A stretch of 64,000 nt of DNA from Patescibacteria group bacterium (GTDB taxonomy: Bacteria > Patescibacteriota > JACPGU01): the NCBI GenBank assembly GCA_028718745.1, contig JAQULF010000001.1, positions 111,078 to 175,077 of the forward strand, read 5' to 3'. The position numbers and the translations under genes are program-made. The notes under the pieces are model-generated. The model searched no databases and was not told where the DNA came from. It worked only from the letters and a program-made list of their open reading frames with translations. Shown here piece by piece: positions 1 through 64,000 of the stretch; within the stretch, counting starts at the first letter, position 1; each line of letters starts with the position of its first letter.

Positions 1-1448
1 TCAATCACTGTTTCAGCCGGATCAATTCGAACAACCTTGGCTTCAAATTTTACATCAGAACCATAAGCGTCCAGTGTGATCTCGGCTGAATTATCTATCT
101 TAATTTTGGAAATATCGGCTTCCGGTATATTAGCCTCCACGCCAAACTTCGCCTCGGTCATTACCGAGATAGCCGGCGCAGTCGCTCCTGCCATTTCTCC
201 CACTTTAATCTCTACTTTTGTTACTACGCCATTTACGGTCGAAGTAATAATTGATTTGGAATATTGAGCCGATGCTAATCCGAGCGATGCTTGCGCGCTT
301 CGGACTTGGGCTTGAGCGGAGGCAAGAGATGCTTCGGCTTGTTTGACAGCCGCTTCTTGGATTTGAACAGCTTCAGTAGTCGCGCCGGCTTTTTTGAGAT
401 TTAATTCTTGTTCAGCCAGAGAAACGGCGTTTTGCGCATTATTTATCAGGTTTTGGTTTGTTGAAGCTAAAGAATTTAGAGAACTTATTTTATTTGAAAT
501 TAAAGAAATTTGAGAATTAATCATCGATCTCTCGGTTGTAATTCCGGCTTTTTCGCTTGCAGAGAGAGACGCACTATTAAATGGAATAGCATCCAGAGTT
601 TGGCTGATTTTCATTAAAGCGCTGCTGGTATCACTAAGAGCCTTAACAACATTGGCTTCGGTTGGATTATTTTGCGCCGTGATAACCGAACCTCGGGCGC
701 CGCCTTTCATATCATTGATGTATTGAAAAATCCATCTTCCGCCATCTACCCCGCCAACCAGAGAATTTACCGCCGCCACTTTGCTTTCAGTTAAAGCATT
801 TGATTCTTGGTCATAGGCAACAAAGTGCGCATATTGAATGTCGGTGATCACATTAAGAGTATTAAGTCCCGAACTTATCGCGCTGCTGGCGCTATTGGCT
901 CCGTCAACCAAAGCTTGGGTGGTATCTGTTACTACCTTTGATTTTGTGCTTTCCAAGGCTTGTTTTGCATTATCTAGCTGCAATTGAGCCATTGCCAATT
1001 CTTCCGGTCGGGCGCCTTTTTTTAATTCTTCCAGTCGCGCTTTTTGTGATGCAACTCCCGCTTCATATTGCGCCACAGCTGATCTGGCTGAATCAACCCC
1101 TGCTGAAGCTTGAGCTACCGAAGAAGACATATCATTGTTTTTCAATAACGCCAAAGTTTGGCCGGATTTTACTTTGTCGCCAACTTTTACTTTAACGGAC
1201 GCCACTTTTCCGCCCATTTCAAAAGCGTAATCAAGCCCTTCGGCCGGTTTTACTTTTCCGGTCGCGGTTACTTCTTGTTCCACATTTCCTTTGGTAACAA
1301 TGAAGTATTCAAAATTCGGTTTTTGGTTTTTGGCGCTAACAATCTTGCCCCCGATTAAAAGGATAATAACTAACGCAAGAGTAGAGAGAACTACTAGTTT
1401 CTTTCTTTTTTTAATAAATTCTTTGAGATTTGAAAATTTGATTTTCAT
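1..1448 (-). CDS. HlyD-family membrane-fusion / efflux periplasmic adaptor protein, 3' (C-terminal) part runs off window start; ATG complement at 1446-1448
   Basis: Manual reverse-complement translation gives MKIKFSNLKEFIKKRKKLVVLSTLALVIILLIGG... (N-terminal TM helix, then long Ala/Gln-rich coiled coil and beta-barrel-like C-terminus EIKVGEMAGATAPAISVMTEAKF..VEANIPEADISKI), typical of the HlyD/MFP family. Not in the ORF track because it is truncated by the window edge. Confidence 0.6.
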   Translation of the reverse strand, partial: MKIKFSNLKEFIKKRKKLVVLSTLALVIILLIGGKIVSAKNQKPNFEYFIVTKGNVEQEVTATGKVKPAEGLDYAFEMGGKVASVKVKVGDKVKSGQTLALLKNNDMSSSVAQASAGVDSARSAVAQYEAGVASQKARLEELKKGARPEELAMAQLQLDNAKQALESTKSKVVTDTTQALVDGANSASSAISSGLNTLNVITDIQYAHFVAYDQESNALTESKVAAVNSLVGGVDGGRWIFQYINDMKGGARGSVITAQNNPTEANVVKALSDTSSALMKISQTLDAIPFNSASLSASEKAGITTERSMINSQISLISNKISSLNSLASTNQNLINNAQNAVSLAEQELNLKKAGATTEAVQIQEAAVKQAEASLASAQAQVRSAQASLGLASAQYSKSIITSTVNGVVTKVEIKVGEMAGATAPAISVMTEAKFGVEANIPEADISKIKIDNSAEITLDAYGSDVKFEAKVVRIDPAETVI

Positions 1449-1545
1449 AGTTGAATGATTTAATGATTAAATGATTATATGTTTAAATGCTTAGATGATT
1501 ATATCCCTAAATCTGTTATTTGTCAATAAGTTAGTTATTTTAGCC

Positions 1546-1590
1546 AAAAAAAGACAAAACAAAAGCCGCAGGGTTAGCCGCGGCCTTTTT
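1546..1590 (-). terminator. putative intrinsic terminator for minus-strand gene 1616..2107 (GC stem GCCGC/GCGGC, then T-rich tract on minus strand)
   Basis: aaaaGCCGCagggttagccGCGGCcttttt; on minus strand the hairpin is followed by ttttgttttgtcttttttt. Confidence 0.35.
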
Positions 1591-1615
1591 CCATTGTGTA
1601 CGAAGGAGCAAGAAA

Positions 1616-2107
1616 TCACCCCTTCATGAAATCAGGCTCTTCGGGGAGCGGGGGAAGCTTTGTGGCAACGAGAAGTAGAATGTCTCCCCTGATATGCGCC
1701 AGAAGCGGCATCAGAGAATCTAGGATGGCGGATCTTTGCTTCTTTGAAAGCCCCTTGAGGTTTCTCAGAAGATCCTCAACAAGGGCATCCGGGCTCTTCT
1801 GGATGTCGAGATGCGCTTCTCCCGAGAGCTGGCAGAGCTCGTCATAAAGCTTTTTAAGAAGCATTGAGTCGAGGGCAGCCTCTCTCAACATAACTGCTTT
1901 TTCGTACACATTGGCCATCGGTAAGAGTTCGGAAACCTGCTGGCAACCCGAGGTTTCCTTGCGAAGCTCCTCAAGACGGCGCCTGAAGTCGCCTATGGTT
2001 GCTTCAGAAAGAGACAACGCCTTTCTCTCTGCAATCTTGAGCTCCATTCTGGCAATATCTCTCGCCAGTTTCCATGCCTCTTTAATGTCAATGTCCATAT
2101 TGGACAC
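1616..2107 (-). CDS. hypothetical protein (GC-rich ORF, helical/charged composition)
   Basis: 163-aa ORF with normal amino-acid composition; the overlapping plus-strand ORF 1596..1847 is Ser/Arg-rich junk. Local GC clearly higher than flanks. Confidence 0.45.
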   Translation of the reverse strand: MSNMDIDIKEAWKLARDIARMELKIAERKALSLSEATIGDFRRRLEELRKETSGCQQVSELLPMANVYEKAVMLREAALDSMLLKKLYDELCQLSGEAHLDIQKSPDALVEDLLRNLKGLSKKQRSAILDSLMPLLAHIRGDILLLVATKLPPLPEEPDFMKG

Positions 2108-2210
2108 CTCCTTTCATAATTTACCACTATAGTATTTATAGCACAAAAAAAGAAAAGGGTCAAGAATTTTAGCTAAAATAAGCTTTTTTTATCTTTTATT
2201 CAAAAATCTC

Positions 2211-2238
2211 TTGACAGGGTTTAAAATATGAGTAAAAT
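2211..2238 (+). promoter_or_regulatory. sigma70-like promoter of the hrcA operon (TTGACA-16nt-TAAAAT)
   Basis: TTGACA at 2211-2216, TAAAAT at 2233-2238. Confidence 0.5.
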
Positions 2239-2246
2239 GGATAGTA

Positions 2247-2273
2247 TTAGCACTCGGTATAGGTGAGTGCCAG
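2247..2273 (+). promoter_or_regulatory. CIRCE operator (HrcA binding site) TTAGCACTC-N9-GAGTGCCAG
   Basis: ttagcactcggtataggtgagtgccag matches the CIRCE consensus TTAGCACTC-N9-GAGTGCTAA with 2 mismatches in the right arm; lies between the promoter and the hrcA start. Confidence 0.8.
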
Positions 2274-2338
2274 ATATATCAATAACACCCTTACGGGTGT
2301 CAATCCAAATTCGGAATGACAGCCGTGAGGCTGTCAAA

Positions 2339-3025
2339 ATGTTCACCCGCAAAAACAACATCCTACAATCCATCATTGAGGAATACATCACCACCGGTGA
2401 ACCGGTTGGTTCAAAAGGCTTGAGCGGATTTTTCGGTTTCTCCTCGGCAACGATCCGATCCGAGATGGTAAGGTTGGAAAAAGAAGGCCTGATCTACCAG
2501 CCGCACACCTCTGCCGGCCGCATCCCAACCGAAAAAGGATTGCGAGAATATGTTGATAGTTTGAAAGTTGATCTTACAAAAATTAACAAAGACGATATTA
2601 AAAGATTCGCCGAGAAGAAAGGCATGGATAAAGTTTTGAAAGTAATATCGTCCATCGCCGGCGGAAATACCGCTTTTTACATCACGCCAAAATCAATCCG
2701 CTATTATGGACTGTCTGAAACTTTAAAACAGAAAGAATTTGATGATAAAGAAAAAGTTGTGCGATTTGCCAAAGTGATTGATAACCTTCCCGATTTCGTA
2801 CAATTACTGGAATTTGATGAGGGATCGCCGCTTAAAGTATATATAGGAAAAGAAAATGTTTACAAATTCGCGCAAGATTTCGCCACCGTCGCAGTGTATT
2901 TCCCATTCGGAAAAGAACTCTGCGTCCTCGGCGTATTGGGCCCAGTAAGAATGCCTTATCGCAAGATTATTCCGTATCTACTTTCTACAGCAGAGAATTT
3001 CCGTAATAAAAAACTTATAAAATAG
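2339..3025 (+). CDS. hrcA: heat-inducible transcription repressor HrcA
   Basis: [28 protein letters not shown]...[38 protein letters not shown] is the classic HrcA N-terminal winged helix. ATG at 2339 preferred over the track start at 2267, which would overlap CIRCE. Confidence 0.85.
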
Positions 3026-3028
3026 AAT

Positions 3029-3090
3029 CCCGTAGGGGCGCAATTCATTGCGCCCGACAGGAAGGGCGCGATAAATCGACGCCCCTACAA
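3029..3090. repeat. GC-rich palindromic element (GTAGGGGCG...CGCCCCTAC termini, inner hairpin GGGCGCAA-TTCA-TTGCGCCC), intergenic hrcA-grpE
   Basis: cccGTAGGGGCGCaattcattGCGCCCgacaggaagggcgcgataaatcgaCGCCCCTACaaa; same terminal motif as the in-frame elements at 14493, 14986, 32077, 32427. Confidence 0.6.
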
Positions 3091-3106
3091 ATGCAAGGAG
3101 AAAATC

Positions 3107-3580
3107 ATGGTAAAAAAACAACCCAAAATCAATATTGAAGAAATTTTACAAGAGCGCGACGCCAACCTCGCCGGTTGGAAACGATCGTTAGCCGACTTTG
3201 AAAATTTCAAGAAACAATTTGAGAAAGAAAAAGAAACCCTTATTCATTACATGAAAGCTGACGCGATATCAAAACTTTTACCCATCATGGCAAATTGGGA
3301 AGTCGCAATGAAAAACATTCCGGAAGACCAAAAAGACAGCGAATGGATCAAAGGAATCATGGCAATCAAAAACCAATTAGACGAATTCTTTCAAAAAGAA
3401 GGTTTAGAAAAAGTAAAAACAGTCGGCGAGAAATTCAATCCCAATATCCACGAAGCGATGCTGGAAGAAGAATCCGACCAACCCGACGGCACAATCCTTG
3501 AAGAATTCGAACCTGGATATCGGATCGGAGAAAGAGTTATCAAATATCCGAAAGTGAAAGTTAGCAAAAGGAGGAATTAA
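3107..3580 (+). CDS. grpE: nucleotide exchange factor GrpE
   Basis: Coiled-coil N-terminus plus C-terminal beta domain (…HEAMLEEESDQPDGTILEEFEPGYRIGERVIKYPKVKVS); position between hrcA and dnaK. Confidence 0.9.
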   Translation: MVKKQPKINIEEILQERDANLAGWKRSLADFENFKKQFEKEKETLIHYMKADAISKLLPIMANWEVAMKNIPEDQKDSEWIKGIMAIKNQLDEFFQKEGLEKVKTVGEKFNPNIHEAMLEEESDQPDGTILEEFEPGYRIGERVIKYPKVKVSKRRN

Positions 3581-3585
3581 GAATC

Positions 3586-3879
3586 ATGAATTATGAATCA
3601 AGAAGTAACAAAATATTTGCAGATGCATTGGGAGTATATAGCGAAGGTATAAAATGGATTGTTCTGCCAGCATTCATGACCGGAACCATGTTGCTTTCAG
3701 CCGGATGCGACTCAAATCAAAAAAGTTGTTTTGCGTTACCAACAAATAATCCATTACCAATAATCCGAATAATAGATCAGCCAAGTAGTGGTTTAGCATC
3801 AGAAACACAATACCCAATATTTGTAGCAGTAAATAATTCAGCCACGACCACTTCTTCTGGTTCAATATCAATAAAATAA
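3586..3879 (+). CDS. hypothetical small lipoprotein (possible lipobox LLSAGC)
   Basis: 97-aa ORF immediately after grpE with RBS aaggagg; hydrophobic N-terminus followed by Cys. Confidence 0.3.
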   Translation: MNYESRSNKIFADALGVYSEGIKWIVLPAFMTGTMLLSAGCDSNQKSCFALPTNNPLPIIRIIDQPSSGLASETQYPIFVAVNNSATTTSSGSISIK

Positions 3880-3883
3880 AAAT

Positions 3884-4432
3884 GTGATAAAAATAATATT
3901 TGAGCCACACGGCACAACCACCGATAACGAAAAACATTTAGCTTCTGGATTGTATGATGTTGAACTGTCGGAACTTGGCGTTCAACAAGCAAAAGAGCTA
4001 GGCGAAAGACATAAGGACGAAGAATTTGACGCCATCTTCTGTTCAGACCTTCAAAGATCCTATAAGACAGCAGAAATAGCATTTGGGAACAAATATCCGA
4101 TTATTAGAGATAAAAGGCTAAACGAGTGTGATTATGGAGACCTAACACAACATCCGAGCGGCGAAGTTGATGCCGAAAAGATAAAAAGAGTTAACGAACC
4201 CTTCCCGAACGGTGAAAGCTATAAACAAGCATCAGAAAGAATGAGAAATTTTTTGGAGGATTTATTAAAAGAATACGATGAAAAAAGAATCATGATTATT
4301 GGACACCGAGCAACCCAATACGGATTAGAAAGATGGATAAATGGCGTAACAATAGAAGACAGTGTCCGCAATCACGAAAATTGGAAATGGCAACCAGGAT
4401 GGACATATGAATTGAAAGAAATTAAAAATTAA
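3884..4432 (+). CDS. histidine phosphatase family protein (phosphoglycerate-mutase-like), GTG start
   Basis: N-terminal FEPHGTT and C-terminal IIGHRATQYGLE motifs resemble the RHG/His motifs of branch-1 histidine phosphatases. The R-to-P substitution in the first motif makes the catalytic assignment uncertain. Confidence 0.5.
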   Translation: MIKIIFEPHGTTTDNEKHLASGLYDVELSELGVQQAKELGERHKDEEFDAIFCSDLQRSYKTAEIAFGNKYPIIRDKRLNECDYGDLTQHPSGEVDAEKIKRVNEPFPNGESYKQASERMRNFLEDLLKEYDEKRIMIIGHRATQYGLERWINGVTIEDSVRNHENWKWQPGWTYELKEIKN

Positions 4433-4503
4433 AACATTATTTAAAAAATTCAAAAATTATAAAATTAAGAATTTTAACCAATTATTAAGAAAGGAGAAAA
4501 AAT

Positions 4504-6408
4504 ATGAGTAAAATTATCGGAATTGACCTTGGAACCACCAACTCAGCTGTTGCTGTAATGCGTGGAGGCAAGGCGGAAATTATCACCAACGCAGAAGGAA
4601 ATCGCACCACGCCTTCTATCGTTGCGGTTACCAAAACTGGTGAAAGATTAGTGGGGCAAGTTGCAAAAAGACAGGCCGTCACCAATAGTGACAACACTGT
4701 TTTTTCTGTAAAAAGATTTATCGGTCGCGCATACGGCGACAAAGAAACCCAGAAAGATATCAAAGCGATGCCTTACCAAATCGTGAAAGGCAAAAACGAC
4801 GCAGTAGAAGTAAAAATGGGCGACAAAGCTTATAGCGCTCCGGAAATCTCGGCGATGGTTCTTGGCAAATTAAAAGCTGACGCGGAAGCGTTTCTTGGCG
4901 AAAAAGTAACCGAAGCGGTCATTACCGTTCCGGCGTATTTTAACGATGCGCAAAGACAGGCAACCAAAGATGCGGGTAAAATCGCCGGATTGGATGTGAA
5001 AAGAATTATCAACGAACCGACCGCTGCCGCCCTAGCTTATGGTTTGGATAAGAAGAAAAATGAGCAAATCGCTGTTTACGATCTAGGCGGTGGAACATTT
5101 GATATTTCAATTTTGGAAATTGGAGATGGAGTATTTGAAGTGAAGAGTACTAATGGCGATACGCATCTTGGTGGTGATGATTTTGACCAAAAGATAATTG
5201 AATGGCTAACCGCAGAATTTAAGAAAAGCGAAGGAGTGGATTTATCCAAAGATAAAATGGCTTTGCAAAGATTAAAAGTTGAAGTGGAAAAAGCAAAACA
5301 CGAATTATCTTCTTCTATGGAAACCGATGTGAATATCCCATTTGTTACCGCTGACGAATCCGGACCAAAACATCTCAATATCAAATTGACTCGCGCGAAA
5401 CTGGAAGAATTGGTTGGCGACCTGATTGAAGCGACGATCAAACCATGTGAAAAAGCTTTGAAAGATGCTGGTTTGAAAGCCTCTGACATTGATGAAGTAA
5501 TCATGGTTGGCGGTATGACCAGAATGCCAAAAGTTGTTGAAACCGTAAAGAAATTCTTCGGCAAAGATCCGCATCAAGGCGTAAACCCTGACGAAGTGGT
5601 AGCTATCGGCGCTGCGATCCAAGGCGGAGTTCTGGGTGGAGATGTTAAAGATGTATTATTACTCGATGTAACTCCTCTATCACTTGGAATTGAAACCCTT
5701 GGTGGTGTATCCACAAAATTAATTGAAAGAAATACGACTGTTCCAACTAGCAAATCTCAAGTATTTTCAACTGCCGCTGACAATCAGCCATCGGTAGAAA
5801 TAAATATCTTGCAAGGTGAAAGAGAATTTGCCGCTGATAATAAATCTTTAGGCAGATTTATTTTGGAAGGATTATTGCCGGCGCCTCGCGGAGTTCCGCA
5901 AGTTGAAGTATCTTTTGATATTGATGCAAACGGAATTCTAAATGTGAAAGCGGTTGATAAAGGAACCGGTAAAGAACAGAAGATCACCATCACCGGAAGT
6001 TCCGGTTTAAGTAAGGAAGATGTTGAAAAAATGGCAAAGGATGCCGAGCTTCACGCCGAGGAAGATAAGAAAAAGAAAGAAACTATTGAGATAAAAAATA
6101 TGGCCGAAAATATGATCTATCAAACTGAAAAAACTATCCGAGATAACGCTGATAAGATCGATGAAGCTACTAAGAAAGATGTTGAAGAAAAAATCGAAGC
6201 GCTTAAGAAATTAAAAGATTCTGAAGATATCGAAGAGATTAAGAAGAAAACAGATGAGCTAATGCAAGCTGCGCAAAAAATCGGGGAACAGGTATATAAA
6301 GCTTCTCAAGAGCAGGCAAAGCCAGAAGGCGAACCGGCTACTAAAGAAAAGACCGAAAACAAAAAACCGGATGAGCCGGTTGAGGGAGAATACCAAGAAG
6401 GAAAATAG
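4504..6408 (+). CDS. dnaK: molecular chaperone DnaK (Hsp70)
   Basis: [36 protein letters not shown] and the rest are an unmistakable Hsp70. Confidence 0.97.
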
Positions 6409-6409
6409 C

Positions 6410-6500
6410 TCTTTTAGCTTCATTAGCTTCGTTAGCTTATTAGGATGAGTTCTAAAAGCTAACGAAGCTAAAAGCTAAGGAAGCTTTCTACTTGCACCTT
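6410..6500. repeat. inverted repeat of a TAGCTT(C/T)GTTAGCTTTTAGCT-type unit downstream of dnaK (long imperfect hairpin); a related copy at 57885-57910
   Basis: tagcttcattagcttcgttagctt ... aagctaacgaagctaaaagcta are mutual reverse complements; same 20-mer after ORF 57143..57886. Confidence 0.5.
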
Positions 6501-6549
6501 TTTAACTTATGTTCTAAAATCTAAGCAAGCCTCGCTAAAGGCAGGTAAA

Positions 6550-6575
6550 CCCCGCCTTGGCGGGGTAAATATAAA
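6550..6575 (+). promoter_or_regulatory. GC hairpin CCCCGCC-ttg-GCGGGG followed by GTAAATATAA, 15 nt upstream of the start codon; variant of the leader motif at 25565/27916/51301
   Basis: ccccgccttggcggggtaaatataaataaaaacaaaaaatATG; the 13-mer GGGGTAAATATAA is shared with the 27916 copy. Confidence 0.4.
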
Positions 6576-6589
6576 TAAAAACAAAAAAT

Positions 6590-7261
6590 ATGAACAGAAG
6601 AACACTGATCATAGCGGGAGCATTGATAGTTCTTGCTATAATACTTTTGCTACTGCCTAGCCTATTAAAAAAACCGGCCGGCACTACCCCGACCAATAAT
6701 ACTGCTCAAACCCAGCCGGTCACCACCAATGTAGCCGCTTTCCCGCTGGACACTGCAAAAGTAAGTACCTTATCTGCCCAAGCGCAAAAAGAATTCGACT
6801 TTGCTTTTACGAAAGCCAAGGAATGGAGAAATGATGTTGCGCCGGCAGCCGTGATAGTAAAATATACCGGTTCCATCGATGATAAAAACGGCAAAAACAC
6901 TTATGCTTTTGTTTCGCCATCTTTGAGCCAATTTTACTTCACGCTTACTTTTGATCAAGCTGTAAATGCTAGCGGAGAAAATAATTTCCAAAGAATTCTT
7001 TATTTTAAAGAAGACTATTTCTTACCAGCCAATACCGCTGTCATGCCAATAAACTATTGGAAATTAAATTATCTGGACGCGCTTAAAAAGGCCGATGACC
7101 TAGGAGGTAAAAACATCCGAACCGACAACAAAAATTACGATGTTAATCTGGTTCTATCGGCTCAAACCGGCGCTTATCTCATGTGGGATGTAGAGTACTT
7201 GGTGAATGGGACAAAAATGTTTTCCGTATCCATCAATGCGTATGATGGAACGGTGAAGTAG
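6590..7261 (+). CDS. hypothetical membrane-anchored secreted protein
   Basis: N-terminal TM/signal anchor (LIIAGALIVLAIILLLL), Thr/Pro-rich linker, globular C-terminus. Confidence 0.5.
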   Translation: MNRRTLIIAGALIVLAIILLLLPSLLKKPAGTTPTNNTAQTQPVTTNVAAFPLDTAKVSTLSAQAQKEFDFAFTKAKEWRNDVAPAAVIVKYTGSIDDKNGKNTYAFVSPSLSQFYFTLTFDQAVNASGENNFQRILYFKEDYFLPANTAVMPINYWKLNYLDALKKADDLGGKNIRTDNKNYDVNLVLSAQTGAYLMWDVEYLVNGTKMFSVSINAYDGTVK

Positions 7262-7295
7262 ACAAGAAAACAATAAATCAAAAAAGCAAGAAAAC

Positions 7296-7321
7296 AAAAG
7301 AGTGGGCAACCACTTTTTTGG
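7296..7321 (+). terminator. intrinsic terminator (AGTGG-gcaa-CCACT + TTTTTT)
   Basis: aaaagAGTGGgcaaCCACTtttttg after the stop of ORF 6590..7261. Confidence 0.5.
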
Positions 7322-7474
7322 ATTAAGCTCTAATTGTCATTCCCGAACACTGTTGTACTCAACAGTAAGTCGGGAATCCAGTACCAAAATACGATATAGT
7401 ATTCTTATTGAATTGGATCCCCGATTTTCTGTCCGAGTACGGAGCAGAAGCTCGGGGATGACAGCCTAAAAACT

Positions 7475-8571
7475 ATGAGTAAAGACTACTACAAAACACT
7501 TGGCATCTCAAAGTCGGCTTCCGCCGATCAGATTAAGTCTGCCTACAAAAAGCTCGCGGTCAAATATCATCCCGATGTGAATAAGGATGCGGGAGCCGAA
7601 GCGAAATTTAAAGAAATCAACGAAGCCTACCAAGTACTTTCTGACCCGCAAAAAAAATCTAACTATGATCAATTCGGCTCCGCCGACATGGGCAATATGG
7701 GGGGAGCCGGCGGATTCGGTGGCGGACAAGGATTCGGCGGATTCGATTTCTCCGGATTTTCCAGCGGTGGACAGGCGGATTTGAGGACATCGATGACATT
7801 TTTGATGTTTTTTTTGGCGGAGGAAGAGGATCCGCCAGCCGGCGGAGAAAAGAAAATCGCGGCCGTGATGTTGAGATTTTAATTGAACTGGATTTTAAAG
7901 ATGCCATATTTGGAACTGAAAAAGATATTGCTTATTCGGTCATGAGTAGGTGTCCTGAATGCATGGGAGCCGGCGGAACTAATTTGAAAAAATGTTCACA
8001 GTGCGGGGGAACCGGACAAATTACCAAAGCCCAAAGAACAATTCTGGGATCTTTCGCGCAAACTGTCATTTGCCCAAATTGCAAAGGCCATGGCGAAGTA
8101 CCGGAAAACATTTGTAGAAAATGCGGAGGAACCGGAACATCTCGTCAAACCAAAGATATTAAAGTAAAAATCCCTGCCGGAGTAAATGACGGCTCCTCAA
8201 TCCGAGTTGCCGGCGGAGGCGAAGTCGGAGAAGATGGAGAAGGTGATTTATATTTGCGGATCAAAGTAAAACCTGCCAAAGAATTTAATCGGGAAGGACA
8301 AGATATTTTTAGCGAAAAAGAAATTTCTTTTTCTCAAGCCGCTCTTGGAGATAGAGTAAAAATCGAAACAGTCGATGGTTCTATTGATTTGAATATCCCA
8401 GCCGGAACTGCTAGCCATACTCAATTTCGTTTGCGCGGAAAAGGTGTTCCATATCCAAACAATCCTCGCCAACGGGGCGATCACCTCGTCACAATAAAAA
8501 TCCGTGTGCCAAAAAAATTGTCGAGGGAGGAGAGAGAGATGCTGGAGAAACTGAAAAATATAAATCCCTAA
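7475..8571 (+). CDS. dnaJ: molecular chaperone DnaJ, interrupted by an apparent 1-nt frameshift near 7774 (J-domain and G/F region in one frame 7475..~7776, Zn-finger and C-terminal domains in frame of 7942..8571)
   Basis: Frame A: [38 protein letters not shown]...[22 protein letters not shown]. Frame B from ggc at 7774: [68 protein letters not shown]...CxxCxGxG x4...KLKNINP. One missing base around 7770-7776 restores a canonical DnaJ. Confidence 0.85.
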
Positions 8572-8695
8572 TTTCTAATTGACCTAATTTCTAAACAAAT
8601 TGCAAACATCAATGATCCAATATTAGAAATTGGGATTTTGACATTGGTCATTTTTTAGAAATTAGAAATTATGATTTAGAAATTTTCTGCGACCA
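8569..8695. repeat. cluster of six copies of the 9-mer AATTTCTAA / TTAGAAATT (2 forward, 4 reverse) upstream of the cvpA promoter: candidate operator array
   Basis: taatttctaa at 8569 and 8585; ttagaaatt at ~8633, 8656, 8663 and 8686. Confidence 0.45.
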
Positions 8696-8696
8696 C

Positions 8697-8724
8697 TTGA
8701 CAGCAAATCTCAAAATAGTATGAT
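8697..8724 (+). promoter_or_regulatory. sigma70-like promoter TTGACA-16-TATGAT
   Basis: cTTGACAgcaaatctcaaaatagTATGATgag. Confidence 0.45.
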
Positions 8725-8754
8725 GAGTTTAATAAAATAAATAAAAACAAATTT

Positions 8755-9276
8755 ATGTCTCCTACTTGGGATCTGTTTATAATTATCTTTTTTATAATTG
8801 CTATTGTTTTTGGTATTGCGATGGGGCGAGAACGATCCATGGTGGGACTTATCGCGGCCTATATCGGTTTGGTGGTTTCAAATATCGGTGGTAACGCTCT
8901 TTACGCCGCGCTTGGCGGACAGGCTTCAGCGCAATTGGGAAGCACCATTTCTTTGACAGCCACTACCTCACCCTTCTTTATCAAAGCCGGCATATTTGTT
9001 TTAATTTTGGTTCTGTTAATTATAAAAGGCGACTTCTTGAAGCGCGCTGTTACTTCTCATGCCGGAGTCGGATCAATCATTGCCAGCGGACTTTACAGCT
9101 TTCTTAATGCTGGGATAATTATCACAGCTCTAGTTTCATTTCTTTCTGATTCGCAAAGAACTGATCTATTAACCCAATCAAGCTACATTAACCTTATCCA
9201 ACAATACCAAGTTTGGTGGATGGTCTTGCCGGTAATCCTTATGATTATTTTAGGATTTAAGGAAAAAGAGGAATAA
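8755..9276 (+). CDS. CvpA-family membrane protein (colicin V production protein-like)
   Basis: 173 aa, four hydrophobic helices with small Gly/Ala-rich loops, the size and topology of CvpA; recalled family, not searched. Confidence 0.45.
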   Translation: MSPTWDLFIIIFFIIAIVFGIAMGRERSMVGLIAAYIGLVVSNIGGNALYAALGGQASAQLGSTISLTATTSPFFIKAGIFVLILVLLIIKGDFLKRAVTSHAGVGSIIASGLYSFLNAGIIITALVSFLSDSQRTDLLTQSSYINLIQQYQVWWMVLPVILMIILGFKEKEE

Positions 9277-9303
9277 AGATAAAAACAAAAAGAAATCAAA
9301 AAA

Positions 9304-9330
9304 CACTCACTGAAAGGTGGGTGTTTTTAT
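9304..9330. terminator. bidirectional intrinsic terminator between convergent cvpA-like and NUDIX genes
   Basis: ACACTCAC-tgaaag-GTGGGTGT followed by TTTTTATTT; A/T tracts on both sides. Confidence 0.5.
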
Positions 9331-9746
9331 TTAAGCTGCCTCTTAATAATCTCAAGTATTGCAGGATTGATAAAATTTTCCGGAAACTTATCGTTGCCAA
9401 ACCACCTCCATTCGGAAAACTTTTTTGGTTCAACTAATTGTTCTTCCTGACTTGTCTGGCATAAAAATATCCGCACTTTATCTCCCGCCTTTGCACCTGA
9501 AACTTCACCTAAATACTCAAGAACTTCTAAATCATTGATCCCCGTTTCTTCCTCCGCTTCACGACGAAGTGTGACTTCTACCGTTTCGCCAACCTCACAT
9601 CTCCCACCCGGTATTGTCCAAACCGAAACCTCTTTCCAATCACCTGGACCATAATGTCTTAGCCCCATCAAAACTTTACCGTTTTTAACAATAACAGCTA
9701 CGGGACAGGTTGATGTGTCGCCAACTTTTGAGAGTTCTTTGTCCAT
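9327..9746 (-). CDS. NUDIX hydrolase
   Basis: Nudix box GGRCEVGETVEVTLRREAEEETG (GX5EX7REUXEEXGU). Confidence 0.8.
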   Translation of the reverse strand: MDKELSKVGDTSTCPVAVIVKNGKVLMGLRHYGPGDWKEVSVWTIPGGRCEVGETVEVTLRREAEEETGINDLEVLEYLGEVSGAKAGDKVRIFLCQTSQEEQLVEPKKFSEWRWFGNDKFPENFINPAILEIIKRQLK

Positions 9747-9761
9747 AATCTTAAATAAAAG

Positions 9762-9834
9762 TAGGCCCGGAGGGACTCGAACCCTCGACCCTCTGCTTAA
9801 AAGGCAGATGCTCTAACCAACTGAGCTACGGGCC
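9762..9834 (-). tRNA. tRNA-Lys (anticodon UUU)
   Basis: Minus strand reads AGGCCCGTAGCTCAGTTGGTTAGAGCATCTGCCTTTTAAGCAGAGGGTCGAGGGTTCGAGTCCCTCCGGGCCTA. 7-bp acceptor, D-arm GCTC/GAGC, anticodon stem TCTGC/GCAGA with loop CTTTTAA (anticodon TTT), T-arm GAGGG-TTCGAGT-CCCTC. Confidence 0.85.
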
Positions 9835-10043
9835 TTCGTCGCAGTTCGCTTCATGCTCTCCATAAAAATTTCTTTGAAATTTTTCTTACGAGTATTCCGC
9901 AACTGCTCCTCTTACGAAAAAATCCGATTACATATTTCGGTATAGATTTTTTCGTTTGCTTTTTGTTTTTTAATTTTATCACAAACCGTCTATATTTTCA
10001 AGAAAAAATAATATATAATTATTAAAATCACTAATCAAAAGTC

Positions 10044-11408
10044 ATGAAGATTAAATTCATGGGTAGCACCAATCGTGTTACCGGCTCCTGTTTTTTATTT
10101 GAAGCCGAGGGCAAAAAGATATTAATCGACTGCGGTCTTTTTCAGGGAGACGCGGCAAGTCGTGGTAAAAACCACGAGCCCTTTGCTTTTGATGCCAAAC
10201 AAATTGATGCGGTGATTGCCACCCATTCTCATATTGATCACATCGGCCGAATTCCTAAGCTTTTTCGTTTTGGATTTGCCGGCAAGGTTTATTCAACCAA
10301 CCCCACTTATGACTTGGCCGAGATATTTTTGGAAGATACTTTGAAACTGATGAAAGGAGAAGTAAGAAGAAGGCCCGAGCATAAACTTATTTGGGATGAA
10401 GTTGATTTGAATAATGCGCTCAACTCGTGGGAAAGATTTGATTATCATCAACCCTTTGAAATTGGAAATGTTAAAATAGAATTTCTGGATGCGGGACATA
10501 TCTTGGGCTCGGCCATTATTAAAATAAATGCTGAAGGAAAAATAGTGATTTTTTCCGGCGACCTCGGCAATCCGCCTGTACCGATTATTGAAGATACGGA
10601 AACCGTCGTTAAGGCTGATTTCGTAGTTATGGAATCAACTTACGGCGACCGATTTCATGGATCAACCGAAGAAAGAGAAGCGGAATTAAAACAAGCGCTG
10701 GACAATATCTATGACCGACAGGGTGTTCTTTTGATCCCCGCTTTTGCCATGGAAAGAACGCAGGAATTATTGTATGAAATCAACACTCTGGTGGAAGCTC
10801 ATAGAATAGAAAATACCAGCGTTTTTTTGGATAGTCCCTTGGCAATTAAGGCCACTCAAATTTATTACAAATATCAAAATTATTTTGATAAGCCCGCGAG
10901 AGATGTTGTCAAAAGCGGAGACGATATCTTTGACTTCCGCGGACTGACTATAACCAGAACCGGGGAACAATCCCGAGAGATTTTCCGAGCCAAAAAACCC
11001 AAAGTAATTATTGCCGGTTCGGGCATGAGTACCGGAGGCCGGATTCTGGGCCATGAATTAAACTATCTGGACGATCCCAATAATATGATCCTTTTTATCG
11101 GATATCAGGTTCGAGGAACGCTGGGACGAAAAATTAAGGACGGAGAAAAGTTGGTTAGAATAATGGGACAAGAAGTGCAAGTGAATGCTGAAGTGAGAGA
11201 AATCACCGGTTATTCCGCCCACGCCGATCAGCCCAAACTTATCAACTGGTTAAAGAGGATGTGCGATATCGAAGCCGAAAAGCCTAAAAAAGTTTTTCTA
11301 ATTCACGGGGAACCGGAAGTTGAACAAATTCTGGATGAAAAAATAAAAGCTGATTTGAAGCTCAATGTGGTGGTGCCGGAAGAGAATGAGGAATTCGTAT
11401 TAGGATAG
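10044..11408 (+). CDS. MBL-fold metallo-hydrolase of the beta-CASP family (RNase J / CPSF-like ribonuclease)
   Basis: HSHIDH (HxHxDH) motif, downstream GHILGSA and ESTYGD motifs; ~450 aa as expected for beta-CASP RNases. Confidence 0.65.
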   Translation: MKIKFMGSTNRVTGSCFLFEAEGKKILIDCGLFQGDAASRGKNHEPFAFDAKQIDAVIATHSHIDHIGRIPKLFRFGFAGKVYSTNPTYDLAEIFLEDTLKLMKGEVRRRPEHKLIWDEVDLNNALNSWERFDYHQPFEIGNVKIEFLDAGHILGSAIIKINAEGKIVIFSGDLGNPPVPIIEDTETVVKADFVVMESTYGDRFHGSTEEREAELKQALDNIYDRQGVLLIPAFAMERTQELLYEINTLVEAHRIENTSVFLDSPLAIKATQIYYKYQNYFDKPARDVVKSGDDIFDFRGLTITRTGEQSREIFRAKKPKVIIAGSGMSTGGRILGHELNYLDDPNNMILFIGYQVRGTLGRKIKDGEKLVRIMGQEVQVNAEVREITGYSAHADQPKLINWLKRMCDIEAEKPKKVFLIHGEPEVEQILDEKIKADLKLNVVVPEENEEFVLG

Positions 11409-11476
11409 GAATAAATGAATAAAGGATCAAATGAATGACCCTTCTAATCATTTATTCATATATTCATTTAATCATT
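11404..11476. repeat. AT-rich ~70-bp hairpin repeat (AATGAATAAAGGAT(T/C)AAATGA ... TCATTTAATCAT arms); near-identical copy at 59846-59920, related copies at 1449-1500, 28724-28745, 29129-29166, 29795-29880
   Basis: gaataaatgaataaaggatcaaatgaatgacccttctaatcatttattcatatattcatttaatcattattt versus gaatatatgaataaaggattaaatgaatagaaattctaatcatttaatcatataatcatttaatcatcac. Confidence 0.6.
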
Positions 11477-11487
11477 ATTTACAAACC

Positions 11488-13749
11488 ATGATTTTTAAAC
11501 TAAAAAAACTCTTTTTTATCCTCTGCTTTTTTTTACTAATCACCCCCCTCTATCCTGCCAGGGCTGCTAATCTATCCCCCAAGGAATCTTTTTTAATTAA
11601 ATCAAATAATCCGGCAGCGACTGAAAAAATGTTCGGTGAATTGGAGATTGCTGATTTTAATAAATTAGAAGCGCTCAATGTTTATGAAGTAGAAACTACG
11701 CAAGAAGAAATAAACATTTTGGCCGAACAGTCCTCTACAATTTTTATAGAAAAAAATAATAAAGTAAAAATTTCCCAATTACCCAATGATCCCTATTATC
11801 AACTGCAAACCTACTTAACTAATTCTAATATCACCAGCGCCTGGGATATTTCCACCGGCTCTCCCAGCATCATCGCTGCCGTTATTGACACCGGGGTGGA
11901 TTACAATCACGAAGATTTGAAAAACAAAATGTGGAAAAATGCTAACGGTTATTTTGGCTATGATTTTGTGAATAGCGACAATGATCCTATGGATGATAAT
12001 CAGCATGGTACCGAGATAGCCGGCATTATCGCCGCCCAAAGCAATAATGGTATCGGAATGGCGGGGATAGCTAATGTTAAAATAATGGCCGTAAAAGCTG
12101 TGCCTTATACCGGAGAAGGAGATGTCATGGATTTAGCTCGGGGCATCACTTACGCAGCGGATAATGGAGCCAGAGTGGCTAATGTCAGCTTAGGTCTGGC
12201 CGAAGACAGCCAAGCATTGGATGACGCTATCACCTATGCCCGATCAAAAAACTGCCTTATTGTCGCTGCTACCGGCAACTTGAACCGAAACTTTATTGAT
12301 AATCCGGCCAGAAACCCCAATGCCGTGGGGGTCGGAGCCATTGATGAATCCGGCAACAAAGCCAGCTATTCAAATTATGGAGAGGGGATTTCTTTGGTAG
12401 CCTTGGGAAATCACATTTATTCGACTTCTTGGAATGAAAATAATGATTTAAATGCTTACCAATATGGCAATGGCACTTCTTTTGCCACACCTCAAGTAAC
12501 CGGTACGGTCGCTTTATTAGCCTCAAAAGATCCTTCTTTAACTTCTGATCAAATTAAAAAAAGATTGGTGGGAAGCGCCAAAAAGATAGCTGCCATGGGA
12601 GGGCTGAATTATATGGTTCAACTGGGCTATGGAAAGTTGGATGCTTATACTGCCCTAACCTACGACAAGTATCCGCCGGAATTAAATCTTAATTTGTATA
12701 AAAATGGGGGCGGAATTTATACTATAAAAGGAACTGTTTCCGATGATAAAAAGACAACCGATGTCTATCCCGATACGCCCGACAGCAATATCGCGCAGGT
12801 TCGATATCAAGTGGATGGCAATGGGGCGTGGACGACCCTAAATAATAATCCAATTCAACTAGTCACTCTTAACTCCAATACTTCTGCGCTTCCCGTTGGT
12901 GATCACGACATTTTAGTGGAAGCTACAGATACTGCCGGGAATAAAGCCAATTTGAATCTTAATACTCGCAATGCCACCCTTCTTCCCGTCGCTATTTCTA
13001 ATAAAATCGCTGACTACTCATATTCTTTTGTCGACCAAAGTCCTTATGTGAATACCACCGCCGGGCAAACTGTCAGTATGAGTTTGGCCGTGAAAAATAC
13101 CGGCGGTTCCGTTTGGGATAAAAATACTGTTCATCTTGGTACGGCTAATTCAAATGATCGGACTAGCATCTTTGCCAACCAGACCTGGCTGTCATCAAAT
13201 CGCATCGCTATGCAGGAAGACTCCGTAGCCGTAGGAGATATTGCCCACTTCAATTTTTCCATAACCGTTCCCGGTGGCGTCGTCGGAGATTTTAGCGAGC
13301 ATTTCAACCTAGTCGCTGACGGCATAGGTTGGATGAATGATGCGGGAATCTTCTGGAAAGTTTCAGTAGGCACACCCTCCTATCACGCGCAATTTGTCGA
13401 TCAAAGCCCTTATCCCGTTATCAATCAAGGAAGTACAATCCCAATGTGGGTTGATTTCAAAAACAGCGGATCGATTTCTTGGGATATCTCGACTGTAAAA
13501 CTTGGCACAAGTAATCCTCTTGATCGCAGCAGCATTTTTTACAATAGCTCTTCAGGCTCCGGCTGGAAATCGGCTAATCGGATAAGTATGGCTAAAAACA
13601 CTGTGGCTCCCGGAGAAACTGTCCGATTCAACTTTACTGCTCATGCCCCAAACACACCTGGCACTTATTATGAATACTTCCGCCCGGTTGCTGATGGGGT
13701 GAAATGGTTGGAAGATATTGGACTTTTTTGGAAGATAACTGTGAACTAG
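11488..13749 (+). CDS. secreted subtilisin-like S8 serine peptidase with two C-terminal ~110-aa beta-sandwich repeat domains
   Basis: Signal peptide MIFKLKKLFFILCFFLLITPLYPARA; catalytic triad motifs AAVIDTGVD (Asp), HGTEIAGIIAA (His), GTSFATPQVTG (Ser). Two C-terminal repeats of FVDQSPY...NTGxxxW...NRIAM...PGE...F.L.ADG.GWM.D.GIFWK. Start moved to ATG 11488 because 11431-11476 is the repeat element. Confidence 0.85.
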   Translation: MIFKLKKLFFILCFFLLITPLYPARAANLSPKESFLIKSNNPAATEKMFGELEIADFNKLEALNVYEVETTQEEINILAEQSSTIFIEKNNKVKISQLPNDPYYQLQTYLTNSNITSAWDISTGSPSIIAAVIDTGVDYNHEDLKNKMWKNANGYFGYDFVNSDNDPMDDNQHGTEIAGIIAAQSNNGIGMAGIANVKIMAVKAVPYTGEGDVMDLARGITYAADNGARVANVSLGLAEDSQALDDAITYARSKNCLIVAATGNLNRNFIDNPARNPNAVGVGAIDESGNKASYSNYGEGISLVALGNHIYSTSWNENNDLNAYQYGNGTSFATPQVTGTVALLASKDPSLTSDQIKKRLVGSAKKIAAMGGLNYMVQLGYGKLDAYTALTYDKYPPELNLNLYKNGGGIYTIKGTVSDDKKTTDVYPDTPDSNIAQVRYQVDGNGAWTTLNNNPIQLVTLNSNTSALPVGDHDILVEATDTAGNKANLNLNTRNATLLPVAISNKIADYSYSFVDQSPYVNTTAGQTVSMSLAVKNTGGSVWDKNTVHLGTANSNDRTSIFANQTWLSSNRIAMQEDSVAVGDIAHFNFSITVPGGVVGDFSEHFNLVADGIGWMNDAGIFWKVSVGTPSYHAQFVDQSPYPVINQGSTIPMWVDFKNSGSISWDISTVKLGTSNPLDRSSIFYNSSSGSGWKSANRISMAKNTVAPGETVRFNFTAHAPNTPGTYYEYFRPVADGVKWLEDIGLFWKITVN

Positions 13750-13789
13750 AAAAGATTGAAATTATTTTGAATAAGTGCTACAATAAGCT

Positions 13790-14077
13790 TTGTTTTGCCA
13801 AAACCTTATCCGAAAAAAACAGGGGGTGGCTAAATTGGCAAGTAGAAAGGATTATCTGAAGAAAGAAGGCTTTTTGACAACGGGGCAACTGGCCATACTT
13901 ACAGATGTACCGAAAAAAACATTGAGAAGGTGGGCCAGAGAGGAAAGAATAACCCCCCACAAAGATGGCAGGGGATGGATGTACTGGACAACAGATACAG
14001 ATGTCGAAAAAGTCTATGAGATCAAAAAACTCCCCAGAAGAGGAAGGGGGAAAGCAAAGAGAGGTGATTTGCCTTGA
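13790..14077 (+). CDS. small helix-turn-helix DNA-binding protein, excisionase/MerR-type HTH (start uncertain, possibly TTG near 13836)
   Basis: LTTGQLAILTDVPKKTLRRWAREERITPHKDGRGWMYWTTDTDVEKVY resembles excisionase-family HTH domains; lies in a GC-rich island with no convincing coding downstream (14078-14360). Confidence 0.35.
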   Translation: MFCQNLIRKKQGVAKLASRKDYLKKEGFLTTGQLAILTDVPKKTLRRWAREERITPHKDGRGWMYWTTDTDVEKVYEIKKLPRRGRGKAKRGDLP

Positions 14078-14364
14078 AACACTATATGCTCCGAGCCGTC
14101 GCGCACTGCAAAGAAGGCTGCCATACCAAGGCCCGGCAGGGGGCCAAGAAAATAAATTCCTGCCAATCAGGAGTCGTTTCAACATAAACCTCGTGGCTAC
14201 TGAAATTGTAATTGAGCCACAGTCCAAAGGAGGTGAGACCAAGGGGACAGAAATCCCCCACAACCAGATGGCTCTCTCAAAAAAGTTATTAGAGTCACTT
14301 CCATGCAGCATTGAGAGAGTTGTCGAAACGATCCGTCTCCTTAGTCAGTCAGGGGGCGGATTTT

Positions 14365-15207
14365 TTATTTTCCTTTCGCCAGCACTATTCCCCAAACGCT
14401 TCTCGCCCCATTTAATTTTAATACTTTAGCGCACTCTTCCAAGGTTGTGCCGGTAGTAGTGATGTCGTCAACTAACAAAATATTTTTACCCCGTAGGGAA
14501 CAGCCATGGCTGTTCCTGATATTTGCATTATTCCCCACGAACACAAACACATCTTTCAAATTATTCAACCTTTGTTCTCGGTCCAATTCGGCTTGGGGAG
14601 TAGTATATTTTTTTCTAACCAAAATATGTTGGTTCAAAGCTCCTGCTTTGAACCTTAATGTACTTCTATACATTTTGATGATCTCCCTCGCCAAGATCTC
14701 CGCCTGATTAAACCCCCTCTGCCTCAATCTCTTTTTATGCAACGGCACCGAAATAACCAAATCGAATTCCGGAAAATCCGGAGGTCCGACCTGGGGGTAC
14801 TCCCACTGGTCGCACCTCGGGATTTTTGTGTTTTCTTGCTTTTTTGCTTTTTTGTTTTCTTGTCTTAACTTTCCCGCCATCATCTTCCCTAAAATATTTC
14901 CGATATCAAAAATGTAATTGTATTTAAAATGATGAATTACTTCCTTAAGAACTCCTTCTCCAAAATTAGCGCAAATGAAAATACCGTCTAGGGCGGGCGG
15001 GGAAACCCCGCCCCTACAAAAATGACAAAATTCACCGGCCTCACTCGGCCTCCGGCATTCCGGGCAAAAAGGCTGTTTAATAATGTCGATCGTCTTCAAA
15101 CATTCCCCGCAAATCCATTGCCCTTCTACCCCGCAACCCAGACAAGTACGAGGAAAGAGAAGATCAAAGACGAAGTTACGCGATAAAAAATAAAGTTTTT
15201 TCAGCAT
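14365..15207 (-). CDS. comF: ComF-family protein (N-terminal Zn-ribbon + phosphoribosyltransferase domain) carrying 2-3 in-frame palindromic element insertions
   Basis: CLGCGVEGQWICGECL...CPECRRP...CHFCRG zinc-ribbon and C-terminal ILLVDDITTTGTTLEECAKVL PRTase motif. Confidence 0.7.
   Translation of the reverse strand: MLKKLYFLSRNFVFDLLFPRTCLGCGVEGQWICGECLKTIDIIKQPFCPECRRPSEAGEFCHFCRGGVSPPALDGIFICANFGEGVLKEVIHHFKYNYIFDIGNILGKMMAGKLRQENKKAKKQENTKIPRCDQWEYPQVGPPDFPEFDLVISVPLHKKRLRQRGFNQAEILAREIIKMYRSTLRFKAGALNQHILVRKKYTTPQAELDREQRLNNLKDVFVFVGNNANIRNSHGCSLRGKNILLVDDITTTGTTLEECAKVLKLNGARSVWGIVLAKGK
14493..14516. repeat. GC-rich palindromic element GTAGGGAACAGCCATGGCTGTTCC inserted in frame in comF (encodes NSHGCS)
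   Basis: Perfect 20-bp palindrome GGAACAGCCATGGCTGTTCC preceded by ccGTAG; identical core at 32077-32104 inside the RT gene. Confidence 0.7.
14778..14822. repeat. degenerate GC-rich palindromic insertion in comF (arms CCGGAGGTCCGACC / GGTCGCACCTCGG)
   Basis: Imperfect ~20-nt inverted arms around a GGGGGTACTCCC core, encoding PRCDQWEYPQVGPPDFPE. Confidence 0.35.
14986..15017. repeat. GC-rich palindromic element GTCTAGGGCGGGCGGGGAAACCCCGCCCCTAC inserted in frame in comF (encodes RGGVSPPALDG)
   Basis: GGGCGGGG-AAA-CCCCGCCC perfect hairpin with GT(CT)AGGG / CCCCTAC-aaa termini, as in the 3029 element. Confidence 0.65.
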
Positions 15208-15230
15208 GTTTTTATTTTAGCAAATAAATG

Positions 15231-15258
15231 TTGCATCCGAAATAATTTAGTCTATAAT
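15231..15258 (+). promoter_or_regulatory. sigma70-like promoter TTGCAT-16-TATAAT
   Basis: TTGCATccgaaataatttagtcTATAAT upstream of 15285. Confidence 0.5.
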
Positions 15259-15284
15259 CATAACTATAATTAAAACAAAAACAA

Positions 15285-16199
15285 ATGGAGATAATTTCAT
15301 CGCTCCCCAGTTATGTTATCTGGATTATTGTAATTGTGGCTGCTGTTGTTTTCTATTTTATTTATAAGAAAAAAGATGAAGGTTTTAAGGGCTCGGCTCT
15401 GCTTTCTTTTGCCAGAGATCTCACGCAAGAGGCTAGCCTGAAAAAACTTGATCCGGTTATCGGCAGAAAGGATGAGATAGAGAGGGTGATCCAAATCCTT
15501 TCCCGAAGATCAAAAAATAATCCTATTTTAATTGGGAAGGCGGGAGTGGGCAAAACTGCAATAGTAGAGGGCTTGGCACAACGAATTGTTGATGGCTCCG
15601 TACCGGTAGAACTGCGCAGTAAAAAAGTTTTTGTTTTGGATATTTCAGAAATGGTATCCGGTACCAAATACAGAGGCGAATTTGAGCAAAGAATGAAAGC
15701 TTTAATGGCGGAAATTACCACAGCGAATAGAAACATTATTCTGTTTGTGGATGAAATTCATTTGCTAATCTCTGCCGGCGGAGCAGAAGGCGCCATCAAA
15801 GCCGAAGATATTTTTAAACCCGCTCTGGCCCGTGGAGATCTGCAAATGGTCGGAGCAACAACTTTAGGTGAGTTTGATAAATTTATCAAAAGCGATGTAA
15901 CGCTAGAGCGAAGATTCCAACCGGTTTATGTCGATGAGCCTAATGAAAAAGATACTAAAAAAATCTTGCTTGGTTCCAAAGCAAAATTTGAAAATTTTCA
16001 TAATGTGATAATTGAAGATAGCGCTATAGATGCAGCCATAAAACTTTCCAAATTATATATGAAAGACAGAAATTTCCCCGACAAAGCTATCGACCTTATA
16101 GACGAAGCTTGTTCCAAAGTGAAACTGGAAACGGTTGAGAAAAGGGAAGTAAAGCTAAAAAATCAAAGGTTACATCTGGGGATGTTCGGGCGATTATAA
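15285..16199 (+). CDS. membrane-anchored AAA+ ATPase corresponding to the D1 domain of ClpB/ClpC (Hsp100) only; truncated after D1
   Basis: N-terminal TM helix, then [47 protein letters not shown] (Walker A), [10 protein letters not shown] (Walker B) and [13 protein letters not shown]. Ends where the ClpB middle domain would begin. Confidence 0.6.
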
Positions 16200-16235
16200 A
16201 ATATTACAAAAGAGGCAGAAAATAGTTAAAACCTT

Positions 16236-17078
16236 ATGCTAAATGAACGGAGTAAATTAGCAATCTTTGAGGAACAAAAGATAAGGCGCTTTTGGGATGA
16301 TAAGAGAGAAAAATGGTACTTCTCTGTTGTAGATGTTGTGGCTTCCTTAACTATCCAATCCGAACACAAAAAAGCACAAAGTTATTGGACAACATTAAAA
16401 AATAGGTTAAAAGAGGAGGGAAGCGAGGTCGTCACAAAATGTGACCAACTGAGAATGCAGGCAACAGACGGAAAATTTTATCCAACTGACGCAGCTGATA
16501 CCGAAACATTATTTCGTTTGATCCAATCAATTCCTTCTCCAAAAGCCGAACCTTTCAAACTTTGGTTGGCTCGCGTTGGATATGAAAGAGTAGAAGAAGT
16601 GGAAGATCCTGAATTGGCAATTCAAAGAGCGCTCCGAACTTATCTGCAAAAAGGTTATTCAAAAGAATGGGTTGATCTTCGCCTCAAAAGCATTGAAATC
16701 AGAAAGGATCTGACCAATGAATGGCTTGAGCGAGGAATTACCAAGAATCAAGAATATGCGATATTAACCGACGATATTACTTTCGCTTGGGCGGGAATGA
16801 GAACAAAAGATTATAAAAAATATAAAGATTTAAAAAGAGACAATCTTCGTGATAATATGACCAACCTTGAATTGGTTCTTAACATGTTAGCGGAAACCGC
16901 AACAACCGAAATTTCAAAAAGTAAAAAACCAAAAACTTTTAACGAAAATAGAGAAATCGCTCATCAAGGCGGATCGGTCGCGGGAAATGCAAGGAAAGAA
17001 ATAGAAATTAAATCCGGCCAAAAAGTTATCTCGCCAAAAAACGCGAAAACATTAGGGATTAGAAAAAAATTATCTTGA
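16236..17078 (+). CDS. DinD-like protein with N-terminal Bro-N/KilA-N-type domain (DNA-damage-inducible protein D family); paralog of 45170..46003
   Basis: IRRFWDDKREKWYFSVVDVVASL (Bro-N-like) and a C-terminal region alignable to E. coli DinD (…NLRDNMTNLELVLNMLAETATTEI…AGNARKEIEIKSGQKVIS). Confidence 0.65.
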   Translation: MLNERSKLAIFEEQKIRRFWDDKREKWYFSVVDVVASLTIQSEHKKAQSYWTTLKNRLKEEGSEVVTKCDQLRMQATDGKFYPTDAADTETLFRLIQSIPSPKAEPFKLWLARVGYERVEEVEDPELAIQRALRTYLQKGYSKEWVDLRLKSIEIRKDLTNEWLERGITKNQEYAILTDDITFAWAGMRTKDYKKYKDLKRDNLRDNMTNLELVLNMLAETATTEISKSKKPKTFNENREIAHQGGSVAGNARKEIEIKSGQKVISPKNAKTLGIRKKLS

Positions 17079-17136
17079 GTCATACTTATTTTAAAAATAA
17101 TAAAATGGAACTCCGATATTACATCGGAATAAAAAA

Positions 17137-18099
17137 ATGGCAAAACATAAAAAAACATTAACAAAGCTAAAAACCAAAATCTCAACTCGCACGGCTTTGC
17201 TTATCGCGCTGGGGCTAATAATTATCGGCGGAGCAGCATTCGGAATAGTTCCGTCATTGCTCGGACCAAGAATAACTTCATTTACTCCATCTTATGGCAT
17301 CGACGGTTCTATTTATTTGTCATGGTCGACAACCGGGATGAAAGATAACTCTTGCGGGATCTTTGTTGGCAACACCACGGTAACCGGGATATTAAAAGGG
17401 GTTGGGGGAAGACAATTAATTTACAGCAAGCCGACAAGCGGCATGATTACTGTAGTTTCTCCGATAAGCACTTCATATACTCTGGGCTGTCTTAAGCCGG
17501 ACGGAGTTACCTGGGTAAAACAGACTATAAATGTGGTTCCGCCTTATACATCACCGTATTCTTCTATAATTCCTTATATTCCTCCTTACACAACTACCTC
17601 GACCAATTACAATTATTCTTATGTTCTAGCCTCCAAAAGCCAGACAACACAATCACTTAAGAGAGGTGGCGTTGCTGTTGTAACTATGAAATTGCAGAAT
17701 ACTGGTAATGCCTCATGGGAAACAGCAGCAGCTGAAAGAGTGCAATATCCGTTAATTCAAGCGGCAATTATTCCTTCCTTATCTTCTCATGCTTATATGT
17801 TTTTGTTCAATTCCCTCATTTCCCTTTCCTGGGGAGAGCCTTTTAAATCTTTTTCAGATGTTAGCGGCGGTTTTACAAGTATGAGCTTGTCTGGTTATCA
17901 AACTAGATATGCCAATCCGGGTGGTGGAGAGGTTGATTTCTCTCTAGCCATCAAAGCTCCAGACAATATTGTGCCAGGGAGCTATAATGTCTGCTTTAAT
18001 TTAAAGGGATTAAGATTCGGGGATACTTCTAGTGATCCCAACACACCAGTTACCATAAATGGTTCTCCAGTCTGTTTTGATTTTAGTATTTCTTATTAG
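17137..18099 (+). CDS. hypothetical secreted protein, Ig-like/beta-sandwich content
   Basis: Signal anchor, Ser/Thr/Pro/Tyr-rich, an NTGNASW segment reminiscent of the repeated domain in neighbouring secreted proteins. Confidence 0.4.
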   Translation: MAKHKKTLTKLKTKISTRTALLIALGLIIIGGAAFGIVPSLLGPRITSFTPSYGIDGSIYLSWSTTGMKDNSCGIFVGNTTVTGILKGVGGRQLIYSKPTSGMITVVSPISTSYTLGCLKPDGVTWVKQTINVVPPYTSPYSSIIPYIPPYTTTSTNYNYSYVLASKSQTTQSLKRGGVAVVTMKLQNTGNASWETAAAERVQYPLIQAAIIPSLSSHAYMFLFNSLISLSWGEPFKSFSDVSGGFTSMSLSGYQTRYANPGGGEVDFSLAIKAPDNIVPGSYNVCFNLKGLRFGDTSSDPNTPVTINGSPVCFDFSISY

Positions 18100-18132
18100 A
18101 CTAGAATTATAAAGTAAAGCACTGATTATAAT

Positions 18133-19902
18133 TTACTGCTCCATTTCTTGAAATAATCTTTTTGCTTCTTGCAAATTCGATTTTAGCTGAACGGCCTTTT
18201 CCAGGGCCGTTTTTGCTTGTTCTTTTTGCCCGATACCAATCAGATATTTGGCTTCTTCTAAATAAATAATCGGATTGCTGGGATCGAGTTCGATAGCTCT
18301 ATTATAAGCATCGATAGTTTTACTTTGCGCTTCTTTATCTTCCGGTTTGGTTGAATAAACTATGGCCAGAATCCGATAGCTTTCCGAATGTTTATTGCAT
18401 TCCTTAATAGTTCTTTCGGCCGAATTTAACGCCATATCATATTGGCCGGCAGACAACTGCTGCATCGCCAGCATTCCCCAATAGCGATCGATGTGAGAAT
18501 TATATTTTGTTGCGTTTTCATAATCGCCTTGAGCAGAATATACGGTTGCCAGATAAACTCTGCTCCAATAGAAATAAAAAAGGGCAACTATTAAAATCGA
18601 AAGAACAATAATAATCGTCGCTAACCATTTTTTGAAATTTAACTTGAGCTGTTTAACTTTGCCGTCTTGCAACGCTAGGATCATTCCAACCGCTAGCCAA
18701 AAATAAAGCGCCGTGGTAACCACGGAAAATCCCCCCAGATTAGCAACAAAGACGCCCAGCAATGATAACCCAACCGCAATCAAAAGCAGATCTTTCTTTT
18801 TGGAAAACAAAGTATATTTTAGCGCAAAAAATACCATTGCAAGATAAGCGAGCAAAGAGAAAATTCCGGTATTGGCGAGTATGTCGAGAAGTTCATTATG
18901 CGAGCGGTCAAAGAAGGGCGACCATTGGTCATTCATATTTATCTTAGGATCGCGATATTTAGGGAAGGAATACATAAGCGTTTCCGGACCGGTTCCCACA
19001 AGAGTATGGTCTCGGGCAATTTGTAGTGTGCCTTTCCAGGCAAAATAGCGCAGAGCAAAAGTGCCGTTGGTTTGCTCTTGTCCGTTAATAACCTCTCTAA
19101 AAAGTTGGAGATTAACCCTGCTTGATATTTGGGCGCGAAAATAAAAACCGATAATGGCTAGAAAAATCAATCCCGCTAAAAGCACTTTTTTATTTTTCCA
19201 AATAAATTTTTTGCCTAAAACAATTAAAGCAACTATGATTAAAACCACAAAAGCGAACCAAGCGGCGCGCGAAGCAGTTAAGACCAGAGCCAAGATGTTA
19301 ACCAGTAATAAGGCTGCGATCAAAATTTTATAAAAAACTTTTTTCTCTTTTATTAAAAAATAAATGTTGATGGGCAGAACAAAAACCAAATAAGCACCGA
19401 CAAAGTTTGGCTGTCCGAGCGTTGAAACCAACCTCGCGCTCCAGTTGCCCAGGTTATATATTTGGTATATTCCATAAAGAGAAACAAAGGCGCTGGAAAG
19501 CAGAATTGAATAAAGCATATCCTTAATCACTTCTTTCTCGCCGTGAAAAGTTTCTACAAAAATAAGAAGTAATAAGATATAAGAAAAAAGAGACAATACC
19601 CCACCGTTATAGCGCCACGAATTGCCAATAAGACTGGTATAAGGATGGATCGAAAAAGCCAATGAAATCAGGTTGAATAAAAAAAATAGCAAAATCAAAA
19701 CGGCCAATTTATTTTTTATCAAAGAAATCTTTTTCTCCGCCAAAACTTTCCAAACCCAAAAGATAAAAATCAAACCCGTGAAAAAATAAACCAAGGTAAT
19801 CTTGTTGGTTTCAAAGGGCTCTTCCGGCAACATCACCAAAAAAATCGGCGTCAAAAAGACCAGAAAAATGTAGAGGTTTTTGATAATATTCTTTATTCGC
19901 AT
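18133..19902 (-). CDS. O-antigen ligase (Wzy_C/WaaL-like) family membrane protein with C-terminal TPR repeats
   Basis: ~10 TM helices with LTASRAAWFAFVVLIIVAL and SHNELLDILANTGIFSLLAY motifs; C-terminal TPR-like repeats (…AIVYSTKPEDKEAQSKTIDAYNRAIELDPSNPIIYLEEAKYLI…). Confidence 0.7.
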   Translation of the reverse strand: MRIKNIIKNLYIFLVFLTPIFLVMLPEEPFETNKITLVYFFTGLIFIFWVWKVLAEKKISLIKNKLAVLILLFFLFNLISLAFSIHPYTSLIGNSWRYNGGVLSLFSYILLLLIFVETFHGEKEVIKDMLYSILLSSAFVSLYGIYQIYNLGNWSARLVSTLGQPNFVGAYLVFVLPINIYFLIKEKKVFYKILIAALLLVNILALVLTASRAAWFAFVVLIIVALIVLGKKFIWKNKKVLLAGLIFLAIIGFYFRAQISSRVNLQLFREVINGQEQTNGTFALRYFAWKGTLQIARDHTLVGTGPETLMYSFPKYRDPKINMNDQWSPFFDRSHNELLDILANTGIFSLLAYLAMVFFALKYTLFSKKKDLLLIAVGLSLLGVFVANLGGFSVVTTALYFWLAVGMILALQDGKVKQLKLNFKKWLATIIIVLSILIVALFYFYWSRVYLATVYSAQGDYENATKYNSHIDRYWGMLAMQQLSAGQYDMALNSAERTIKECNKHSESYRILAIVYSTKPEDKEAQSKTIDAYNRAIELDPSNPIIYLEEAKYLIGIGQKEQAKTALEKAVQLKSNLQEAKRLFQEMEQ

Positions 19903-19937
19903 GAGAATAGTATAGGATATTTTAGGACAAAAAAACA

Positions 19938-19975
19938 GAGGCCGCGCTTCGCGCGGCCTCGTGAGATTCGTTCAT
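19938..19975 (-). terminator. intrinsic terminator for gene 20001..21101 (GAGGCCGCGC-ttc-GCGCGGCCTC then T-run on minus strand)
   Basis: Perfect 10-bp GC stem; minus strand reads ...GAGGCCGCGCgaaGCGCGGCCTCtgttttttt. Confidence 0.7.
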
Positions 19976-20000
19976 TGAATTTGCTGAAGTTGAAACTGGA

Positions 20001-21101
20001 TCAGCGATTGCGCGCTTTGGCCTTGTTCTCCCAGTACATCTTTCCGAAGAGCTTGTCTTCGGGGATGCTCTGGAGAGAGCGACCCGCCACCCTGCCGGAA
20101 TCGGCCGGCAGAACGGTGATGGCGAGACAGAACTCCGAGCCCTCGATGTCGGTCGGATTGATGAGGTTGTAATACCACCCCGCCCAGTCACCGAGATAGC
20201 CAGAGTCGATCGCGTCCGGTTTCGTCTGGAGCTTGAAGCACTCCTGATATTCGCCCGGCGCGGCATTTTTGCCGGACAAGTAAAACATCAGGTCTCCGGA
20301 TTCTCCCGGAAGAATCGTCTCCTGATTCCACATGGTCATGTCGGAAACGACTCTTTGGTCATACCACGATGAGCCATCGTAGAAAGGCGACTGAATCTCG
20401 GCCTCATCGGAGAGAACCATGTAAATCCGGTTCTTCCGATTGTCAAAATTTGACCACGCCGTATTCCCCGTGTTTGTCACATGAATCGAGTAAAGATTGT
20501 CGGGATATATGGCATCCTCTCCTGAAGTCAGAGCGATGGTCAGACTCGACGATGCGACTTCGGCTGCATAGTTCTCTACGAAGTCGCCGGGAACAACCTC
20601 GATGATCATGTCTTTCTCGATCTGTGCGGAGCCTGCCGGCAATCCGACAACTTCGGCTTTCACCGTAAGTATCTTAGAACGGTCCGGCGTAACGGAAATG
20701 GTTGACAGATCGACTGATGTTGTCGCCACTCCGTTAATCGAGCTCACGACATGGATAATCGGTCCGATCACTGTATCGCCATCGAGCAAGCGAAAGCGAA
20801 CCGTGACTCCCGGAATTCCGCATCCATACATTCCACCCGAACAGAGCCCGGACGCGTAAACACCGACATTCTTTCTCTCGCCGGACCTTGCGATCTGGTA
20901 ATCGTAAGACTGGTAGGTGTCTTGCATTATGTCGCCCTCGCCGAATGGGTCGAGATAATCGACCATCTGGGCCGCATGAACATCAACGGGCACAATCTGT
21001 TGAGCAGCCGGACCGGCCGAACTTCCGCCTCCGCCGCAACCGGAGACGGACAGAACAACGACCAGCAAAAACGCGAAGAACACCGGGAAAGACTTTTTCA
21101 T
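20001..21101 (-). CDS. GC-rich lipoprotein with a C-terminal beta-sandwich domain related to the NTG..W / PGE repeat domain
   Basis: Lipobox LSVSGCGGGG; HVTNTGNTAWSN...PGESGDLMFYLSGKNAAPGEYQECFKL...DWAGWYYNL. GC content markedly above the window average, suggesting horizontal origin. Confidence 0.5.
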   Translation of the reverse strand: MKKSFPVFFAFLLVVVLSVSGCGGGGSSAGPAAQQIVPVDVHAAQMVDYLDPFGEGDIMQDTYQSYDYQIARSGERKNVGVYASGLCSGGMYGCGIPGVTVRFRLLDGDTVIGPIIHVVSSINGVATTSVDLSTISVTPDRSKILTVKAEVVGLPAGSAQIEKDMIIEVVPGDFVENYAAEVASSSLTIALTSGEDAIYPDNLYSIHVTNTGNTAWSNFDNRKNRIYMVLSDEAEIQSPFYDGSSWYDQRVVSDMTMWNQETILPGESGDLMFYLSGKNAAPGEYQECFKLQTKPDAIDSGYLGDWAGWYYNLINPTDIEGSEFCLAITVLPADSGRVAGRSLQSIPEDKLFGKMYWENKAKARNR

Positions 21102-21373
21102 TGTTTCTCACCTCGTTTGATTTCCCCTCTTAACTGCTTAGCCACGATAGGGGTTAGCGGCTTATATTTTACTGGTTAAAAACCAGATTTTTCTCTTACA
21201 AATTTTCAAGGTTCATAATGTTATCATTATATCACAAAAATATATCTTTGTCAACACTACTTTTTGGCTAAAATAACACAAAAAGCGGTCTTTTAAACCG
21301 CCTAAAATACCTTGCCGAAGGCATACTTAATTTTTTATACTTTATTTTTGATTTTTTATCTTATTCAATTCAA

Positions 21374-24300
21374 TTACATGTCAATTGAATAAATCCCCAC
21401 TCTCACATTCCGATTTGTGTTAATTTTACCCACATCCGTTCCGGTATAGAAGTATCTTAAAATTTCTTTATAGCTTTTACCGTCATTGGCCATGCCGCGA
21501 GCGCCTCTTCCGCTCATACCAACCCCATGGCCTAACATCGGATAACCGGCGCTCCAAGGATCGGGAACAGAAACCAGCCATGGATAATCACTTTGTTTTG
21601 AACCCCAAACTTCCGAGATCGAACGAGTTCGCCCATCAGATTGAGTGTAGTAAGGAGTTAAAACCGGATTACTATTATAAGTCACGACTTGTCCGGCCGT
21701 ATCATCGACTGCGCGAGGAATATTATTGGCGCGAGTGGCAAAATTGTAGCCTTGATAAATTTGATCGTCGCCATTGCCATTGCGTGAATTTTTAAGCGTT
21801 ATAAAATCATCCGGCCACCTTCCACCTCGGCTCAAGTGGTAATAGATATAGCTCCGTTCCGCGACCACGGCCGATTTAACATATTCGTAACCGGCACTAT
21901 CCAATGGTTCGGAAACGCCTTTCAGATAATCTTCAATATTCAAATCATTAATCACCCAGAGTTTATGGCTTTTGGTGCTATAGCGAATCTCAATCACGCC
22001 CTTGAATCTATTATCATTAATAGATGGATTCCAAGCCGGCCGATCGGTATAAGAATCTACCGTAAAAATAGTCGGTACCGCCCAAGGAACGATACTAACC
22101 CAGCCGGTCGCTTCAATGACATTGCCATTATTGATTTTGAAAAAGTGCTTGCCGCCATTGTAGTAAGCTGTAACAATATCCCCATTTTTTCCTTCGGCTA
22201 ATTTCGCTCCCGAATCATTAACCACTATAAATGGCCCGTTGGAAGAAACTTTCACAGTTTGAACACCGTTGGGAATACTAATTAGCTGGGTACTATTATT
22301 TGAATTATTTGCAGTCGCATTCACATCTTGTCCACCAGCTGGCGGGTTAACGGTTATTTGCCAATAAATCCCAATGTCTTTAAACCAAGCCACGCCATCG
22401 CGAACAAGTGTAAAGTATTCTTTGTAGACTTTCGCTTCCGATGGAGCCGTGATGTTAAATGTGAAGCGGACATTTTCACCGGGATTGACCGTGTCTTTGT
22501 CCATTGCCACACGGTTAGAAGAAATAAAAGGACTAATTCGATCTCTTGGGTTAGCGGTAGCTAGACGAACCGGAGTTGCGTCATCTTTTTTCCAAATTTT
22601 GTTGCCGGTATTTTTTACTTCCAGCCAAATTTGCTGTGTCGTACCGGCATTCATTGAAATAAAAGGGCTTTGAGAAATATAATCAAAATCGTCTTTATCG
22701 CTAGCCGAAACTACCGGGGTATTATTAACAACGCTGGCTGATGGTACAACCATAAAATTCCAGAAGATGCCAATATCATCTGTCCAACCAATACCATCGG
22801 CAACCAATCCAAACTTTTCCTTGGTTAAACCAAGGGTAGTGGGAGCGGTAATGGTAAAATCGAATCTAGCTGTCTCACCCGGCGCAACTTTATCCTGACT
22901 CATGGCGATTCTATTTTTGGAAAGCCAAGAGGAATTGGCGAAAGCGCTTTCTTTGTCATCAATGGTGGCCAGATGAAAAAAATCTTTATACCAATTGGTT
23001 ATGCCGGTATTTTTTACTTCCAAAGAAACGGCTTTTGTCTCTCCGGAATTCAGAGTTGGGTACGCGCTTTGATTCATTAAACTAAAGGTGTAGGCACTAA
23101 TTTTTTGGCTGTAGACTTTTGGTTCGCTCGGCGTCGGTGTAGTAACCAATTGTCCACCGGCAGCATTAACTGTGATATTCCACTCTACATTAAGTAAGTT
23201 TCCGCCTTCGATATTTCGGCTATCCGAGCGGATGGTAAACTTTTCATTATATTGTCCGGGATTATTTGGCGCGGTGATTACAAATGAAATTCGGCCCGTT
23301 GCTCCCGAACTGATATTGGAATTATTAAAGCTGCCTGGGCTTTTTTTGCTTTCCCAATCGCCATCGGTGTAGAAAAGACTGTCGCGATTATTGGAAGTTA
23401 CTAATTTTATAGCATCGCCACTGGTCCAGTTCTTACTCCCCACATTTTTTACATCTACCCAAAGTGTTGCTTGTTTACCGGCAGCTAAAATCTGATCGGC
23501 AGCTTTATCAACTACTTTACCCCTATATTCCGGCGTAACAACATTGAGGTTGGCGCTAAAACCACCACCGGAAACTAAATTTCCTCCCAACCTGGTTTCA
23601 AAGCTTTGAGATAATCCTTGGTTAATACTTGGAGCAGTGATGTTTAAATTAAAGTTTCCGATTTCACCCGGCTCAACACTTCTTCCGAAGCTAACTAATT
23701 CAGCGCTTAGGCTTCCTCCGACACCACTAATAGATAGTTTGTTATCGCCTCCGGAAGGCCAAGGAGTATTGCCGGTATTTTTCAAACTGGCTTTAATTTT
23801 GGTAGTATCGCCGCCATAAACTTGCGCTCCATTATCGACCGAAATAAATTGAGCGCTCACTTTTTTGGCCGGATAGGTTTTCAGTTTAGTATCTGTTTTT
23901 CCTCTTAAATCTTGGATTCTTTCGTAAATAGTATTGCCCGGACAGGAGGTGGCATTTAAGTCTTTGTGTCCGACTATGGTTGGGATAGTTTTATTCTTCA
24001 AATAAACTTGACCGGTTGGATTGATACCATATTGAAAGGATTTATAGGCGATTAAATTTATTAAGGCATCATATTGAGCCGTCTCGAGATTGCGAACATT
24101 ATAGTCGCCGATCAAAACTATGCCAATCGTCCCGCTATTATAACCGAGAGTATGGCCGGCAATTACTCCGCCGCCGCCCGATCGGCCTTCATAGATACTG
24201 CCATTAACATCAATGACATAATTGTAACCAATATCGCCCCAGCCGTAACTGACCGCATGGCCATAATAAAGATTGCGCACTACGCTCATCTGATCCGCCA

Positions 24301-24907
24301 CTTTTGCGCCTTCTTCTCCGGCTGTATGGTGAATTACGAAGGCTTTAGGTCCATCGTACTCCGGCTTCCAGGTCATCCAAGATTCATTGGCGCCCCATTC
24401 AGATCGGGAAATTATCTTTGGCCCCAGACCGGAATTGTCTAGAGAAATTTTAGTTATTCCAGTCTGGCCTGAAGTATTAAAAAAATTAAAATTTATTTTG
24501 AAATTTTTGCCGATGTCGTTGCCACTAAAATCAATTTTGTATTGAAGATATTGGTCGCTATCGCTGTTATATACTTCTCCGTAAATCCAATCATTATTAT
24601 CCTTGCCATTTTCCGGATTAAGAAGCGCCCATGCTCCCAAAGTATTTTCGGATTTACCTGTTCTTAGAAAAATAGCAACATTGCCAAAACCATTCGACCA
24701 CTTGCTGGCAATACCCGTAAAAGCGAAATCGTTTTTTTCAACAGCTGAAATATACTCTCCTTTATCAACAGAAATTGTTTTTTCAAGAGTCTTGCTTGGA
24801 ATATCGCTTGATTTTGCAGAAACAAAACCTATCCCTGAAAAAGGAATAAGACTGGAAATTAGGATTAAGAAAGATAAAAATGTGATGACTTTATTTCGTA
24901 TAATCAT
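21374..24907 (-). CDS. large secreted cell-wall hydrolase: N-acetylmuramoyl-L-alanine amidase (Amidase_2/PGRP) + ~5 repeated beta-sandwich domains + C-terminal SpoIID/LytB domain
   Basis: KAFVIHHTAGEEGAKVADQMSVVRNLYYGHAVSYGWGDIGYNYVIDVNGSIYEGRSGG (Amidase_2); repeated NTG..W...NR(I/V)AM...PGE...F.L..DG domains; C-terminal SpoIID-like region (…YTQSDGRTRSISEVWGS…GHGVGMSGRGA). Confidence 0.75.
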   Translation of the reverse strand: MIIRNKVITFLSFLILISSLIPFSGIGFVSAKSSDIPSKTLEKTISVDKGEYISAVEKNDFAFTGIASKWSNGFGNVAIFLRTGKSENTLGAWALLNPENGKDNNDWIYGEVYNSDSDQYLQYKIDFSGNDIGKNFKINFNFFNTSGQTGITKISLDNSGLGPKIISRSEWGANESWMTWKPEYDGPKAFVIHHTAGEEGAKVADQMSVVRNLYYGHAVSYGWGDIGYNYVIDVNGSIYEGRSGGGGVIAGHTLGYNSGTIGIVLIGDYNVRNLETAQYDALINLIAYKSFQYGINPTGQVYLKNKTIPTIVGHKDLNATSCPGNTIYERIQDLRGKTDTKLKTYPAKKVSAQFISVDNGAQVYGGDTTKIKASLKNTGNTPWPSGGDNKLSISGVGGSLSAELVSFGRSVEPGEIGNFNLNITAPSINQGLSQSFETRLGGNLVSGGGFSANLNVVTPEYRGKVVDKAADQILAAGKQATLWVDVKNVGSKNWTSGDAIKLVTSNNRDSLFYTDGDWESKKSPGSFNNSNISSGATGRISFVITAPNNPGQYNEKFTIRSDSRNIEGGNLLNVEWNITVNAAGGQLVTTPTPSEPKVYSQKISAYTFSLMNQSAYPTLNSGETKAVSLEVKNTGITNWYKDFFHLATIDDKESAFANSSWLSKNRIAMSQDKVAPGETARFDFTITAPTTLGLTKEKFGLVADGIGWTDDIGIFWNFMVVPSASVVNNTPVVSASDKDDFDYISQSPFISMNAGTTQQIWLEVKNTGNKIWKKDDATPVRLATANPRDRISPFISSNRVAMDKDTVNPGENVRFTFNITAPSEAKVYKEYFTLVRDGVAWFKDIGIYWQITVNPPAGGQDVNATANNSNNSTQLISIPNGVQTVKVSSNGPFIVVNDSGAKLAEGKNGDIVTAYYNGGKHFFKINNGNVIEATGWVSIVPWAVPTIFTVDSYTDRPAWNPSINDNRFKGVIEIRYSTKSHKLWVINDLNIEDYLKGVSEPLDSAGYEYVKSAVVAERSYIYYHLSRGGRWPDDFITLKNSRNGNGDDQIYQGYNFATRANNIPRAVDDTAGQVVTYNSNPVLTPYYTQSDGRTRSISEVWGSKQSDYPWLVSVPDPWSAGYPMLGHGVGMSGRGARGMANDGKSYKEILRYFYTGTDVGKINTNRNVRVGIYSIDM

Positions 24908-24988
24908 AAATCTATTATCGTATTTGTTTGGTAAAAAGTCAAATCATTTGGAAAGTAAAAAACTAATTTTCAACAAACAAGGTTGGGA

Positions 24989-25010
24989 GTTATAACAAAG
25001 TTATAACAAT
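24989..25010 (+). promoter_or_regulatory. tandem direct repeat AGTTATAACAA x2 (each containing the palindrome GTTATAAC) upstream of the hsp20 promoter: candidate operator
   Basis: gagttataacaaagttataacaat, copies spaced 11 bp, 11 bp upstream of the -35 box. Confidence 0.4.
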
Positions 25011-25021
25011 CAAAAATCTAT

Positions 25022-25049
25022 TTGCATTTTATAAACAACATACTATAAT
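25022..25049 (+). promoter_or_regulatory. sigma70-like promoter TTGCAT-16-TATAAT for hsp20
   Basis: TTGCATtttataaacaacatacTATAAT. Confidence 0.5.
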
Positions 25050-25115
25050 TAGAATTAAGAAATTAAAATATAAAAAACTAAAACAAATAAAAGTATTTGG
25101 GGAGGGAAAATACAC

Positions 25116-25559
25116 ATGCTAAAAAGTGAAATTGAAAAATTTTTTTCCGATGAGGATGATTTTTTGGGTGGAAATAACACCGAATTGGTTGCCAGCGACG
25201 ATAACGATTTGATGAGCGATGAGCTTGAGGGCCAGCTCTCAATTGACATGTACCAGACCGACGATGATCTAATTATTAAAGCTCCCGTAGCCGGCGTTGA
25301 TCCGAATGATCTTGAGGTTTCTGTCACAGAAGATTCGTTTGTGATTCGCGGAAAAAGACATGATGAACACAAACAAGAAAAGGGTAATTATTTTGTACAC
25401 GAATGTTACTGGGGATCTTTCAGCCGCAGCGAGTCTCTGCCGGTACCGGTAGTCGCTGAAAAAGCCGAAGCTTCGATCAACAAAAAAGGCGTCTTAACTA
25501 TTCGCGTACCAAAGTCTTCAAAAGGAAAAAGTAAGACTTTAAAGATAAAAACAGAGTAA
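25116..25559 (+). CDS. Hsp20/alpha-crystallin family small heat-shock protein
   Basis: Alpha-crystallin domain (…DMYQTDDDLIIKAPVAGVDPNDLEVSVTEDSFVIRGKR…GSFSRSESLP…INKKGVLTIRVPK). Confidence 0.85.
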   Translation: MLKSEIEKFFSDEDDFLGGNNTELVASDDNDLMSDELEGQLSIDMYQTDDDLIIKAPVAGVDPNDLEVSVTEDSFVIRGKRHDEHKQEKGNYFVHECYWGSFSRSESLPVPVVAEKAEASINKKGVLTIRVPKSSKGKSKTLKIKTE

Positions 25560-25564
25560 ATTCA

Positions 25565-25596
25565 CCCCGTCAAATCCGAAAGGCAATTTGACGGGG
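25565..25596 (+). promoter_or_regulatory. conserved GNRA-tetraloop hairpin CCCCGTCAAATCC-GAAA-GGCAATTTGACGGGG + GTAAAAATAA, 13 nt upstream of the ATG of 25610
   Basis: 11-bp perfect inverted arms; a 32-nt stretch is identical to the copy at 27916-27948. Confidence 0.6.
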
Positions 25597-25609
25597 TAAA
25601 AATAAAATT

Positions 25610-26971
25610 ATGAATAAAAAAATTCTCATTATCGGTGGAGCCGTAATCGCTCTAATAATAATTATTATTGGGGGTATTCTGATTTTTAGAAAACCGGCAC
25701 CAACGCCAAGTCCAACTCCGGTAGATTGCGTTAAAGATCCTACCAATAAAGCTTGTCCTCAATTACCCAATCCCAATCAAGAAGCTAACCTTACTATGTG
25801 GGGAGTTTTTGACGATGGCTCCATTTTTCAGCCGCTAATAAGCGCTTTCAATAAACAGTATCCCAACATCAAAATTACTTATGTAAAAAAATCATATAGC
25901 GATTATGAGGCTACTATGGTTGATGCTATCGCTTCGGATACGGGACCGGATATTTTTAATGTATCCAATTTCTGGCTTCCAAAGCATAAATCAAAGATGG
26001 CTTCCGCGCCTCAAGAAGTTTTTTCAGCCCAGGAATTCAACCAAGGCTTTATTCAATCAGCCTACGATGATTTTGTTTCGGATGGCAAGGTTTATGGAGT
26101 TCCTTTATATACCGACAATCTCGTTCTCTATTACAATAAAAGACTGATGGCCAAAGACAGTCTTTATGAACCGCCCCAGAATTGGAACGATGTTGTAACC
26201 TATTCAAAGATATTAACCAAAAAAGTTCCCGGCGGTTCCGACGAGTTAACTCAAGCCGGAATAGCCTTGGGAACTAGTAGTATTACCAGATCCGCCGATA
26301 TTCTGACAGCTATGATGCTGCAAACCGGCACACCTATAATATCTGATGACAAGCGATCTTTCAATTTCAATCAATTTAGAAAAAACGCGCAGGGAAGTCC
26401 GGAGTATCCCGGCACCAATGCCTTAAGCTTTTACACTTCTTTCGCCGACCCCTCCAAAGCTTCTTATTCATGGAATGACTCATTCGGAGATCCGGTTAAC
26501 GCCTTTGCTCAAGAAAAAGTGGCTATGATCGTTGGTTATTCGTATTTTGCTTCCTTGATAGAAAGAGCTAATCCAACCGTATCTTATGATATTGCTCCTC
26601 TGCCACAAATAAAGGGGGCTCCCGAAAATGTTGATTTTGTTAACTACTGGGGCTGGTCGGTTTCCAATCGATCAAAAAATCAGACGGCCGCTTGGTTGTT
26701 CTTGAAATTTCTAACCGAGAAGGAACAAATTAATAACTACCTTCAGGCAACCGGCAGAACTTCTCCTCAAAAAAATACCGTGGGAGCCAGCAATAAAGTT
26801 TTTGATGGCCAGAAATATTATGCTAAAACTATTTTTAAGGGAAATGCGGAAAACTTTGATCAGATCTTTACCGAAATGATCGATGATGTAGTAAAATACA
26901 AACAGCCCAATCAAAGCGCTATTGATACAGCTGCCCGAAAGGCTAATGAAATGTTAAGTAAATACTATTAA
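25610..26971 (+). CDS. ABC transporter extracellular solute-binding protein (family 1, sugar-type)
   Basis: Signal anchor plus Pro/Thr linker, then TMWGVFDDGSIFQPLISAFNKQYPNIKITYV…, typical of SBP_bac_1. Confidence 0.75.
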   Translation: MNKKILIIGGAVIALIIIIIGGILIFRKPAPTPSPTPVDCVKDPTNKACPQLPNPNQEANLTMWGVFDDGSIFQPLISAFNKQYPNIKITYVKKSYSDYEATMVDAIASDTGPDIFNVSNFWLPKHKSKMASAPQEVFSAQEFNQGFIQSAYDDFVSDGKVYGVPLYTDNLVLYYNKRLMAKDSLYEPPQNWNDVVTYSKILTKKVPGGSDELTQAGIALGTSSITRSADILTAMMLQTGTPIISDDKRSFNFNQFRKNAQGSPEYPGTNALSFYTSFADPSKASYSWNDSFGDPVNAFAQEKVAMIVGYSYFASLIERANPTVSYDIAPLPQIKGAPENVDFVNYWGWSVSNRSKNQTAAWLFLKFLTEKEQINNYLQATGRTSPQKNTVGASNKVFDGQKYYAKTIFKGNAENFDQIFTEMIDDVVKYKQPNQSAIDTAARKANEMLSKYY

Positions 26972-27062
26972 AACCAAAGAGGCGGGGGTTGATATTTTTT
27001 CCAACAATAGAAAGATAAAAACCATAAAAAAAATCATTGCCTTATTTTTTGGCCTGTATTTT

Positions 27063-27839
27063 GTGTCTTTATCGATTTTTTTTATATTATTGCCGCAAAA
27101 TGTTCTGGCTGCTCCCATAATAGATGATAGTTCCGGCGGCCAAATCATAACCGATCCTACATCCGGCTCACAGATACAAGCAAATGAAGCCGCAGCGAAA
27201 CAACAGATTAAAACGGCCTGTGATGTCATTGGCGGAACAGTTAACCAGACAACGGGCTATTGCGAAAAAGATGGGAGAGTTTTGGGCAGTAACGAACTGT
27301 ATGGACCAAAAATAAGCGTCATTGATTCACTAGTTGGCATCTTTCAGAACCTTATCATCTCGGCGGCTTTTTTGATATTTGTCTGGGGCATTCTTACCTA
27401 TACAACCAGTGCGGGAGGAAAAGGCGTAGAGAAGGCCAAAGAGTATATTCTTAGCGCTGTTATAGCTTTAGCGGCACTTGTTCTGGTCAGAGTGTTTTTT
27501 AAAAATACCATTGGGGAGACTCCATTGCCAACAGCAACAGGATCGCTTGATGAAATTTTAAATATAATAAGAGGTGGAGCAGGCACTACCGGACCATTGG
27601 AAATTTTTAATGTGCTAAGCCGCCTTTTGACCGGAATTACCAACTGGTTGCTTATAGGTTTTCCGGCTACAGCTCTTATTTTTATAATGTATTCCGGCCT
27701 TCTTTATATTTTTTCCGCCGGTAATCCTAAAAAAACCGAGGCGGCCGTAAAAAGCCTAAACACTTCTATTCTTGGCTTCGTTTTCTTCTTAATGTTATAT
27801 GCTCTGTGGTATTTCATTCGAAGTTTTCTGGGAGCATAG
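27063..27839 (+). CDS. hypothetical secreted multi-TM protein, possible pilin-like/TrbC-like component
   Basis: Signal peptide, soluble domain, then several C-terminal hydrophobic helices; adjacent to the VirB2-like gene. Confidence 0.3.
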   Translation: MSLSIFFILLPQNVLAAPIIDDSSGGQIITDPTSGSQIQANEAAAKQQIKTACDVIGGTVNQTTGYCEKDGRVLGSNELYGPKISVIDSLVGIFQNLIISAAFLIFVWGILTYTTSAGGKGVEKAKEYILSAVIALAALVLVRVFFKNTIGETPLPTATGSLDEILNIIRGGAGTTGPLEIFNVLSRLLTGITNWLLIGFPATALIFIMYSGLLYIFSAGNPKKTEAAVKSLNTSILGFVFFLMLYALWYFIRSFLGA

Positions 27840-27915
27840 AGGTATTGCAAAAAAATATATATCTTGTAAAATAAAATAGAAAATAACTGGTCCATGCGGA
27901 CTGTTGATAATATAT

Positions 27916-27948
27916 CCCCAGTCAAATCCGAAAGGCAATTTGACGGGG
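27916..27948 (+). promoter_or_regulatory. second copy of the conserved hairpin leader motif (CCCCAGTCAAATCCGAAAGGCAATTTGACGGGG + GTAAATATAA), 22 nt upstream of the ATG of 27971
   Basis: Identical 32-nt core to 25565-25596. Confidence 0.6.
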
Positions 27949-27970
27949 TAAATATAACTAAAATAAAAAG

Positions 27971-28366
27971 ATGATTAAAAAGGTAAAACTAATCGCAGGC
28001 ACTTTTGTCTTGTCTACCATGGTTCTTATCGCCAATAAAGTTTCGGCTGTTACCTGTATTACTCCTAATAACCCTCCGGGATGTACTTCGGGCTCTATCG
28101 ATACGAAGGAGTTAGCTGTAGGTAATCTTAATACTTATATAAGCGATGCTTTGGGCTTTGCTATCTGGGCGGCCGGATTATTGTCAGTTGTATTCATAAT
28201 TATTGGAGGCTTCCAATACATTACCGCCGGAGCCAGCAAAGATGGTGCTACCAAAGCAAAAAACACCTTGACTTATGCAATTATCGGTTTAGTTATTGTT
28301 TTGCTAGCGCTTGTTATTCGAAATTATGTTCTTACCAGCATAGGCGTATCCATCCCCGTTCTGTAA
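27971..28366 (+). CDS. TrbC/VirB2-like pilin-type protein (signal peptide + two TM helices)
   Basis: MIKKVKLIAGTFVLSTMVLIANKVSA signal; …FAIWAAGLLSVVFIIIGGFQYITAGASKDGATKAKNTLTYAIIGLVIVLLALVI two-helix hairpin typical of conjugative pilins; truncated paralog at 46198. Confidence 0.45.
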   Translation: MIKKVKLIAGTFVLSTMVLIANKVSAVTCITPNNPPGCTSGSIDTKELAVGNLNTYISDALGFAIWAAGLLSVVFIIIGGFQYITAGASKDGATKAKNTLTYAIIGLVIVLLALVIRNYVLTSIGVSIPVL

Positions 28367-28385
28367 TTTCAGGAAAATAAAAAAA

Positions 28386-28415
28386 ATATCCTCCGTTCGG
28401 GAGGATATTTTTTTA
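28386..28415. terminator. bidirectional intrinsic terminator (ATATCCTCC-gttcg-GGAGGATAT flanked by A-run and T-run)
   Basis: aaaaaaaATATCCTCCgttcgGGAGGATATttttttt between convergent genes 27971..28366 and rpsT. Confidence 0.75.
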
Positions 28416-28433
28416 TGTTTACAATTGAATGTT

Positions 28434-28703
28434 TTATTTTACTAAACCAGCAATCAACTTCGCCAACTTTGATTTTTTACGAGCAGCGTTATTCTTGTGG
28501 ATAGTTTTTTTCTTAACATTTTTATCGATCGTCTTATAGGCTTTCTGCAACAAATCATTTAATTTTTTCTTATCCGCTTTTTCCGCTACGGCATCCTTGG
28601 TTTCTTTAATAATTTTTTTCATGGCAAGCTTAAAACGAAGATTGTCCTCTCTTCTTTTTGCGGTTTTTTTAACATCTTTTATGGAAGCTTTCAGATTAGG
28701 CAT
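28434..28703 (-). CDS. rpsT: 30S ribosomal protein S20
   Basis: MPNLKASIKDVKKTAKRREDNLRFK…LIHKNNAARKKSKLAKLIAGL matches the S20 pattern. Confidence 0.85.
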   Translation of the reverse strand: MPNLKASIKDVKKTAKRREDNLRFKLAMKKIIKETKDAVAEKADKKKLNDLLQKAYKTIDKNVKKKTIHKNNAARKKSKLAKLIAGLVK

Positions 28704-28742
28704 AGGGGTAAATTATTATTATATGATTAAATGAATAAAGGA

Positions 28743-29132
28743 TTATGATAACATCTTTTTATTAGTAAATTTTATCAACGAATTAACTTCTCTTGGCAAT
28801 TGTTTTAACTGTGAAAAGATAAATAAATATTGTTCTTCCGATAGCAACCCTCTGATTTTTGCTTTTTCATTCCAGTCTAGCGATTCATAAATAGACCCAT
28901 AACTATAATTATAAAATTTAATCTTGTCTTTCTTGGTTTTTCTACCAAATCCTTCAGCGATATTAGCTGATATTGAATCAATTGCCCTAATAAACTGTTT
29001 TCCGACTGTATCTTTGGCCAAATAATCCCACTTAATCACTATATTCCAGACATAATTGGAAAGAGGGAGGGCTATTTTATAGGTATTAATATCATTTAAT
29101 TGTAAAAACTTTTTATTTGTATTTTCAATCAT
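28743..29132 (-). CDS. four-helix-bundle protein (TIGR02436-like, 23S rRNA IVS / Avd-like family), flanked by inverted AT-rich repeats
   Basis: …ISANIAEGFGRKTKKDKIKFYNYSYGSIYESL… motif of the four-helix-bundle family; 15-bp inverted repeat ATGAATAAAGGATTA overlaps both its stop (28730-28745) and start (29129-29166) codons. Confidence 0.65.
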   Translation of the reverse strand: MIENTNKKFLQLNDINTYKIALPLSNYVWNIVIKWDYLAKDTVGKQFIRAIDSISANIAEGFGRKTKKDKIKFYNYSYGSIYESLDWNEKAKIRGLLSEEQYLFIFSQLKQLPREVNSLIKFTNKKMLS

Positions 29133-29216
29133 TTATTCATTTAGTCCTTTAATCCTTTATTCATCCTACCACAAAACCCCGTTTCAATCAATCAACTCTT
29201 TCCTACGCTGCGTATT

Positions 29217-29786
29217 TTATCTTCTGTACACATACATTTTTTCAAACCCCGGATCTTTTTTTATCATCAAAGTCTCTTGAGTGAATTGCGGTTGCCAACC
29301 TGGCACAGGGAAAGTACTAACAATAATGATTGCTCCCTGCCTCAATTCTTTCTCAAGTTTGTTCTTCAGCTTTTCCATCGTTTCCGGCCAGGTATAAATA
29401 TAGACAATGTCTGCCCGACTAAGATCTACATCAAAAATATTTTTTCTGGCAAAAATTACTTTTTGTCTGACAAAAGAAGATCTGGCTCTAGAAAAATATA
29501 TTTTAAACGGACTACGATCAAAACCATAGACTTGGAAATCGGGAAAAAACTTTTTAATTCTGATAGCAAAAGCCCCGCGTCCGGAGCCAAGATCAAAGAA
29601 GGTTGCTTTTTTTAAGTCTAATTTTTCTAAAATCTCTTTAACTTTTTGAGTAGCTTTCTTACTCGAAGAAACATCAATATATTTTATATGGATATTGGTA
29701 AGGATGGAATCAAGAATAAAAACAGAATATAGAAAAGAAATAAAGATGATTAAAAGAGCGGTAAATATGACTGAATATTGGGTCAT
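29217..29786 (-). CDS. class I SAM-dependent methyltransferase with N-terminal TM helix
   Basis: FFDLGSGRGAFAI glycine-rich SAM-binding motif; exact specificity (e.g. RsmG-like) not determinable. Confidence 0.55.
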   Translation of the reverse strand: MTQYSVIFTALLIIFISFLYSVFILDSILTNIHIKYIDVSSSKKATQKVKEILEKLDLKKATFFDLGSGRGAFAIRIKKFFPDFQVYGFDRSPFKIYFSRARSSFVRQKVIFARKNIFDVDLSRADIVYIYTWPETMEKLKNKLEKELRQGAIIIVSTFPVPGWQPQFTQETLMIKKDPGFEKMYVYRR

Positions 29787-29794
29787 TGCTTATA

Positions 29795-29880
29795 AATAAT
29801 GAATTAATGATTAAAGGATTAAATGATTAAAAAGCGCCCCTATAGTCCTTTATTCATTTAATCATTTATTCATGAGAACT
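29795..29880. repeat. AT-rich palindromic repeat element (arms ATGAATTAATGATTAAAGGATTAAATGATT / AGTCCTTTATTCATTTAATCATTTATTCAT), same family as 11404 and 59846
   Basis: Inverted arms around loop aaaaagcgcccctatag. Confidence 0.55.
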
Positions 29881-29892
29881 TTTCTTAATCAA

Positions 29893-30657
29893 CTAATCTC
29901 TCTTTTCTTCTACTACTATGATTTCTTCGCCCCCTGCTTTTTTCACCCTTACCACCACTTCTTTGTTTTTTTCGCGATCAACTATCACTTGCTGGCCTAT
30001 TGAAAAAAGAGTACCAACTACCCAATAAAGGGTAAGTCCGGAAGGCAAGCTGACAGCAAAAAATAAAGTCATCAACGGCATCAGAAATATCATTTGACGA
30101 TTCATTTTTTGTTCGGTAGAAGGATTTTTGGATTTATCTATCGGGGTCGTCATTATGGCTAAAACATATTGCAAGCCGGCAGCTAGAACGGGCAAAACAA
30201 ATTTTTCCGGTTTTGATAAATCCAAAAATCCTAAAAATGTAGGACTGATTTTTTCCGGCAAGTGAATGAAAGAGTAAACTTGAGCCGGGTTTATTTTGGT
30301 CAAAACCTCTCTAAAAATCTGATAGAGCGCCAAGAGTATAGGAAGCTGAATCAAAACCGGCAAACAGCTGCTGATAGGGCTTACTCCATTGTGCTTGTAG
30401 AACTCCATCTGCGCCTTCGCAAAAGCCTGCTGATCACTCTTGTGCCGCTCTTTTAGAATGGCTAATTCTGGAGCAAGTTTCTTCATTTTTCTTTGCGCTC
30501 TAGAGGATTTTAGGCTTAACGGCAGAACAACGACCCTTATTATTATAGTTATTATAATAATGGCGATACCAAGATCGTGACCCGGCACATTGTTGTATAA
30601 AAACAAGAGCAGGTTGAGTAGCGGTTTTATAAGAAATTCGTTCCAAATATAGACCAT
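29893..30657 (-). CDS. yidC: membrane protein insertase YidC/Oxa1 family (short form)
   Basis: …IIRVVVLPLSLKSSRAQRKMKKLAPELAILKERHK… conserved YidC core; in the rpmH-rnpA-yidD-yidC cluster. Confidence 0.85.
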   Translation of the reverse strand: MVYIWNEFLIKPLLNLLLFLYNNVPGHDLGIAIIIITIIIRVVVLPLSLKSSRAQRKMKKLAPELAILKERHKSDQQAFAKAQMEFYKHNGVSPISSCLPVLIQLPILLALYQIFREVLTKINPAQVYSFIHLPEKISPTFLGFLDLSKPEKFVLPVLAAGLQYVLAIMTTPIDKSKNPSTEQKMNRQMIFLMPLMTLFFAVSLPSGLTLYWVVGTLFSIGQQVIVDREKNKEVVVRVKKAGGEEIIVVEEKRD

Positions 30658-30766
30658 AAATATAAAAAATTAAAGATAAAAGATAAAAAACAAATACTTA
30701 AATATATAAAAACAAAGATATTTTTAAGTTTTTAATTCTTGTTTTTTATTTTTTATATTTTATTTT

Positions 30767-31033
30767 TCATTTTAAAAAATCTTCTCCTCCCTTACTCCAA
30801 GGGTTACATCTTAAAACTCGCCAAATCGCTAAATAACCCCCCTTAAAAAAACCATACTTTTGAAAGGCCTGCTTACTATATTGTGAACAAGTGGGATGAT
30901 ATTTGCAATAGCCGTATGGGTATCTTGCCTTCAGCCAGCCATGATCGGGAGAGAGAGTTTTTTGATAAATCGTAATTAGAAATATAACAATTTTCCGCGG
31001 TATAAAGATGATTTTTTTAAAAGTATCGTCCAT
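30767..31033 (-). CDS. yidD: membrane protein insertion efficiency factor YidD
   Basis: IYQKTLSPDHGWLKARYPYGYCKYHPTCSQYSKQAFQKYGFFKGGYLAIWRVLRCNPWSKGG is the YidD signature. Confidence 0.85.
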   Translation of the reverse strand: MDDTFKKIIFIPRKIVIFLITIYQKTLSPDHGWLKARYPYGYCKYHPTCSQYSKQAFQKYGFFKGGYLAIWRVLRCNPWSKGGEDFLK

Positions 31034-31034
31034 T

Positions 31035-31093
31035 TGTATGCTTTCGGAATGACGGACGAAAGTCCGTCTCTCAATGTTGACGAACTATCGTTC
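31035..31093. repeat. compound GC-rich inverted repeat between yidD and rnpA (outer stem GGAATGACG/CGTCATTCC enclosing two perfect hairpins GACGGAC-gaaa-GTCCGTC and GACGAAC-tat-CGTTCGTC)
   Basis: cGGAATGACGgacgaaagtccgtctctcaatgttgacgaactatcgttCGTCATTCCaa; cloverleaf-like structure. Confidence 0.5.
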
Positions 31094-31094
31094 G

Positions 31095-31448
31095 TCATTC
31101 CAATATGTTTAATAAGCCTGTCCTTCCGCAAAGATGCAAAAACTCTTTCTCTAAATCCTGATAACTCGCTTCCAATATCTTGTCTTTCGCCGAAATGATC
31201 AGCCAATAACCCTTTCTGATTTTATCTTGGTTCAACCGAATAATTTCGCGCAATTGCCTCCTTTTTCTGTTTCGCATAACTGAACTTTTGGAGATATTCA
31301 ATCCTAAAACTATCCCGAATCTAACCGGCTCATTGCTATTTTTCGATTCCAAAAAACGCAAAGAAAAAAATATGCCGCTCACAACCTTTCCTTTTTTGTA
31401 AACCAAATCAAACTCTTTTTTTGATCTTAAGCTTTTGTTGAGAGACAT
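31095..31448 (-). CDS. rnpA: ribonuclease P protein component
   Basis: MSLNKSLRSKKEFDLVYKKGKVVSGIFFSLRFL…RNRKRRQLREIIR; ATG at 31446-31448 preferred over the track's GTG at 31466, which would overlap rpmH. Confidence 0.85.
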   Translation of the reverse strand: MSLNKSLRSKKEFDLVYKKGKVVSGIFFSLRFLESKNSNEPVRFGIVLGLNISKSSVMRNRKRRQLREIIRLNQDKIRKGYWLIISAKDKILEASYQDLEKEFLHLCGRTGLLNILE

Positions 31449-31449
31449 A

Positions 31450-31596
31450 TTATTTATCGCTAACACTTAAACGCTTTCGGCCTTTTGCCCTTCTTCTGGA
31501 TAAAATCTTTTTGCCATTGGCCGATTTCATGCGATTGCGAAATCCATGAACTTTTAGCTTGCTTCCTCGTTTGTATGCGCCGGTACCTTTTTTCAA
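31450..31596 (-). CDS. rpmH: 50S ribosomal protein L34 (TTG start; not in the ORF track, 48 aa)
   Basis: Manual translation [48 protein letters not shown] (…HGFR.RM….G…[10 protein letters not shown]) is diagnostic L34; RBS AGGAGG 5 nt upstream. Confidence 0.8.
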
Positions 31597-31753
31597 AACT
31601 TCCTCCTAAAAAATATTATATAATAAGAAGTTTTGCCCTCCGAAGTTCACACTGGAAATAACAGAATGTAATTCGTTTTTCCAGTAAGAATGAAGGATGG
31701 GCTGCTATCTTATAATATAAAGGTTAATAAATAATGCTTAACACCATCTAATT

Positions 31754-32833
31754 CTAACTGCTACGACCCTTTTTGTCAATTAAATCTGATAACTCTTTTG
31801 TTAATTTCCAGCCCTCACAGTGTTTTAAAACCCCAAAATAAGACTGTCGAATTTGCTCAAATGATTCTTGGCTAATAACTTTTTGATCTAATAGTCTCTT
31901 TTTTGCTCTCAACTTCTTAAACATTCTTTTCTTGGTCTTCGTTCGGAGAATTTTGTGATACGGAAAAACCACATATCCCAAAAAATCAATTCCTTGATTT
32001 GGTTTGCGGATAATGGTTTTGTCAGGATGTAATTGCAACTTAAGGTTGTCTTTTATAAAATCGCCGACCGCATCCTGTAGGGAACAGCCATGGCTGTTCC
32101 CTACCGAATACAATATCACAAAATCATCACAATACCGGGCATACGATTTAACCTTTAAGCGATGTTTTACAAACTGATCTAATTCGTTCAAGTAGATATT
32201 GGCAAAAAGTTGCGAGGTAAGATTGCCCAGCGGAATCCCCGTACTCTCTCTCTCTCTCTCGTTTTGTTTTGTGTTAAACGAATCGATTGTTTCTTTAACT
32301 AACCACAAAACATTCTCATCTTTGATTTTCTTTTTAATTAAATCAAACAATATCTCATGGTCAACGGACGCGAAAAATTTTTTGATGTCTAATTTAATGA
32401 TGACACGATAATATTTTACTTCCCCTGTAGAGACACGCCATGGCGTGTCTCTACGAAGAAAACTCTGCAATCGATCTACTGCCTTATGTGTTCCTTTTTC
32501 GTTTCTGCAGGAATATGAATCATGGATAAATGTTTTGTCGAAGATAGGATAGAGGATTCTATAAATAGCGTGATGAACTATGCGATCTTTCACAGTAGCT
32601 TTGTGAATGTGCCGTCTTTTTGGATCATTGATAAAAAATGAGGTATAATGGCTATGCTTATAGGTTTTAGATTTAAGCTCCTCGTGAAGATTAAAGAGAT
32701 TATCTTCAAGATGTAGCTCAAATTCTTGGACATCTTTCTTTTTTCTTTTCCCTTTTTTAAATTCATTCCAACTACAAAATAAATTATCAATACTAATAAT
32801 TTGGGAGAATAAATTATCATGGAGAATTTTCAT
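31754..32833 (-). CDS. diversity-generating retroelement (DGR) reverse transcriptase, with two in-frame palindromic element insertions; probable start at Met36 of the track ORF (32831-32833)
   Basis: RT motifs RRHIHKATVKDRIVHHAIYRIL (dom 1-2), YYRVIIKLDIKKFFASVDH (dom 3), GIPLGNLTSQLFANIYLNELD (dom 4, DGR-specific [IVL]GxxxSQ instead of QGxxxSP), YARYCDDFVIL (YxDD); adjacent avd, TR and VR. Confidence 0.85.
   Translation of the reverse strand: MKILHDNLFSQIISIDNLFCSWNEFKKGKRKKKDVQEFELHLEDNLFNLHEELKSKTYKHSHYTSFFINDPKRRHIHKATVKDRIVHHAIYRILYPIFDKTFIHDSYSCRNEKGTHKAVDRLQSFLRRDTPWRVSTGEVKYYRVIIKLDIKKFFASVDHEILFDLIKKKIKDENVLWLVKETIDSFNTKQNERERESTGIPLGNLTSQLFANIYLNELDQFVKHRLKVKSYARYCDDFVILYSVGNSHGCSLQDAVGDFIKDNLKLQLHPDKTIIRKPNQGIDFLGYVVFPYHKILRTKTKKRMFKKLRAKKRLLDQKVISQESFEQIRQSYFGVLKHCEGWKLTKELSDLIDKKGRSS
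32077..32104. repeat. GC-rich palindromic element GTAGGGAACAGCCATGGCTGTTCCCTAC inserted in frame in the RT gene (encodes …VGNSHGCSL…)
   Basis: Perfect 28-bp palindrome; core identical to the comF copy at 14493. Confidence 0.7.
32427..32454. repeat. GC-rich palindromic element GTAGAGACACGCCATGGCGTGTCTCTAC inserted in frame in the RT gene (encodes …DTPWRVSTGE…)
   Basis: Perfect 28-bp palindrome with the same GTAG / CTAC termini and central CCATGG. Confidence 0.7.
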
Positions 32834-33172
32834 AGTCCGTCTATTATTCAGAAGGTTTATGATTTCTATGCTGAACTTTATTTGGTGGTAGAAAAGATGC
32901 CCAAGAAAGACAAATATGCCCTGGGCGAGAAACTGCAAAAAATCACTTTGGATTTTCTGGAATTGCTAATCACTGCCAGCAATAAATCAAAAGATAAAAA
33001 ATATCCCTTCATGGAATTAGCTAGTACAAAGCTTGAAGTTCTGAAAATTACTATCCGACTCTCACATGAAGTTAAAGCGATACCAACGAGCAAATATCAT
33101 TCTCTGGAAGAAAGACTTCAGGAAATTGGTAGGATGCTTGGGGGATGGATAAACTCAATAAAAACACCTTGA
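32819..33172 (+). CDS. avd: DGR accessory variability determinant (Avd), four-helix-bundle protein; encoded divergently to the RT, with start codons overlapping by 15 nt
   Basis: 117 aa; C-terminus EERLQEIGRMLGGWINSIKTP parallels Bordetella phage bAvd …AEVGRILGSWIARVNRK; N-terminal IIQKVYDFYAELYLVVEKMPKKDKYALGEKL parallels bAvd helix 1-2. Confidence 0.7.
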   Translation: MENFHSPSIIQKVYDFYAELYLVVEKMPKKDKYALGEKLQKITLDFLELLITASNKSKDKKYPFMELASTKLEVLKITIRLSHEVKAIPTSKYHSLEERLQEIGRMLGGWINSIKTP

Positions 33173-33203
33173 TTGGTGTTTTTATTTTTTGCTTAGAGAC
33201 TAT

Positions 33204-33310
33204 CTCGACGGCGGCACCGATGTTGTCATTGGCATTCTCGGGATTCCAGTTGTCGTTGACATTGAGGCTGTCGTTGTTGAAGTTGACATTCAGCGGACGC
33301 TCGTCGTAAA
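33204..33310 (-). repeat. DGR template repeat (TR), 107 bp
   Basis: Aligns to VR 33663-33766; all 13 substitutions are TR T (plus strand, = A on the coding minus strand) versus VR A/G/C; one 3-nt in-frame indel. Conceptual translation of TR gives an Asn(AAY)-rich peptide YDERPLNVNFNNDSLNVNDNWNPENANDNIGAAVE versus VR YDERPLHVIFY-DSLDVYDYWHPENAHGLIGAAVE. Confidence 0.85.
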
Positions 33311-33577
33311 GTGCCTTTTTCCATCTATTATCACCACTCCTTGATAAACTCTCAGAGTTGAATTTTATTTGGCGGCACCCCAACGATATGTCGGAGATCC
33401 GCACCAGAAAAAGACACGGAGTTTCTAAGCAATTCTTTCGCGCTCTTCCGATGTCTAATAGATAGACGACCGGAACTCTGGCTACTTGATACTTAGGATT
33501 TCGGCGGCCTGGATTCGTAAACCCAAGCGCTCTACCTAATCTCAAGAACATTTTAGCAGAAATAAGGCAAAAAGAAA

Positions 33578-33604
33578 GGGGCAAACGCTTTCGCGTTTGC
33601 CCCA
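33578..33604 (-). terminator. strong hairpin GGGGCAAACGC-gaaa-GCGTTTGCCCC + T-tract immediately downstream of the VR/target gene (terminator; possibly the DGR homing-associated stem-loop)
   Basis: Minus strand: ...ttcttGGGGCAAACGCgaaaGCGTTTGCCCCtttctttttgcc. Confidence 0.7.
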
Positions 33605-33635
33605 AGAAACCAAGGATTCAAAAGAAATCCGAGAA

Positions 33636-34604
33636 TCAGGCGGCAAGTTCCAGAGGAACTCCCTCGACGGCGGCACCGATGAGGCCATGGGCATTCTCGG
33701 GATGCCAGTAGTCGTAGACATCGAGGCTGTCGTAGAAGATGACATGCAGCGGACGCTCGTCGTAAATGGTGCTGGTGCGAGCCCATGTTGATGTTCTGAA
33801 CTTCCGGTAGTTGATGGCGAGCAGGAGCATCATGAGCGCGTCGGAGGTAACCGAAGAATTTATCAGGCCGTGTTCCTTTGTAACTTTCTGTTGATTTTCC
33901 CAGCGCTTCTTTGTGGTAAAAGCGGGGAAATCAACATAACTGATGCGCCAGCGCTCCGAGTCTGTGGCCGGTACATGCGGCCAGCCCTCAATGCCCTGTT
34001 TGATGAACCAGTTGCTGTAGTCAATGCCCGGGCGTATGATTCCGGGACCGAGACCGTCATGCTGGACTCCGAACCAGTTGTAAAGATTGACCAGCGATGT
34101 CTTATGCCTCGCTACACCGAAAAGCTCCAATTGAAGTACGGGAATGCAGTTCCACTCCGGTCTTTTGCAAAGCTCCACCAGCTTTCGGAGCAGCTCGGGC
34201 GTCCATGCCTCGGGCAGAGGAACTTCGGGAACCCAGCCCTTATCGAGATTCAGCGGATTTTCGCCGTTGGGACCCGTCATCGCTTTCTCCCATTCCGCCG
34301 CGCCGACGACTAGAAGCCCGTCGATTGCTCGGTAAGGCGCGAGCGGATCGAGCAGGTCGTCGAGGTTGATTTCGTCGCGAGTTATCGCTTCGAAAAATCG
34401 GGCGAGAAGATCGGGTTCGATGTCGACGCTATCGGGAAGAAGAACAGCTCTTCCTTTCGTGGTTTTTACAACCCCTGACCTGAAAAATTCCTGGATGGCC
34501 TTTTTGTCTTTGAGGCGTTCGGCCATCTGCGCACAGGTTACCTTACCGTCACGGATTGTGGTCAACAGTTCTATGTCTTGACCGGACGTTATCGGCTTAC
34601 TCAT
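33636..34604 (-). CDS. DGR target (variable) protein; GC-rich ORF whose C-terminal ~35 residues are the variable region, presumably in a C-type-lectin/FGE-like fold
   Basis: C-terminus …TSTIYDERPLHVIFYDSLDVYDYWHPENAHGLIGAAVEGVPLELAA overlaps VR (33663-33766); VR differs from TR only at TR-adenine positions. Confidence 0.8.
   Translation of the reverse strand: MSKPITSGQDIELLTTIRDGKVTCAQMAERLKDKKAIQEFFRSGVVKTTKGRAVLLPDSVDIEPDLLARFFEAITRDEINLDDLLDPLAPYRAIDGLLVVGAAEWEKAMTGPNGENPLNLDKGWVPEVPLPEAWTPELLRKLVELCKRPEWNCIPVLQLELFGVARHKTSLVNLYNWFGVQHDGLGPGIIRPGIDYSNWFIKQGIEGWPHVPATDSERWRISYVDFPAFTTKKRWENQQKVTKEHGLINSSVTSDALMMLLLAINYRKFRTSTWARTSTIYDERPLHVIFYDSLDVYDYWHPENAHGLIGAAVEGVPLELAA
33663..33766 (-). 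repeat. DGR variable repeat (VR), 104 bp, at the 3' end of the target gene
   Basis: See TR; the GC-rich 3' boundary (coding strand …GGGAGTTCCTCTGGAACTTGCCGCC TGA) is the likely IMH. Confidence 0.85.
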
Positions 34605-34755
34605 GGCGCACCTTCCTTTCTCCCATTTAAGGGATAGTTTTGTAAGGTCCGAACCGCAACCTTTATATCAAAATAATAGCATATTCTACAAGAAAATGCA
34701 AGGGGTTGTTGTTTAATATCCCCAAGGAAACACTTTGGGGATTTAAAAAAGCAAG

Positions 34756-35145
34756 TTGACTTCTGGATTAAACAAAATATATAATGCAATCATGCTAACC
34801 AAAGAAGATATTAAACAACTTACAAAAGTTCTTGCCACCGCAGAAGATGTCAAAGAATTGAGGGGGGATGTTAAAGAGCTGAAAACAGATGTTACTGGGC
34901 TAAAGACGGATGTTAAAGAGCTGAAAGCACGATCTATCACAACCGAAGAAAGCCTAAAAGATTTAAAGGAAGATGTGCAAGGACTCCGAGAATCTATCCA
35001 AATGTTGACTGTTTCTGTTGATGGTCTGTCAAAATCAATAGAAGATCTTAAAGTGGAATATGCTGCTGTAACAGTAAAACTGCAAAGACATGAGAAGTGG
35101 ATCCAAAAAATAGCTGATAAAATCGGGGTGGGATTAGAATATTAA
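34756..35145 (+). CDS. hypothetical coiled-coil protein with (D/T)VKELK heptad-like repeats (start possibly at Met13, 34792)
   Basis: EDVKELRGDVKELKTDVTGLKTDVKELKARS…; promoter TTGACT-17-ATATAAT upstream. Confidence 0.4.
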   Translation: MTSGLNKIYNAIMLTKEDIKQLTKVLATAEDVKELRGDVKELKTDVTGLKTDVKELKARSITTEESLKDLKEDVQGLRESIQMLTVSVDGLSKSIEDLKVEYAAVTVKLQRHEKWIQKIADKIGVGLEY

Positions 35146-35178
35146 AATCAAAGATCAGAAAACTTTACTTAGACAAAA

Positions 35179-35203
35179 CCTCAAAGTTGAGGCTTATTTT
35201 TTT
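35179..35203 (+). terminator. intrinsic terminator CCTCAA-agt-TGAGG + CTTATTTTTTT
   Basis: Follows the stop of 34756..35145. Confidence 0.55.
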
Positions 35204-35299
35204 GCCCCCTTATAAACACCCTGTGAATAGTCTATTGTAAGTTGTGCATAACTTTGTTAAGATGAAACCAACTGTTAAAAAATCTAAATAAAAAGCTTT

Positions 35300-36658
35300 A
35301 TGGATGTTGAACAACTTTGGACAACCTGCCTGGGGGAACTTGAGGTTTTACTCTCTCGCGCTAACTTTACTACCTGGTTTAAAGATACTTCAGTTGTAAA
35401 AATTGATGGCGATACTGTTACTATCGGAACCCCTAATTCTTTTACTAAAGAATGGTTGGAAAAAAAATATCACAATCAAATCATAGAAACTCTGAACCGC
35501 CAGCTAAAGAATATCCAACGAGTGGAATACATTATTGGCTCCTCCAAGAGTCATCCAAATGATGTAATTATTATCAAAAAAACAAAAGAAACAACTATTT
35601 CGAGCGAGATTGGAGGAGAAGAACAGAGCGAAGAGACCGACCTAAACAAGCGCTATACTTTTGAAACTTTCGTTATTGGCGAATCAAACAGACTGGCTCA
35701 TGCCGCCGCCCAGGCCGTAACCAAAAATCCCGGCATAACCTATAATCCTCTCTTTATCTACGGAGGGGTCGGTTTGGGTAAAACTCATTTAATGCAAGCT
35801 ATCGGCAATGAGATAAGAAGAAGAGATAAGAAAAAAAATGTCGTCTACACCACCTGTGAGAAATTTACTAACGAGTTTATCTCGATGGTTCGGAAGGGTA
35901 AGGCCGAGCAGTTCAAAAATAATTACCGCAACGCTGACGCACTTTTGATTGACGACATTCAATTCCTAGCCGGCAAATCCGGGACACAGGAGGAGTTTTT
36001 CCATACTTTTAATGAGTTGCACGGCAAGTCCAAGCAAATAGTCATGACTTCCGACCGACCTCCCAAGGCCGTTTCGGCGCTGGAAGCCAGATTGGTCTCC
36101 CGATTTGAATGGGGGATGCTGGCCGATATCAATCCTCCGGATCTGGAAACTCGCATCGCTATTTTACAAACCAAAGTAAAAGAAAAAGATGTGAATATCG
36201 GCGAAGATATTGTAAATTTTATCGCTAAAAACATTCAGAATAATATCAGAGAATTAGAGGGAGCCTTAAATAGAATTGTGGCTTATTCCGAATTGAATAA
36301 CGCCGAACCATCGCTCGATGATGTAAAGAGAGTTTTGGGCGAACCATCCGGGCCGGACAGACAAAAAAATATAACCACCAAGGAGATATTAAAAAAGATT
36401 GCCGATTTTTATGATATAACGGTTGATCAAATTTTGGGTCAACGCAGAAATAAAGAGCTGGTTTATCCGCGGCAAATCTGCGCCTATATATTAAGAGAGG
36501 AGTTAAACTATTCTTTTCCTAAAATAGGCAAGGAATTGGGAGGAAAAGATCACACCACTATTATGCATGCCTGCAGTAAAATAGGTAAGGAAATGCAGAT
36601 AAATGAGGTTTTAAAGCATGAATTAAATAGTATTAAGGAGAAGCTTTATTCGTTATAG
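35300..36658 (+). CDS. dnaA: chromosomal replication initiator protein DnaA
   Basis: WTTCLGELEVLLSRANFTTWF (domain I), NPLFIYGGVGLGKTHLMQAIGNE (Walker A), LLIDDIQFLAGK, C-terminal HTH …KDHTTIMHACSKI. Confidence 0.95.
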   Translation: MDVEQLWTTCLGELEVLLSRANFTTWFKDTSVVKIDGDTVTIGTPNSFTKEWLEKKYHNQIIETLNRQLKNIQRVEYIIGSSKSHPNDVIIIKKTKETTISSEIGGEEQSEETDLNKRYTFETFVIGESNRLAHAAAQAVTKNPGITYNPLFIYGGVGLGKTHLMQAIGNEIRRRDKKKNVVYTTCEKFTNEFISMVRKGKAEQFKNNYRNADALLIDDIQFLAGKSGTQEEFFHTFNELHGKSKQIVMTSDRPPKAVSALEARLVSRFEWGMLADINPPDLETRIAILQTKVKEKDVNIGEDIVNFIAKNIQNNIRELEGALNRIVAYSELNNAEPSLDDVKRVLGEPSGPDRQKNITTKEILKKIADFYDITVDQILGQRRNKELVYPRQICAYILREELNYSFPKIGKELGGKDHTTIMHACSKIGKEMQINEVLKHELNSIKEKLYSL

Positions 36659-36964
36659 AGTTACCAACAGACCATGTGGAAAAGACCGCAGATACTGTGG
36701 AAAAGATGTTTAAAAAAGATTGGAAAGTGGGGACAAAAAACTCATTGCCAAAAATCCTGCTAAAAACATCCACAAGAAGTCGCCGATAAATCCCACACAA
36801 ACAACAACCAGAGCACAACTATTCCACAGCTAAAAACAAGAAAATAAAACCCAAAGAAGCTATTTATAAATCTTATCAACAAAACCAACAGACATTATTA
36901 ATACTACTACTATTTTTATAATTATTTATAATAAAGATAATAATATATTAGAAAGTGAGGAATT
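36659..36964. promoter_or_regulatory. candidate oriC: cluster of DnaA-box-like 9-mers (TGTGGAAAA x2, CATCCACAA, AATCCCACA, ATTCCACAG, AGTGGGGAC) followed by an AT-rich unwinding tract, in the dnaA-dnaN intergenic region
   Basis: ccatGTGGAAAagaccgcagatacTGTGGAAAag…acATCCACAag…aaTCCCACAc…atTCCACAg… then taatactactactatttttataattatttataataaagataataatatatta. Confidence 0.5.
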
Positions 36965-38101
36965 TTGAAAATCACATGCATTCAAGAAAATCTAAATAAA
37001 GCTCTAATGCACAGTTCCAGAATAATCTCCTTAAGGAGCTCCCTTCCTATTCTTGACAATATCTTGCTTTCTACCGATCAAGGAAGATTAAAGATATCGG
37101 CTACTGATCTGGAATTAGGCATCAATTATTGGATAGGCGCCAAAATAGAAAAAGACGGAGCCATTGCTGTTCCCTCAAGACTTTTGACCGAGTTTATCTC
37201 AAACATTAAAGAGGAAAAAATAAGTATTAAGGTTGAGGAAACCGAAGTTATAATTGATGGCGAAAAATATAATGCAACCATCAAGGGTGTTAGTCCGGAA
37301 GATTTTCCCACCATTCCCGATATAAGTCGTGATTTTCTTTTTTCGATTTCCTCAAAAGATCTTCTAAATGCAATCAATCAAGTTGCTTTTGCGGCGGCCG
37401 GTGACAACACTCGACCGATTTTATCCGGCATATTTTTCAAAATTGAAAAAGATGTTTTGAAAATGGCGGCAACGGATAGCTACCGATTGGCCGAGAAAAA
37501 AATTAAGGTCATTAAAAGCGATAAGAGCTCCAAGACTTTTATAATTCCTACTCGAACCATCAGTGAGGTAGGCAAGATTTTGAAAGACGCGGGGGAAAAG
37601 GTGGAGGTTTGCTTTGATGAAAATCAAATCTTGTTTAATTTTGGCTCGATTCATCTTATCTCTCGGTTAATTGACGGACAATATCCTAATTATGAACAAA
37701 TTATTCCGACCGAGTTTGAGAATGAAGTTTTGGTAGATAAACAAGAATTGTTTAATGTTTGCAAAGTGGCTTCCCTTTTTGCTCGCGAATCGGCTAATAG
37801 TATCAAGATGAGCATTAAACCGGAAAAGGTAAAAGAAGGAGAGAAGGAAAAAGAGACCGGCGGAATTCTTTCTATCGTTGGCCAGGGCGTGCAAATTGGA
37901 GAAAGCATCAGCAAAATTCCGGTGAAAACCAAAGGAAAGGAAATAGAGATTTCCTTTAACGCTAAATATATTTTGGATGTTCTGCCCAATATACCGGAGA
38001 AAAATGTCGAAATAAAATTCAGCGGCTCAATCAATCCGTGCTTGATAAAAGGGGAAGGCAAGCAGGATTATCTTTATGTGATAATGCCATTGAGAAACTA
38101 A
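36965..38101 (+). CDS. dnaN: DNA polymerase III subunit beta (sliding clamp), TTG start
   Basis: MKITCIQENLNKALMHSSRIIS…; three-domain clamp length (378 aa); position after dnaA. Confidence 0.9.
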   Translation: MKITCIQENLNKALMHSSRIISLRSSLPILDNILLSTDQGRLKISATDLELGINYWIGAKIEKDGAIAVPSRLLTEFISNIKEEKISIKVEETEVIIDGEKYNATIKGVSPEDFPTIPDISRDFLFSISSKDLLNAINQVAFAAAGDNTRPILSGIFFKIEKDVLKMAATDSYRLAEKKIKVIKSDKSSKTFIIPTRTISEVGKILKDAGEKVEVCFDENQILFNFGSIHLISRLIDGQYPNYEQIIPTEFENEVLVDKQELFNVCKVASLFARESANSIKMSIKPEKVKEGEKEKETGGILSIVGQGVQIGESISKIPVKTKGKEIEISFNAKYILDVLPNIPEKNVEIKFSGSINPCLIKGEGKQDYLYVIMPLRN

Positions 38102-38107
38102 AAAAAC

Positions 38108-38419
38108 ATGGATAAGATTTCTGGATTAACAAAAAAATCTTTCGAAAATAGAAACTTAACCGGAGCTGCTCATGCGGCTCTGGTTTGTTTCGTAGCCAAA
38201 AAATGTTTGGAGGAGATATTAAAAAAAAGTTTTTTAAAAGAGATTGAGATAGTCTCTTTTCGGGATGGTATTCTTTTTATTTCAACGCCAAACTCCACCT
38301 ATTCACAGGAAATAAAATTGAAAGAAGGAGAAATCTTAAAGAAGATCAATTTAGAGTTAAAAAAAGATTTGGTTGAAAAGATAAAATTTAAAGCTAAGAA
38401 GCTACAAGCTACAAGCTAA
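38108..38419 (+). CDS. DUF721-like (DciA-type) small protein downstream of dnaN
   Basis: ~100 aa; position and size typical of DciA/DUF721 proteins; weak motif match only. Confidence 0.35.
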   Translation: MDKISGLTKKSFENRNLTGAAHAALVCFVAKKCLEEILKKSFLKEIEIVSFRDGILFISTPNSTYSQEIKLKEGEILKKINLELKKDLVEKIKFKAKKLQATS

Positions 38420-38430
38420 TAAGCTGACTT

Positions 38431-41400
38431 CTAGTATCCTACATGCACAAAGTCTTTCATGTAATCGCTTTGGTATAAGCCTTTGACGCCTCTTATCATA
38501 CTGGCTCCACCATAGTATTTAGTAATTAAATCGTCACTTGCTCCATCCTTGCCCTCAAGAAAATCCACATCCTCCTGCCTGAAAGTACCCATGATTGTGG
38601 GGATTAGGTCGTTATCGCTCATTCTATCTCCTATTTTCAGCATATCGGTAATCAGCTTTCTGGTGTTGGCTTGAGACCATTGAATATAGAGAGAATCATC
38701 CTCCTTGCACCATGAAGTAAATGTGTAATCTCCCACGCAGGTGATTTGTATTTCCGACTTAGAAAAACCAAAAAGGATAGTATAAAGAGCTATCGCCGCA
38801 GCAACATAGAAATTAAAGCCTAAACCGGAGATATTATAAGCCGTAACAGCTCCAAGTATAGAGCTGGTGGAACCGGGCGGCAACCCCATTTGAGAATCTA
38901 ATTTCATCAATTGTTTCCCAAATACCAGATTGACTGCTATAAGGATAAGGTCTCCCTGGCCAATCTTGCCGGATTGCATTAATTTATAATTATGATAAAG
39001 CGTGTAAGATGTCCCCGATGGCAATCCAAGCTGTTTGTCCAGCAGGCTCCCGATTTGTCCTTCCAAGAAGTCTTTGCCAAAACCCGAAGTGATTTTATTG
39101 GTGTCGCCGGTGGCAAAGTAATAAATGTTTTTGGCCGTATCTTGGGGAAGGGCAATGCCTACTTTTTTGCTTAATTCTGAATCCAAAAATCCAAAGAAGT
39201 TGTTTCTTAAATTATCATTGCTGAAGGCATTTTTCAGATGATCCATGTTGCGGTCAACGGCAAACTGTGAGAGAGCCTGGGTAATACCCAAAGCATTAGC
39301 CGCGGTTTTTATATCGTCCGGCAGAAGATTGTTTATCAAAATGTAATTAACCCCATAAGCCAAAAGCATATTATTTCTCTCGTCTTCCGTTCCGCTCATC
39401 ATGGTTTTGGAAAAACCAAACGGTATGGGCGGCAACCCATTCATTCTGGCCGTAGCGGCAATCTGGGCGTCGGCATATCTGTACTGTAATTCCTTTCTGG
39501 CATTAGGCACTATTTGACTTTGCGCGCTGGCTATCGCTTGTCTCTGGCCATCAACAAAATTAATGTAGGCCGGATTAGCGGTCCCGTTGGTTAGCTGGGG
39601 AGGCGGAAGATTTTTGTTTTTCTCTACATATTGCTGTGTGTAGTTAGCGCTGGCAATTCCGGCAGCTTTTAGTTTGTCTCCTTCGCTGGCCCACATAACA
39701 TTTTTTATATCGGCATAACTTAATTGAAATTCAGGCGGCAATAATTGAAAATTATTCCCATTCTCATCCTTTTCGGCTTTTAATTTATTAACCGTAAAGG
39801 CCATACCCATTGCTTCCATTACCTTAGGATCTCCCTTATACAACAGCCCCAGATCTTCATCGGAAAGAAATATCCCATCGCCTCCGGCAATCGATTGGCC
39901 ATTCTTGTCTTTAATTACTGTTGCATCATGAATAATGCTCTTCAGGGTATTATTAATAATCAAATCGGAACAAATAGTTCTGTGTTCCTGGACAATTTTT
40001 TTGGCTTCCGCTTCGTTCATTGCCTGTCTAGCCCCGCCGCAAGAATTATTAGCATCCCCGGGATTTATAACATAATTTGGATCCATGCCGGGAATATAAT
40101 ATTGAAACAATGTTATCAGGTTATTTTTCTGACCTTCGAGGTCGCCAAAAAATACTTTTTCGCTCATAGCTCGCATGCCTTGAGCCATTAGAATCGATTT
40201 GGATTTATCCGGATGCAAAATCAAATTTTCCATTGTGCCGGCAGTAAATCCCAGTTTGTCGTCTACATCAATGTGGCCCACCTTTTTGAGAGCGCTAAGC
40301 ACAGTGATTTGTCCTTCGGATGTTCTTAAAAAGCCGGGATCTTTGAAAATACCATAGACCAATCCGCCGGTTGCGATATAGTTTTTCATTTTTTGAGTTT
40401 CAGAACTCGTTGGATCGCCGGTTATTAAATATGAAGCAAAATTATTCAAGAAATCTTGAGTATCGGTTCTGGCAAATTGGTATTTCTGAATAAGAGCCAG
40501 ATAGTCAGCGATTGAAATTCTGTTTTGCAAGAGCAATTTAGTTGGTCCCTCATTGAATTTTGTATCTTCTTCGGTAATATTGCTTATTTTCAAAATGCCG
40601 TCGATATTTTGAGCTCTTATAATATTGTTTGGATCACCCCAATAGGATGCTCCCTGTTTAGAAACATTGGCTGATACATAGCTAGCTATAACCGCATCGG
40701 TCTGACTATAGTCCAGATTCAGTCGGAAAGACGCGGAAAACTTCTTGGCCCCATTAATTCTGATAACATCGCTAATAGAAGAATTTGGCGAAAAGCTTCC
40801 TTCGGCCAGACCCAAAGTTTCTTCAACTAATTTTTGCGAGAAGTTTGCTGGAAAATCTCCTTTGATAGGAAGATTTATTCCAAATCCGGTGATAAGGGCA
40901 ATGTCTTGCGCCGGTAGAGCGGTAAAGAGAGCTTTGCTGAAAATTGATTCCGGGTTGCTAATAACATCGGCTATATCTTGGGAGGTCAGTCCATATTTAG
41001 TTAGCTTTTTTTGTACTTCCTCGGGCAGTTGTCCATAAAGAATCTCTCCGGATTTTTCTGTCGCGTAGGCTTTCTGCGCTCTTTCTTTGTAATCCTTGGT
41101 GCTAATTTCCTGCCGTAAAAATTGAGCTGTGGTTCCAATGTCAACTCCTAATTTTTGGTCTAAGGTACGGCCTAGATTATAGGGAACCGAATTTTCTATA
41201 AAGTCAGTATTTTTGATTTGGTTTAAAGAGCCATATTGTGTAAGATCAAATCCGAATTTTTGAATTAATCTCTTTTCGCCCTCATTGTTATATTGGGCAA
41301 AATTAGCCAGAACCGGAGAAATCATTTTAGCGATATTGGTAGCTATGCCAACAGTTGAATCTCCAGTAAACCACCCGTTAGGCAGAGCCGGGTTGGGATG

Positions 41401-44400
41401 CAATTGATTGAGGGCATTTTCTATCGCTTCCTGCCCTATAGACTCCGACATGTTGCTGGAAACAGAGGCTTGCCCATAAATTCCCATGAAATGAGCCAAT
41501 TGTTCTTCTCCATTTACGGCCAGAAGATTCTCAATACACGATTGAGTTCGGCCATCGTTAGCCACTTGCACTTGACAGTTTGTTCCCGGATTCTCAATCA
41601 TAGCCTTAATTGTTCCAACCGGAAGACTTAGTCCATCGTCTATATTTTTTGCGCCTATTTTCAAAGCGACACCCAAATAATTTCCATTCAAAAGATCGGT
41701 TATGTCCTGACTATTGAGAATATATCCGCCAAATTCCAGATTGAGATTCTTGGTTATATCATTTCTGGCATAGTCTTTCAGATGGCTATCCCCGACTTTC
41801 CCCGCGTATTGATCGGGCGTTATGTCTCCGGCCATAAGAGCGTAAGTAGTGTTTTCGCTCAAGCCAAACAAAGTATCGGCCGATTTAAAAATGTTTTTGA
41901 ACCAAGCTTCATTTTCTGTTCTGATTGGCAAATTATTTATCATATCCTGAATATTATATCCGGGAAAAAAGTAGCCGAATATTTTTTCATTCCCGCCGAC
42001 ACTTTGAATCAATTCAGCTGTGTCAGTTCCCTTAAAACTTTCTTTGGGCATAGATAATGTTTCTTCGATATAGGCCGAACCGATGGATCGAGAATCTATT
42101 TTTGCTTTGCCGGCTTTTATAGTTTGAGTTATTGACCCGGACGGCAGTCCCAAAGATGATTCAACGCTGGAAGCTCCCAGTTCACGACCTATCTCGTCAC
42201 TTTTAAAAATCATGCTGGTAACATCAAAATTATTAAGGCCGATATTTTTTCCGGAATTTTTATTTACCAGATTCTGCCGACTTTGCAAGTTAGCGTTTTC
42301 CATTCTGATTTCGTTGTCCCAAAGATTTAGATTTCCTTCATAAAGCCTAATTTGTCCGGCAGTCTCCGCCGAAGTATCTCCGGAATCTCTTTTTGCTTTT
42401 AATTCATTTAATTTATTTTGAGTATCTGTCAGCTGTTTGTTTAAAAAGTTTAGTTTGGCTATACTGCTTTGATCAGCTATTGCCGTATTTGCTGCGTTTT
42501 GCTCGTCTTCGGCATCGGAAACTTTATTTGCTCCAATAGTATAAAAAACATCTTCGCCATTATTTAGGCGGAAAATGTTTGAGATAGCATCTAGCAGTAA
42601 TCCATGTTCGCCATTGAGTTGATTCTCATCCAGATAAACCCAAATCGACTGATCTCCACTGCCTATTCTTATTTTTTCTTCAATCGAAGCTTTTTCTTCT
42701 TCCCAGGCTTGTTTTTGGCTTTCGCTGACATCAAGCAAACGAAGATAGCCGGCTATAGCCTGGGATCTTTGTTTTAGGCCATCCAATGTTGCTTGGTCTT
42801 GAGCGATAGTTTCGGCCCGGTTAATATCTTGAATAAGAGTAGCTCCGGATGCGGAGGGATATCGAATATATAGAGTATCTAAAACAGATGAGTAGAGATA
42901 ACCGATGTTTTCTAATGGCAAGCCTTTGAAATCAGTTAACCATTTGACAATTACAGCCCTCATATTATCATTTTTGGCCAGAACCTTGGCCAACTCATCT
43001 ATTCCTATGGCATGAAAAACACTTAAGTCATTTTGTAAAATTCTAGCCATGCTTCCTTCCGGCAAATTCCAAACCTCATCTTGTTCATTATAAATTGGCG
43101 CTCCCGCATATAGAAGCGCTCCCTGATTTGGGCCGGCCTCTTGATTGATGGAATAGTTTTCAATTGCGGCATGATTGACAAAACCGGAAGCCTTTGAATT
43201 CAGCAGCGAATCTCCCACCGCTTTTTTATAAATAGAAGGCGATAGTCCGTTTATCAGCCGACTGGAATAACCTTGTTCCGGAGGGAGATTAAGTATGGCA
43301 TCGACTTGCTCCGGGTTTTGGAAAAGCTGATTCCATTTATCTATCCCCACATTTTCTTTAATTTGATTAAGCGATTCCGGAGCAAAACTACCGCCGGCAA
43401 GATTGAGATTTTGTTCGATTAATACTTGTCCGACAAAAATTGAAAAAGAGGCGGGATCTCCATTGGGAACAAAATAGTCTAATGATCCAAGACGGATGCC
43501 AAATTCCGACTCAATCTTTCTTTTGCCTAGACTCGTCAGGATTTCATCCGAAGTTGTTCCGGAAAGCGAACCTTCGGCCAATCCCAATCTTTCGGCGACT
43601 ATCTCCCTCCCGATATTTGTTTGAATTTCATCTTCCGTATTTCCTCTCAAACCTTTGGCGGGTATTTTTAAATAATCAGATAATATATTTTTGCCGATAT
43701 TGCCGTATAATTTATCAGCGGTAGAATTATCTTCTTGAGAATTAATAATTATGCCGCCAATTTCCTCTTGCAGAGCCAGCAATCCCATCGCCTTTACTAT
43801 TTGAGGCAAACTGTCACCCTCTTTTATATTCAACTGACTAAAATCATATCCGGTACTTGCTCCCAGTAAGCTAAATAAATCAGCCAGTCCCTGGTTTTGA
43901 AAAAGTTCTCCAAAGGATGATCCTACACCGGAGGTTGGCGAGGAAAATCCCGAGCCCTTCCCGACCGCTTCGGATTGGCGAATAACCATAATATCTACCG
44001 GCGGTTTGGCGGTTATCTTGGTTCTCAAAATGCCTTTTTGATAAAGCCGTCGGTCCACCATATCAATTCCGGCAATATCCATAGCTTGTCCGGAAAAGTG
44101 AGGGCTGATAGAGCGATCTTCGTCGCTGGTAAAATCCCATTCGCGGGAAAATTGCCGGCCGGTCGAGTCATATTCGCTTTTGATTCTTCTCACTTTAATC
44201 TTGCGGAATCCGGCTCCGCCCAATTCGGTTGGTCGAACCAAGTATTTCAAGGCCTCTAAAATCCGGTTATCTACCTGATGAGTGCGGATATAATACTTGT
44301 CCTTTCCAGAGATTATCACTTTGGAAGAGAGAGTGGTAAGGAGAATATCCTCCAACTGAGAGAGAGCGGCTCGGGGGTCTTTAAGGCTACTGCTGTATTT

Positions 44401-45126
44401 GTTGCAGGGGTTGTTTTCATTTTTTTCCATATCGGCCAACTGTTTCTCGATAACATCGGAGCCGACAGTATTGGTCGGGTCATTGGTAGTTAGGGACAAA
44501 AGATTAGTTTCCAATTCCCTGACTTTTTGCAAACATAGATCATTTTGTTCTCGAACAGCCCTTTCCTCTACGGTTTTCAAAGAGGCTATCATTGTTTCGG
44601 CAGCCGTGTTAATAGCTAGGTTTCTGGCATCTGGCTCATTCGCGAGAGCTAAGACAGCTTGTTCATTGAGAGTGGTGGGCGGATGAAAGGCTGTTTTGCC
44701 GGCCGATCCGTTTCTTAAAACATAACCTGTAATAGCCAGAACGATGGCACCAACAATAACAATAACGGCTAAAATTATAAAAATAGGAACAAGATAGGGA
44801 GCCAGAGCAACCCAAGCTGATTTCAGAGCTTGTTTTTTTAATTGTGATTTTGCTGCATCGACTGCAGCGCCGGCAGTTTCATTGGTAGCAGAACCACCTC
44901 CTGGTCCCGAGGCGCTCGGTTTATCGCCGGCCGGTTTTCCGGCTGGTGTTTCTTGTTTTGCTCCCACTCTCGCGGCCTCCGCCTCTTGCCTTCTTTGATT
45001 TTCAGCGATATTTCTTTGTCTTTCAGCCTCCCGATGTTGTTCGATCGAAGCCTGTGCCCTTTCCATTTCATGCATCCATGCCAGCCTATCATCAAAGTCG
45101 GAATTTGTTTTGTTTTCCTCTGCCAT
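38431..45126 (-). CDS. giant (2231 aa) membrane-anchored extracellular protein of unknown function (charged N-terminal cytoplasmic segment, single TM helix, huge ectodomain with coiled-coil stretches)
   Basis: Uninterrupted 6.7-kb ORF; N-terminus MAEENKTNSDFDDRLAWMHEMERAQASIEQHREAERQRN…, TM WVALAPYLVPIFIILAVIVIVGAIVLAITGYVL, no recognisable catalytic motif. Confidence 0.6.
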   Translation of the reverse strand: MAEENKTNSDFDDRLAWMHEMERAQASIEQHREAERQRNIAENQRRQEAEAARVGAKQETPAGKPAGDKPSASGPGGGSATNETAGAAVDAAKSQLKKQALKSAWVALAPYLVPIFIILAVIVIVGAIVLAITGYVLRNGSAGKTAFHPPTTLNEQAVLALANEPDARNLAINTAAETMIASLKTVEERAVREQNDLCLQKVRELETNLLSLTTNDPTNTVGSDVIEKQLADMEKNENNPCNKYSSSLKDPRAALSQLEDILLTTLSSKVIISGKDKYYIRTHQVDNRILEALKYLVRPTELGGAGFRKIKVRRIKSEYDSTGRQFSREWDFTSDEDRSISPHFSGQAMDIAGIDMVDRRLYQKGILRTKITAKPPVDIMVIRQSEAVGKGSGFSSPTSGVGSSFGELFQNQGLADLFSLLGASTGYDFSQLNIKEGDSLPQIVKAMGLLALQEEIGGIIINSQEDNSTADKLYGNIGKNILSDYLKIPAKGLRGNTEDEIQTNIGREIVAERLGLAEGSLSGTTSDEILTSLGKRKIESEFGIRLGSLDYFVPNGDPASFSIFVGQVLIEQNLNLAGGSFAPESLNQIKENVGIDKWNQLFQNPEQVDAILNLPPEQGYSSRLINGLSPSIYKKAVGDSLLNSKASGFVNHAAIENYSINQEAGPNQGALLYAGAPIYNEQDEVWNLPEGSMARILQNDLSVFHAIGIDELAKVLAKNDNMRAVIVKWLTDFKGLPLENIGYLYSSVLDTLYIRYPSASGATLIQDINRAETIAQDQATLDGLKQRSQAIAGYLRLLDVSESQKQAWEEEKASIEEKIRIGSGDQSIWVYLDENQLNGEHGLLLDAISNIFRLNNGEDVFYTIGANKVSDAEDEQNAANTAIADQSSIAKLNFLNKQLTDTQNKLNELKAKRDSGDTSAETAGQIRLYEGNLNLWDNEIRMENANLQSRQNLVNKNSGKNIGLNNFDVTSMIFKSDEIGRELGASSVESSLGLPSGSITQTIKAGKAKIDSRSIGSAYIEETLSMPKESFKGTDTAELIQSVGGNEKIFGYFFPGYNIQDMINNLPIRTENEAWFKNIFKSADTLFGLSENTTYALMAGDITPDQYAGKVGDSHLKDYARNDITKNLNLEFGGYILNSQDITDLLNGNYLGVALKIGAKNIDDGLSLPVGTIKAMIENPGTNCQVQVANDGRTQSCIENLLAVNGEEQLAHFMGIYGQASVSSNMSESIGQEAIENALNQLHPNPALPNGWFTGDSTVGIATNIAKMISPVLANFAQYNNEGEKRLIQKFGFDLTQYGSLNQIKNTDFIENSVPYNLGRTLDQKLGVDIGTTAQFLRQEISTKDYKERAQKAYATEKSGEILYGQLPEEVQKKLTKYGLTSQDIADVISNPESIFSKALFTALPAQDIALITGFGINLPIKGDFPANFSQKLVEETLGLAEGSFSPNSSISDVIRINGAKKFSASFRLNLDYSQTDAVIASYVSANVSKQGASYWGDPNNIIRAQNIDGILKISNITEEDTKFNEGPTKLLLQNRISIADYLALIQKYQFARTDTQDFLNNFASYLITGDPTSSETQKMKNYIATGGLVYGIFKDPGFLRTSEGQITVLSALKKVGHIDVDDKLGFTAGTMENLILHPDKSKSILMAQGMRAMSEKVFFGDLEGQKNNLITLFQYYIPGMDPNYVINPGDANNSCGGARQAMNEAEAKKIVQEHRTICSDLIINNTLKSIIHDATVIKDKNGQSIAGGDGIFLSDEDLGLLYKGDPKVMEAMGMAFTVNKLKAEKDENGNNFQLLPPEFQLSYADIKNVMWASEGDKLKAAGIASANYTQQYVEKNKNLPPPQLTNGTANPAYINFVDGQRQAIASAQSQIVPNARKELQYRYADAQIAATARMNGLPPIPFGFSKTMMSGTEDERNNMLLAYGVNYILINNLLPDDIKTAANALGITQALSQFAVDRNMDHLKNAFSNDNLRNNFFGFLDSELSKKVGIALPQDTAKNIYYFATGDTNKITSGFGKDFLEGQIGSLLDKQLGLPSGTSYTLYHNYKLMQSGKIGQGDLILIAVNLVFGKQLMKLDSQMGLPPGSTSSILGAVTAYNISGLGFNFYVAAAIALYTILFGFSKSEIQITCVGDYTFTSWCKEDDSLYIQWSQANTRKLITDMLKIGDRMSDNDLIPTIMGTFRQEDVDFLEGKDGASDDLITKYYGGASMIRGVKGLYQSDYMKDFVHVGY

Positions 45127-45169
45127 TTTTTTGTTTTGGTTTATATTATTGCCTTTATTCTATACTAAG

Positions 45170-46003
45170 CTAAACTAATTTCTTTTTATCTTTGTTGGGT
45201 AAAAAATTATCCCTTGAAACAATTAGCCTTCCGGTTTTTCTCTCAATTTGTTTTCTTGCTGTTCCTGCAATTTGGCCACCGGCTCTGGCGTCATCTTTTA
45301 ATTTAGGGAGACCTTGAGACTCGCGAGTTCGATGTATTTCGGTTGTAGTTTTTTCTCCAAGCATGGTTAAAATAAGTTCAAGATCGTTCATATGGTCGCG
45401 AAGATTTTCTTTCTTTAATTCTTTCAATTTCTTATAATCAGATGGGATCAAACCAAAAGTAGCTTTTGATATTTCGGCTGTTAGTATCTCATAATCTTTC
45501 TGGTTTTCAGCTCCACGATTTTTCCATTCATCGGTTAGTTCTTCGCGAATCACAATTCCGCGTATTCTTTTTTCAATCCAATTTTCAGGATAGCCTTTTA
45601 GTTTGTACAGCATTCTCGTTCGCTTGGTTGCCAGTTCAGGATCTTCGATTTCTTGGATTCTTTCATAGCCAACACGAGCCAACCATCGTTTAAAGGGTTC
45701 AGCTTTTGATGAAGGAATAGATTGAACAACACGAAGAACCCCTTCGGTGTTGGCGCAATCTGTCTCACGCATTTTCCCATCTTCGGCAATCATTTTCAAC
45801 TGTTCCCAAAATGGGAACGGTTGAGACATCTCTCTATCTCTCTCCTTCATCTTCGCCCAATATGTTTTTGGTTGAGGGCTATCGGTTAAGATTTTTATAA
45901 CATCCAAAATAGAAAACCACCATTCTTGTTTGTGGATGGTTTTTCGAACTTTTTCGCCACGGAAAATGGCGATTTGGTTATTTGTGTTTAGATTGTCGAT
46001 CAT
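45170..46003 (-). CDS. DinD-like / Bro-N domain protein, paralog of 16236..17078
   Basis: …KAEPFKRWLARVGYERIQEIEDPELA…NLRDHMNDLELILTMLGEKTTTEI…AGTARKQIERKTGRLIVS, clearly alignable with 16236..17078. Confidence 0.65.
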   Translation of the reverse strand: MIDNLNTNNQIAIFRGEKVRKTIHKQEWWFSILDVIKILTDSPQPKTYWAKMKERDREMSQPFPFWEQLKMIAEDGKMRETDCANTEGVLRVVQSIPSSKAEPFKRWLARVGYERIQEIEDPELATKRTRMLYKLKGYPENWIEKRIRGIVIREELTDEWKNRGAENQKDYEILTAEISKATFGLIPSDYKKLKELKKENLRDHMNDLELILTMLGEKTTTEIHRTRESQGLPKLKDDARAGGQIAGTARKQIERKTGRLIVSRDNFLPNKDKKKLV

Positions 46004-46197
46004 AAAAACATCATATCACATTTTTTCATTTAACTCCCCGTAAGACTTAAAGATTTGTAACATTTTTCTGTTTTTATTATATATTATTTTTTTTGCAATC
46101 AAAGTACCTTTTTAATTTTTTTATGTTTTTAAATAGATGCACTTTACAAGAGGGAGATAGAGAGTAGAATAAAAACAAATAATGTTTTAAAAAAATT

Positions 46198-46401
46198 ATG
46201 GAGCCAATACAGGGATTAACCATCGATTCTATTATTAGCGCGCTCTTAAGCTTTGCCGTTTGGGCGGCTGGATTATTATCAATTGTCTTTATAATAGTTA
46301 GCGGGTTCTTTTTTATCACTTCGGGGGGAAACCCGGATGGGATAAAAAAAGGAAAAAGTGCCATTACTTATGCAATTATAGAGATTTGCGTAATATATTA
46401 A
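46198..46401 (+). CDS. truncated paralog of the VirB2/TrbC-like pilin 27971..28366 (lacks signal peptide)
   Basis: …FAVWAAGLLSIVFIIVSGFFFITSGGNPDGIKKGKSAITYAIIE vs …FAIWAAGLLSVVFIIIGGFQYITAGASKDGATKAKNTLTYAIIG. Confidence 0.35.
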   Translation: MEPIQGLTIDSIISALLSFAVWAAGLLSIVFIIVSGFFFITSGGNPDGIKKGKSAITYAIIEICVIY

Positions 46402-46832
46402 TTTTGAATATTCCTTTGAAGTTTTTTTAAGAAATCATTTATGGTTAAAATCTCTATATTTTGAAAACCTTTAATTTTTAACAAATGCTTATCTCCGGAA
46501 ATAATATATTTTGAGCCGCTTGCTAAAGCGCAATTGAGAAAAACATTATCAGTTGGATCGTCGCTTACAACATTAACCATATCTATATCTATATCCTGGT
46601 AAAGTTCAGAAAACTGCATTAAAAGAAATACCACATCATTTAAATCTATTTTCGCTTTTTCCAGCTGATTTTTTATTTTGGGATATTCCAAAACTCTTTT
46701 TATCTCATCCAAAATTTTAGGGGTTAGGCAAATCTCAATGCCTCCCTTTTCAATTAAATCAAAAAGAACTTTTGCATTACCTTTCCACAAAAGTCCTGAC
46801 ATAATTACATTTGTATCAAGAACTACTTTCAT
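46398..46832 (-). CDS. PIN-domain toxin (VapC-like) of a type II toxin-antitoxin pair
   Basis: MKVVLDTNVIMSGLL… (first acidic residue in DTNV), further conserved acidic residues (…SDDPTDNVFLNCA…); overlaps the upstream antitoxin-like ORF by a few nt. Confidence 0.7.
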   Translation of the reverse strand: MKVVLDTNVIMSGLLWKGNAKVLFDLIEKGGIEICLTPKILDEIKRVLEYPKIKNQLEKAKIDLNDVVFLLMQFSELYQDIDIDMVNVVSDDPTDNVFLNCALASGSKYIISGDKHLLKIKGFQNIEILTINDFLKKLQRNIQN

Positions 46833-46838
46833 ATATTT

Positions 46839-47054
46839 TTATTTTCTAGCGCTTTGAATGGCCAATTTAATATCTTTCGCGCTAATGTTTTTACCAACCT
46901 TTTTTAACTTCAGTTTTATAGATCTTAAATTTAACGGTTTTATCTTTTTCATTATCAAAGAATCTGAAGAAATAGAAATAAATACCCTAGCATTTTTCCA
47001 AGAATTAGGCAGTGGAAGGAAGTCTTTTTGAAGATTTATGCTCTTTGTTGTCAT
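46839..47054 (-). CDS. putative antitoxin partner of the PIN toxin (family unclear)
   Basis: 71-aa ORF immediately upstream and co-oriented with the PIN gene. Confidence 0.4.
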   Translation of the reverse strand: MTTKSINLQKDFLPLPNSWKNARVFISISSDSLIMKKIKPLNLRSIKLKLKKVGKNISAKDIKLAIQSARK

Positions 47055-47247
47055 GGTTTAACTTTAAGGTATGTGTAATATTTTGTCAATCAATTCTGAA
47101 AATAAAATTTTTTAACCCTTGCCTTTTTTAGAAAAACACTGTATAATAAGCCAAAATTAGTTTTCGAGGTGGTTTTCAAAACGCTTCTGAAAATAGTATC
47201 TTACCAAACTAAAACCCGGTCAACCCGGATGAAACAGGAGAAACGCC

Positions 47248-48120
47248 GTGAAAAAAATCATTGTGGTACTAGCTGTAATTCTGTTTGGCCTCTCGTTCTG
47301 TCTGAATGCGTCGGCCGTTGTTCCCAATAAAGACAAGGTCGTCGGGAAACCGGCCAATCCAAAGTTGATTGTCAAGATGGACAAAAGCAAGGCCGGCGGC
47401 AACATCGTTGTTTTTTCCGAAGATGGCGGCAAAACCTTTTACCCCATTTTCGACGGCGACGGGGTTTGCGACCAAAATGTTTTTGTCTGGTCGCCGGACG
47501 GCAAATATGTCTTCTGGATCAGCAGCGATATGAGCTGCGAAGCTCCCTTCCTCAAAGACGGGGTATGGCATCACTACGCTCGGCTGTATGATCCGGCCAA
47601 AAGAATACTATTTCTCTGGCCATCGTTGCCATCGGCTCCCAACTATCACCATACTCTGGGCGTGAACTGGGCAAAAGGGTCGGGGCATGACATTCTCATG
47701 AGGACAGCCGACAAGGGTCAGAATTCGGGAGAAACGATCGAGGCCACTGTTGATGAGTGGGAGAAAAATTCCTCTCGAGTGGATATGGATCCCTATCTCC
47801 AGTGGCTGGCTTCTTGGATCACCTCTGTTGTGAAAAAGAACCAGCTAGACGCTCTTTATTCCTTGACGAAAAACCTCCCCCCGAAGGAAGTTGACAGTAT
47901 CGCGATAATGAAAAAAGAATACAGCCCCAAAAACCTCAAAAGAATCTTCGTAAGAGAATTTGATTCTGATGAGGAAGGGGCAAGAGGGGTAGAAGTTCGC
48001 GTTAATACATTCTCAAACAACGCCTCCTATTTTTTTGAAATAGGCGTTGTTGTCAAAAATAAATTTCCGCTTCCGCCCGAAATAATTTCTTTCCGAATCG
48101 GGATGGAGGGAGGCGATTAG
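47248..48120 (+). CDS. hypothetical secreted protein (GC-richer than surroundings), GTG start
   Basis: Signal peptide MKKIIVVLAVILFGLSFCLNASA; promoter TTGCCT-17-TATAAT and RBS AGGAG upstream. Confidence 0.45.
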   Translation: MKKIIVVLAVILFGLSFCLNASAVVPNKDKVVGKPANPKLIVKMDKSKAGGNIVVFSEDGGKTFYPIFDGDGVCDQNVFVWSPDGKYVFWISSDMSCEAPFLKDGVWHHYARLYDPAKRILFLWPSLPSAPNYHHTLGVNWAKGSGHDILMRTADKGQNSGETIEATVDEWEKNSSRVDMDPYLQWLASWITSVVKKNQLDALYSLTKNLPPKEVDSIAIMKKEYSPKNLKRIFVREFDSDEEGARGVEVRVNTFSNNASYFFEIGVVVKNKFPLPPEIISFRIGMEGGD

Positions 48121-48176
48121 ACACAATCTCTGCAAATGGCAAATCAAGAAAAACGGGCTTCCCAGAAGCCCGTTTT

Positions 48177-49472
48177 TTAGCGCCCATTATTAGAAAAATG
48201 AACACAGTCAGAGCCGGTATAAAAATCACCGCTCGGGGTATTGCAGCCGTTGAAATGTATAAGTGCGTAGTTAAACAGAAAGCCCACTAGTTTTTTACTG
48301 CAATGAGCCATGTTGCATTCATAATCTCCGGAGCCGTAAATATCCACTCCTTGACCGCCATTATGGTTTGATTCTCCCGGTTTTGCGGCAATTGTTCCGC
48401 CATTCAAATAATCTTGATAAAGATTTTTTTGGTGTTCACAATTTCGGTAGGCTGACTGTATGCTGAAACATTTACCACAAGCTTGAGAAGCCTTTTTTAA
48501 AGCTTCAGCCATATTGTAGGTTATATATCTTGGTGGATCGGTTACATTTATTAGACTGGTATCAATCGGAACTAATAATAATTTATCAACCACCGCTTGG
48601 CATATTTTATAGTTATTACCATAAGTACCTACTTCTTTACAATTCTCTTCTAAATAACAACTATTATTTGGTCCGACAGATGGTATCACGGCTTTTTCAC
48701 ACTTTACATTTTCCATTCTGGTCGCTTGATTTTCAGCTCGGCTGGTAGTTTGGTCGTAGAGCCTAGAATCTCTTATCTGGTTGGCAGCTTCCGGGAAGTT
48801 CGGAGGAGATGCTTGCAGTGCCGCAATCATATCTTTAAATTTCCTAAGTCCAGCCTCTCCCAATTGAAAGCGCATTTCTACTAGAATTTGCTTAGCTGAA
48901 CCGGGAAGGGAATCATAAGTGTCTTGCCCGACTATGCTCGCAGCGCTTGCTTGAAGAGAGCTAAGATCGCTACTAAAAATAGCATCGGCTTGATCTTGAG
49001 TTATAGTGGGAGCTCCGGAACATTGAGCTTTTGCATCAGGACAGCATTTACTAATAAAGTCTGCCGGATCCATATTTGTAGCACTTGTAAAACTACTGTT
49101 GCTTCCGCCTTCCAGATTGTGTCCATAACCAATAGTACATTTTTTGTTAGTATCTTTATAGGGGTAAAGCCTCAATCCCTCATCGCTTTGCAACTGTTGT
49201 TTTAACGCGCTTGTATCTAGACTTGATCCAGCGCAGCCATAAGATCCTCCCGCTCCGCCTCCGCCAGTGTCCCCGCCCTGTCCCAACTTGCAGGCCAGAT
49301 CAAAAGCCTCCTGCGTTTTGCCAGTTAGAACTACATCTAAGGCTACACGCCAATTGCAGACTCGCTCAAAATGGCTTTTGACGACTCCCAGCATTATGAC
49401 AAACAGAAGAATAGGAATAAAAATTCCCACAATAACTATGGCAATAGCTGCAGCTTTTTGAACACTGTACAT
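48177..49472 (-). CDS. membrane-anchored bifunctional peptidoglycan hydrolase: GH24 phage-type lysozyme domain + M15 (VanY-like) D-Ala-D-Ala carboxypeptidase domain
   Basis: N-terminal TM; EGLRLYPYKDTNKKCTIGYGHNL (T4-lysozyme-like catalytic Glu + TIGYGH); Gly-rich linker; C-terminal …AAKPGESNHNGGQGVDIYG (M15 H/D zinc-ligand motif). Confidence 0.65.
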   Translation of the reverse strand: MYSVQKAAAIAIVIVGIFIPILLFVIMLGVVKSHFERVCNWRVALDVVLTGKTQEAFDLACKLGQGGDTGGGGAGGSYGCAGSSLDTSALKQQLQSDEGLRLYPYKDTNKKCTIGYGHNLEGGSNSSFTSATNMDPADFISKCCPDAKAQCSGAPTITQDQADAIFSSDLSSLQASAASIVGQDTYDSLPGSAKQILVEMRFQLGEAGLRKFKDMIAALQASPPNFPEAANQIRDSRLYDQTTSRAENQATRMENVKCEKAVIPSVGPNNSCYLEENCKEVGTYGNNYKICQAVVDKLLLVPIDTSLINVTDPPRYITYNMAEALKKASQACGKCFSIQSAYRNCEHQKNLYQDYLNGGTIAAKPGESNHNGGQGVDIYGSGDYECNMAHCSKKLVGFLFNYALIHFNGCNTPSGDFYTGSDCVHFSNNGR

Positions 49473-49482
49473 TTTGGTTTTT

Positions 49483-51084
49483 TTAGATTCCTTTTTCTAG
49501 CGCTAACTGATATACCCCATCGTTATTTAAAATATAGATTCTTCCATTTCCGGAAAGAATGGATTTGATATTTCCCGGCAGGGTATCTTTTTGGTAATTA
49601 ACCGTCTCTTTAACGCCGGAAATTTTAATTAGCATCAAACTATTATCAGAAGATGACAAAGCAACAAAGCTTTGATTATCTATCCAAGAACAATTCGCTA
49701 GATTTCCTTGCAATTTCAAATCAAGTGTTGTCGAACCTTCAGCGGCGCTAAAATCATAAAGCATAATATTGTTTCCGGATTGATAAATCAGCTTGCTGCC
49801 ATCAGGAGAGAACTGTGCGCCGGTAGATATGCCATCCTCGGTTATTTTGAGAATTGTGCGGGTTTCAAAACTATAAGCATAAACATTGACCTCCTTTGCA
49901 TTGCTGTTAGCTCCGTTTTCCATATTGGCAAAAATAGCCACTCTTTTTCCGTCTGGAGACCAGACCACATCCGGTTCAAATTCAACTGTTTTTATAGCCG
50001 GAATAATAACTTCATAATTGGATCCATCCGGATTGGCGATAGCAAAATCTTTGACCAAATCATTTTGGAAAAGATAGACAATCTTGTCTCCTTGCGGACT
50101 GAAAGAAACATTTTTGATAGGAGGCTGAAGATCTTTTGTGGTGATATTAAGCAGATCGGTTCGATCCAGATTTACCAGCCAATTGAGCTTGGTTCCATCC
50201 CCATATTTTTCAAGGTAAGGTATTTGGGCTACTTTGGACTTGGCCGAATTGGTTACCTTTACGACAAGCTGTCGAGAAGTGGGCGACCAGGCAACTTTGC
50301 TTACTTGTTCAATTGCTTCTATCATAGTCGTTTCTTTCTGATTGGCAAAATTGTATTCCTTGAGATTGTATCCCGCATCAGTTTTGTCAAAATAGGAGAG
50401 TGAATCAATCTCTTTATTATAATTCGCAAAAAATACTTCTTTATCAATAACCTTTTCTATCTTTTGATAAGCTGAAAATTGAAATGACAGGGTATAATTA
50501 TTATTGCCCGGAGAAACACTGATGGTTTTTTGCAGATCGGCAAAACCTTCTTTTCGAGCTGTAACAATATGATCTCCTTTGGAGAGGATCAGCTGGTAGG
50601 GAGAAGTAATGTTTTTATATTCCATGCCGTCGACAAGAAGACTGAATCCCGCTTGATTGGCGGAAACAGTAACGGCGATTTTTTTATTGATAGAATAAAA
50701 ATAATAAGCAGTGCCGCCGACCAGAACCAATAGAAATACAGCTACGGCTGCTGCGATTAGGTTTCTCTTAAGTTTAGGGTTAGCGGCTTTTCTAATCATA
50801 ACCGCCTTGGCTTTTTCTTCCTTCTGAAAAGCCTCTTTGATAGGGGAACTGGTTACCGACTCTTTCGGCAACTCAACCTTATTGTTGCCAAAATAGAAAT
50901 CTTCTTTTTTTGCTTCTTGAGACGGAATAGTGTCTTGGTTCACCTTTGGGAAACCTGTCGAAAGACTATCCTTGCCCCCTGTGGATAAGTCTGGATCTGG
51001 TAATTTGATTTCTGGTGAAATGGGTATATTTCGACTGGATTCTTCTTCGCTTGACCCTTGCGGGCTTGTATTTGTGTCTTCCAC
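49483..51084 (-). CDS. membrane-anchored PEGA-domain + TolB-like beta-propeller protein
   Basis: TM helix; PEGA-like LLVDGMEYKNITSPYQLILSKGDHIVTARKEGF; repeated WSPDGK / FSPDGS / FSPQGD blades. Confidence 0.55.
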   Translation of the reverse strand: MEDTNTSPQGSSEEESSRNIPISPEIKLPDPDLSTGGKDSLSTGFPKVNQDTIPSQEAKKEDFYFGNNKVELPKESVTSSPIKEAFQKEEKAKAVMIRKAANPKLKRNLIAAAVAVFLLVLVGGTAYYFYSINKKIAVTVSANQAGFSLLVDGMEYKNITSPYQLILSKGDHIVTARKEGFADLQKTISVSPGNNNYTLSFQFSAYQKIEKVIDKEVFFANYNKEIDSLSYFDKTDAGYNLKEYNFANQKETTMIEAIEQVSKVAWSPTSRQLVVKVTNSAKSKVAQIPYLEKYGDGTKLNWLVNLDRTDLLNITTKDLQPPIKNVSFSPQGDKIVYLFQNDLVKDFAIANPDGSNYEVIIPAIKTVEFEPDVVWSPDGKRVAIFANMENGANSNAKEVNVYAYSFETRTILKITEDGISTGAQFSPDGSKLIYQSGNNIMLYDFSAAEGSTTLDLKLQGNLANCSWIDNQSFVALSSSDNSLMLIKISGVKETVNYQKDTLPGNIKSILSGNGRIYILNNDGVYQLALEKGI

Positions 51085-51228
51085 TTTTCGCCTCCTTTTT
51101 TGTTTTAGAATATGAAAAAACCGCTAATCAAAGCTATTTTTTCAGATTATATTTAATTTTTATTTTTTAATCTCGTTCTTTGGGTGATTATAACACATTT
51201 TTTATAAATCAAGTATCATTTGAAATTC

Positions 51229-51257
51229 TTGACAAAGTCGCTTTTCTGTGATACAAT
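51229..51257 (+). promoter_or_regulatory. sigma70-like promoter TTGACA-17-TACAAT for the GGDEF gene
   Basis: cTTGACAaagtcgcttttctgtgaTACAATg. Confidence 0.5.
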
Positions 51258-51300
51258 GTCCTAATTTCAAAAAATCAAAAAAGATTTCTTGAAAGAAAAT

Positions 51301-51332
51301 CCCAGTCAAATCTTGCTTCGCAATTTGACGGG
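51301..51332 (+). promoter_or_regulatory. variant copy of the conserved hairpin leader motif (CCCAGTCAAAT…ATTTGACGGG + ATAAAACAAAA), within the 5' UTR 12 nt upstream of the ATG at 51344
   Basis: Same arms (GTCAAAT/ATTTGAC) as copies at 25565 and 27916; lies ~45 nt downstream of the predicted -10, so it is transcribed. Confidence 0.5.
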
Positions 51333-51343
51333 ATAAAACAAAA

Positions 51344-52210
51344 ATGAAAAACACAACACTAAACAATTTAATCTCCGATACCGTAGCCAGTAAAAGGGTT
51401 CAGGAATTTGTTGGTAAAACCGCACTATCTTTGAACGGTAAAAGAAGTCTAACCAGACTATCGGATATGGCGGTTTTGAAACCCGAAGACATCTTGTCAT
51501 TATTTCACCAAAAGAAATTGAATGAAAAAGATACCATGTTCTGGCTAGGTGTGCTGGCCGTTAATGCCGAGGAAAAAGCCAAAAAGCACGAACAGTTGGC
51601 GACTATGGATGAATTAACCCAGGTCTATAATCGCAGGGCTTTTATCGATAATCTTTCCAAAGAACTTTCTCGCTTGAGATCAAAACATCTGCAGATTCAA
51701 AAACTGCTTGAGGAACCGATGACTTTGACTTTGATGATTGTGGATATCGACTTCTTCAAAAAAGTTAACGACAAATACGGCCATCTTGCCGGCGACCAAG
51801 CTTTAAGAGGCGTAGCTGATGTTTTGAAGAAACAAGTTAGAGATACTGATTCAGTGTTTAGATATGGCGGTGAGGAATTTACTATTGTTATGCCGGACAC
51901 TCCTCGTGAAGAAGCGCTGGATGCGGCCAAAAGAATTAATCGAGCAATTGCAAAAGCCAACATCTTAATTAATCAAAGAAAGAAGAAATATATTAAAGCA
52001 ACTGTCAGTGTCGGTGTTACTTCAATCGATGGTCACCAACTAGCTGATATGAAGGTAACCGATATGATGATTCCAAAAATGATTGCACAAGCCGACGAAG
52101 CGCTCTATTTTGCCAAAGGCAACGGCAGAAATCAAGTAACGATGTGGACAAAGAAAATTAGAAACGCTTTGAAGAACGGAAAAATAGTTAAAAAGTCACG
52201 CTACGCGTGA
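51344..52210 (+). CDS. GGDEF-domain diguanylate cyclase
   Basis: LTQVYNRRAF…MIVDIDFFKKVNDKYGHLAGDQALR…FRYGGEEFTIVMPDT (GGEEF active site). Confidence 0.85.
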   Translation: MKNTTLNNLISDTVASKRVQEFVGKTALSLNGKRSLTRLSDMAVLKPEDILSLFHQKKLNEKDTMFWLGVLAVNAEEKAKKHEQLATMDELTQVYNRRAFIDNLSKELSRLRSKHLQIQKLLEEPMTLTLMIVDIDFFKKVNDKYGHLAGDQALRGVADVLKKQVRDTDSVFRYGGEEFTIVMPDTPREEALDAAKRINRAIAKANILINQRKKKYIKATVSVGVTSIDGHQLADMKVTDMMIPKMIAQADEALYFAKGNGRNQVTMWTKKIRNALKNGKIVKKSRYA

Positions 52211-52246
52211 TCAGGCGAAGCCCGAAAATCATGTAAGTTGTAATAG

Positions 52247-52276
52247 AAAACTCCCCGAGAAATCGGAGAGTTTTTT
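52247..52276 (+). terminator. intrinsic terminator ACTCCCCGA-gaaa-TCGGAGAGT + TTTTTT
   Basis: aaaACTCCCCGAgaaaTCGGAGAGTtttttaatg after the GGDEF stop. Confidence 0.6.
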
Positions 52277-52374
52277 AATGGCTTGCCCCGCGTTTAGGCG
52301 GGGAAAAATCCTCTATTCTTTTATTTTGGAATTGTTATAATGAAACCACAAGGCGAAAGGGCCAGGTTTTTGCT

Positions 52375-52707
52375 TTGAAAGGGATAAATAAATTTATGAG
52401 GAACAGCGGAAAAAACATTATTGGTAAAAAGATAAATATCCCAAGATTTTGCCAAAAAAATGGCATTAAATATCTTGGTCTTTTTGGTTCCTATGCCAGA
52501 GGTGATTATAGTAAAGATAGTGATATAGATTTGCTTTATGAATTTGAAAAAGGGAAAATAAAAAGTCTATTTGGGTTAGCTGATATACAGATTTCTCTAG
52601 AAAAAAAACTTGGCAAAAAGGTGGATTTAGTTGGAAGAAACTATATTAAGGAAAGACTGAAACCATATATCTATGAAGATTTATTGACCATCTATGAAAA
52701 GAGATAG
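52375..52707 (+). CDS. nucleotidyltransferase antitoxin (MNT/MntA-like) of a HepT-MNT toxin-antitoxin pair
   Basis: GSYARGD…DSDIDLL minimal nucleotidyltransferase motif. Confidence 0.75.
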   Translation: MKGINKFMRNSGKNIIGKKINIPRFCQKNGIKYLGLFGSYARGDYSKDSDIDLLYEFEKGKIKSLFGLADIQISLEKKLGKKVDLVGRNYIKERLKPYIYEDLLTIYEKR

Positions 52708-53032
52708 AAGCTTATATTGTGAAGATATTTTAAATGCCATAGAGACAATTGGCCTATATATTAAAGGTATCAATTTTGTTGAGTTTTCCAAAAATATCTT
52801 AATTCAAGACGGGGTCATAAGAAGATTTATAGTTATCGGAGAAGCTCTGGCAAAATTAAAATATAATACTGCCGAAGATGACCCGGACTTACCGTTAATT
52901 CAAGCAATTTCGATGAGAAATTTTTTAGTTCATGAATATTATTCCGTTGATTTAGATATAGTTTGGAAAACCGCTAAAGAGGATCTGGAAGAACTTGAAG
53001 AAAAAATTAAAAAACTTTTAGAAACATATTAA
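52694..53032 (+). CDS. HepT-like (DUF86, HEPN) toxin
   Basis: …RNFLVHEY… R-x4-HxY HEPN motif; overlaps the MNT gene by 14 nt. Confidence 0.75.
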   Translation: MKRDRSLYCEDILNAIETIGLYIKGINFVEFSKNILIQDGVIRRFIVIGEALAKLKYNTAEDDPDLPLIQAISMRNFLVHEYYSVDLDIVWKTAKEDLEELEEKIKKLLETY

Positions 53033-53045
53033 CATTAATGAAAGA

Positions 53046-53375
53046 TTGCTAGATAAATCTAATGAAATAAAAACAAAAACATTGACAAAGTATATACTTT
53101 GTCATAAAATGAATATGAAGGAAATTAGATGGAATGAAGAAAAAAACAAGTGGCTAAAAGAAGAAAGAAATGTTTGTTTTGAAGATTTTGTAGATGATAT
53201 AAAAAACAAAAGATATGTTGCCGAAGTTGATAACAAAAACTATTTAAACCAAAGAAAATTTTTTATTGAGAAAAATGCTTATATCTATGTGATTCCTTAT
53301 GTGGAAAATGACCATGAATTTTTTTTAAAAACAATAATGCCTAGCCGAAAGGCTACTAAACAATACTTAAAATAG
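53046..53375 (+). CDS. BrnT-family (DUF497) ribonuclease toxin (true start possibly the internal Met at ~53109)
   Basis: …EIRWNEEKNKWLKEERNVCFEDF…YIYVIPYVENDHEFFLKTIMPSRKATKQY matches the BrnT pattern (WDeeKn..n..kHgvsFe…RiISaRkAtk.E). Confidence 0.65.
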   Translation: MLDKSNEIKTKTLTKYILCHKMNMKEIRWNEEKNKWLKEERNVCFEDFVDDIKNKRYVAEVDNKNYLNQRKFFIEKNAYIYVIPYVENDHEFFLKTIMPSRKATKQYLK

Positions 53376-53387
53376 GAAGGAAAATTT

Positions 53388-53723
53388 ATGCAAAAAAAAA
53401 TAAAGTTTGGTGTAAAAGATTTAGAATTTGACATGGATGCGCTGGATGAAGAGGAAAAACAAATTGTTCGCGATATGAAAGCTGGAAATTATAATATAGT
53501 ACCAATTTCTAATGCAAGAAGAAGAGAGCTGGAACAAGCTGCTAAAAATACTTTGAAAAGATTGGAAAAAGAAAAGAAAGAAAAAAACATAAATATTCGC
53601 TTGGCAGAACGAGATCTTAACAGCTTGAAATCCAAAGCGCTTAAAAGCGGATTGCCGTACCAAACCTTGATTGGCGTTTTGATCCGACAATATAATGATA
53701 ATAAGATAGAAATAAAGGTTTAA
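53388..53723 (+). CDS. BrnA-type antitoxin
   Basis: …INIRLAERDLNSLKSKALKSGLPYQTLIGVLIRQY… characteristic BrnA C-terminus; directly downstream of the BrnT-like gene. Confidence 0.65.
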   Translation: MQKKIKFGVKDLEFDMDALDEEEKQIVRDMKAGNYNIVPISNARRRELEQAAKNTLKRLEKEKKEKNINIRLAERDLNSLKSKALKSGLPYQTLIGVLIRQYNDNKIEIKV

Positions 53724-53839
53724 ATAAAAAGGACTCCCCGTCCAAAAGTGTAGTGTATAAACTACGGCGGAAAGCCTTTATGAGAACATAAAGGCATACA
53801 AATCAAAACAAGTCAACAATTTTTTAGAGTGAGGGCATA

Positions 53840-56800
53840 ATGTTTATCAAACACAAATACAAAACAAAAAAATTCATCTTCATCTTTTTGGCAACCATCT
53901 TAGCCGTCCAAATCGGAGGGTCTTTTTTTGGAACTTTTTTAAATAAAGCTTTAGCAACCGGTACCACTGGAAGCTGGGTAAATCTATCAATTCCTTCAGG
54001 AGCAACTGAATGGGATGTAAGTAGTGATCTTCAATTAGCATGTTCGAATATATCCGGACTCGATACTAATATATATCCTGATCAAGACTCTGCAAACGGA
54101 TATTATCAACAGGGTACTAGCCACGCGACCTATAGTGTTCGCTGTTCCTGGGATTGGGCTACTAACCATGAGTATGCTGGCAAAAATATTGTTTTATATA
54201 AATTAAGGAATAAAGCTACTGACAAAGATATGATTGATGTACAGCCAATTGCCGGTGCGCTTACAGGAGAATGTACCCTTAGCAATCTTAACACTAAAAT
54301 AGAATGTCGTTTTGAAGATAGCTCAAGATGGGTAGTTGATGTTAAAGCAGACAAACCATTTAAAGCAAGCGACTATCAATTGATGGCAGAATTTGGTGCG
54401 ACAGGCGGAGCTCCTTTGAGTCAAATAGACGATGCTAAATTAATAGAATCACAGCAATATTTTAATGCTATACAAACGATTACAAATAGAGTTTTGGACA
54501 ATGGATACGCAGAAAAAGTAAATGATTATGATATTGCTAACCTCCACAGAACTAATTTTATAAATGCTTTGAAAGATTCTAAAACATGTAAGGATGCTGC
54601 AAAATATGTTTCAACCTCACCTCCAACAGAGGGAGATTGGCTAGCCTATCTTACTAATCCTAAGGTTCTTTTTCAAAACATAGCTGATTTTTTTACGAAT
54701 GCGCAGGATATTAACGCTGCTTGTACTCAATACATATCTCAAGTAAATGGGAATGTTTATATAGTTAATGCCGCATGGGCCGCAACTTCGAACTGCGCTG
54801 CAGGAGGAGCTACAACAGCTGATGCTCTTAAGACATGTGTAGCACAAGATGCTACCTATCAAAAAGCTATCGAATTAAATACAGCAAGGCAAAAAGGGGC
54901 GGAACAGGCAGTTATTGATCAGTCAAAAACAGGTCCTAAATTATCCGATGCGGGTGGTTGTGGCGCAGCATTAGATGATCCTAATGCTAGTGTTGATATC
55001 AGTCAGCTGATTGAGCCTTTTCCGGCTGCTATCATGTGTTTTGTTGAGAAGTATGTATTAAATGGAATACAATATGTTTCCAAGAACTGGGTCGATCAGA
55101 ATTTTAGCAGTTTATTAACGGTGGGGATTATTGATAATCCCGTGGCCCAATCTGTGGCTAGAGTCTTTATTAATTTTATAAACAGTCTCTTTCTTTTACT
55201 GGCTCTAATCTCAATTTTTATTACCACTTTAAAAATTGATATACCCTCAATGGATCTCAAGTCCTGGCAGTTAAAAAGAATGATCCCAACTATAATCGCT
55301 ACTATAATTTTGGTTAATTATAGTTTGAGTATTGCCAATCTAGTAATAGCGATCATGGATAGTTTGGTTGGATATTTTGGAGCGGGAGGGGGAAATTTCT
55401 TTAGCTTTGGAACCGATCCCAATTCTCTTATGTGGTCAGTAGGAGGCATTCCTTGGGGGTTGCTGGCATTTAGAATTTTATTTTTAGTTGCTTTCTTGCT
55501 GGTAATCATTTATTTAATGCTTGTTTTATGGGTTAGGAAATTAGCGCTGGTACTTTTAGCTATGTTCGCTCCAGTTCCTTATTTGGCTAATGCTATACCA
55601 ATAAGCTCGATAAAAGAATTAACAGGATCTTGGTGGAAAAACTTTATGAATTGGGCTTTTATGGGGCCATTGGTCGCTGCTCTTTTATATGCTGCTTCAA
55701 TTGCCATAACCAGTGCGACCGAAACCAAACTCGGGATTGGAAATCTTCCTATTAATTTTGGTGCTGGCGAAATTATACCGGTATCGCCTAGTGGATTTTG
55801 GGCCGGAATTAGTCTGACCAACATGGTTTTGGTTGGCATAATTTTATATCTGGCAGCGACCATGCCTTTGAAATTGGGCGGAGCGGTGATGAGTGCGGTT
55901 CAAAAAGCGACGACCGGCAGAGCGGGGAAATTGGCGGGCACAATAGCAAAAGGAACGGCCGGATTTTATGCCAGCAAGGCGGCCAGAGGATTGGGCATAC
56001 CTTCTATCGAAGAGATTAAAAAGGGATTTGCGGAAAACAGAAGAGTGCAATTGGCCAAAGCTTCCGAAAAAGGAGCTAAGAAAAGAGAAAAAGCATTCGG
56101 AGGCGTTAGTGCCATGACAGATATTTTTGAAAACTATTGGAATATGAAGGGAATTGGTAAGCTGCCTTTTTCAACAGCCAGACAAAAGAAAGCCGAAGCC
56201 GATTTATTAGCAAAGAACAGAAAAGTCAGGGAACTTAAAGATAGTGGCGCAAATGCAGATGAAATAGTGGGAGCAACAAAAGAAGCTGATGCCGCGAGAA
56301 TGAGGCTTATGAATATAAGACCGACAAACTACAATACCAGAGTAGAGAGATTGGGGAGAGAGTCGGAAGAGTTGAAAAAGATAGCAAGCATAAATAGATC
56401 GGAAGAATTGAATTCGCTTCTTGATAAAGCAATTATGGAAAAAAATCAAACAAGAGCCTCGGCCATCATGCGACAGATGGCGAGTAATGCCGATGAGAAT
56501 GAATACTTGAATCGCCATAATTTTAGTAGCGGTAGAGAGGGCATGCAGGCGTTTACTAGAGAAGTATTAATAGGAAAACTGGGTATGAACAGACAGCAGG
56601 CTTTGGAATTGGAAATGGATATTTCTAATACTGCTGAAAAGAATGGACATATGCAAGCTTCCAAGACCGTATACATGGAGGATGGGATATTGGATCATGC
56701 TACAGCTACACAACACCAAGATGCTATCAGAGCAGAGACTATAAAGATGGATTCTCAAAAGCAAGCGATCAATTTCAATCGTCTAGCCTATGGTTATGAG

Positions 56801-57127
56801 ACGCCGGACAGAGTGTTCCACTTGACAGGGGAAGGCAAAGAGTTGTTAAGAGCAATAGGACCTGGATTGAGAGAACAGCTTAACAGAATGAATGTGAATG
56901 CGGTTGAAAACCTTACTGCTAACGGCATAATACAAGAATTGGAAGTCGATCCACAGATAGACAAACAATTTTTACAAGTGCTGGTAGCCAAAAGGCTGGG
57001 GTATACTAAGGACGATAAAGAGCAACTCAAGGCAATAAAAGTAGATAAGTATGTAGAACATTTGAATGGGGGTGGAGACTGGCAGTCTTACAAGGCTACT
57101 ATAGAAGCATCACTACCTGCTGCGTAA
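53840..57127 (+). CDS. large polytopic membrane protein, VirB6/TrbL-like (N-terminal ~450-aa Cys-rich ectodomain, central ~6-8 TM helices, C-terminal cytoplasmic coiled-coil)
   Basis: Signal anchor; TM block LLTVGIIDN…LLLALISIFITTL…IIATIILVNYSLSIANLVIAIM…LFLVAFLLVIIYLMLVLWV…LLAMFAPVPYLANAIP…GPLVAALLYAASIAI…MVLVGIILYLAATMPL; architecture typical of Gram-positive/CPR VirB6 homologues; upstream of PrgI-like and VirB4 genes. Confidence 0.5.
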   Translation: MFIKHKYKTKKFIFIFLATILAVQIGGSFFGTFLNKALATGTTGSWVNLSIPSGATEWDVSSDLQLACSNISGLDTNIYPDQDSANGYYQQGTSHATYSVRCSWDWATNHEYAGKNIVLYKLRNKATDKDMIDVQPIAGALTGECTLSNLNTKIECRFEDSSRWVVDVKADKPFKASDYQLMAEFGATGGAPLSQIDDAKLIESQQYFNAIQTITNRVLDNGYAEKVNDYDIANLHRTNFINALKDSKTCKDAAKYVSTSPPTEGDWLAYLTNPKVLFQNIADFFTNAQDINAACTQYISQVNGNVYIVNAAWAATSNCAAGGATTADALKTCVAQDATYQKAIELNTARQKGAEQAVIDQSKTGPKLSDAGGCGAALDDPNASVDISQLIEPFPAAIMCFVEKYVLNGIQYVSKNWVDQNFSSLLTVGIIDNPVAQSVARVFINFINSLFLLLALISIFITTLKIDIPSMDLKSWQLKRMIPTIIATIILVNYSLSIANLVIAIMDSLVGYFGAGGGNFFSFGTDPNSLMWSVGGIPWGLLAFRILFLVAFLLVIIYLMLVLWVRKLALVLLAMFAPVPYLANAIPISSIKELTGSWWKNFMNWAFMGPLVAALLYAASIAITSATETKLGIGNLPINFGAGEIIPVSPSGFWAGISLTNMVLVGIILYLAATMPLKLGGAVMSAVQKATTGRAGKLAGTIAKGTAGFYASKAARGLGIPSIEEIKKGFAENRRVQLAKASEKGAKKREKAFGGVSAMTDIFENYWNMKGIGKLPFSTARQKKAEADLLAKNRKVRELKDSGANADEIVGATKEADAARMRLMNIRPTNYNTRVERLGRESEELKKIASINRSEELNSLLDKAIMEKNQTRASAIMRQMASNADENEYLNRHNFSSGREGMQAFTREVLIGKLGMNRQQALELEMDISNTAEKNGHMQASKTVYMEDGILDHATATQHQDAIRAETIKMDSQKQAINFNRLAYGYETPDRVFHLTGEGKELLRAIGPGLREQLNRMNVNAVENLTANGIIQELEVDPQIDKQFLQVLVAKRLGYTKDDKEQLKAIKVDKYVEHLNGGGDWQSYKATIEASLPAA

Positions 57128-57142
57128 ATTAAAGAAAAAGCC

Positions 57143-57886
57143 ATGGACAATAAAATTACAATTGAACAATTGAAAAAACCGGAGTTTTTGGAATCAGCCA
57201 AAAAAAGGTTGGACGATATTTTGAATTATGATTCCGGTAAGGAAGCTCGGGACTTTGCTTATGATTTAGAAAAAGTATTAAAGGAAAATCCTGATTTTGA
57301 GAAAGCATCTCCCGACCTTTATAATCAATATCAAGATCTTATTGTCAAATTAAAATTAGTGGGCTTGCAGTTTTTGAAGGATGAAGAAATAGTTCCGGTT
57401 TTGAAAGATCATTTTTCCATTATGCTTTTATCTTTCCCGCCGGTTACCAATGACATTGTCGATAAATTAAGAGCCCACCTAGTCGGCATTCCTGTTTACG
57501 AAGAAAGAGATACTCTAAAAGGAGAGATTATGAAAATTTTAGTGGAAAGTCAAGAAACTATAACTACCAATAACTTGCGAGATGAAAATGGGATTGGGCA
57601 GCCCCCCACTATTGCTAATTGGATAAAGGATTATTTGCGAGAGACACAAGGACCGGAAGATGAATCTTTGAAATTGATTATGTATTTGACCAATGCTCGC
57701 GGTAAAATGAATTTATCCGATAAAGAAGCCGACGCATTAAAATCTTTTTTGTCGCTTTATGAATTTTTGAGGCATTCTTCTCTGACGCCGGAAGGATTGG
57801 AAGAAAGCGTACTTTTCAGCGAAGACGGCCTCTTGAAGATTTTGAGGCAAGGACAGGTGGAGGTAATAGGACCAGCAGGAGGATAG
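57143..57886 (+). CDS. hypothetical cytoplasmic protein
   Basis: 247-aa ORF with RBS; no recognisable motif. Confidence 0.4.
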   Translation: MDNKITIEQLKKPEFLESAKKRLDDILNYDSGKEARDFAYDLEKVLKENPDFEKASPDLYNQYQDLIVKLKLVGLQFLKDEEIVPVLKDHFSIMLLSFPPVTNDIVDKLRAHLVGIPVYEERDTLKGEIMKILVESQETITTNNLRDENGIGQPPTIANWIKDYLRETQGPEDESLKLIMYLTNARGKMNLSDKEADALKSFLSLYEFLRHSSLTPEGLEESVLFSEDGLLKILRQGQVEVIGPAGG

Positions 57887-57938
57887 CTTCGTTAGCTTTT
57901 AGCTCCATTCAAGGGTAAATCAAAGATTAAAAATCAAA

Positions 57939-58313
57939 ATGGAAAATGACAAAGAAAAATTTAAAAAGGAATTCAAAAAAAGATTATATAACTTCGTACT
58001 TCGTTTAATAAATTATATCAATAAACTTACAAGGTCGCAGTCGAATGATGTTATAGGAAAACAACTATTAAGAAGCGGCACAAGTATATTAGCAAACTTT
58101 ATAGAAGCAAATTCAGCCAGCAGTAAAAAGGATTTTATAAATTTTTTTAATCACAGTTTAAAGTCTGCAAATGAATCTAAGGTTTGGCTAACATTATTTA
58201 GGGATACAAATAACTCAGGAAAAGAAGAAAATGAGTTTCTAATCAATGAACTTTGTGAAATAGCTAATATTTTAGCTTCAAGCATATTAACCTTAAAGGG
58301 GAAAAAGAAGTAA
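57939..58313 (+). CDS. four-helix-bundle protein (TIGR02436-like / Avd-like family), third member in this window
   Basis: …LLRSGTSILANFIEANSASSKKDFINFFNHSLKSANESKVWLTL… matches the four-helix-bundle family signature. Confidence 0.6.
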   Translation: MENDKEKFKKEFKKRLYNFVLRLINYINKLTRSQSNDVIGKQLLRSGTSILANFIEANSASSKKDFINFFNHSLKSANESKVWLTLFRDTNNSGKEENEFLINELCEIANILASSILTLKGKKK

Positions 58314-58371
58314 TTTTAGATTTTATATATTTCATTTTGATTTTTGATATTTACATTTTAATTTAACTCAT

Positions 58372-59013
58372 ATGCCAGATCAATATAAGATCCCACAAAA
58401 CATCGATGTTGAAGATAAAATTCTTGGCCCCTTTACCTTGAAGCAGTTTTTATATATTATGGGGGGAGGGATAATTATTTATGTTCTTTTTAACATTTTT
58501 GCCAAGACTAACCTCATTCTTTTTCTGGTAATTTCTATTCCGATTGCGATTGCCGTACTAATGCTGGTTTTTGTAAAAGTAAACGAAAGACCTTTTCTGG
58601 ATTTTTTCTTTTACTTCATCGCTTATCTGCAAGATCCGAAAGAAAAAAAGTGGATCAAGTCTACTAAAGTTAAAGAGTTCAAAATTACTGCCAAAATTTC
58701 CGAAGCGGAAGAAGCCAAGCAAAAAGAAATAGCTGATCTTTCCCGAAGAGGAATAGTTCGATCACAATTGCAGCAAATGGCTATAGTTTTGGATTCGCGT
58801 GGCTGGAGTAGAGAATCGCTCGATCAGGAATTAAAGGGAAGAGTGGCCTCTTCGGTAGAAGAAAAATCTGTTGTCAGGCAAAAGTTTGCCGAAGAAGAAA
58901 ATCTGGCCGATATGTTTAGCGATATCGAAGGCGCGGTAACTACATTAAAATCAGGGGTTCAAGAAGAAAGCGCCAGCAATTTAGCGGAGAGATTGAAGAT
59001 ACTTTTGGAATAA
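58372..59013 (+). CDS. PrgI/VirB3-like small membrane protein of the T4SS-like module
   Basis: DVEDKILGPFTLKQFLYIMGGGIIIYVLF followed by a second TM helix: the PrgI-family pattern; located just upstream of virB4. Confidence 0.5.
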   Translation: MPDQYKIPQNIDVEDKILGPFTLKQFLYIMGGGIIIYVLFNIFAKTNLILFLVISIPIAIAVLMLVFVKVNERPFLDFFFYFIAYLQDPKEKKWIKSTKVKEFKITAKISEAEEAKQKEIADLSRRGIVRSQLQQMAIVLDSRGWSRESLDQELKGRVASSVEEKSVVRQKFAEEENLADMFSDIEGAVTTLKSGVQEESASNLAERLKILLE

Positions 59014-59119
59014 AAAATAAAAAATTAAAACATTAAGGTAAATCCCACGCTCGTGTACTCGCTCTGGATGAAATGCTCGTTATATTTTTTACATTAATGT
59101 TCGCATTTCAAAAACAAAA

Positions 59120-59845
59120 ATGGCAGACAAAGACACAAAAAAACCAACCGGTTCCACCGTCGAATCCGCTCCTGCGAAAAGAAACTCAACGCAGTCTTAT
59201 CTTGATATTGACCATTTTGAGAGCGGCATTCTGATTATGAAAGATGGAAGCATGAGAATGATTCTGTCCACTTCCGCGATCAATTTCGAATTAAAAGCCG
59301 AGATAGAAAGAAATTCAATTATTTATGCCTATCAAAACTTTTTGAATTCTTTGGAATTTCCCATCCAAATTATTGTTCAGTCCAGGAAACTGGATTTGGA
59401 TGAATATCTGGAAACTTTGAAAAAGAAAATTACCGAAACGACCAACGAACTTCTCAAAGTTCAGATCTCCGACTATGTTGATTTTGTGCAGGGTGTGATT
59501 AATGTTGCCAATATTATGCAAAAGAGATTTTATGTTGTAGTCCCGCATTACCCAAGTAATTTCAAAAAAATCGGAGGTTTAGCCCAGATTTTTTCAGGTA
59601 GCCAGGCGGGCGTAGAAATATCAGATATGGAAGTAGAGACAAAATATCTGATGCAAAAAACCGAAACGGTAGCGTCGGGATTGCAAAGCATCGGAATTCG
59701 CGCCTTGCAGCTAGACACCCAGGAGTTAATTGAGCTTTTCTATGGAGCTTATAATCCCGATCAATCCACTCGTCAGAAATTAATTGATATTTCACAATTA
59801 GAATCGGAAATAATTGAGGCAGCACCGGAAGAAATGGGGATATAG
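59120..59845 (+). CDS. hypothetical T4SS-associated protein resembling the non-ATPase N-terminal domain of VirB4/TraC
   Basis: …LDIDHFESGILIMKDGSMRMILSTSAINFELKAEIERNSIIYAYQNFLNSLEFPIQIIVQSR…FYVVVPHY… parallels the N-terminal domain of the downstream VirB4. Confidence 0.35.
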   Translation: MADKDTKKPTGSTVESAPAKRNSTQSYLDIDHFESGILIMKDGSMRMILSTSAINFELKAEIERNSIIYAYQNFLNSLEFPIQIIVQSRKLDLDEYLETLKKKITETTNELLKVQISDYVDFVQGVINVANIMQKRFYVVVPHYPSNFKKIGGLAQIFSGSQAGVEISDMEVETKYLMQKTETVASGLQSIGIRALQLDTQELIELFYGAYNPDQSTRQKLIDISQLESEIIEAAPEEMGI

Positions 59846-59920
59846 AACAGGAATATATGAATAAAGGATTAAATGAATAGAAATTCTAATCATTTAATCA
59901 TATAATCATTTAATCATCAC
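59846..59920. repeat. AT-rich ~70-bp hairpin repeat, near-identical to 11404-11476
   Basis: gaatatatgaataaaggattaaatgaatagaaattctaatcatttaatcatataatcatttaatcatcac. Confidence 0.6.
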
Positions 59921-59958
59921 ACCCTTAGTATTTTAGAAACAAAAAAATAAACATAAAA

Positions 59959-62034
59959 ATGCCAGATCCACAAGACAAAAAACTAGATAATATCCAGCCC
60001 CCCAAAGGTTCCTACTTTGATTTGACTAACAAAGATGCGGTTCTTCAGCCGGATAAGGCTAAGGATTTGGGCGCTATTACTTCCGGTTTTGGTGTTAAGA
60101 AGGAAATAGGATCAACACCACTAAAAGTAGAGACGAATGGCCATTCGTCTCTACAGGAGAAACCAAAAGAGACTAAATCATCCGGAGGTTTCTTTTCCTT
60201 CGGACCAAAGATGACTAAAGAAGAATTGGAAAAACAAAAAGCCGAGGAAAGAAAAAAATCAGAAGCCATTAAAAGAGAAGAAGAGGCTAAAAAAACTTAT
60301 GAAATGGGGTTGGCTTCTATTCGCGACCTGATCGCCCCTTCTTCAGTACAAATTACGCCAAATTATCTAGTTTTAAACGATCGCTTTGTTCGCACTCTTT
60401 TTATTTTCAATTACCCCCGCTTTATTTTTCCAAACTGGTTATCGCCGCTGATTAATATGGATATGACTCTCGATATCGGCATGTTTATTTATCCCAAGGA
60501 AAATAAAGGCGTTCTCGACACTTTAAGAAAAAGATCGGGGCAAGTGGAGTCGGCTCTCAATATAGAAGCGCAAAAAGGACTGGTTCGAAATCCGGAATTG
60601 GAAACCGCTTTGCAAGACATTGAGGAATTAAGAGAAAGATTGGCCAGAGGAGAAGAGAGATTATTTCAGTTGTCTCTATATATAACTCTTCAAGCTAAGG
60701 ATCTGGACGAGCTGGATCTAGCTACTAAAAAAGTAGAATCAACCCTTGGAGGTTCTTTGATTTATACCAAAAGAGCCGGATTTCAGATGGATCAAGGCTT
60801 TCGCTCCACTCTTCCTTTGGGATCTGACTTTTTGGATATTAGAAGAAATATGAACACAGGTTCGCTTTCCACTACTTTCCCATTTACCTCAATGGATTTA
60901 ACTTCCAATCAGGGAATTATGTACGGTATCAATCGCCATAATAATGGCTTGATTATTTTTGATCGATTTGAATTGGAAAACTATAATTCAGTTGTTTTTG
61001 CTAAGGCCGGTGCCGGCAAGTCATACGCGGTAAAATTAGAAATTTTACGCTATATGATGTTTGGTACAGATATTATAGTGATTGATCCGGAAAATGAATA
61101 TAAAAATCTTTGCAAAGTGGTTGGCGGGTCATATCTATCCATGAGCTTATCTTCAGATGATAGAATCAATCCTTTTGACTTACCGCCGCTTCCCGACGAT
61201 GCTACGCTCGATATGGGTGAAGATAATTTAAGAAGCACTATTATTACTCAAAAGGGTTTAATGAATTTACTTTTGGGGAAACTTGATCCGGAAGAAGATT
61301 CTTTGATTGAAAAGGCATTGCTTAAAGCTTATGAATTGAAAGGGATTACCAACGATCCAGCTACCCAAAAGGCCAACTTTCCCTTGATGGCCGATGTTTA
61401 CAATGCATTATCGGGAATGCCGAACAGCAATTCATTGATGAAAAGAATGGAAAAATATGTAACCGGAACTTTTTCCAGCATATTTAATAAGCCAACTAAC
61501 ATTGATTTAGATAAGGGCTTTGTTGTTTTTAACATTCGCGATCTGGAAACCTCTTTTCGTCCAATTGCCATGTATATGGTGCTGGATTTTATTTGGTCAA
61601 AGATAAGAAAAGAGTTGCGAAAAAGAATGCTTATCGTCGATGAGGCGTGGCTTATGATGGAATATGAAGATGCGGCCAAATTCATCTATTCAATTGCCAA
61701 AAGAGCTAGAAAGTATTATCTAGGACTAACTACTATAACGCAGGATGTGGAAGACTTTTTATCCTCAAAATACGGCCGCGCTATCGTAACCAACTCTTCA
61801 TTGCAATTGCTTCTCAAACAATCTCCGGCCTCAATTGAATCAGTGGGTAAAACTTTTAATCTAACTCAAGGAGAGCGAGCCTTGCTTCTGGAATCCGGTG
61901 TGGGTGAGGGACTTTTCTTTGCCGGTGTCAATCATGTAGCTATCAAAGTTATCGCTTCTTATACGGAGGATCAGATCGTGACTACCTCTCCAAAGCAGAT
62001 TCAGGAGCTTGAAAAAGCGCAGGGAGAGGTATAG
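59959..62034 (+). CDS. virB4: VirB4/TraC/PrgJ-family type IV secretion ATPase with a ~120-aa low-complexity N-terminal extension
   Basis: Walker A FAKAGAGKSYAVKL, Walker B MLIVDEAWLMM, conserved VIDPENEY and N-terminal VirB4 domain (…IAPSSVQITPNYLVLNDRFVRTLFIFNYPRFIFPNWLSPLINMDMTLDI…). Confidence 0.85.
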   Translation: MPDPQDKKLDNIQPPKGSYFDLTNKDAVLQPDKAKDLGAITSGFGVKKEIGSTPLKVETNGHSSLQEKPKETKSSGGFFSFGPKMTKEELEKQKAEERKKSEAIKREEEAKKTYEMGLASIRDLIAPSSVQITPNYLVLNDRFVRTLFIFNYPRFIFPNWLSPLINMDMTLDIGMFIYPKENKGVLDTLRKRSGQVESALNIEAQKGLVRNPELETALQDIEELRERLARGEERLFQLSLYITLQAKDLDELDLATKKVESTLGGSLIYTKRAGFQMDQGFRSTLPLGSDFLDIRRNMNTGSLSTTFPFTSMDLTSNQGIMYGINRHNNGLIIFDRFELENYNSVVFAKAGAGKSYAVKLEILRYMMFGTDIIVIDPENEYKNLCKVVGGSYLSMSLSSDDRINPFDLPPLPDDATLDMGEDNLRSTIITQKGLMNLLLGKLDPEEDSLIEKALLKAYELKGITNDPATQKANFPLMADVYNALSGMPNSNSLMKRMEKYVTGTFSSIFNKPTNIDLDKGFVVFNIRDLETSFRPIAMYMVLDFIWSKIRKELRKRMLIVDEAWLMMEYEDAAKFIYSIAKRARKYYLGLTTITQDVEDFLSSKYGRAIVTNSSLQLLLKQSPASIESVGKTFNLTQGERALLLESGVGEGLFFAGVNHVAIKVIASYTEDQIVTTSPKQIQELEKAQGEV

Positions 62035-62071
62035 AAAAGTATTTTTTGCTCTCATTTTATTTATATGGTAA

Positions 62072-62145
62072 AATAAGTGGTAAGTGGTAAGCATGTAAGT
62101 AGTAAGTAATCCCAAAACTTACAACCTACAACTTACAACTTAATT
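62072..62145 (+). repeat. long imperfect hairpin of (GTAAGT)n versus (ACTTAC)n downstream of virB4
   Basis: ggtaagtggtaagcatgtaagtagtaagtaatcccaaaacttacaacctacaacttacaacttaa. Confidence 0.45.
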
Positions 62146-62164
62146 CTTACTACTAATTTTTTAT

Positions 62165-62971
62165 ATGGCAGATCAAGATCTTGTAGATTATATAAAAGAG
62201 AATAAGGCTAAGTATGGTGTTGATACTTTGCGTAAAGGGCTTTTGGCCCAGGGGATTAGCTATAAAGAATTCAAGGAAGCAATGGAGATGGTTGAACAGG
62301 AAGAAGACGAAAAGATAGCCGGATTTCTCACCGATGCACCGGAAGTAAGAGAAGAAACCATTATTGTGAAAGAATATATTGGTAGAGGAGCTCGAGGAGC
62401 CAAGGAATATCAAAAAAAAGCGGGGGAAGTTATCGGCAATGTTTCTACGGCACTCGGAGTTGGTGAAAAAGATAAGACTCTCTATTTGGATATTATAAAA
62501 TATGGAGCTATTGCTTTTGTGTTTTTTAATATCATTACTACAGTTTTTAAGTATTTCGGGGGTCGTATAGTTTATCCTAAAGTAGCCGCTTCACTGGGTG
62601 TTTTTGGACATCTGGCTCTTCCTGATGTTTTGATGATAAAAATCGAGCTTTGGCCGCTTACTTTATCGGTGTTGTGGAGTGCTGTTTTGGGGGGAGTTCT
62701 TACATTCTTATTTGTGAAATATATAGCTCGTTTTTGGCCATTCTCTATTTGGTTGAAATTTCAGCAAAAGCTTTTTTATTTCTATATTATTTTTGAATTT
62801 ATTTTTGGTATTTTTATAAACGGCCTGATCTCGGCGATCTCGGGCATTTATCTTTTGGGCTATCTGATAGTTTTGGTTGGAATAGTAATAGCCGCTTATC
62901 TATCCAGTAATTATTTAGCGAATGTTTTGGAAACCAAACACGAGGACGCTATCAAAAGATTAGTTAGATAA
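62165..62971 (+). CDS. hypothetical membrane protein (cytoplasmic N-terminal domain + 4-5 TM helices)
   Basis: 268-aa ORF; hydrophobic C-terminal half. Confidence 0.4.
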   Translation: MADQDLVDYIKENKAKYGVDTLRKGLLAQGISYKEFKEAMEMVEQEEDEKIAGFLTDAPEVREETIIVKEYIGRGARGAKEYQKKAGEVIGNVSTALGVGEKDKTLYLDIIKYGAIAFVFFNIITTVFKYFGGRIVYPKVAASLGVFGHLALPDVLMIKIELWPLTLSVLWSAVLGGVLTFLFVKYIARFWPFSIWLKFQQKLFYFYIIFEFIFGIFINGLISAISGIYLLGYLIVLVGIVIAAYLSSNYLANVLETKHEDAIKRLVR

Positions 62972-63035
62972 AAACAAAAACAAAAAGACCTTTTCTAATA
63001 GTTTAATTTCAGATATTAGGATATAATTTTATTTA

Positions 63036-64000
63036 ATGAAAAAAATAAAAGAACTAATTAGAAAATTTACTCCCAAGTTTGTTTTCTCCCTGTATTATTT
63101 TCTCTGGTCTTTTGTCGGTGTTCAACTTTACCGAAATCCAAGTGAAGAGATTTTGGTAATTGGAGTTACCGGCACAAATGGCAAAACCACTACGGTCAAT
63201 GCTATCCAGCATATGCTGCAGATGAATGGTTTAAGAGCCGGACTGCTTTCCACAGCCAATTTTAAAATTGGCAATAAAGAATGGGTCAATAAGACCAAAA
63301 ATACCATGTTGGGCAGAATGAAACTGCATAAGATGTTGCGCCGAATGGTTAAAGAAGAATGCAAAGTTGCTATAGTTGAGGTTTCTTCGGAGGGCATTGT
63401 TTCCTATCGAACTTATGGAATCAATTTTGATATTTTAGTTTTTACTAATTTAACGCCGGAGCATATTGAAGCTCATGGCAATTTTGAAAAATATAAAAAA
63501 GCCAAACAGAAGATATTTGCTAATCTCTCAAAAAATAAAAGAAAGAAATTGCCCGGATTTTCTCCGCAAGATTTGAAGAAAACCATTATCGCTAACATAG
63601 ATGATAAATATGCGGATGAATTTTTGAAGTTTGACGCAGAAGCCAAAATAGGATTTGGAGTTGAGAAAGAAAAATCTCTTTTTGCCGATAGAGTGGTTTT
63701 GGCTTCCAATGTCAAAGAAAGTAAAGACGGGTTGGGATTTAATTTAATTATCGAGGATGAAAAAGAAAAAATAGAATCCCCGCTTTTGGGCTCGGTAAAT
63801 GTTTACAATCTTTTGGTGGCCGCATCCGTAGGTTGGTTCTTTGGTTTTTCTCTCGAACAAATCAAGAAAGCATCGGAAAGTTTTATCGGAGTAGCCGGAA
63901 GAATGGAAAAAATTAAAAGTCGCAAGGGATATGATGTCGTAATTGATTACGCGCTCGTTCCCGAATCACTTCAGAAACTTTATTCAACCTTAAGAAGCCT
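63036..64000 (+). CDS. murE: UDP-N-acetylmuramoyl-L-alanyl-D-glutamate--2,6-diaminopimelate ligase MurE, N-terminal part (runs off window end)
   Basis: Mur-ligase P-loop VIGVTGTNGKTTT, EVSSEGI, FTNLTPEHIEAHGNFEKYKKAK parallel E. coli MurE (VTGTNGKTTT / EVSSHGL / FTNLSRDHLDYHG). Confidence 0.7.
   Translation, partial: MKKIKELIRKFTPKFVFSLYYFLWSFVGVQLYRNPSEEILVIGVTGTNGKTTTVNAIQHMLQMNGLRAGLLSTANFKIGNKEWVNKTKNTMLGRMKLHKMLRRMVKEECKVAIVEVSSEGIVSYRTYGINFDILVFTNLTPEHIEAHGNFEKYKKAKQKIFANLSKNKRKKLPGFSPQDLKKTIIANIDDKYADEFLKFDAEAKIGFGVEKEKSLFADRVVLASNVKESKDGLGFNLIIEDEKEKIESPLLGSVNVYNLLVAASVGWFFGFSLEQIKKASESFIGVAGRMEKIKSRKGYDVVIDYALVPESLQKLYSTLRS

What the first reader, a model, noticed from the sequence alone, without database searches (positions are those of the whole stretch)
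46198..62971. Conjugation/T4SS-like envelope module with pilin-like proteins, a lysozyme+M15 hydrolase, a TolB-like protein, VirB6-like, PrgI-like and VirB4, flanked by three TA pairs and a 2231-aa giant surface protein
Within ~25 kb are the following. A giant TM-anchored ectoprotein (38431..45126). A truncated VirB2/TrbC-like pilin paralog (46198) of the intact pilin-like gene at 27971. A PIN/antitoxin pair. A membrane-anchored GH24-lysozyme + M15 peptidase fusion (48177..49472), a plausible VirB1/PrgK-type wall-breaching enzyme. A PEGA/TolB-like beta-propeller. A GGDEF cyclase. MNT/HepT and BrnT/BrnA pairs. A 1095-aa VirB6/TrbL-like polytopic protein. A PrgI/VirB3-like protein. A protein mimicking the VirB4 N-domain. 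A full VirB4 ATPase. No VirD4, relaxase or VirB8/B9/B10 analogues are visible in the window, so this is either a minimal Gram-positive-type/CPR-type apparatus or the remainder lies outside the window. The giant protein adjacent to such a system could be an adhesin or effector for episymbiotic host contact. Its function is entirely unassigned.
Basis: partly seen in the sequence, partly recalled or inferred. Interest (0 to 1): 0.6.

Follow-up and report, generated by a model that had tools for sequence, protein, structure and literature searches.

The report
Patescibacteria chromosomal type IV secretion locus
This is the origin-proximal, relaxase-less type IV secretion gene cluster that ultrasmall Patescibacteria (CPR) carry and that is essential for epibiotic growth in the one species tested; it is a new member of an already described system, with a few accessory genes (a giant membrane protein, a PEGA protein) that published surveys have not treated as parts of it.

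Summary

The window is the oriC region (dnaA-dnaN-DciA) of a Patescibacteria MAG. The cluster matches the Patescibacteria T4SS described by Wang 2023 and Quinonero-Coronel 2025: MPF-FATA-type VirB4, TrsD, PrgI, VirB6, pilin array, no relaxase or coupling protein, next to dnaA. Relatives show Mur ligase and PolA after the cluster, so nothing is missing downstream.

Synteny in about 40 related loci separates parts from passengers. The giant protein, PEGA protein, hydrolase and 247-aa protein recur with VirB4. The TA pairs, the Bro-N gene and the Avd-like gene are lineage-specific insertions.

Verdict: new member of a known kind, with modest interest. Substrate and mechanism remain unknown field-wide.

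The parts
27063..27839 (+). 258-aa protein with two tandem VirB2-like T4SS_pilin domains (four TM helices), next to Hsp20 and SBP as in relatives
   Evidence: PF18895, 2 stretches, E 1.1e-8; TM scan; pilin genes at the same place in L007 and L008
27971..28366 (+). Intact VirB2-like pilin: signal peptide plus two TM helices, 131 aa
   Evidence: PF18895, E 1.1e-11, full-length match; 62% identical to the L008 pilin
38431..45126 (-). Giant 2231-aa membrane protein. It has a cytoplasmic N-terminus, TM 112-130, a ~1970-aa ectodomain with ~30-aa 'LGLPxGS' repeats, a second hydrophobic segment at 2101-2119 and a conserved C-terminal module. It is a recurrent neighbour of the T4SS genes.
   Evidence: No Pfam or PDB hit. 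Homologues of 35-60% identity sit at the same position in L005, L007, L008 and L011. More distant 1000-1800-aa homologues lie after VirB4-PEGA in L009, L017, L071 and others.
46198..46401 (+). Pilin gene remnant (67 aa). It lacks the signal peptide and the end of TM2, and is wedged between a phage-type Bro-N gene and a PIN toxin gene.
   Evidence: PF18895, E 1.6e-7, model positions 4-61 of 71; tblastn 52% identity to residues 53-110 of the intact pilin, no upstream continuation
47248..48120 (+). 290-aa exported protein of unknown fold, conserved beside the hydrolase in close relatives
   Evidence: N-terminal signal/TM; 49% identity in L005 and 38% in L008 at the same position; no Pfam, PHROG or PDB hit
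48177..49472 (-). Membrane-anchored bifunctional cell-wall hydrolase: GH24 lysozyme plus M15/VanY peptidase. Functional VirB1 analogue.
   Evidence: Phage_lysozyme and VanY, both above GA. Catalytic motifs DEG...YKD...TIGYGH and SNHNGGQGVD...CVHF are readable in the sequence. Orthologues keep the anchor and swap domains: +Amidase_2, SLT + an NlpC/P60-like segment judged by eye only, SLT+M23+C39_2.
49483..51084 (-). TM-anchored PEGA domain plus PD40-type beta-propeller ectoprotein
   Evidence: PEGA and PD40 above GA. 54-56% identity in L005 and L008. A PEGA protein lies downstream of VirB4 in 20 of 30 metagenome loci. Its counterpart in Se, PEGA protein SEML1_0005, is essential.
51344..52210 (+). 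Soluble GGDEF diguanylate cyclase with intact GGEEF and RxxD I-site; candidate clade-specific regulator
   Evidence: PF00990, E 1.6e-40. 84-85% identity at the same position in L005, L006 and L008, 64% in L007, also in L014, L051 and L065. Absent from distant clusters.
53840..57127 (+). Extended VirB6-like protein: signal peptide, ~400-aa fast-evolving ectodomain, 5-6 TM core (about 430-690), ~330-aa all-helical cytoplasmic C-domain
57143..57886 (+). 247-aa acidic cytoplasmic protein. Member of a weakly conserved family found between VirB6-like and PrgI genes in distant clusters.
   Evidence: No Pfam, NCBIfam or PHROG hit. phmmer E 1e-5 to 4e-3 over about 170 aa to ORFs at the same position in L064, L056, L083, L080, L072 and L075/76. 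Absent in L005 and L051.
58372..59013 (+). PrgI/VirB3-like two-TM hairpin protein with a cytoplasmic tail
   Evidence: PF12666, E 8.8e-11, above GA; TM 26-44 and 48-66; upstream of VirB4 in 27 of 32 loci
59120..59845 (+). TrsD-like protein, i.e. a detached VirB4 N-terminal domain
   Evidence: NF041427 TrsD, E 1.8e-7 (below the curated cut-off); matches VirB4 models only in their N-terminal part. Precomputed PF26593 TraC-like. Fused to VirB4 in L071. Present in 27 of 32 loci.
59959..62034 (+). VirB4 ATPase of MPF-FATA (CD1110) type, with intact Walker A (GAGKS) and Walker B (LIVDEAW)
   Evidence: NF045971, 367.9 bits against a cut-off of 325; P-loop_TraG E 9e-29; sequence
62165..62971 (+). 268-aa protein (small helical N-domain plus 5 TM) conserved directly after VirB4 in the close clade only
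   Evidence: 85% identity in L005/L006, 40% in L001, also in L051 and L065; no family hit

Best explanation
The region is the chromosomal, origin-flanking type IV secretion system typical of Patescibacteria (CPR). It descends from the conjugation machinery of monoderm bacteria (MPF-FATA class) but has lost DNA-processing functions.

Shown here:
- The membrane translocon genes form one co-oriented block: an extended VirB6-like channel protein, a 247-aa accessory protein, PrgI/VirB3, a TrsD-like detached VirB4 N-domain and a VirB4 ATPase, followed by a clade-specific 5-TM protein.
- A second, divergently oriented block encodes the envelope part: a membrane-anchored muramidase+peptidase (VirB1 analogue), a TM-anchored PEGA/beta-propeller protein, a small exported protein and a giant membrane-anchored ectoprotein.
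- VirB2-like pilins lie on the other side of oriC.

Inferred mechanism:
- VirB4 is docked to the membrane through PrgI and TrsD.
- It energises assembly of a VirB6-based channel and a VirB2-like pilus or conduit.
- The hydrolase opens the epibiont's own wall.
- The PEGA and giant proteins scaffold or extend the apparatus through the wall towards the host cell.
- The system moves an unknown non-DNA cargo (proteins out, or host-derived molecules in), as proposed for Southlakia epibionticum (Se).

The TA pairs, the Bro-N gene, the Avd-like gene and the pilin remnant are lineage-specific insertions and debris, not parts of the machine. The GGDEF cyclase is a clade-fixed neighbour and a possible regulator.
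For: Component identities:
- VirB4, TrsD, PrgI and pilins by profile searches.
- PrgI, TrsD and VirB4 tile the mycoplasma VirB3-VirB4 fusion model collinearly, at positions 15-117, 111-233 and 292-891.

Chromosomal context:
- dnaA, dnaN, DciA, YidC and S20 lie between the pilins and the rest of the cluster.

Synteny:
- The order Hsp20-SBP-pilins-...-dnaA-dnaN-DciA-giant-(small)-hydrolase-PEGA-GGDEF-VirB6L-PrgI-TrsD-VirB4-268aa-MurLigase-PolA is found in L005/L006, L007 and L008.
- A collinear version, VirB6L-PrgI-TrsD-VirB4-hydrolase-PEGA-giant-pilin, is found in L009, L017 and L071.
- Census: PrgI 27/32, TrsD 27/32, VirB6L 18/32 upstream of VirB4; PEGA 20/30 and giant family 10/30 downstream.

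Absence of DNA-processing genes:
- No ORF in the window can be a relaxase or coupling protein. All ORFs of 400 aa or more are assigned or are cluster proteins.
- Relatives have housekeeping genes downstream.

Literature:
- The same gene set, the lack of a relaxase and the dnaA proximity are described for 2,400 Patescibacteria genomes (PMC12102498).
- The Se cluster SEML1_0004-0019 (PEGA, lysozyme, 1113-aa M15-fold protein, VirB4, TrsD-like, PrgI, two large VirB6-like proteins, pilin array, Hsp20 next door) is almost entirely essential by Tn-seq (PMC10633639).

Insertions:
- The TA pairs, Bro-N and the IVP gene have no counterparts at these positions in relatives.
- Bro-N matches phage family phrog_15286, E 3.7e-86.
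- L011 has a different TA pair beside its giant gene.
Against: - No experiment or expression data exist for this organism.
- The substrate and direction of transport are unknown even in the model species.
- No VirB8-like (NTF2-fold) component was identified.
- The roles of the giant and PEGA proteins rest on gene neighbourhood only. The giant gave no fold or family match.
- The VirB4 was not placed in a phylogeny, so membership of the published 'Patescibacteria clade' is inferred from its nearest relatives.
- Only 64 kb of a 209-kb contig was visible, so a distant T4CP cannot be excluded. The 2025 survey finds such genes far from virB4 in many genomes.
Confidence: 0.85

Rival explanations
1. 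It is a (possibly decaying) integrative conjugative element or integrated plasmid whose relaxase, coupling protein and integrase lie outside the window. The TA pairs and Bro-N gene would be its cargo or addiction modules.
For: VirB4 scores best against the conjugative CD1110 family. TA pairs, a phage-type Bro-N gene and a pilin pseudogene are interspersed.
Against: - The cluster sits in the same place, between dnaN/DciA and Mur ligase/PolA, in several genomes that differ by 15-60% in protein sequence.
- GC content is unremarkable.
- There is no integrase, relaxase or T4CP in 64 kb, or in 10 kb downstream in relatives.
- The mobile-looking genes are exactly the ones missing from relatives.
- The 2025 survey finds relaxases in only 103 of 3,035 genomes.
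Confidence: 0.04
2. It is a DNA (or nucleotide) import machine analogous to the Helicobacter ComB or archaeal Ced systems, which also use VirB4-type ATPases and VirB6-like channels without a relaxase.
For: - No relaxase or T4CP is present.
- There are weak NCBIfam hits of VirB4 to CedB (3.9e-7) and CedD (1.2e-5).
- Patescibacteria cannot make nucleotides (PMC10633639).
- The review proposes uptake of host molecules through the pilus (PMC12857230).
Against: - In Se the comEC knockout is viable while the T4SS is essential, so transformation-type DNA uptake is not the essential role.
- The CedB/CedD hits are far below their cut-offs and reflect the shared ATPase fold.
- No ComB- or Ced-specific subunit is present.
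Confidence: 0.15
3. The giant protein and the PEGA/propeller protein are not T4SS parts. They would be independent surface or cell-wall proteins that merely share the origin-proximal neighbourhood.
For: - They are on the opposite strand from the VirB6-VirB4 block and separated from it by GGDEF and TA genes in the window.
- Neither has any detectable T4SS domain.
- The census detects the giant family in only about a third of loci.
Against: - In distant relatives they are co-oriented and contiguous with VirB4: VirB4-hydrolase-PEGA-giant-pilin.
- A PEGA protein follows VirB4 in 20 of 30 loci.
- The Se counterparts SEML1_0005 and SEML1_0007 are essential and lie within or adjacent to the annotated T4SS cluster.
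- The census is a lower bound, made with local HMMs from a few sequences.
Confidence: 0.2

Closest known systems
T4SS of Southlakia epibionticum ML1 (SEML1_0004/0006-0019; Wang et al. 2023, PMC10633639)
   Same: - Location next to dnaA/dnaN.
- VirB4, a TrsD-like protein, PrgI, and a ~1090-aa VirB6-like protein with a helical-repeat C-domain.
- A lysozyme-type hydrolase and a PEGA protein.
- A large membrane protein beside the hydrolase.
- A VirB2-like pilin array adjacent to an Hsp20 gene.
- No relaxase or coupling protein in the cluster.
   Different: - Gene order is rearranged: the envelope block is inverted, and the pilins are separated from the rest by oriC.
- One VirB6-like gene instead of two.
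- No NTF2/VirB8-like gene was recognised.
- Pilins number 2 genes (3 domains) plus one remnant, against 6.
- The large protein is twice as long (2231 against 1113 aa). Any LAS-type motif is N-proximal and unconfirmed, whereas SEML1_0007 has a C-terminal DD-peptidase fold.
- A GGDEF cyclase, a 268-aa TM protein and several TA and phage-type insertions are added.
Patescibacteria-clade T4SS as surveyed by Quinonero-Coronel et al. 2025 (PMC12102498)
   Same: MPF-FATA-type VirB4; TrsD the most frequent partner; PrgI-type VirB3; VirB6; PF18895 pilins in arrays; no relaxase; dnaA/dnaN/rnpA/rpmH neighbourhood.
   Different: That survey searched with known T4SS profiles. It does not mention PEGA proteins, giant proteins, GGDEF or the 247-aa family. 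Here these are recurrent neighbours.
Monoderm conjugative T4SSs (pCF10 Prg, ICEBs1 Con, CTn2 CD1110 type)
   Same: VirB4, VirB3 (PrgI/ConD), VirB6 (PrgH/ConG), and a membrane-anchored two-domain wall hydrolase (PrgK/CwlT type). No outer-membrane core.
   Different: No relaxase, coupling protein or VirB8-like protein found. It has VirB2-like pilins, which monoderm systems lack. It is fixed in the chromosome rather than on a mobile element.
R388 TrwI / VirB6 (PDB 7o3v)
   Different: 13% identity. The protein adds a ~400-aa N-terminal ectodomain and a ~330-aa cytoplasmic helical domain (an 'extended VirB6'). There is no VirB5 partner in the cluster.

Membership tests
Patescibacteria-type (MPF-FATA-derived) T4SS | VirB4 ATPase of MPF-FATA type with intact Walker motifs | tested here: met
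   NF045971 conju_CD1110, 367.9 bits against a cut-off of 325; GAGKS and LIVDEAW read in the sequence
Patescibacteria-type (MPF-FATA-derived) T4SS | VirB4 falls in the monophyletic Patescibacteria clade of the VirB4 tree | not tested
   No reference tree was available. The nearest relatives (49-91% identity) come from Patescibacteria/Saccharibacteria MAGs or unlabelled metagenome contigs. The nearest non-CPR hit is 28% identical (Mageeibacillus).
Patescibacteria-type (MPF-FATA-derived) T4SS | TrsD-like and PrgI/VirB3-like genes immediately upstream of virB4 | tested here: met
   the same order in 27 of 32 related loci
Patescibacteria-type (MPF-FATA-derived) T4SS | VirB2-like pilins (PF18895), often several | tested here: met
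   Three pilin domains at 27063-28366 plus a remnant at 46198-46401. They lie 18-30 kb from virB4, across oriC, as in L007 and L008.
Patescibacteria-type (MPF-FATA-derived) T4SS | No relaxase and no coupling protein in the cluster; chromosomal, near dnaA | tested here: met
   All large ORFs in the window are assigned. Downstream in relatives lie Mur ligase, PolA and HolA. dnaA is at 35300-36658. The rest of the 209-kb contig was not visible.
Patescibacteria-type (MPF-FATA-derived) T4SS | Required for epibiotic growth | not testable with these tools
   Known only for S. epibionticum (PMC10633639)
Conjugative T4SS / ICE | Relaxase, T4CP (VirD4/TcpA), oriT, and integration or replication functions linked to the MPF genes | tested here: not met
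   None in the 64-kb window or in the flanks of relatives. The cluster is syntenic with housekeeping genes across genomes.
VirB6/TrbL family (for 53840-57127) | Direct match to the TrbL/VirB6 sequence profile | tested here: not met
   No Pfam or NCBIfam hit, even at E of 10 or below. The PDB profile search gave only coiled-coil noise. Indirect support: 14 of 47 homologues hit PF04610, and P0003 carries a precomputed PF19590 hit.
VirB6/TrbL family (for 53840-57127) | Polytopic core (5 or more TM helices) with the VirB6 fold, encoded next to VirB3/VirB4 | tested here: met
LAS / M15 (Hedgehog-DD-peptidase fold) for the giant protein | SxHxxGxAxD zinc motif plus a downstream His ligand, and the LAS fold | tested here: inconclusive
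   - The motif SPHFSGQAMD is invariant in the 8 close homologues. It is absent in distant family members.
- No conserved downstream His.
- Pfam gives only sub-threshold hits to Extensin-like_C and HH_signal.
- hhalign against the hydrolases' M15 domains matches 16 columns, probability 39%.
- The AF2 region has pLDDT below 50.
TolB (for 49483-51084) | Match to the TolB equivalog; Tol-Pal context | tested here: not met
   TIGR02800, 34.7 bits against a cut-off of 343. No Tol-Pal genes. Only PD40 propeller repeats are shared.

The most novel reading that the evidence does not exclude
The giant protein family (with an N-terminal module that is a separate gene in distant relatives) and the PEGA protein would be the missing extracellular half of the Patescibacteria T4SS. 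They would form a wall-spanning or host-contacting scaffold that replaces the VirB8/9/10 or adhesin functions of other systems. In this reading, the fast-evolving, length-variable middle region of the giant protein and the ectodomain of the extended VirB6 determine host range. A clade-fixed GGDEF cyclase would put the apparatus under c-di-GMP control.
Probability: 0.3. Interest if true: 0.6.

Novelty: new member of a known kind. Interest (0 to 1): 0.35.

Why it matters
The Patescibacteria T4SS is currently the only T4SS known to be essential for the bacterium that carries it, and nobody knows what it transports. This locus adds no new principle. It does give a clean comparative picture of which genes travel with VirB4 (the giant membrane protein, the PEGA protein, a domain-shuffling wall hydrolase, a 247-aa cytoplasmic protein) and which are passengers (TA modules, phage-type genes).

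Cytoplasmic and membrane parts are 74-85% identical between relatives. Surface-exposed parts are only 39-55% identical. This pattern is what would be expected if the exposed parts engage a changing host surface. These observations could guide structural work (cryo-ET, pull-downs) in cultivable Saccharibacteria.

Tried and rejected
VirB6-like protein:
- Direct Pfam and NCBIfam assignment of the 1095-aa protein failed, including at E of 10 or below on the TM segment and on three close homologues.
- A profile of 65 homologues against PDB sequences gave only coiled-coil noise.
- The afdb50 fold library was unavailable.

Giant protein:
- No Pfam hit.
- An 8-sequence profile against PDB gave nothing.
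- The AF2 model of residues 131-700 was mediocre (pLDDT 63; the LAS-like region below 50), and Foldseek returned only generic helical bundles.
- The LAS/M15 idea remains a motif-level lead.

Other proteins:
- 290-aa exported protein: the profile against PDB gave nothing.
- A regex scan for c-di-GMP receptors (MshEN, PilZ) in the module proteins found nothing.

Other searches:
- The promoter scan was not above shuffles and gave no operon boundaries.
- The rest of the source contig could not be read: exact look-ups returned only 3-5 kb Logan contigs.
- The genome-contig scan with the single VirB4 protein gave only one close relative.

Considered and rejected:
- An ICE remnant, because of the conserved chromosomal synteny.
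- A TolB orthologue, because the score is far below the cut-off.
- The 57939-58313 gene as PrgI; it is Avd/IVP-like.

Full report
**1. What is in the sequence**

The window is 64 kb with 32-48% GC and no compositional break. It carries dnaA (35300-36658), dnaN (36965-38101), DciA, YidC and S20. It is therefore the replication-origin region of a chromosome. Exact-match look-ups name the source as an NCBI MAG, 'Patescibacteria group bacterium' (locus tags PHU42_00865 and PHU42_00925), on a 209-kb contig.

Profile searches confirm the following:
- **VirB4**, 59959-62034. NF045971 conju_CD1110 scores 367.9 bits, above the 325-bit cut-off. P-loop_TraG and CagE_TrbE_VirB also match.
- **TrsD-like protein**, 59120-59845. 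It matches VirB4 models only in their N-terminal part.
- **PrgI/VirB3**, 58372-59013. PF12666 scores above the gathering threshold (GA), and the protein has a two-TM hairpin.
- **T4SS_pilin (PF18895)** at 27971-28366, twice within the single ORF 27063-27839, and in the 67-aa ORF 46198-46401.
- **Hydrolase**, 48177-49472. It is membrane-anchored and combines GH24 lysozyme with a VanY/M15 domain. The catalytic motifs of both domains are readable.
- **PEGA + PD40-propeller protein**, 49483-51084, TM-anchored.
- **GGDEF cyclase**, 51344-52210, with GGEEF and an RxxD I-site.
- **Toxin-antitoxin genes**: a PIN toxin, an MNT/HepT pair and a CopG-type antitoxin with a weak BrnT.

Three points needed correction:
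- 57939-58313 is a 23S_rRNA_IVP (Avd-like) protein, not a T4SS part.
- The PIN partner has no family hit.
- 'TolB-like' reflects only shared propeller repeats (34.7 bits against a cut-off of 343).

**2. The VirB6 claim**

The 1095-aa protein has no direct family hit, even at permissive thresholds.

An exhaustive HMMER search found 1557 relatives. They share the TM core (about 430-720) and a C-terminal domain (about 790-1095). The N-terminal ~400-aa ectodomain occurs only in the five closest relatives.

Evidence for VirB6 identity comes from relatives and from structure:
- Of 47 relatives scanned, 14 match Pfam TrbL/VirB6. No other family recurs.
- One close homologue carries a precomputed TrbL_3 hit.
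- An AlphaFold model built from this alignment is confident in the core (pLDDT 80-94) and in the C-domain (85-98, all-helical).
- Foldseek independently ranks TrwI first, but at E 0.05.

I accept it as an 'extended VirB6'. It has a signal peptide, a variable ectodomain, a 5-6 TM core and a cytoplasmic helical domain. This is the same architecture as SEML1_0011 and SEML1_0013 of Southlakia epibionticum (Se).

**3. Synteny separates parts from passengers**

*Close relatives.* Loci fetched through homologues of the VirB6-like and giant proteins show one conserved order:

Hsp20 - SBP - pilins (2-3) - S20 - YidC - YidD - RnpA - L34 - dnaA - dnaN - DciA - GIANT - 1-3 small genes - wall hydrolase - PEGA(+propeller) - GGDEF - VirB6-like - PrgI - TrsD - VirB4 - 268-aa TM protein - Mur ligase - PolA - HolA.

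The window ends inside the Mur ligase gene. The 'missing remainder' is therefore not downstream.

*Passengers.* The following have no counterpart at these positions in relatives:
- Bro-N (45170-46003)
- the pilin fragment
- the PIN pair
- MNT/HepT
- BrnT/CopG
- the IVP gene

Bro-N is a full-length match to phage family phrog_15286 and has a 45%-identical paralogue at 16236-17078. A closer relative (L011, giant protein 60% identical) carries a different HEPN/MNT pair beside its giant gene. The TA modules are thus interchangeable insertions. The pilin fragment lacks both ends and abuts the PIN gene, so it is a remnant.

*Distant relatives.* A scan of metagenome contigs with a VirB4 alignment gave 80 loci at 48-91% identity. 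A local census counted loci with at least 8 kb on the relevant side:

| Gene | Position relative to VirB4 | Loci |
|---|---|---|
| PrgI | upstream | 27 of 32 |
| TrsD | upstream | 27 of 32 |
| VirB6-like | upstream | 18 of 32 |
| PEGA protein | downstream | 20 of 30 |
| PEGA protein | upstream, inverted | 5 of 32 |
| Giant family | downstream | 10 of 30 |
| Giant family | upstream, inverted | 3 of 32 |

All these counts are lower bounds. In the distant loci the order is collinear: VirB6L-(247-aa-like)-PrgI-TrsD-VirB4-(hydrolase)-PEGA-GIANT-pilin. Examples are L009, L017, L071, L056 and L064.

Three conclusions follow:
- The giant protein and the PEGA protein belong to the cluster.
- The window's clade has simply inverted the envelope block.
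- The 247-aa protein, which first looked like an insertion, has weak homologues at the same position in at least seven distant loci. These give E 1e-5 to 4e-3 over about 170 aa and share the motif PT(I/V)xNW(I/L)xDY.

In L071, TrsD and VirB4 form one 875-aa ORF. PrgI, TrsD and VirB4 tile the mycoplasma VirB3-VirB4 fusion model at positions 15-117, 111-233 and 292-891. Both observations fit TrsD being a detached VirB4 N-domain.

**4. The wall hydrolase**

Orthologues keep the N-terminal TM anchor and juxtamembrane segment but exchange catalytic domains:

| Locus | Domains |
|---|---|
| window, L005 | GH24 + M15 |
| L008 | GH24 + M15 + Amidase_2 |
| L007 | SLT + a segment that looks NlpC/P60-like by eye (CSGFV motif); Pfam reports only SLT |
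| L009 | SLT + M23 + C39_2 |

This glycosidase-plus-peptidase design is that of the VirB1 analogues of monoderm T4SSs (CwlT, PrgK, TraG of pIP501; established knowledge).

**5. The giant protein**

The 2231-aa protein has these features:
- a K/R-rich cytoplasmic N-terminus
- a TM helix at 112-130
- a ~1970-aa ectodomain with scattered ~30-aa 'hGxxxhExxLGLPxGS' repeats
- a second hydrophobic segment at 2101-2119
- a strongly conserved C-terminal ~110 aa

Only nine homologues were found by the indexed search.

Comparison with the 1000-1800-aa relatives shows a conserved N-module and a conserved C-module around a variable, expanded middle (profile positions 180-670 and 2004-2399). The cytoplasmic-plus-TM head is a separate upstream gene in L017, L042, L044, L052 and L071.

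An invariant SxHFxGQAxD motif (residues 341-350) resembles the zinc motif of LAS/M15 peptidases. Se SEML1_0007, a 1113-aa essential protein, has a Hedgehog/DD-peptidase fold. The resemblance did not hold up under testing:
- The motif is confined to the close clade.
- No downstream His ligand is conserved.
- Pfam hits to the same clan are sub-threshold.
- hhalign matches only 16 columns.
- The model is unreliable in that region.

This membership test is inconclusive. No fold or family could be assigned.

**6. Evolutionary rates**

Identities against L005 and L008:

| Protein | Identity |
|---|---|
| VirB4 | 85% |
| TrsD | 82% |
| 268-aa protein | 85% |
| GGDEF | 84-85% |
| PrgI | 74-84% |
| PEGA/propeller | 54-56% |
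| Hydrolase | 27-53% |
| 290-aa protein | 38-49% |
| VirB6-like | ~51%, alignable only over the core |
| Giant | 38-39% |

Exposed parts diverge much faster than cytoplasmic and membrane parts.

**7. Comparison with what is known**

The cluster matches the Patescibacteria T4SS described by Quinonero-Coronel et al. 2025. That survey reports a VirB4 clade nested in MPF-FATA, TrsD as the most frequent partner, PrgI, VirB6 and PF18895 pilin arrays. It also reports relaxases in only 103 of 3,035 genomes and a position close to dnaA, dnaN, rnpA and rpmH.

It also matches the Se cluster of Wang et al. 2023, which is almost entirely essential by Tn-seq. A 2025 review calls these systems unique among monoderms, both for being required for growth and for their potential pili. 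It speculates that the pilus is a conduit for signals or for uptake from the host.

The 2025 survey does not mention PEGA, giant proteins or GGDEF. Their recurrent linkage is the only modest addition made here.

**8. Mechanism**

*Shown:* gene identities, folds, order and conservation.

*Inferred from the homologous machines:*
- VirB4, tethered through PrgI and TrsD, powers a VirB6-based channel and polymerisation of VirB2-like pilins.
- The anchored hydrolase opens the epibiont's own wall.
- The PEGA and giant proteins scaffold or extend the structure outward.

There is no relaxase or T4CP, and in Se comEC is dispensable. The cargo is therefore probably not conjugative DNA or transforming DNA. 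Protein export or import of host molecules both remain open. The GGDEF cyclase may regulate the system in this clade, but no PilZ or MshEN motif was found in the module proteins.

**9. Verdict**

- The system is already known, so this is a new member of a known kind.
- Interest is 0.35. That score rests mainly on the accessory-gene picture and on the unassigned giant protein.

Noticed in passing
window 31754-34604 (- strand): A diversity-generating retroelement lies between rnpA and dnaA. The reverse transcriptase is at 31754-32938 (RVT_1). The template repeat is at 33199-33274 and the variable repeat at 33658-33733, 87% identical. Every mismatch is at a T on the + strand, which is an A on the coding strand. 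The variable repeat sits at the C-terminal end of a 322-aa ORF (33636-34604) that has no family hit. Relatives L007, L008 and L009 have rpmH directly next to dnaA, so this is an insertion.
   Followed up: partly
window 28743-29132 (-) and 57939-58313 (+): Two 23S_rRNA_IVP (Avd-like four-helix bundle) genes. One is inserted between the 247-aa gene and PrgI inside the T4SS block. Neither is adjacent to the DGR.
   Followed up: no
window 11401-11475 and 59843-59917: A 75-nt intergenic repeat, 85% identical, with an internal hairpin (RNA fold z-score -3.0). One copy lies between TrsD and VirB4. The other lies between an RNase J-like beta-CASP gene and a secreted subtilase. Its function is unknown; it could be a terminator or attenuator, or a small dispersed repeat.
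   Followed up: partly
window 15285-18099: A second Bro-N gene (16236-17078, 45% identical to the one at 45170-46003) sits between an AAA/ClpB-like fragment (15285-16199) and a 320-aa ORF with no Pfam hit (17137-18099). This may be a split clp gene interrupted by a mobile Bro-N gene. The Bro-N gene at 45170-46003 matches phage family phrog_15286; the copy at 16236-17078 was not scanned.
   Followed up: no
window 27063-27839: A single 258-aa ORF carries two complete T4SS_pilin domains (four TM helices), i.e. a tandem 'di-pilin'. L007 has a 211-aa pilin gene at the same place with only a weak T4SS_pilin hit; its domain number was not examined.
   Followed up: no
L071 9143-11767: TrsD and VirB4 are encoded as one 875-aa ORF in a metagenome relative. 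This is a natural fusion supporting TrsD as the detached VirB4 N-domain. A sequencing error was not excluded.
   Followed up: no
window 21374-24907 (-): A 1177-aa secreted protein combines Amidase_2, three Ig-like (N_BRCA1_IG) domains and SpoIID. It is another large cell-wall-active surface protein. A 71-nt internal repeat lies at 22583 and 22982.
   Followed up: no
window 34845-34928: Three tandem 21-nt repeats (AGATGTTAAAGAGCTGAAAAC-like) lie about 400 nt upstream of dnaA, inside a short ORF region. Whether they are origin-related or coding repeats was not determined.
   Followed up: no
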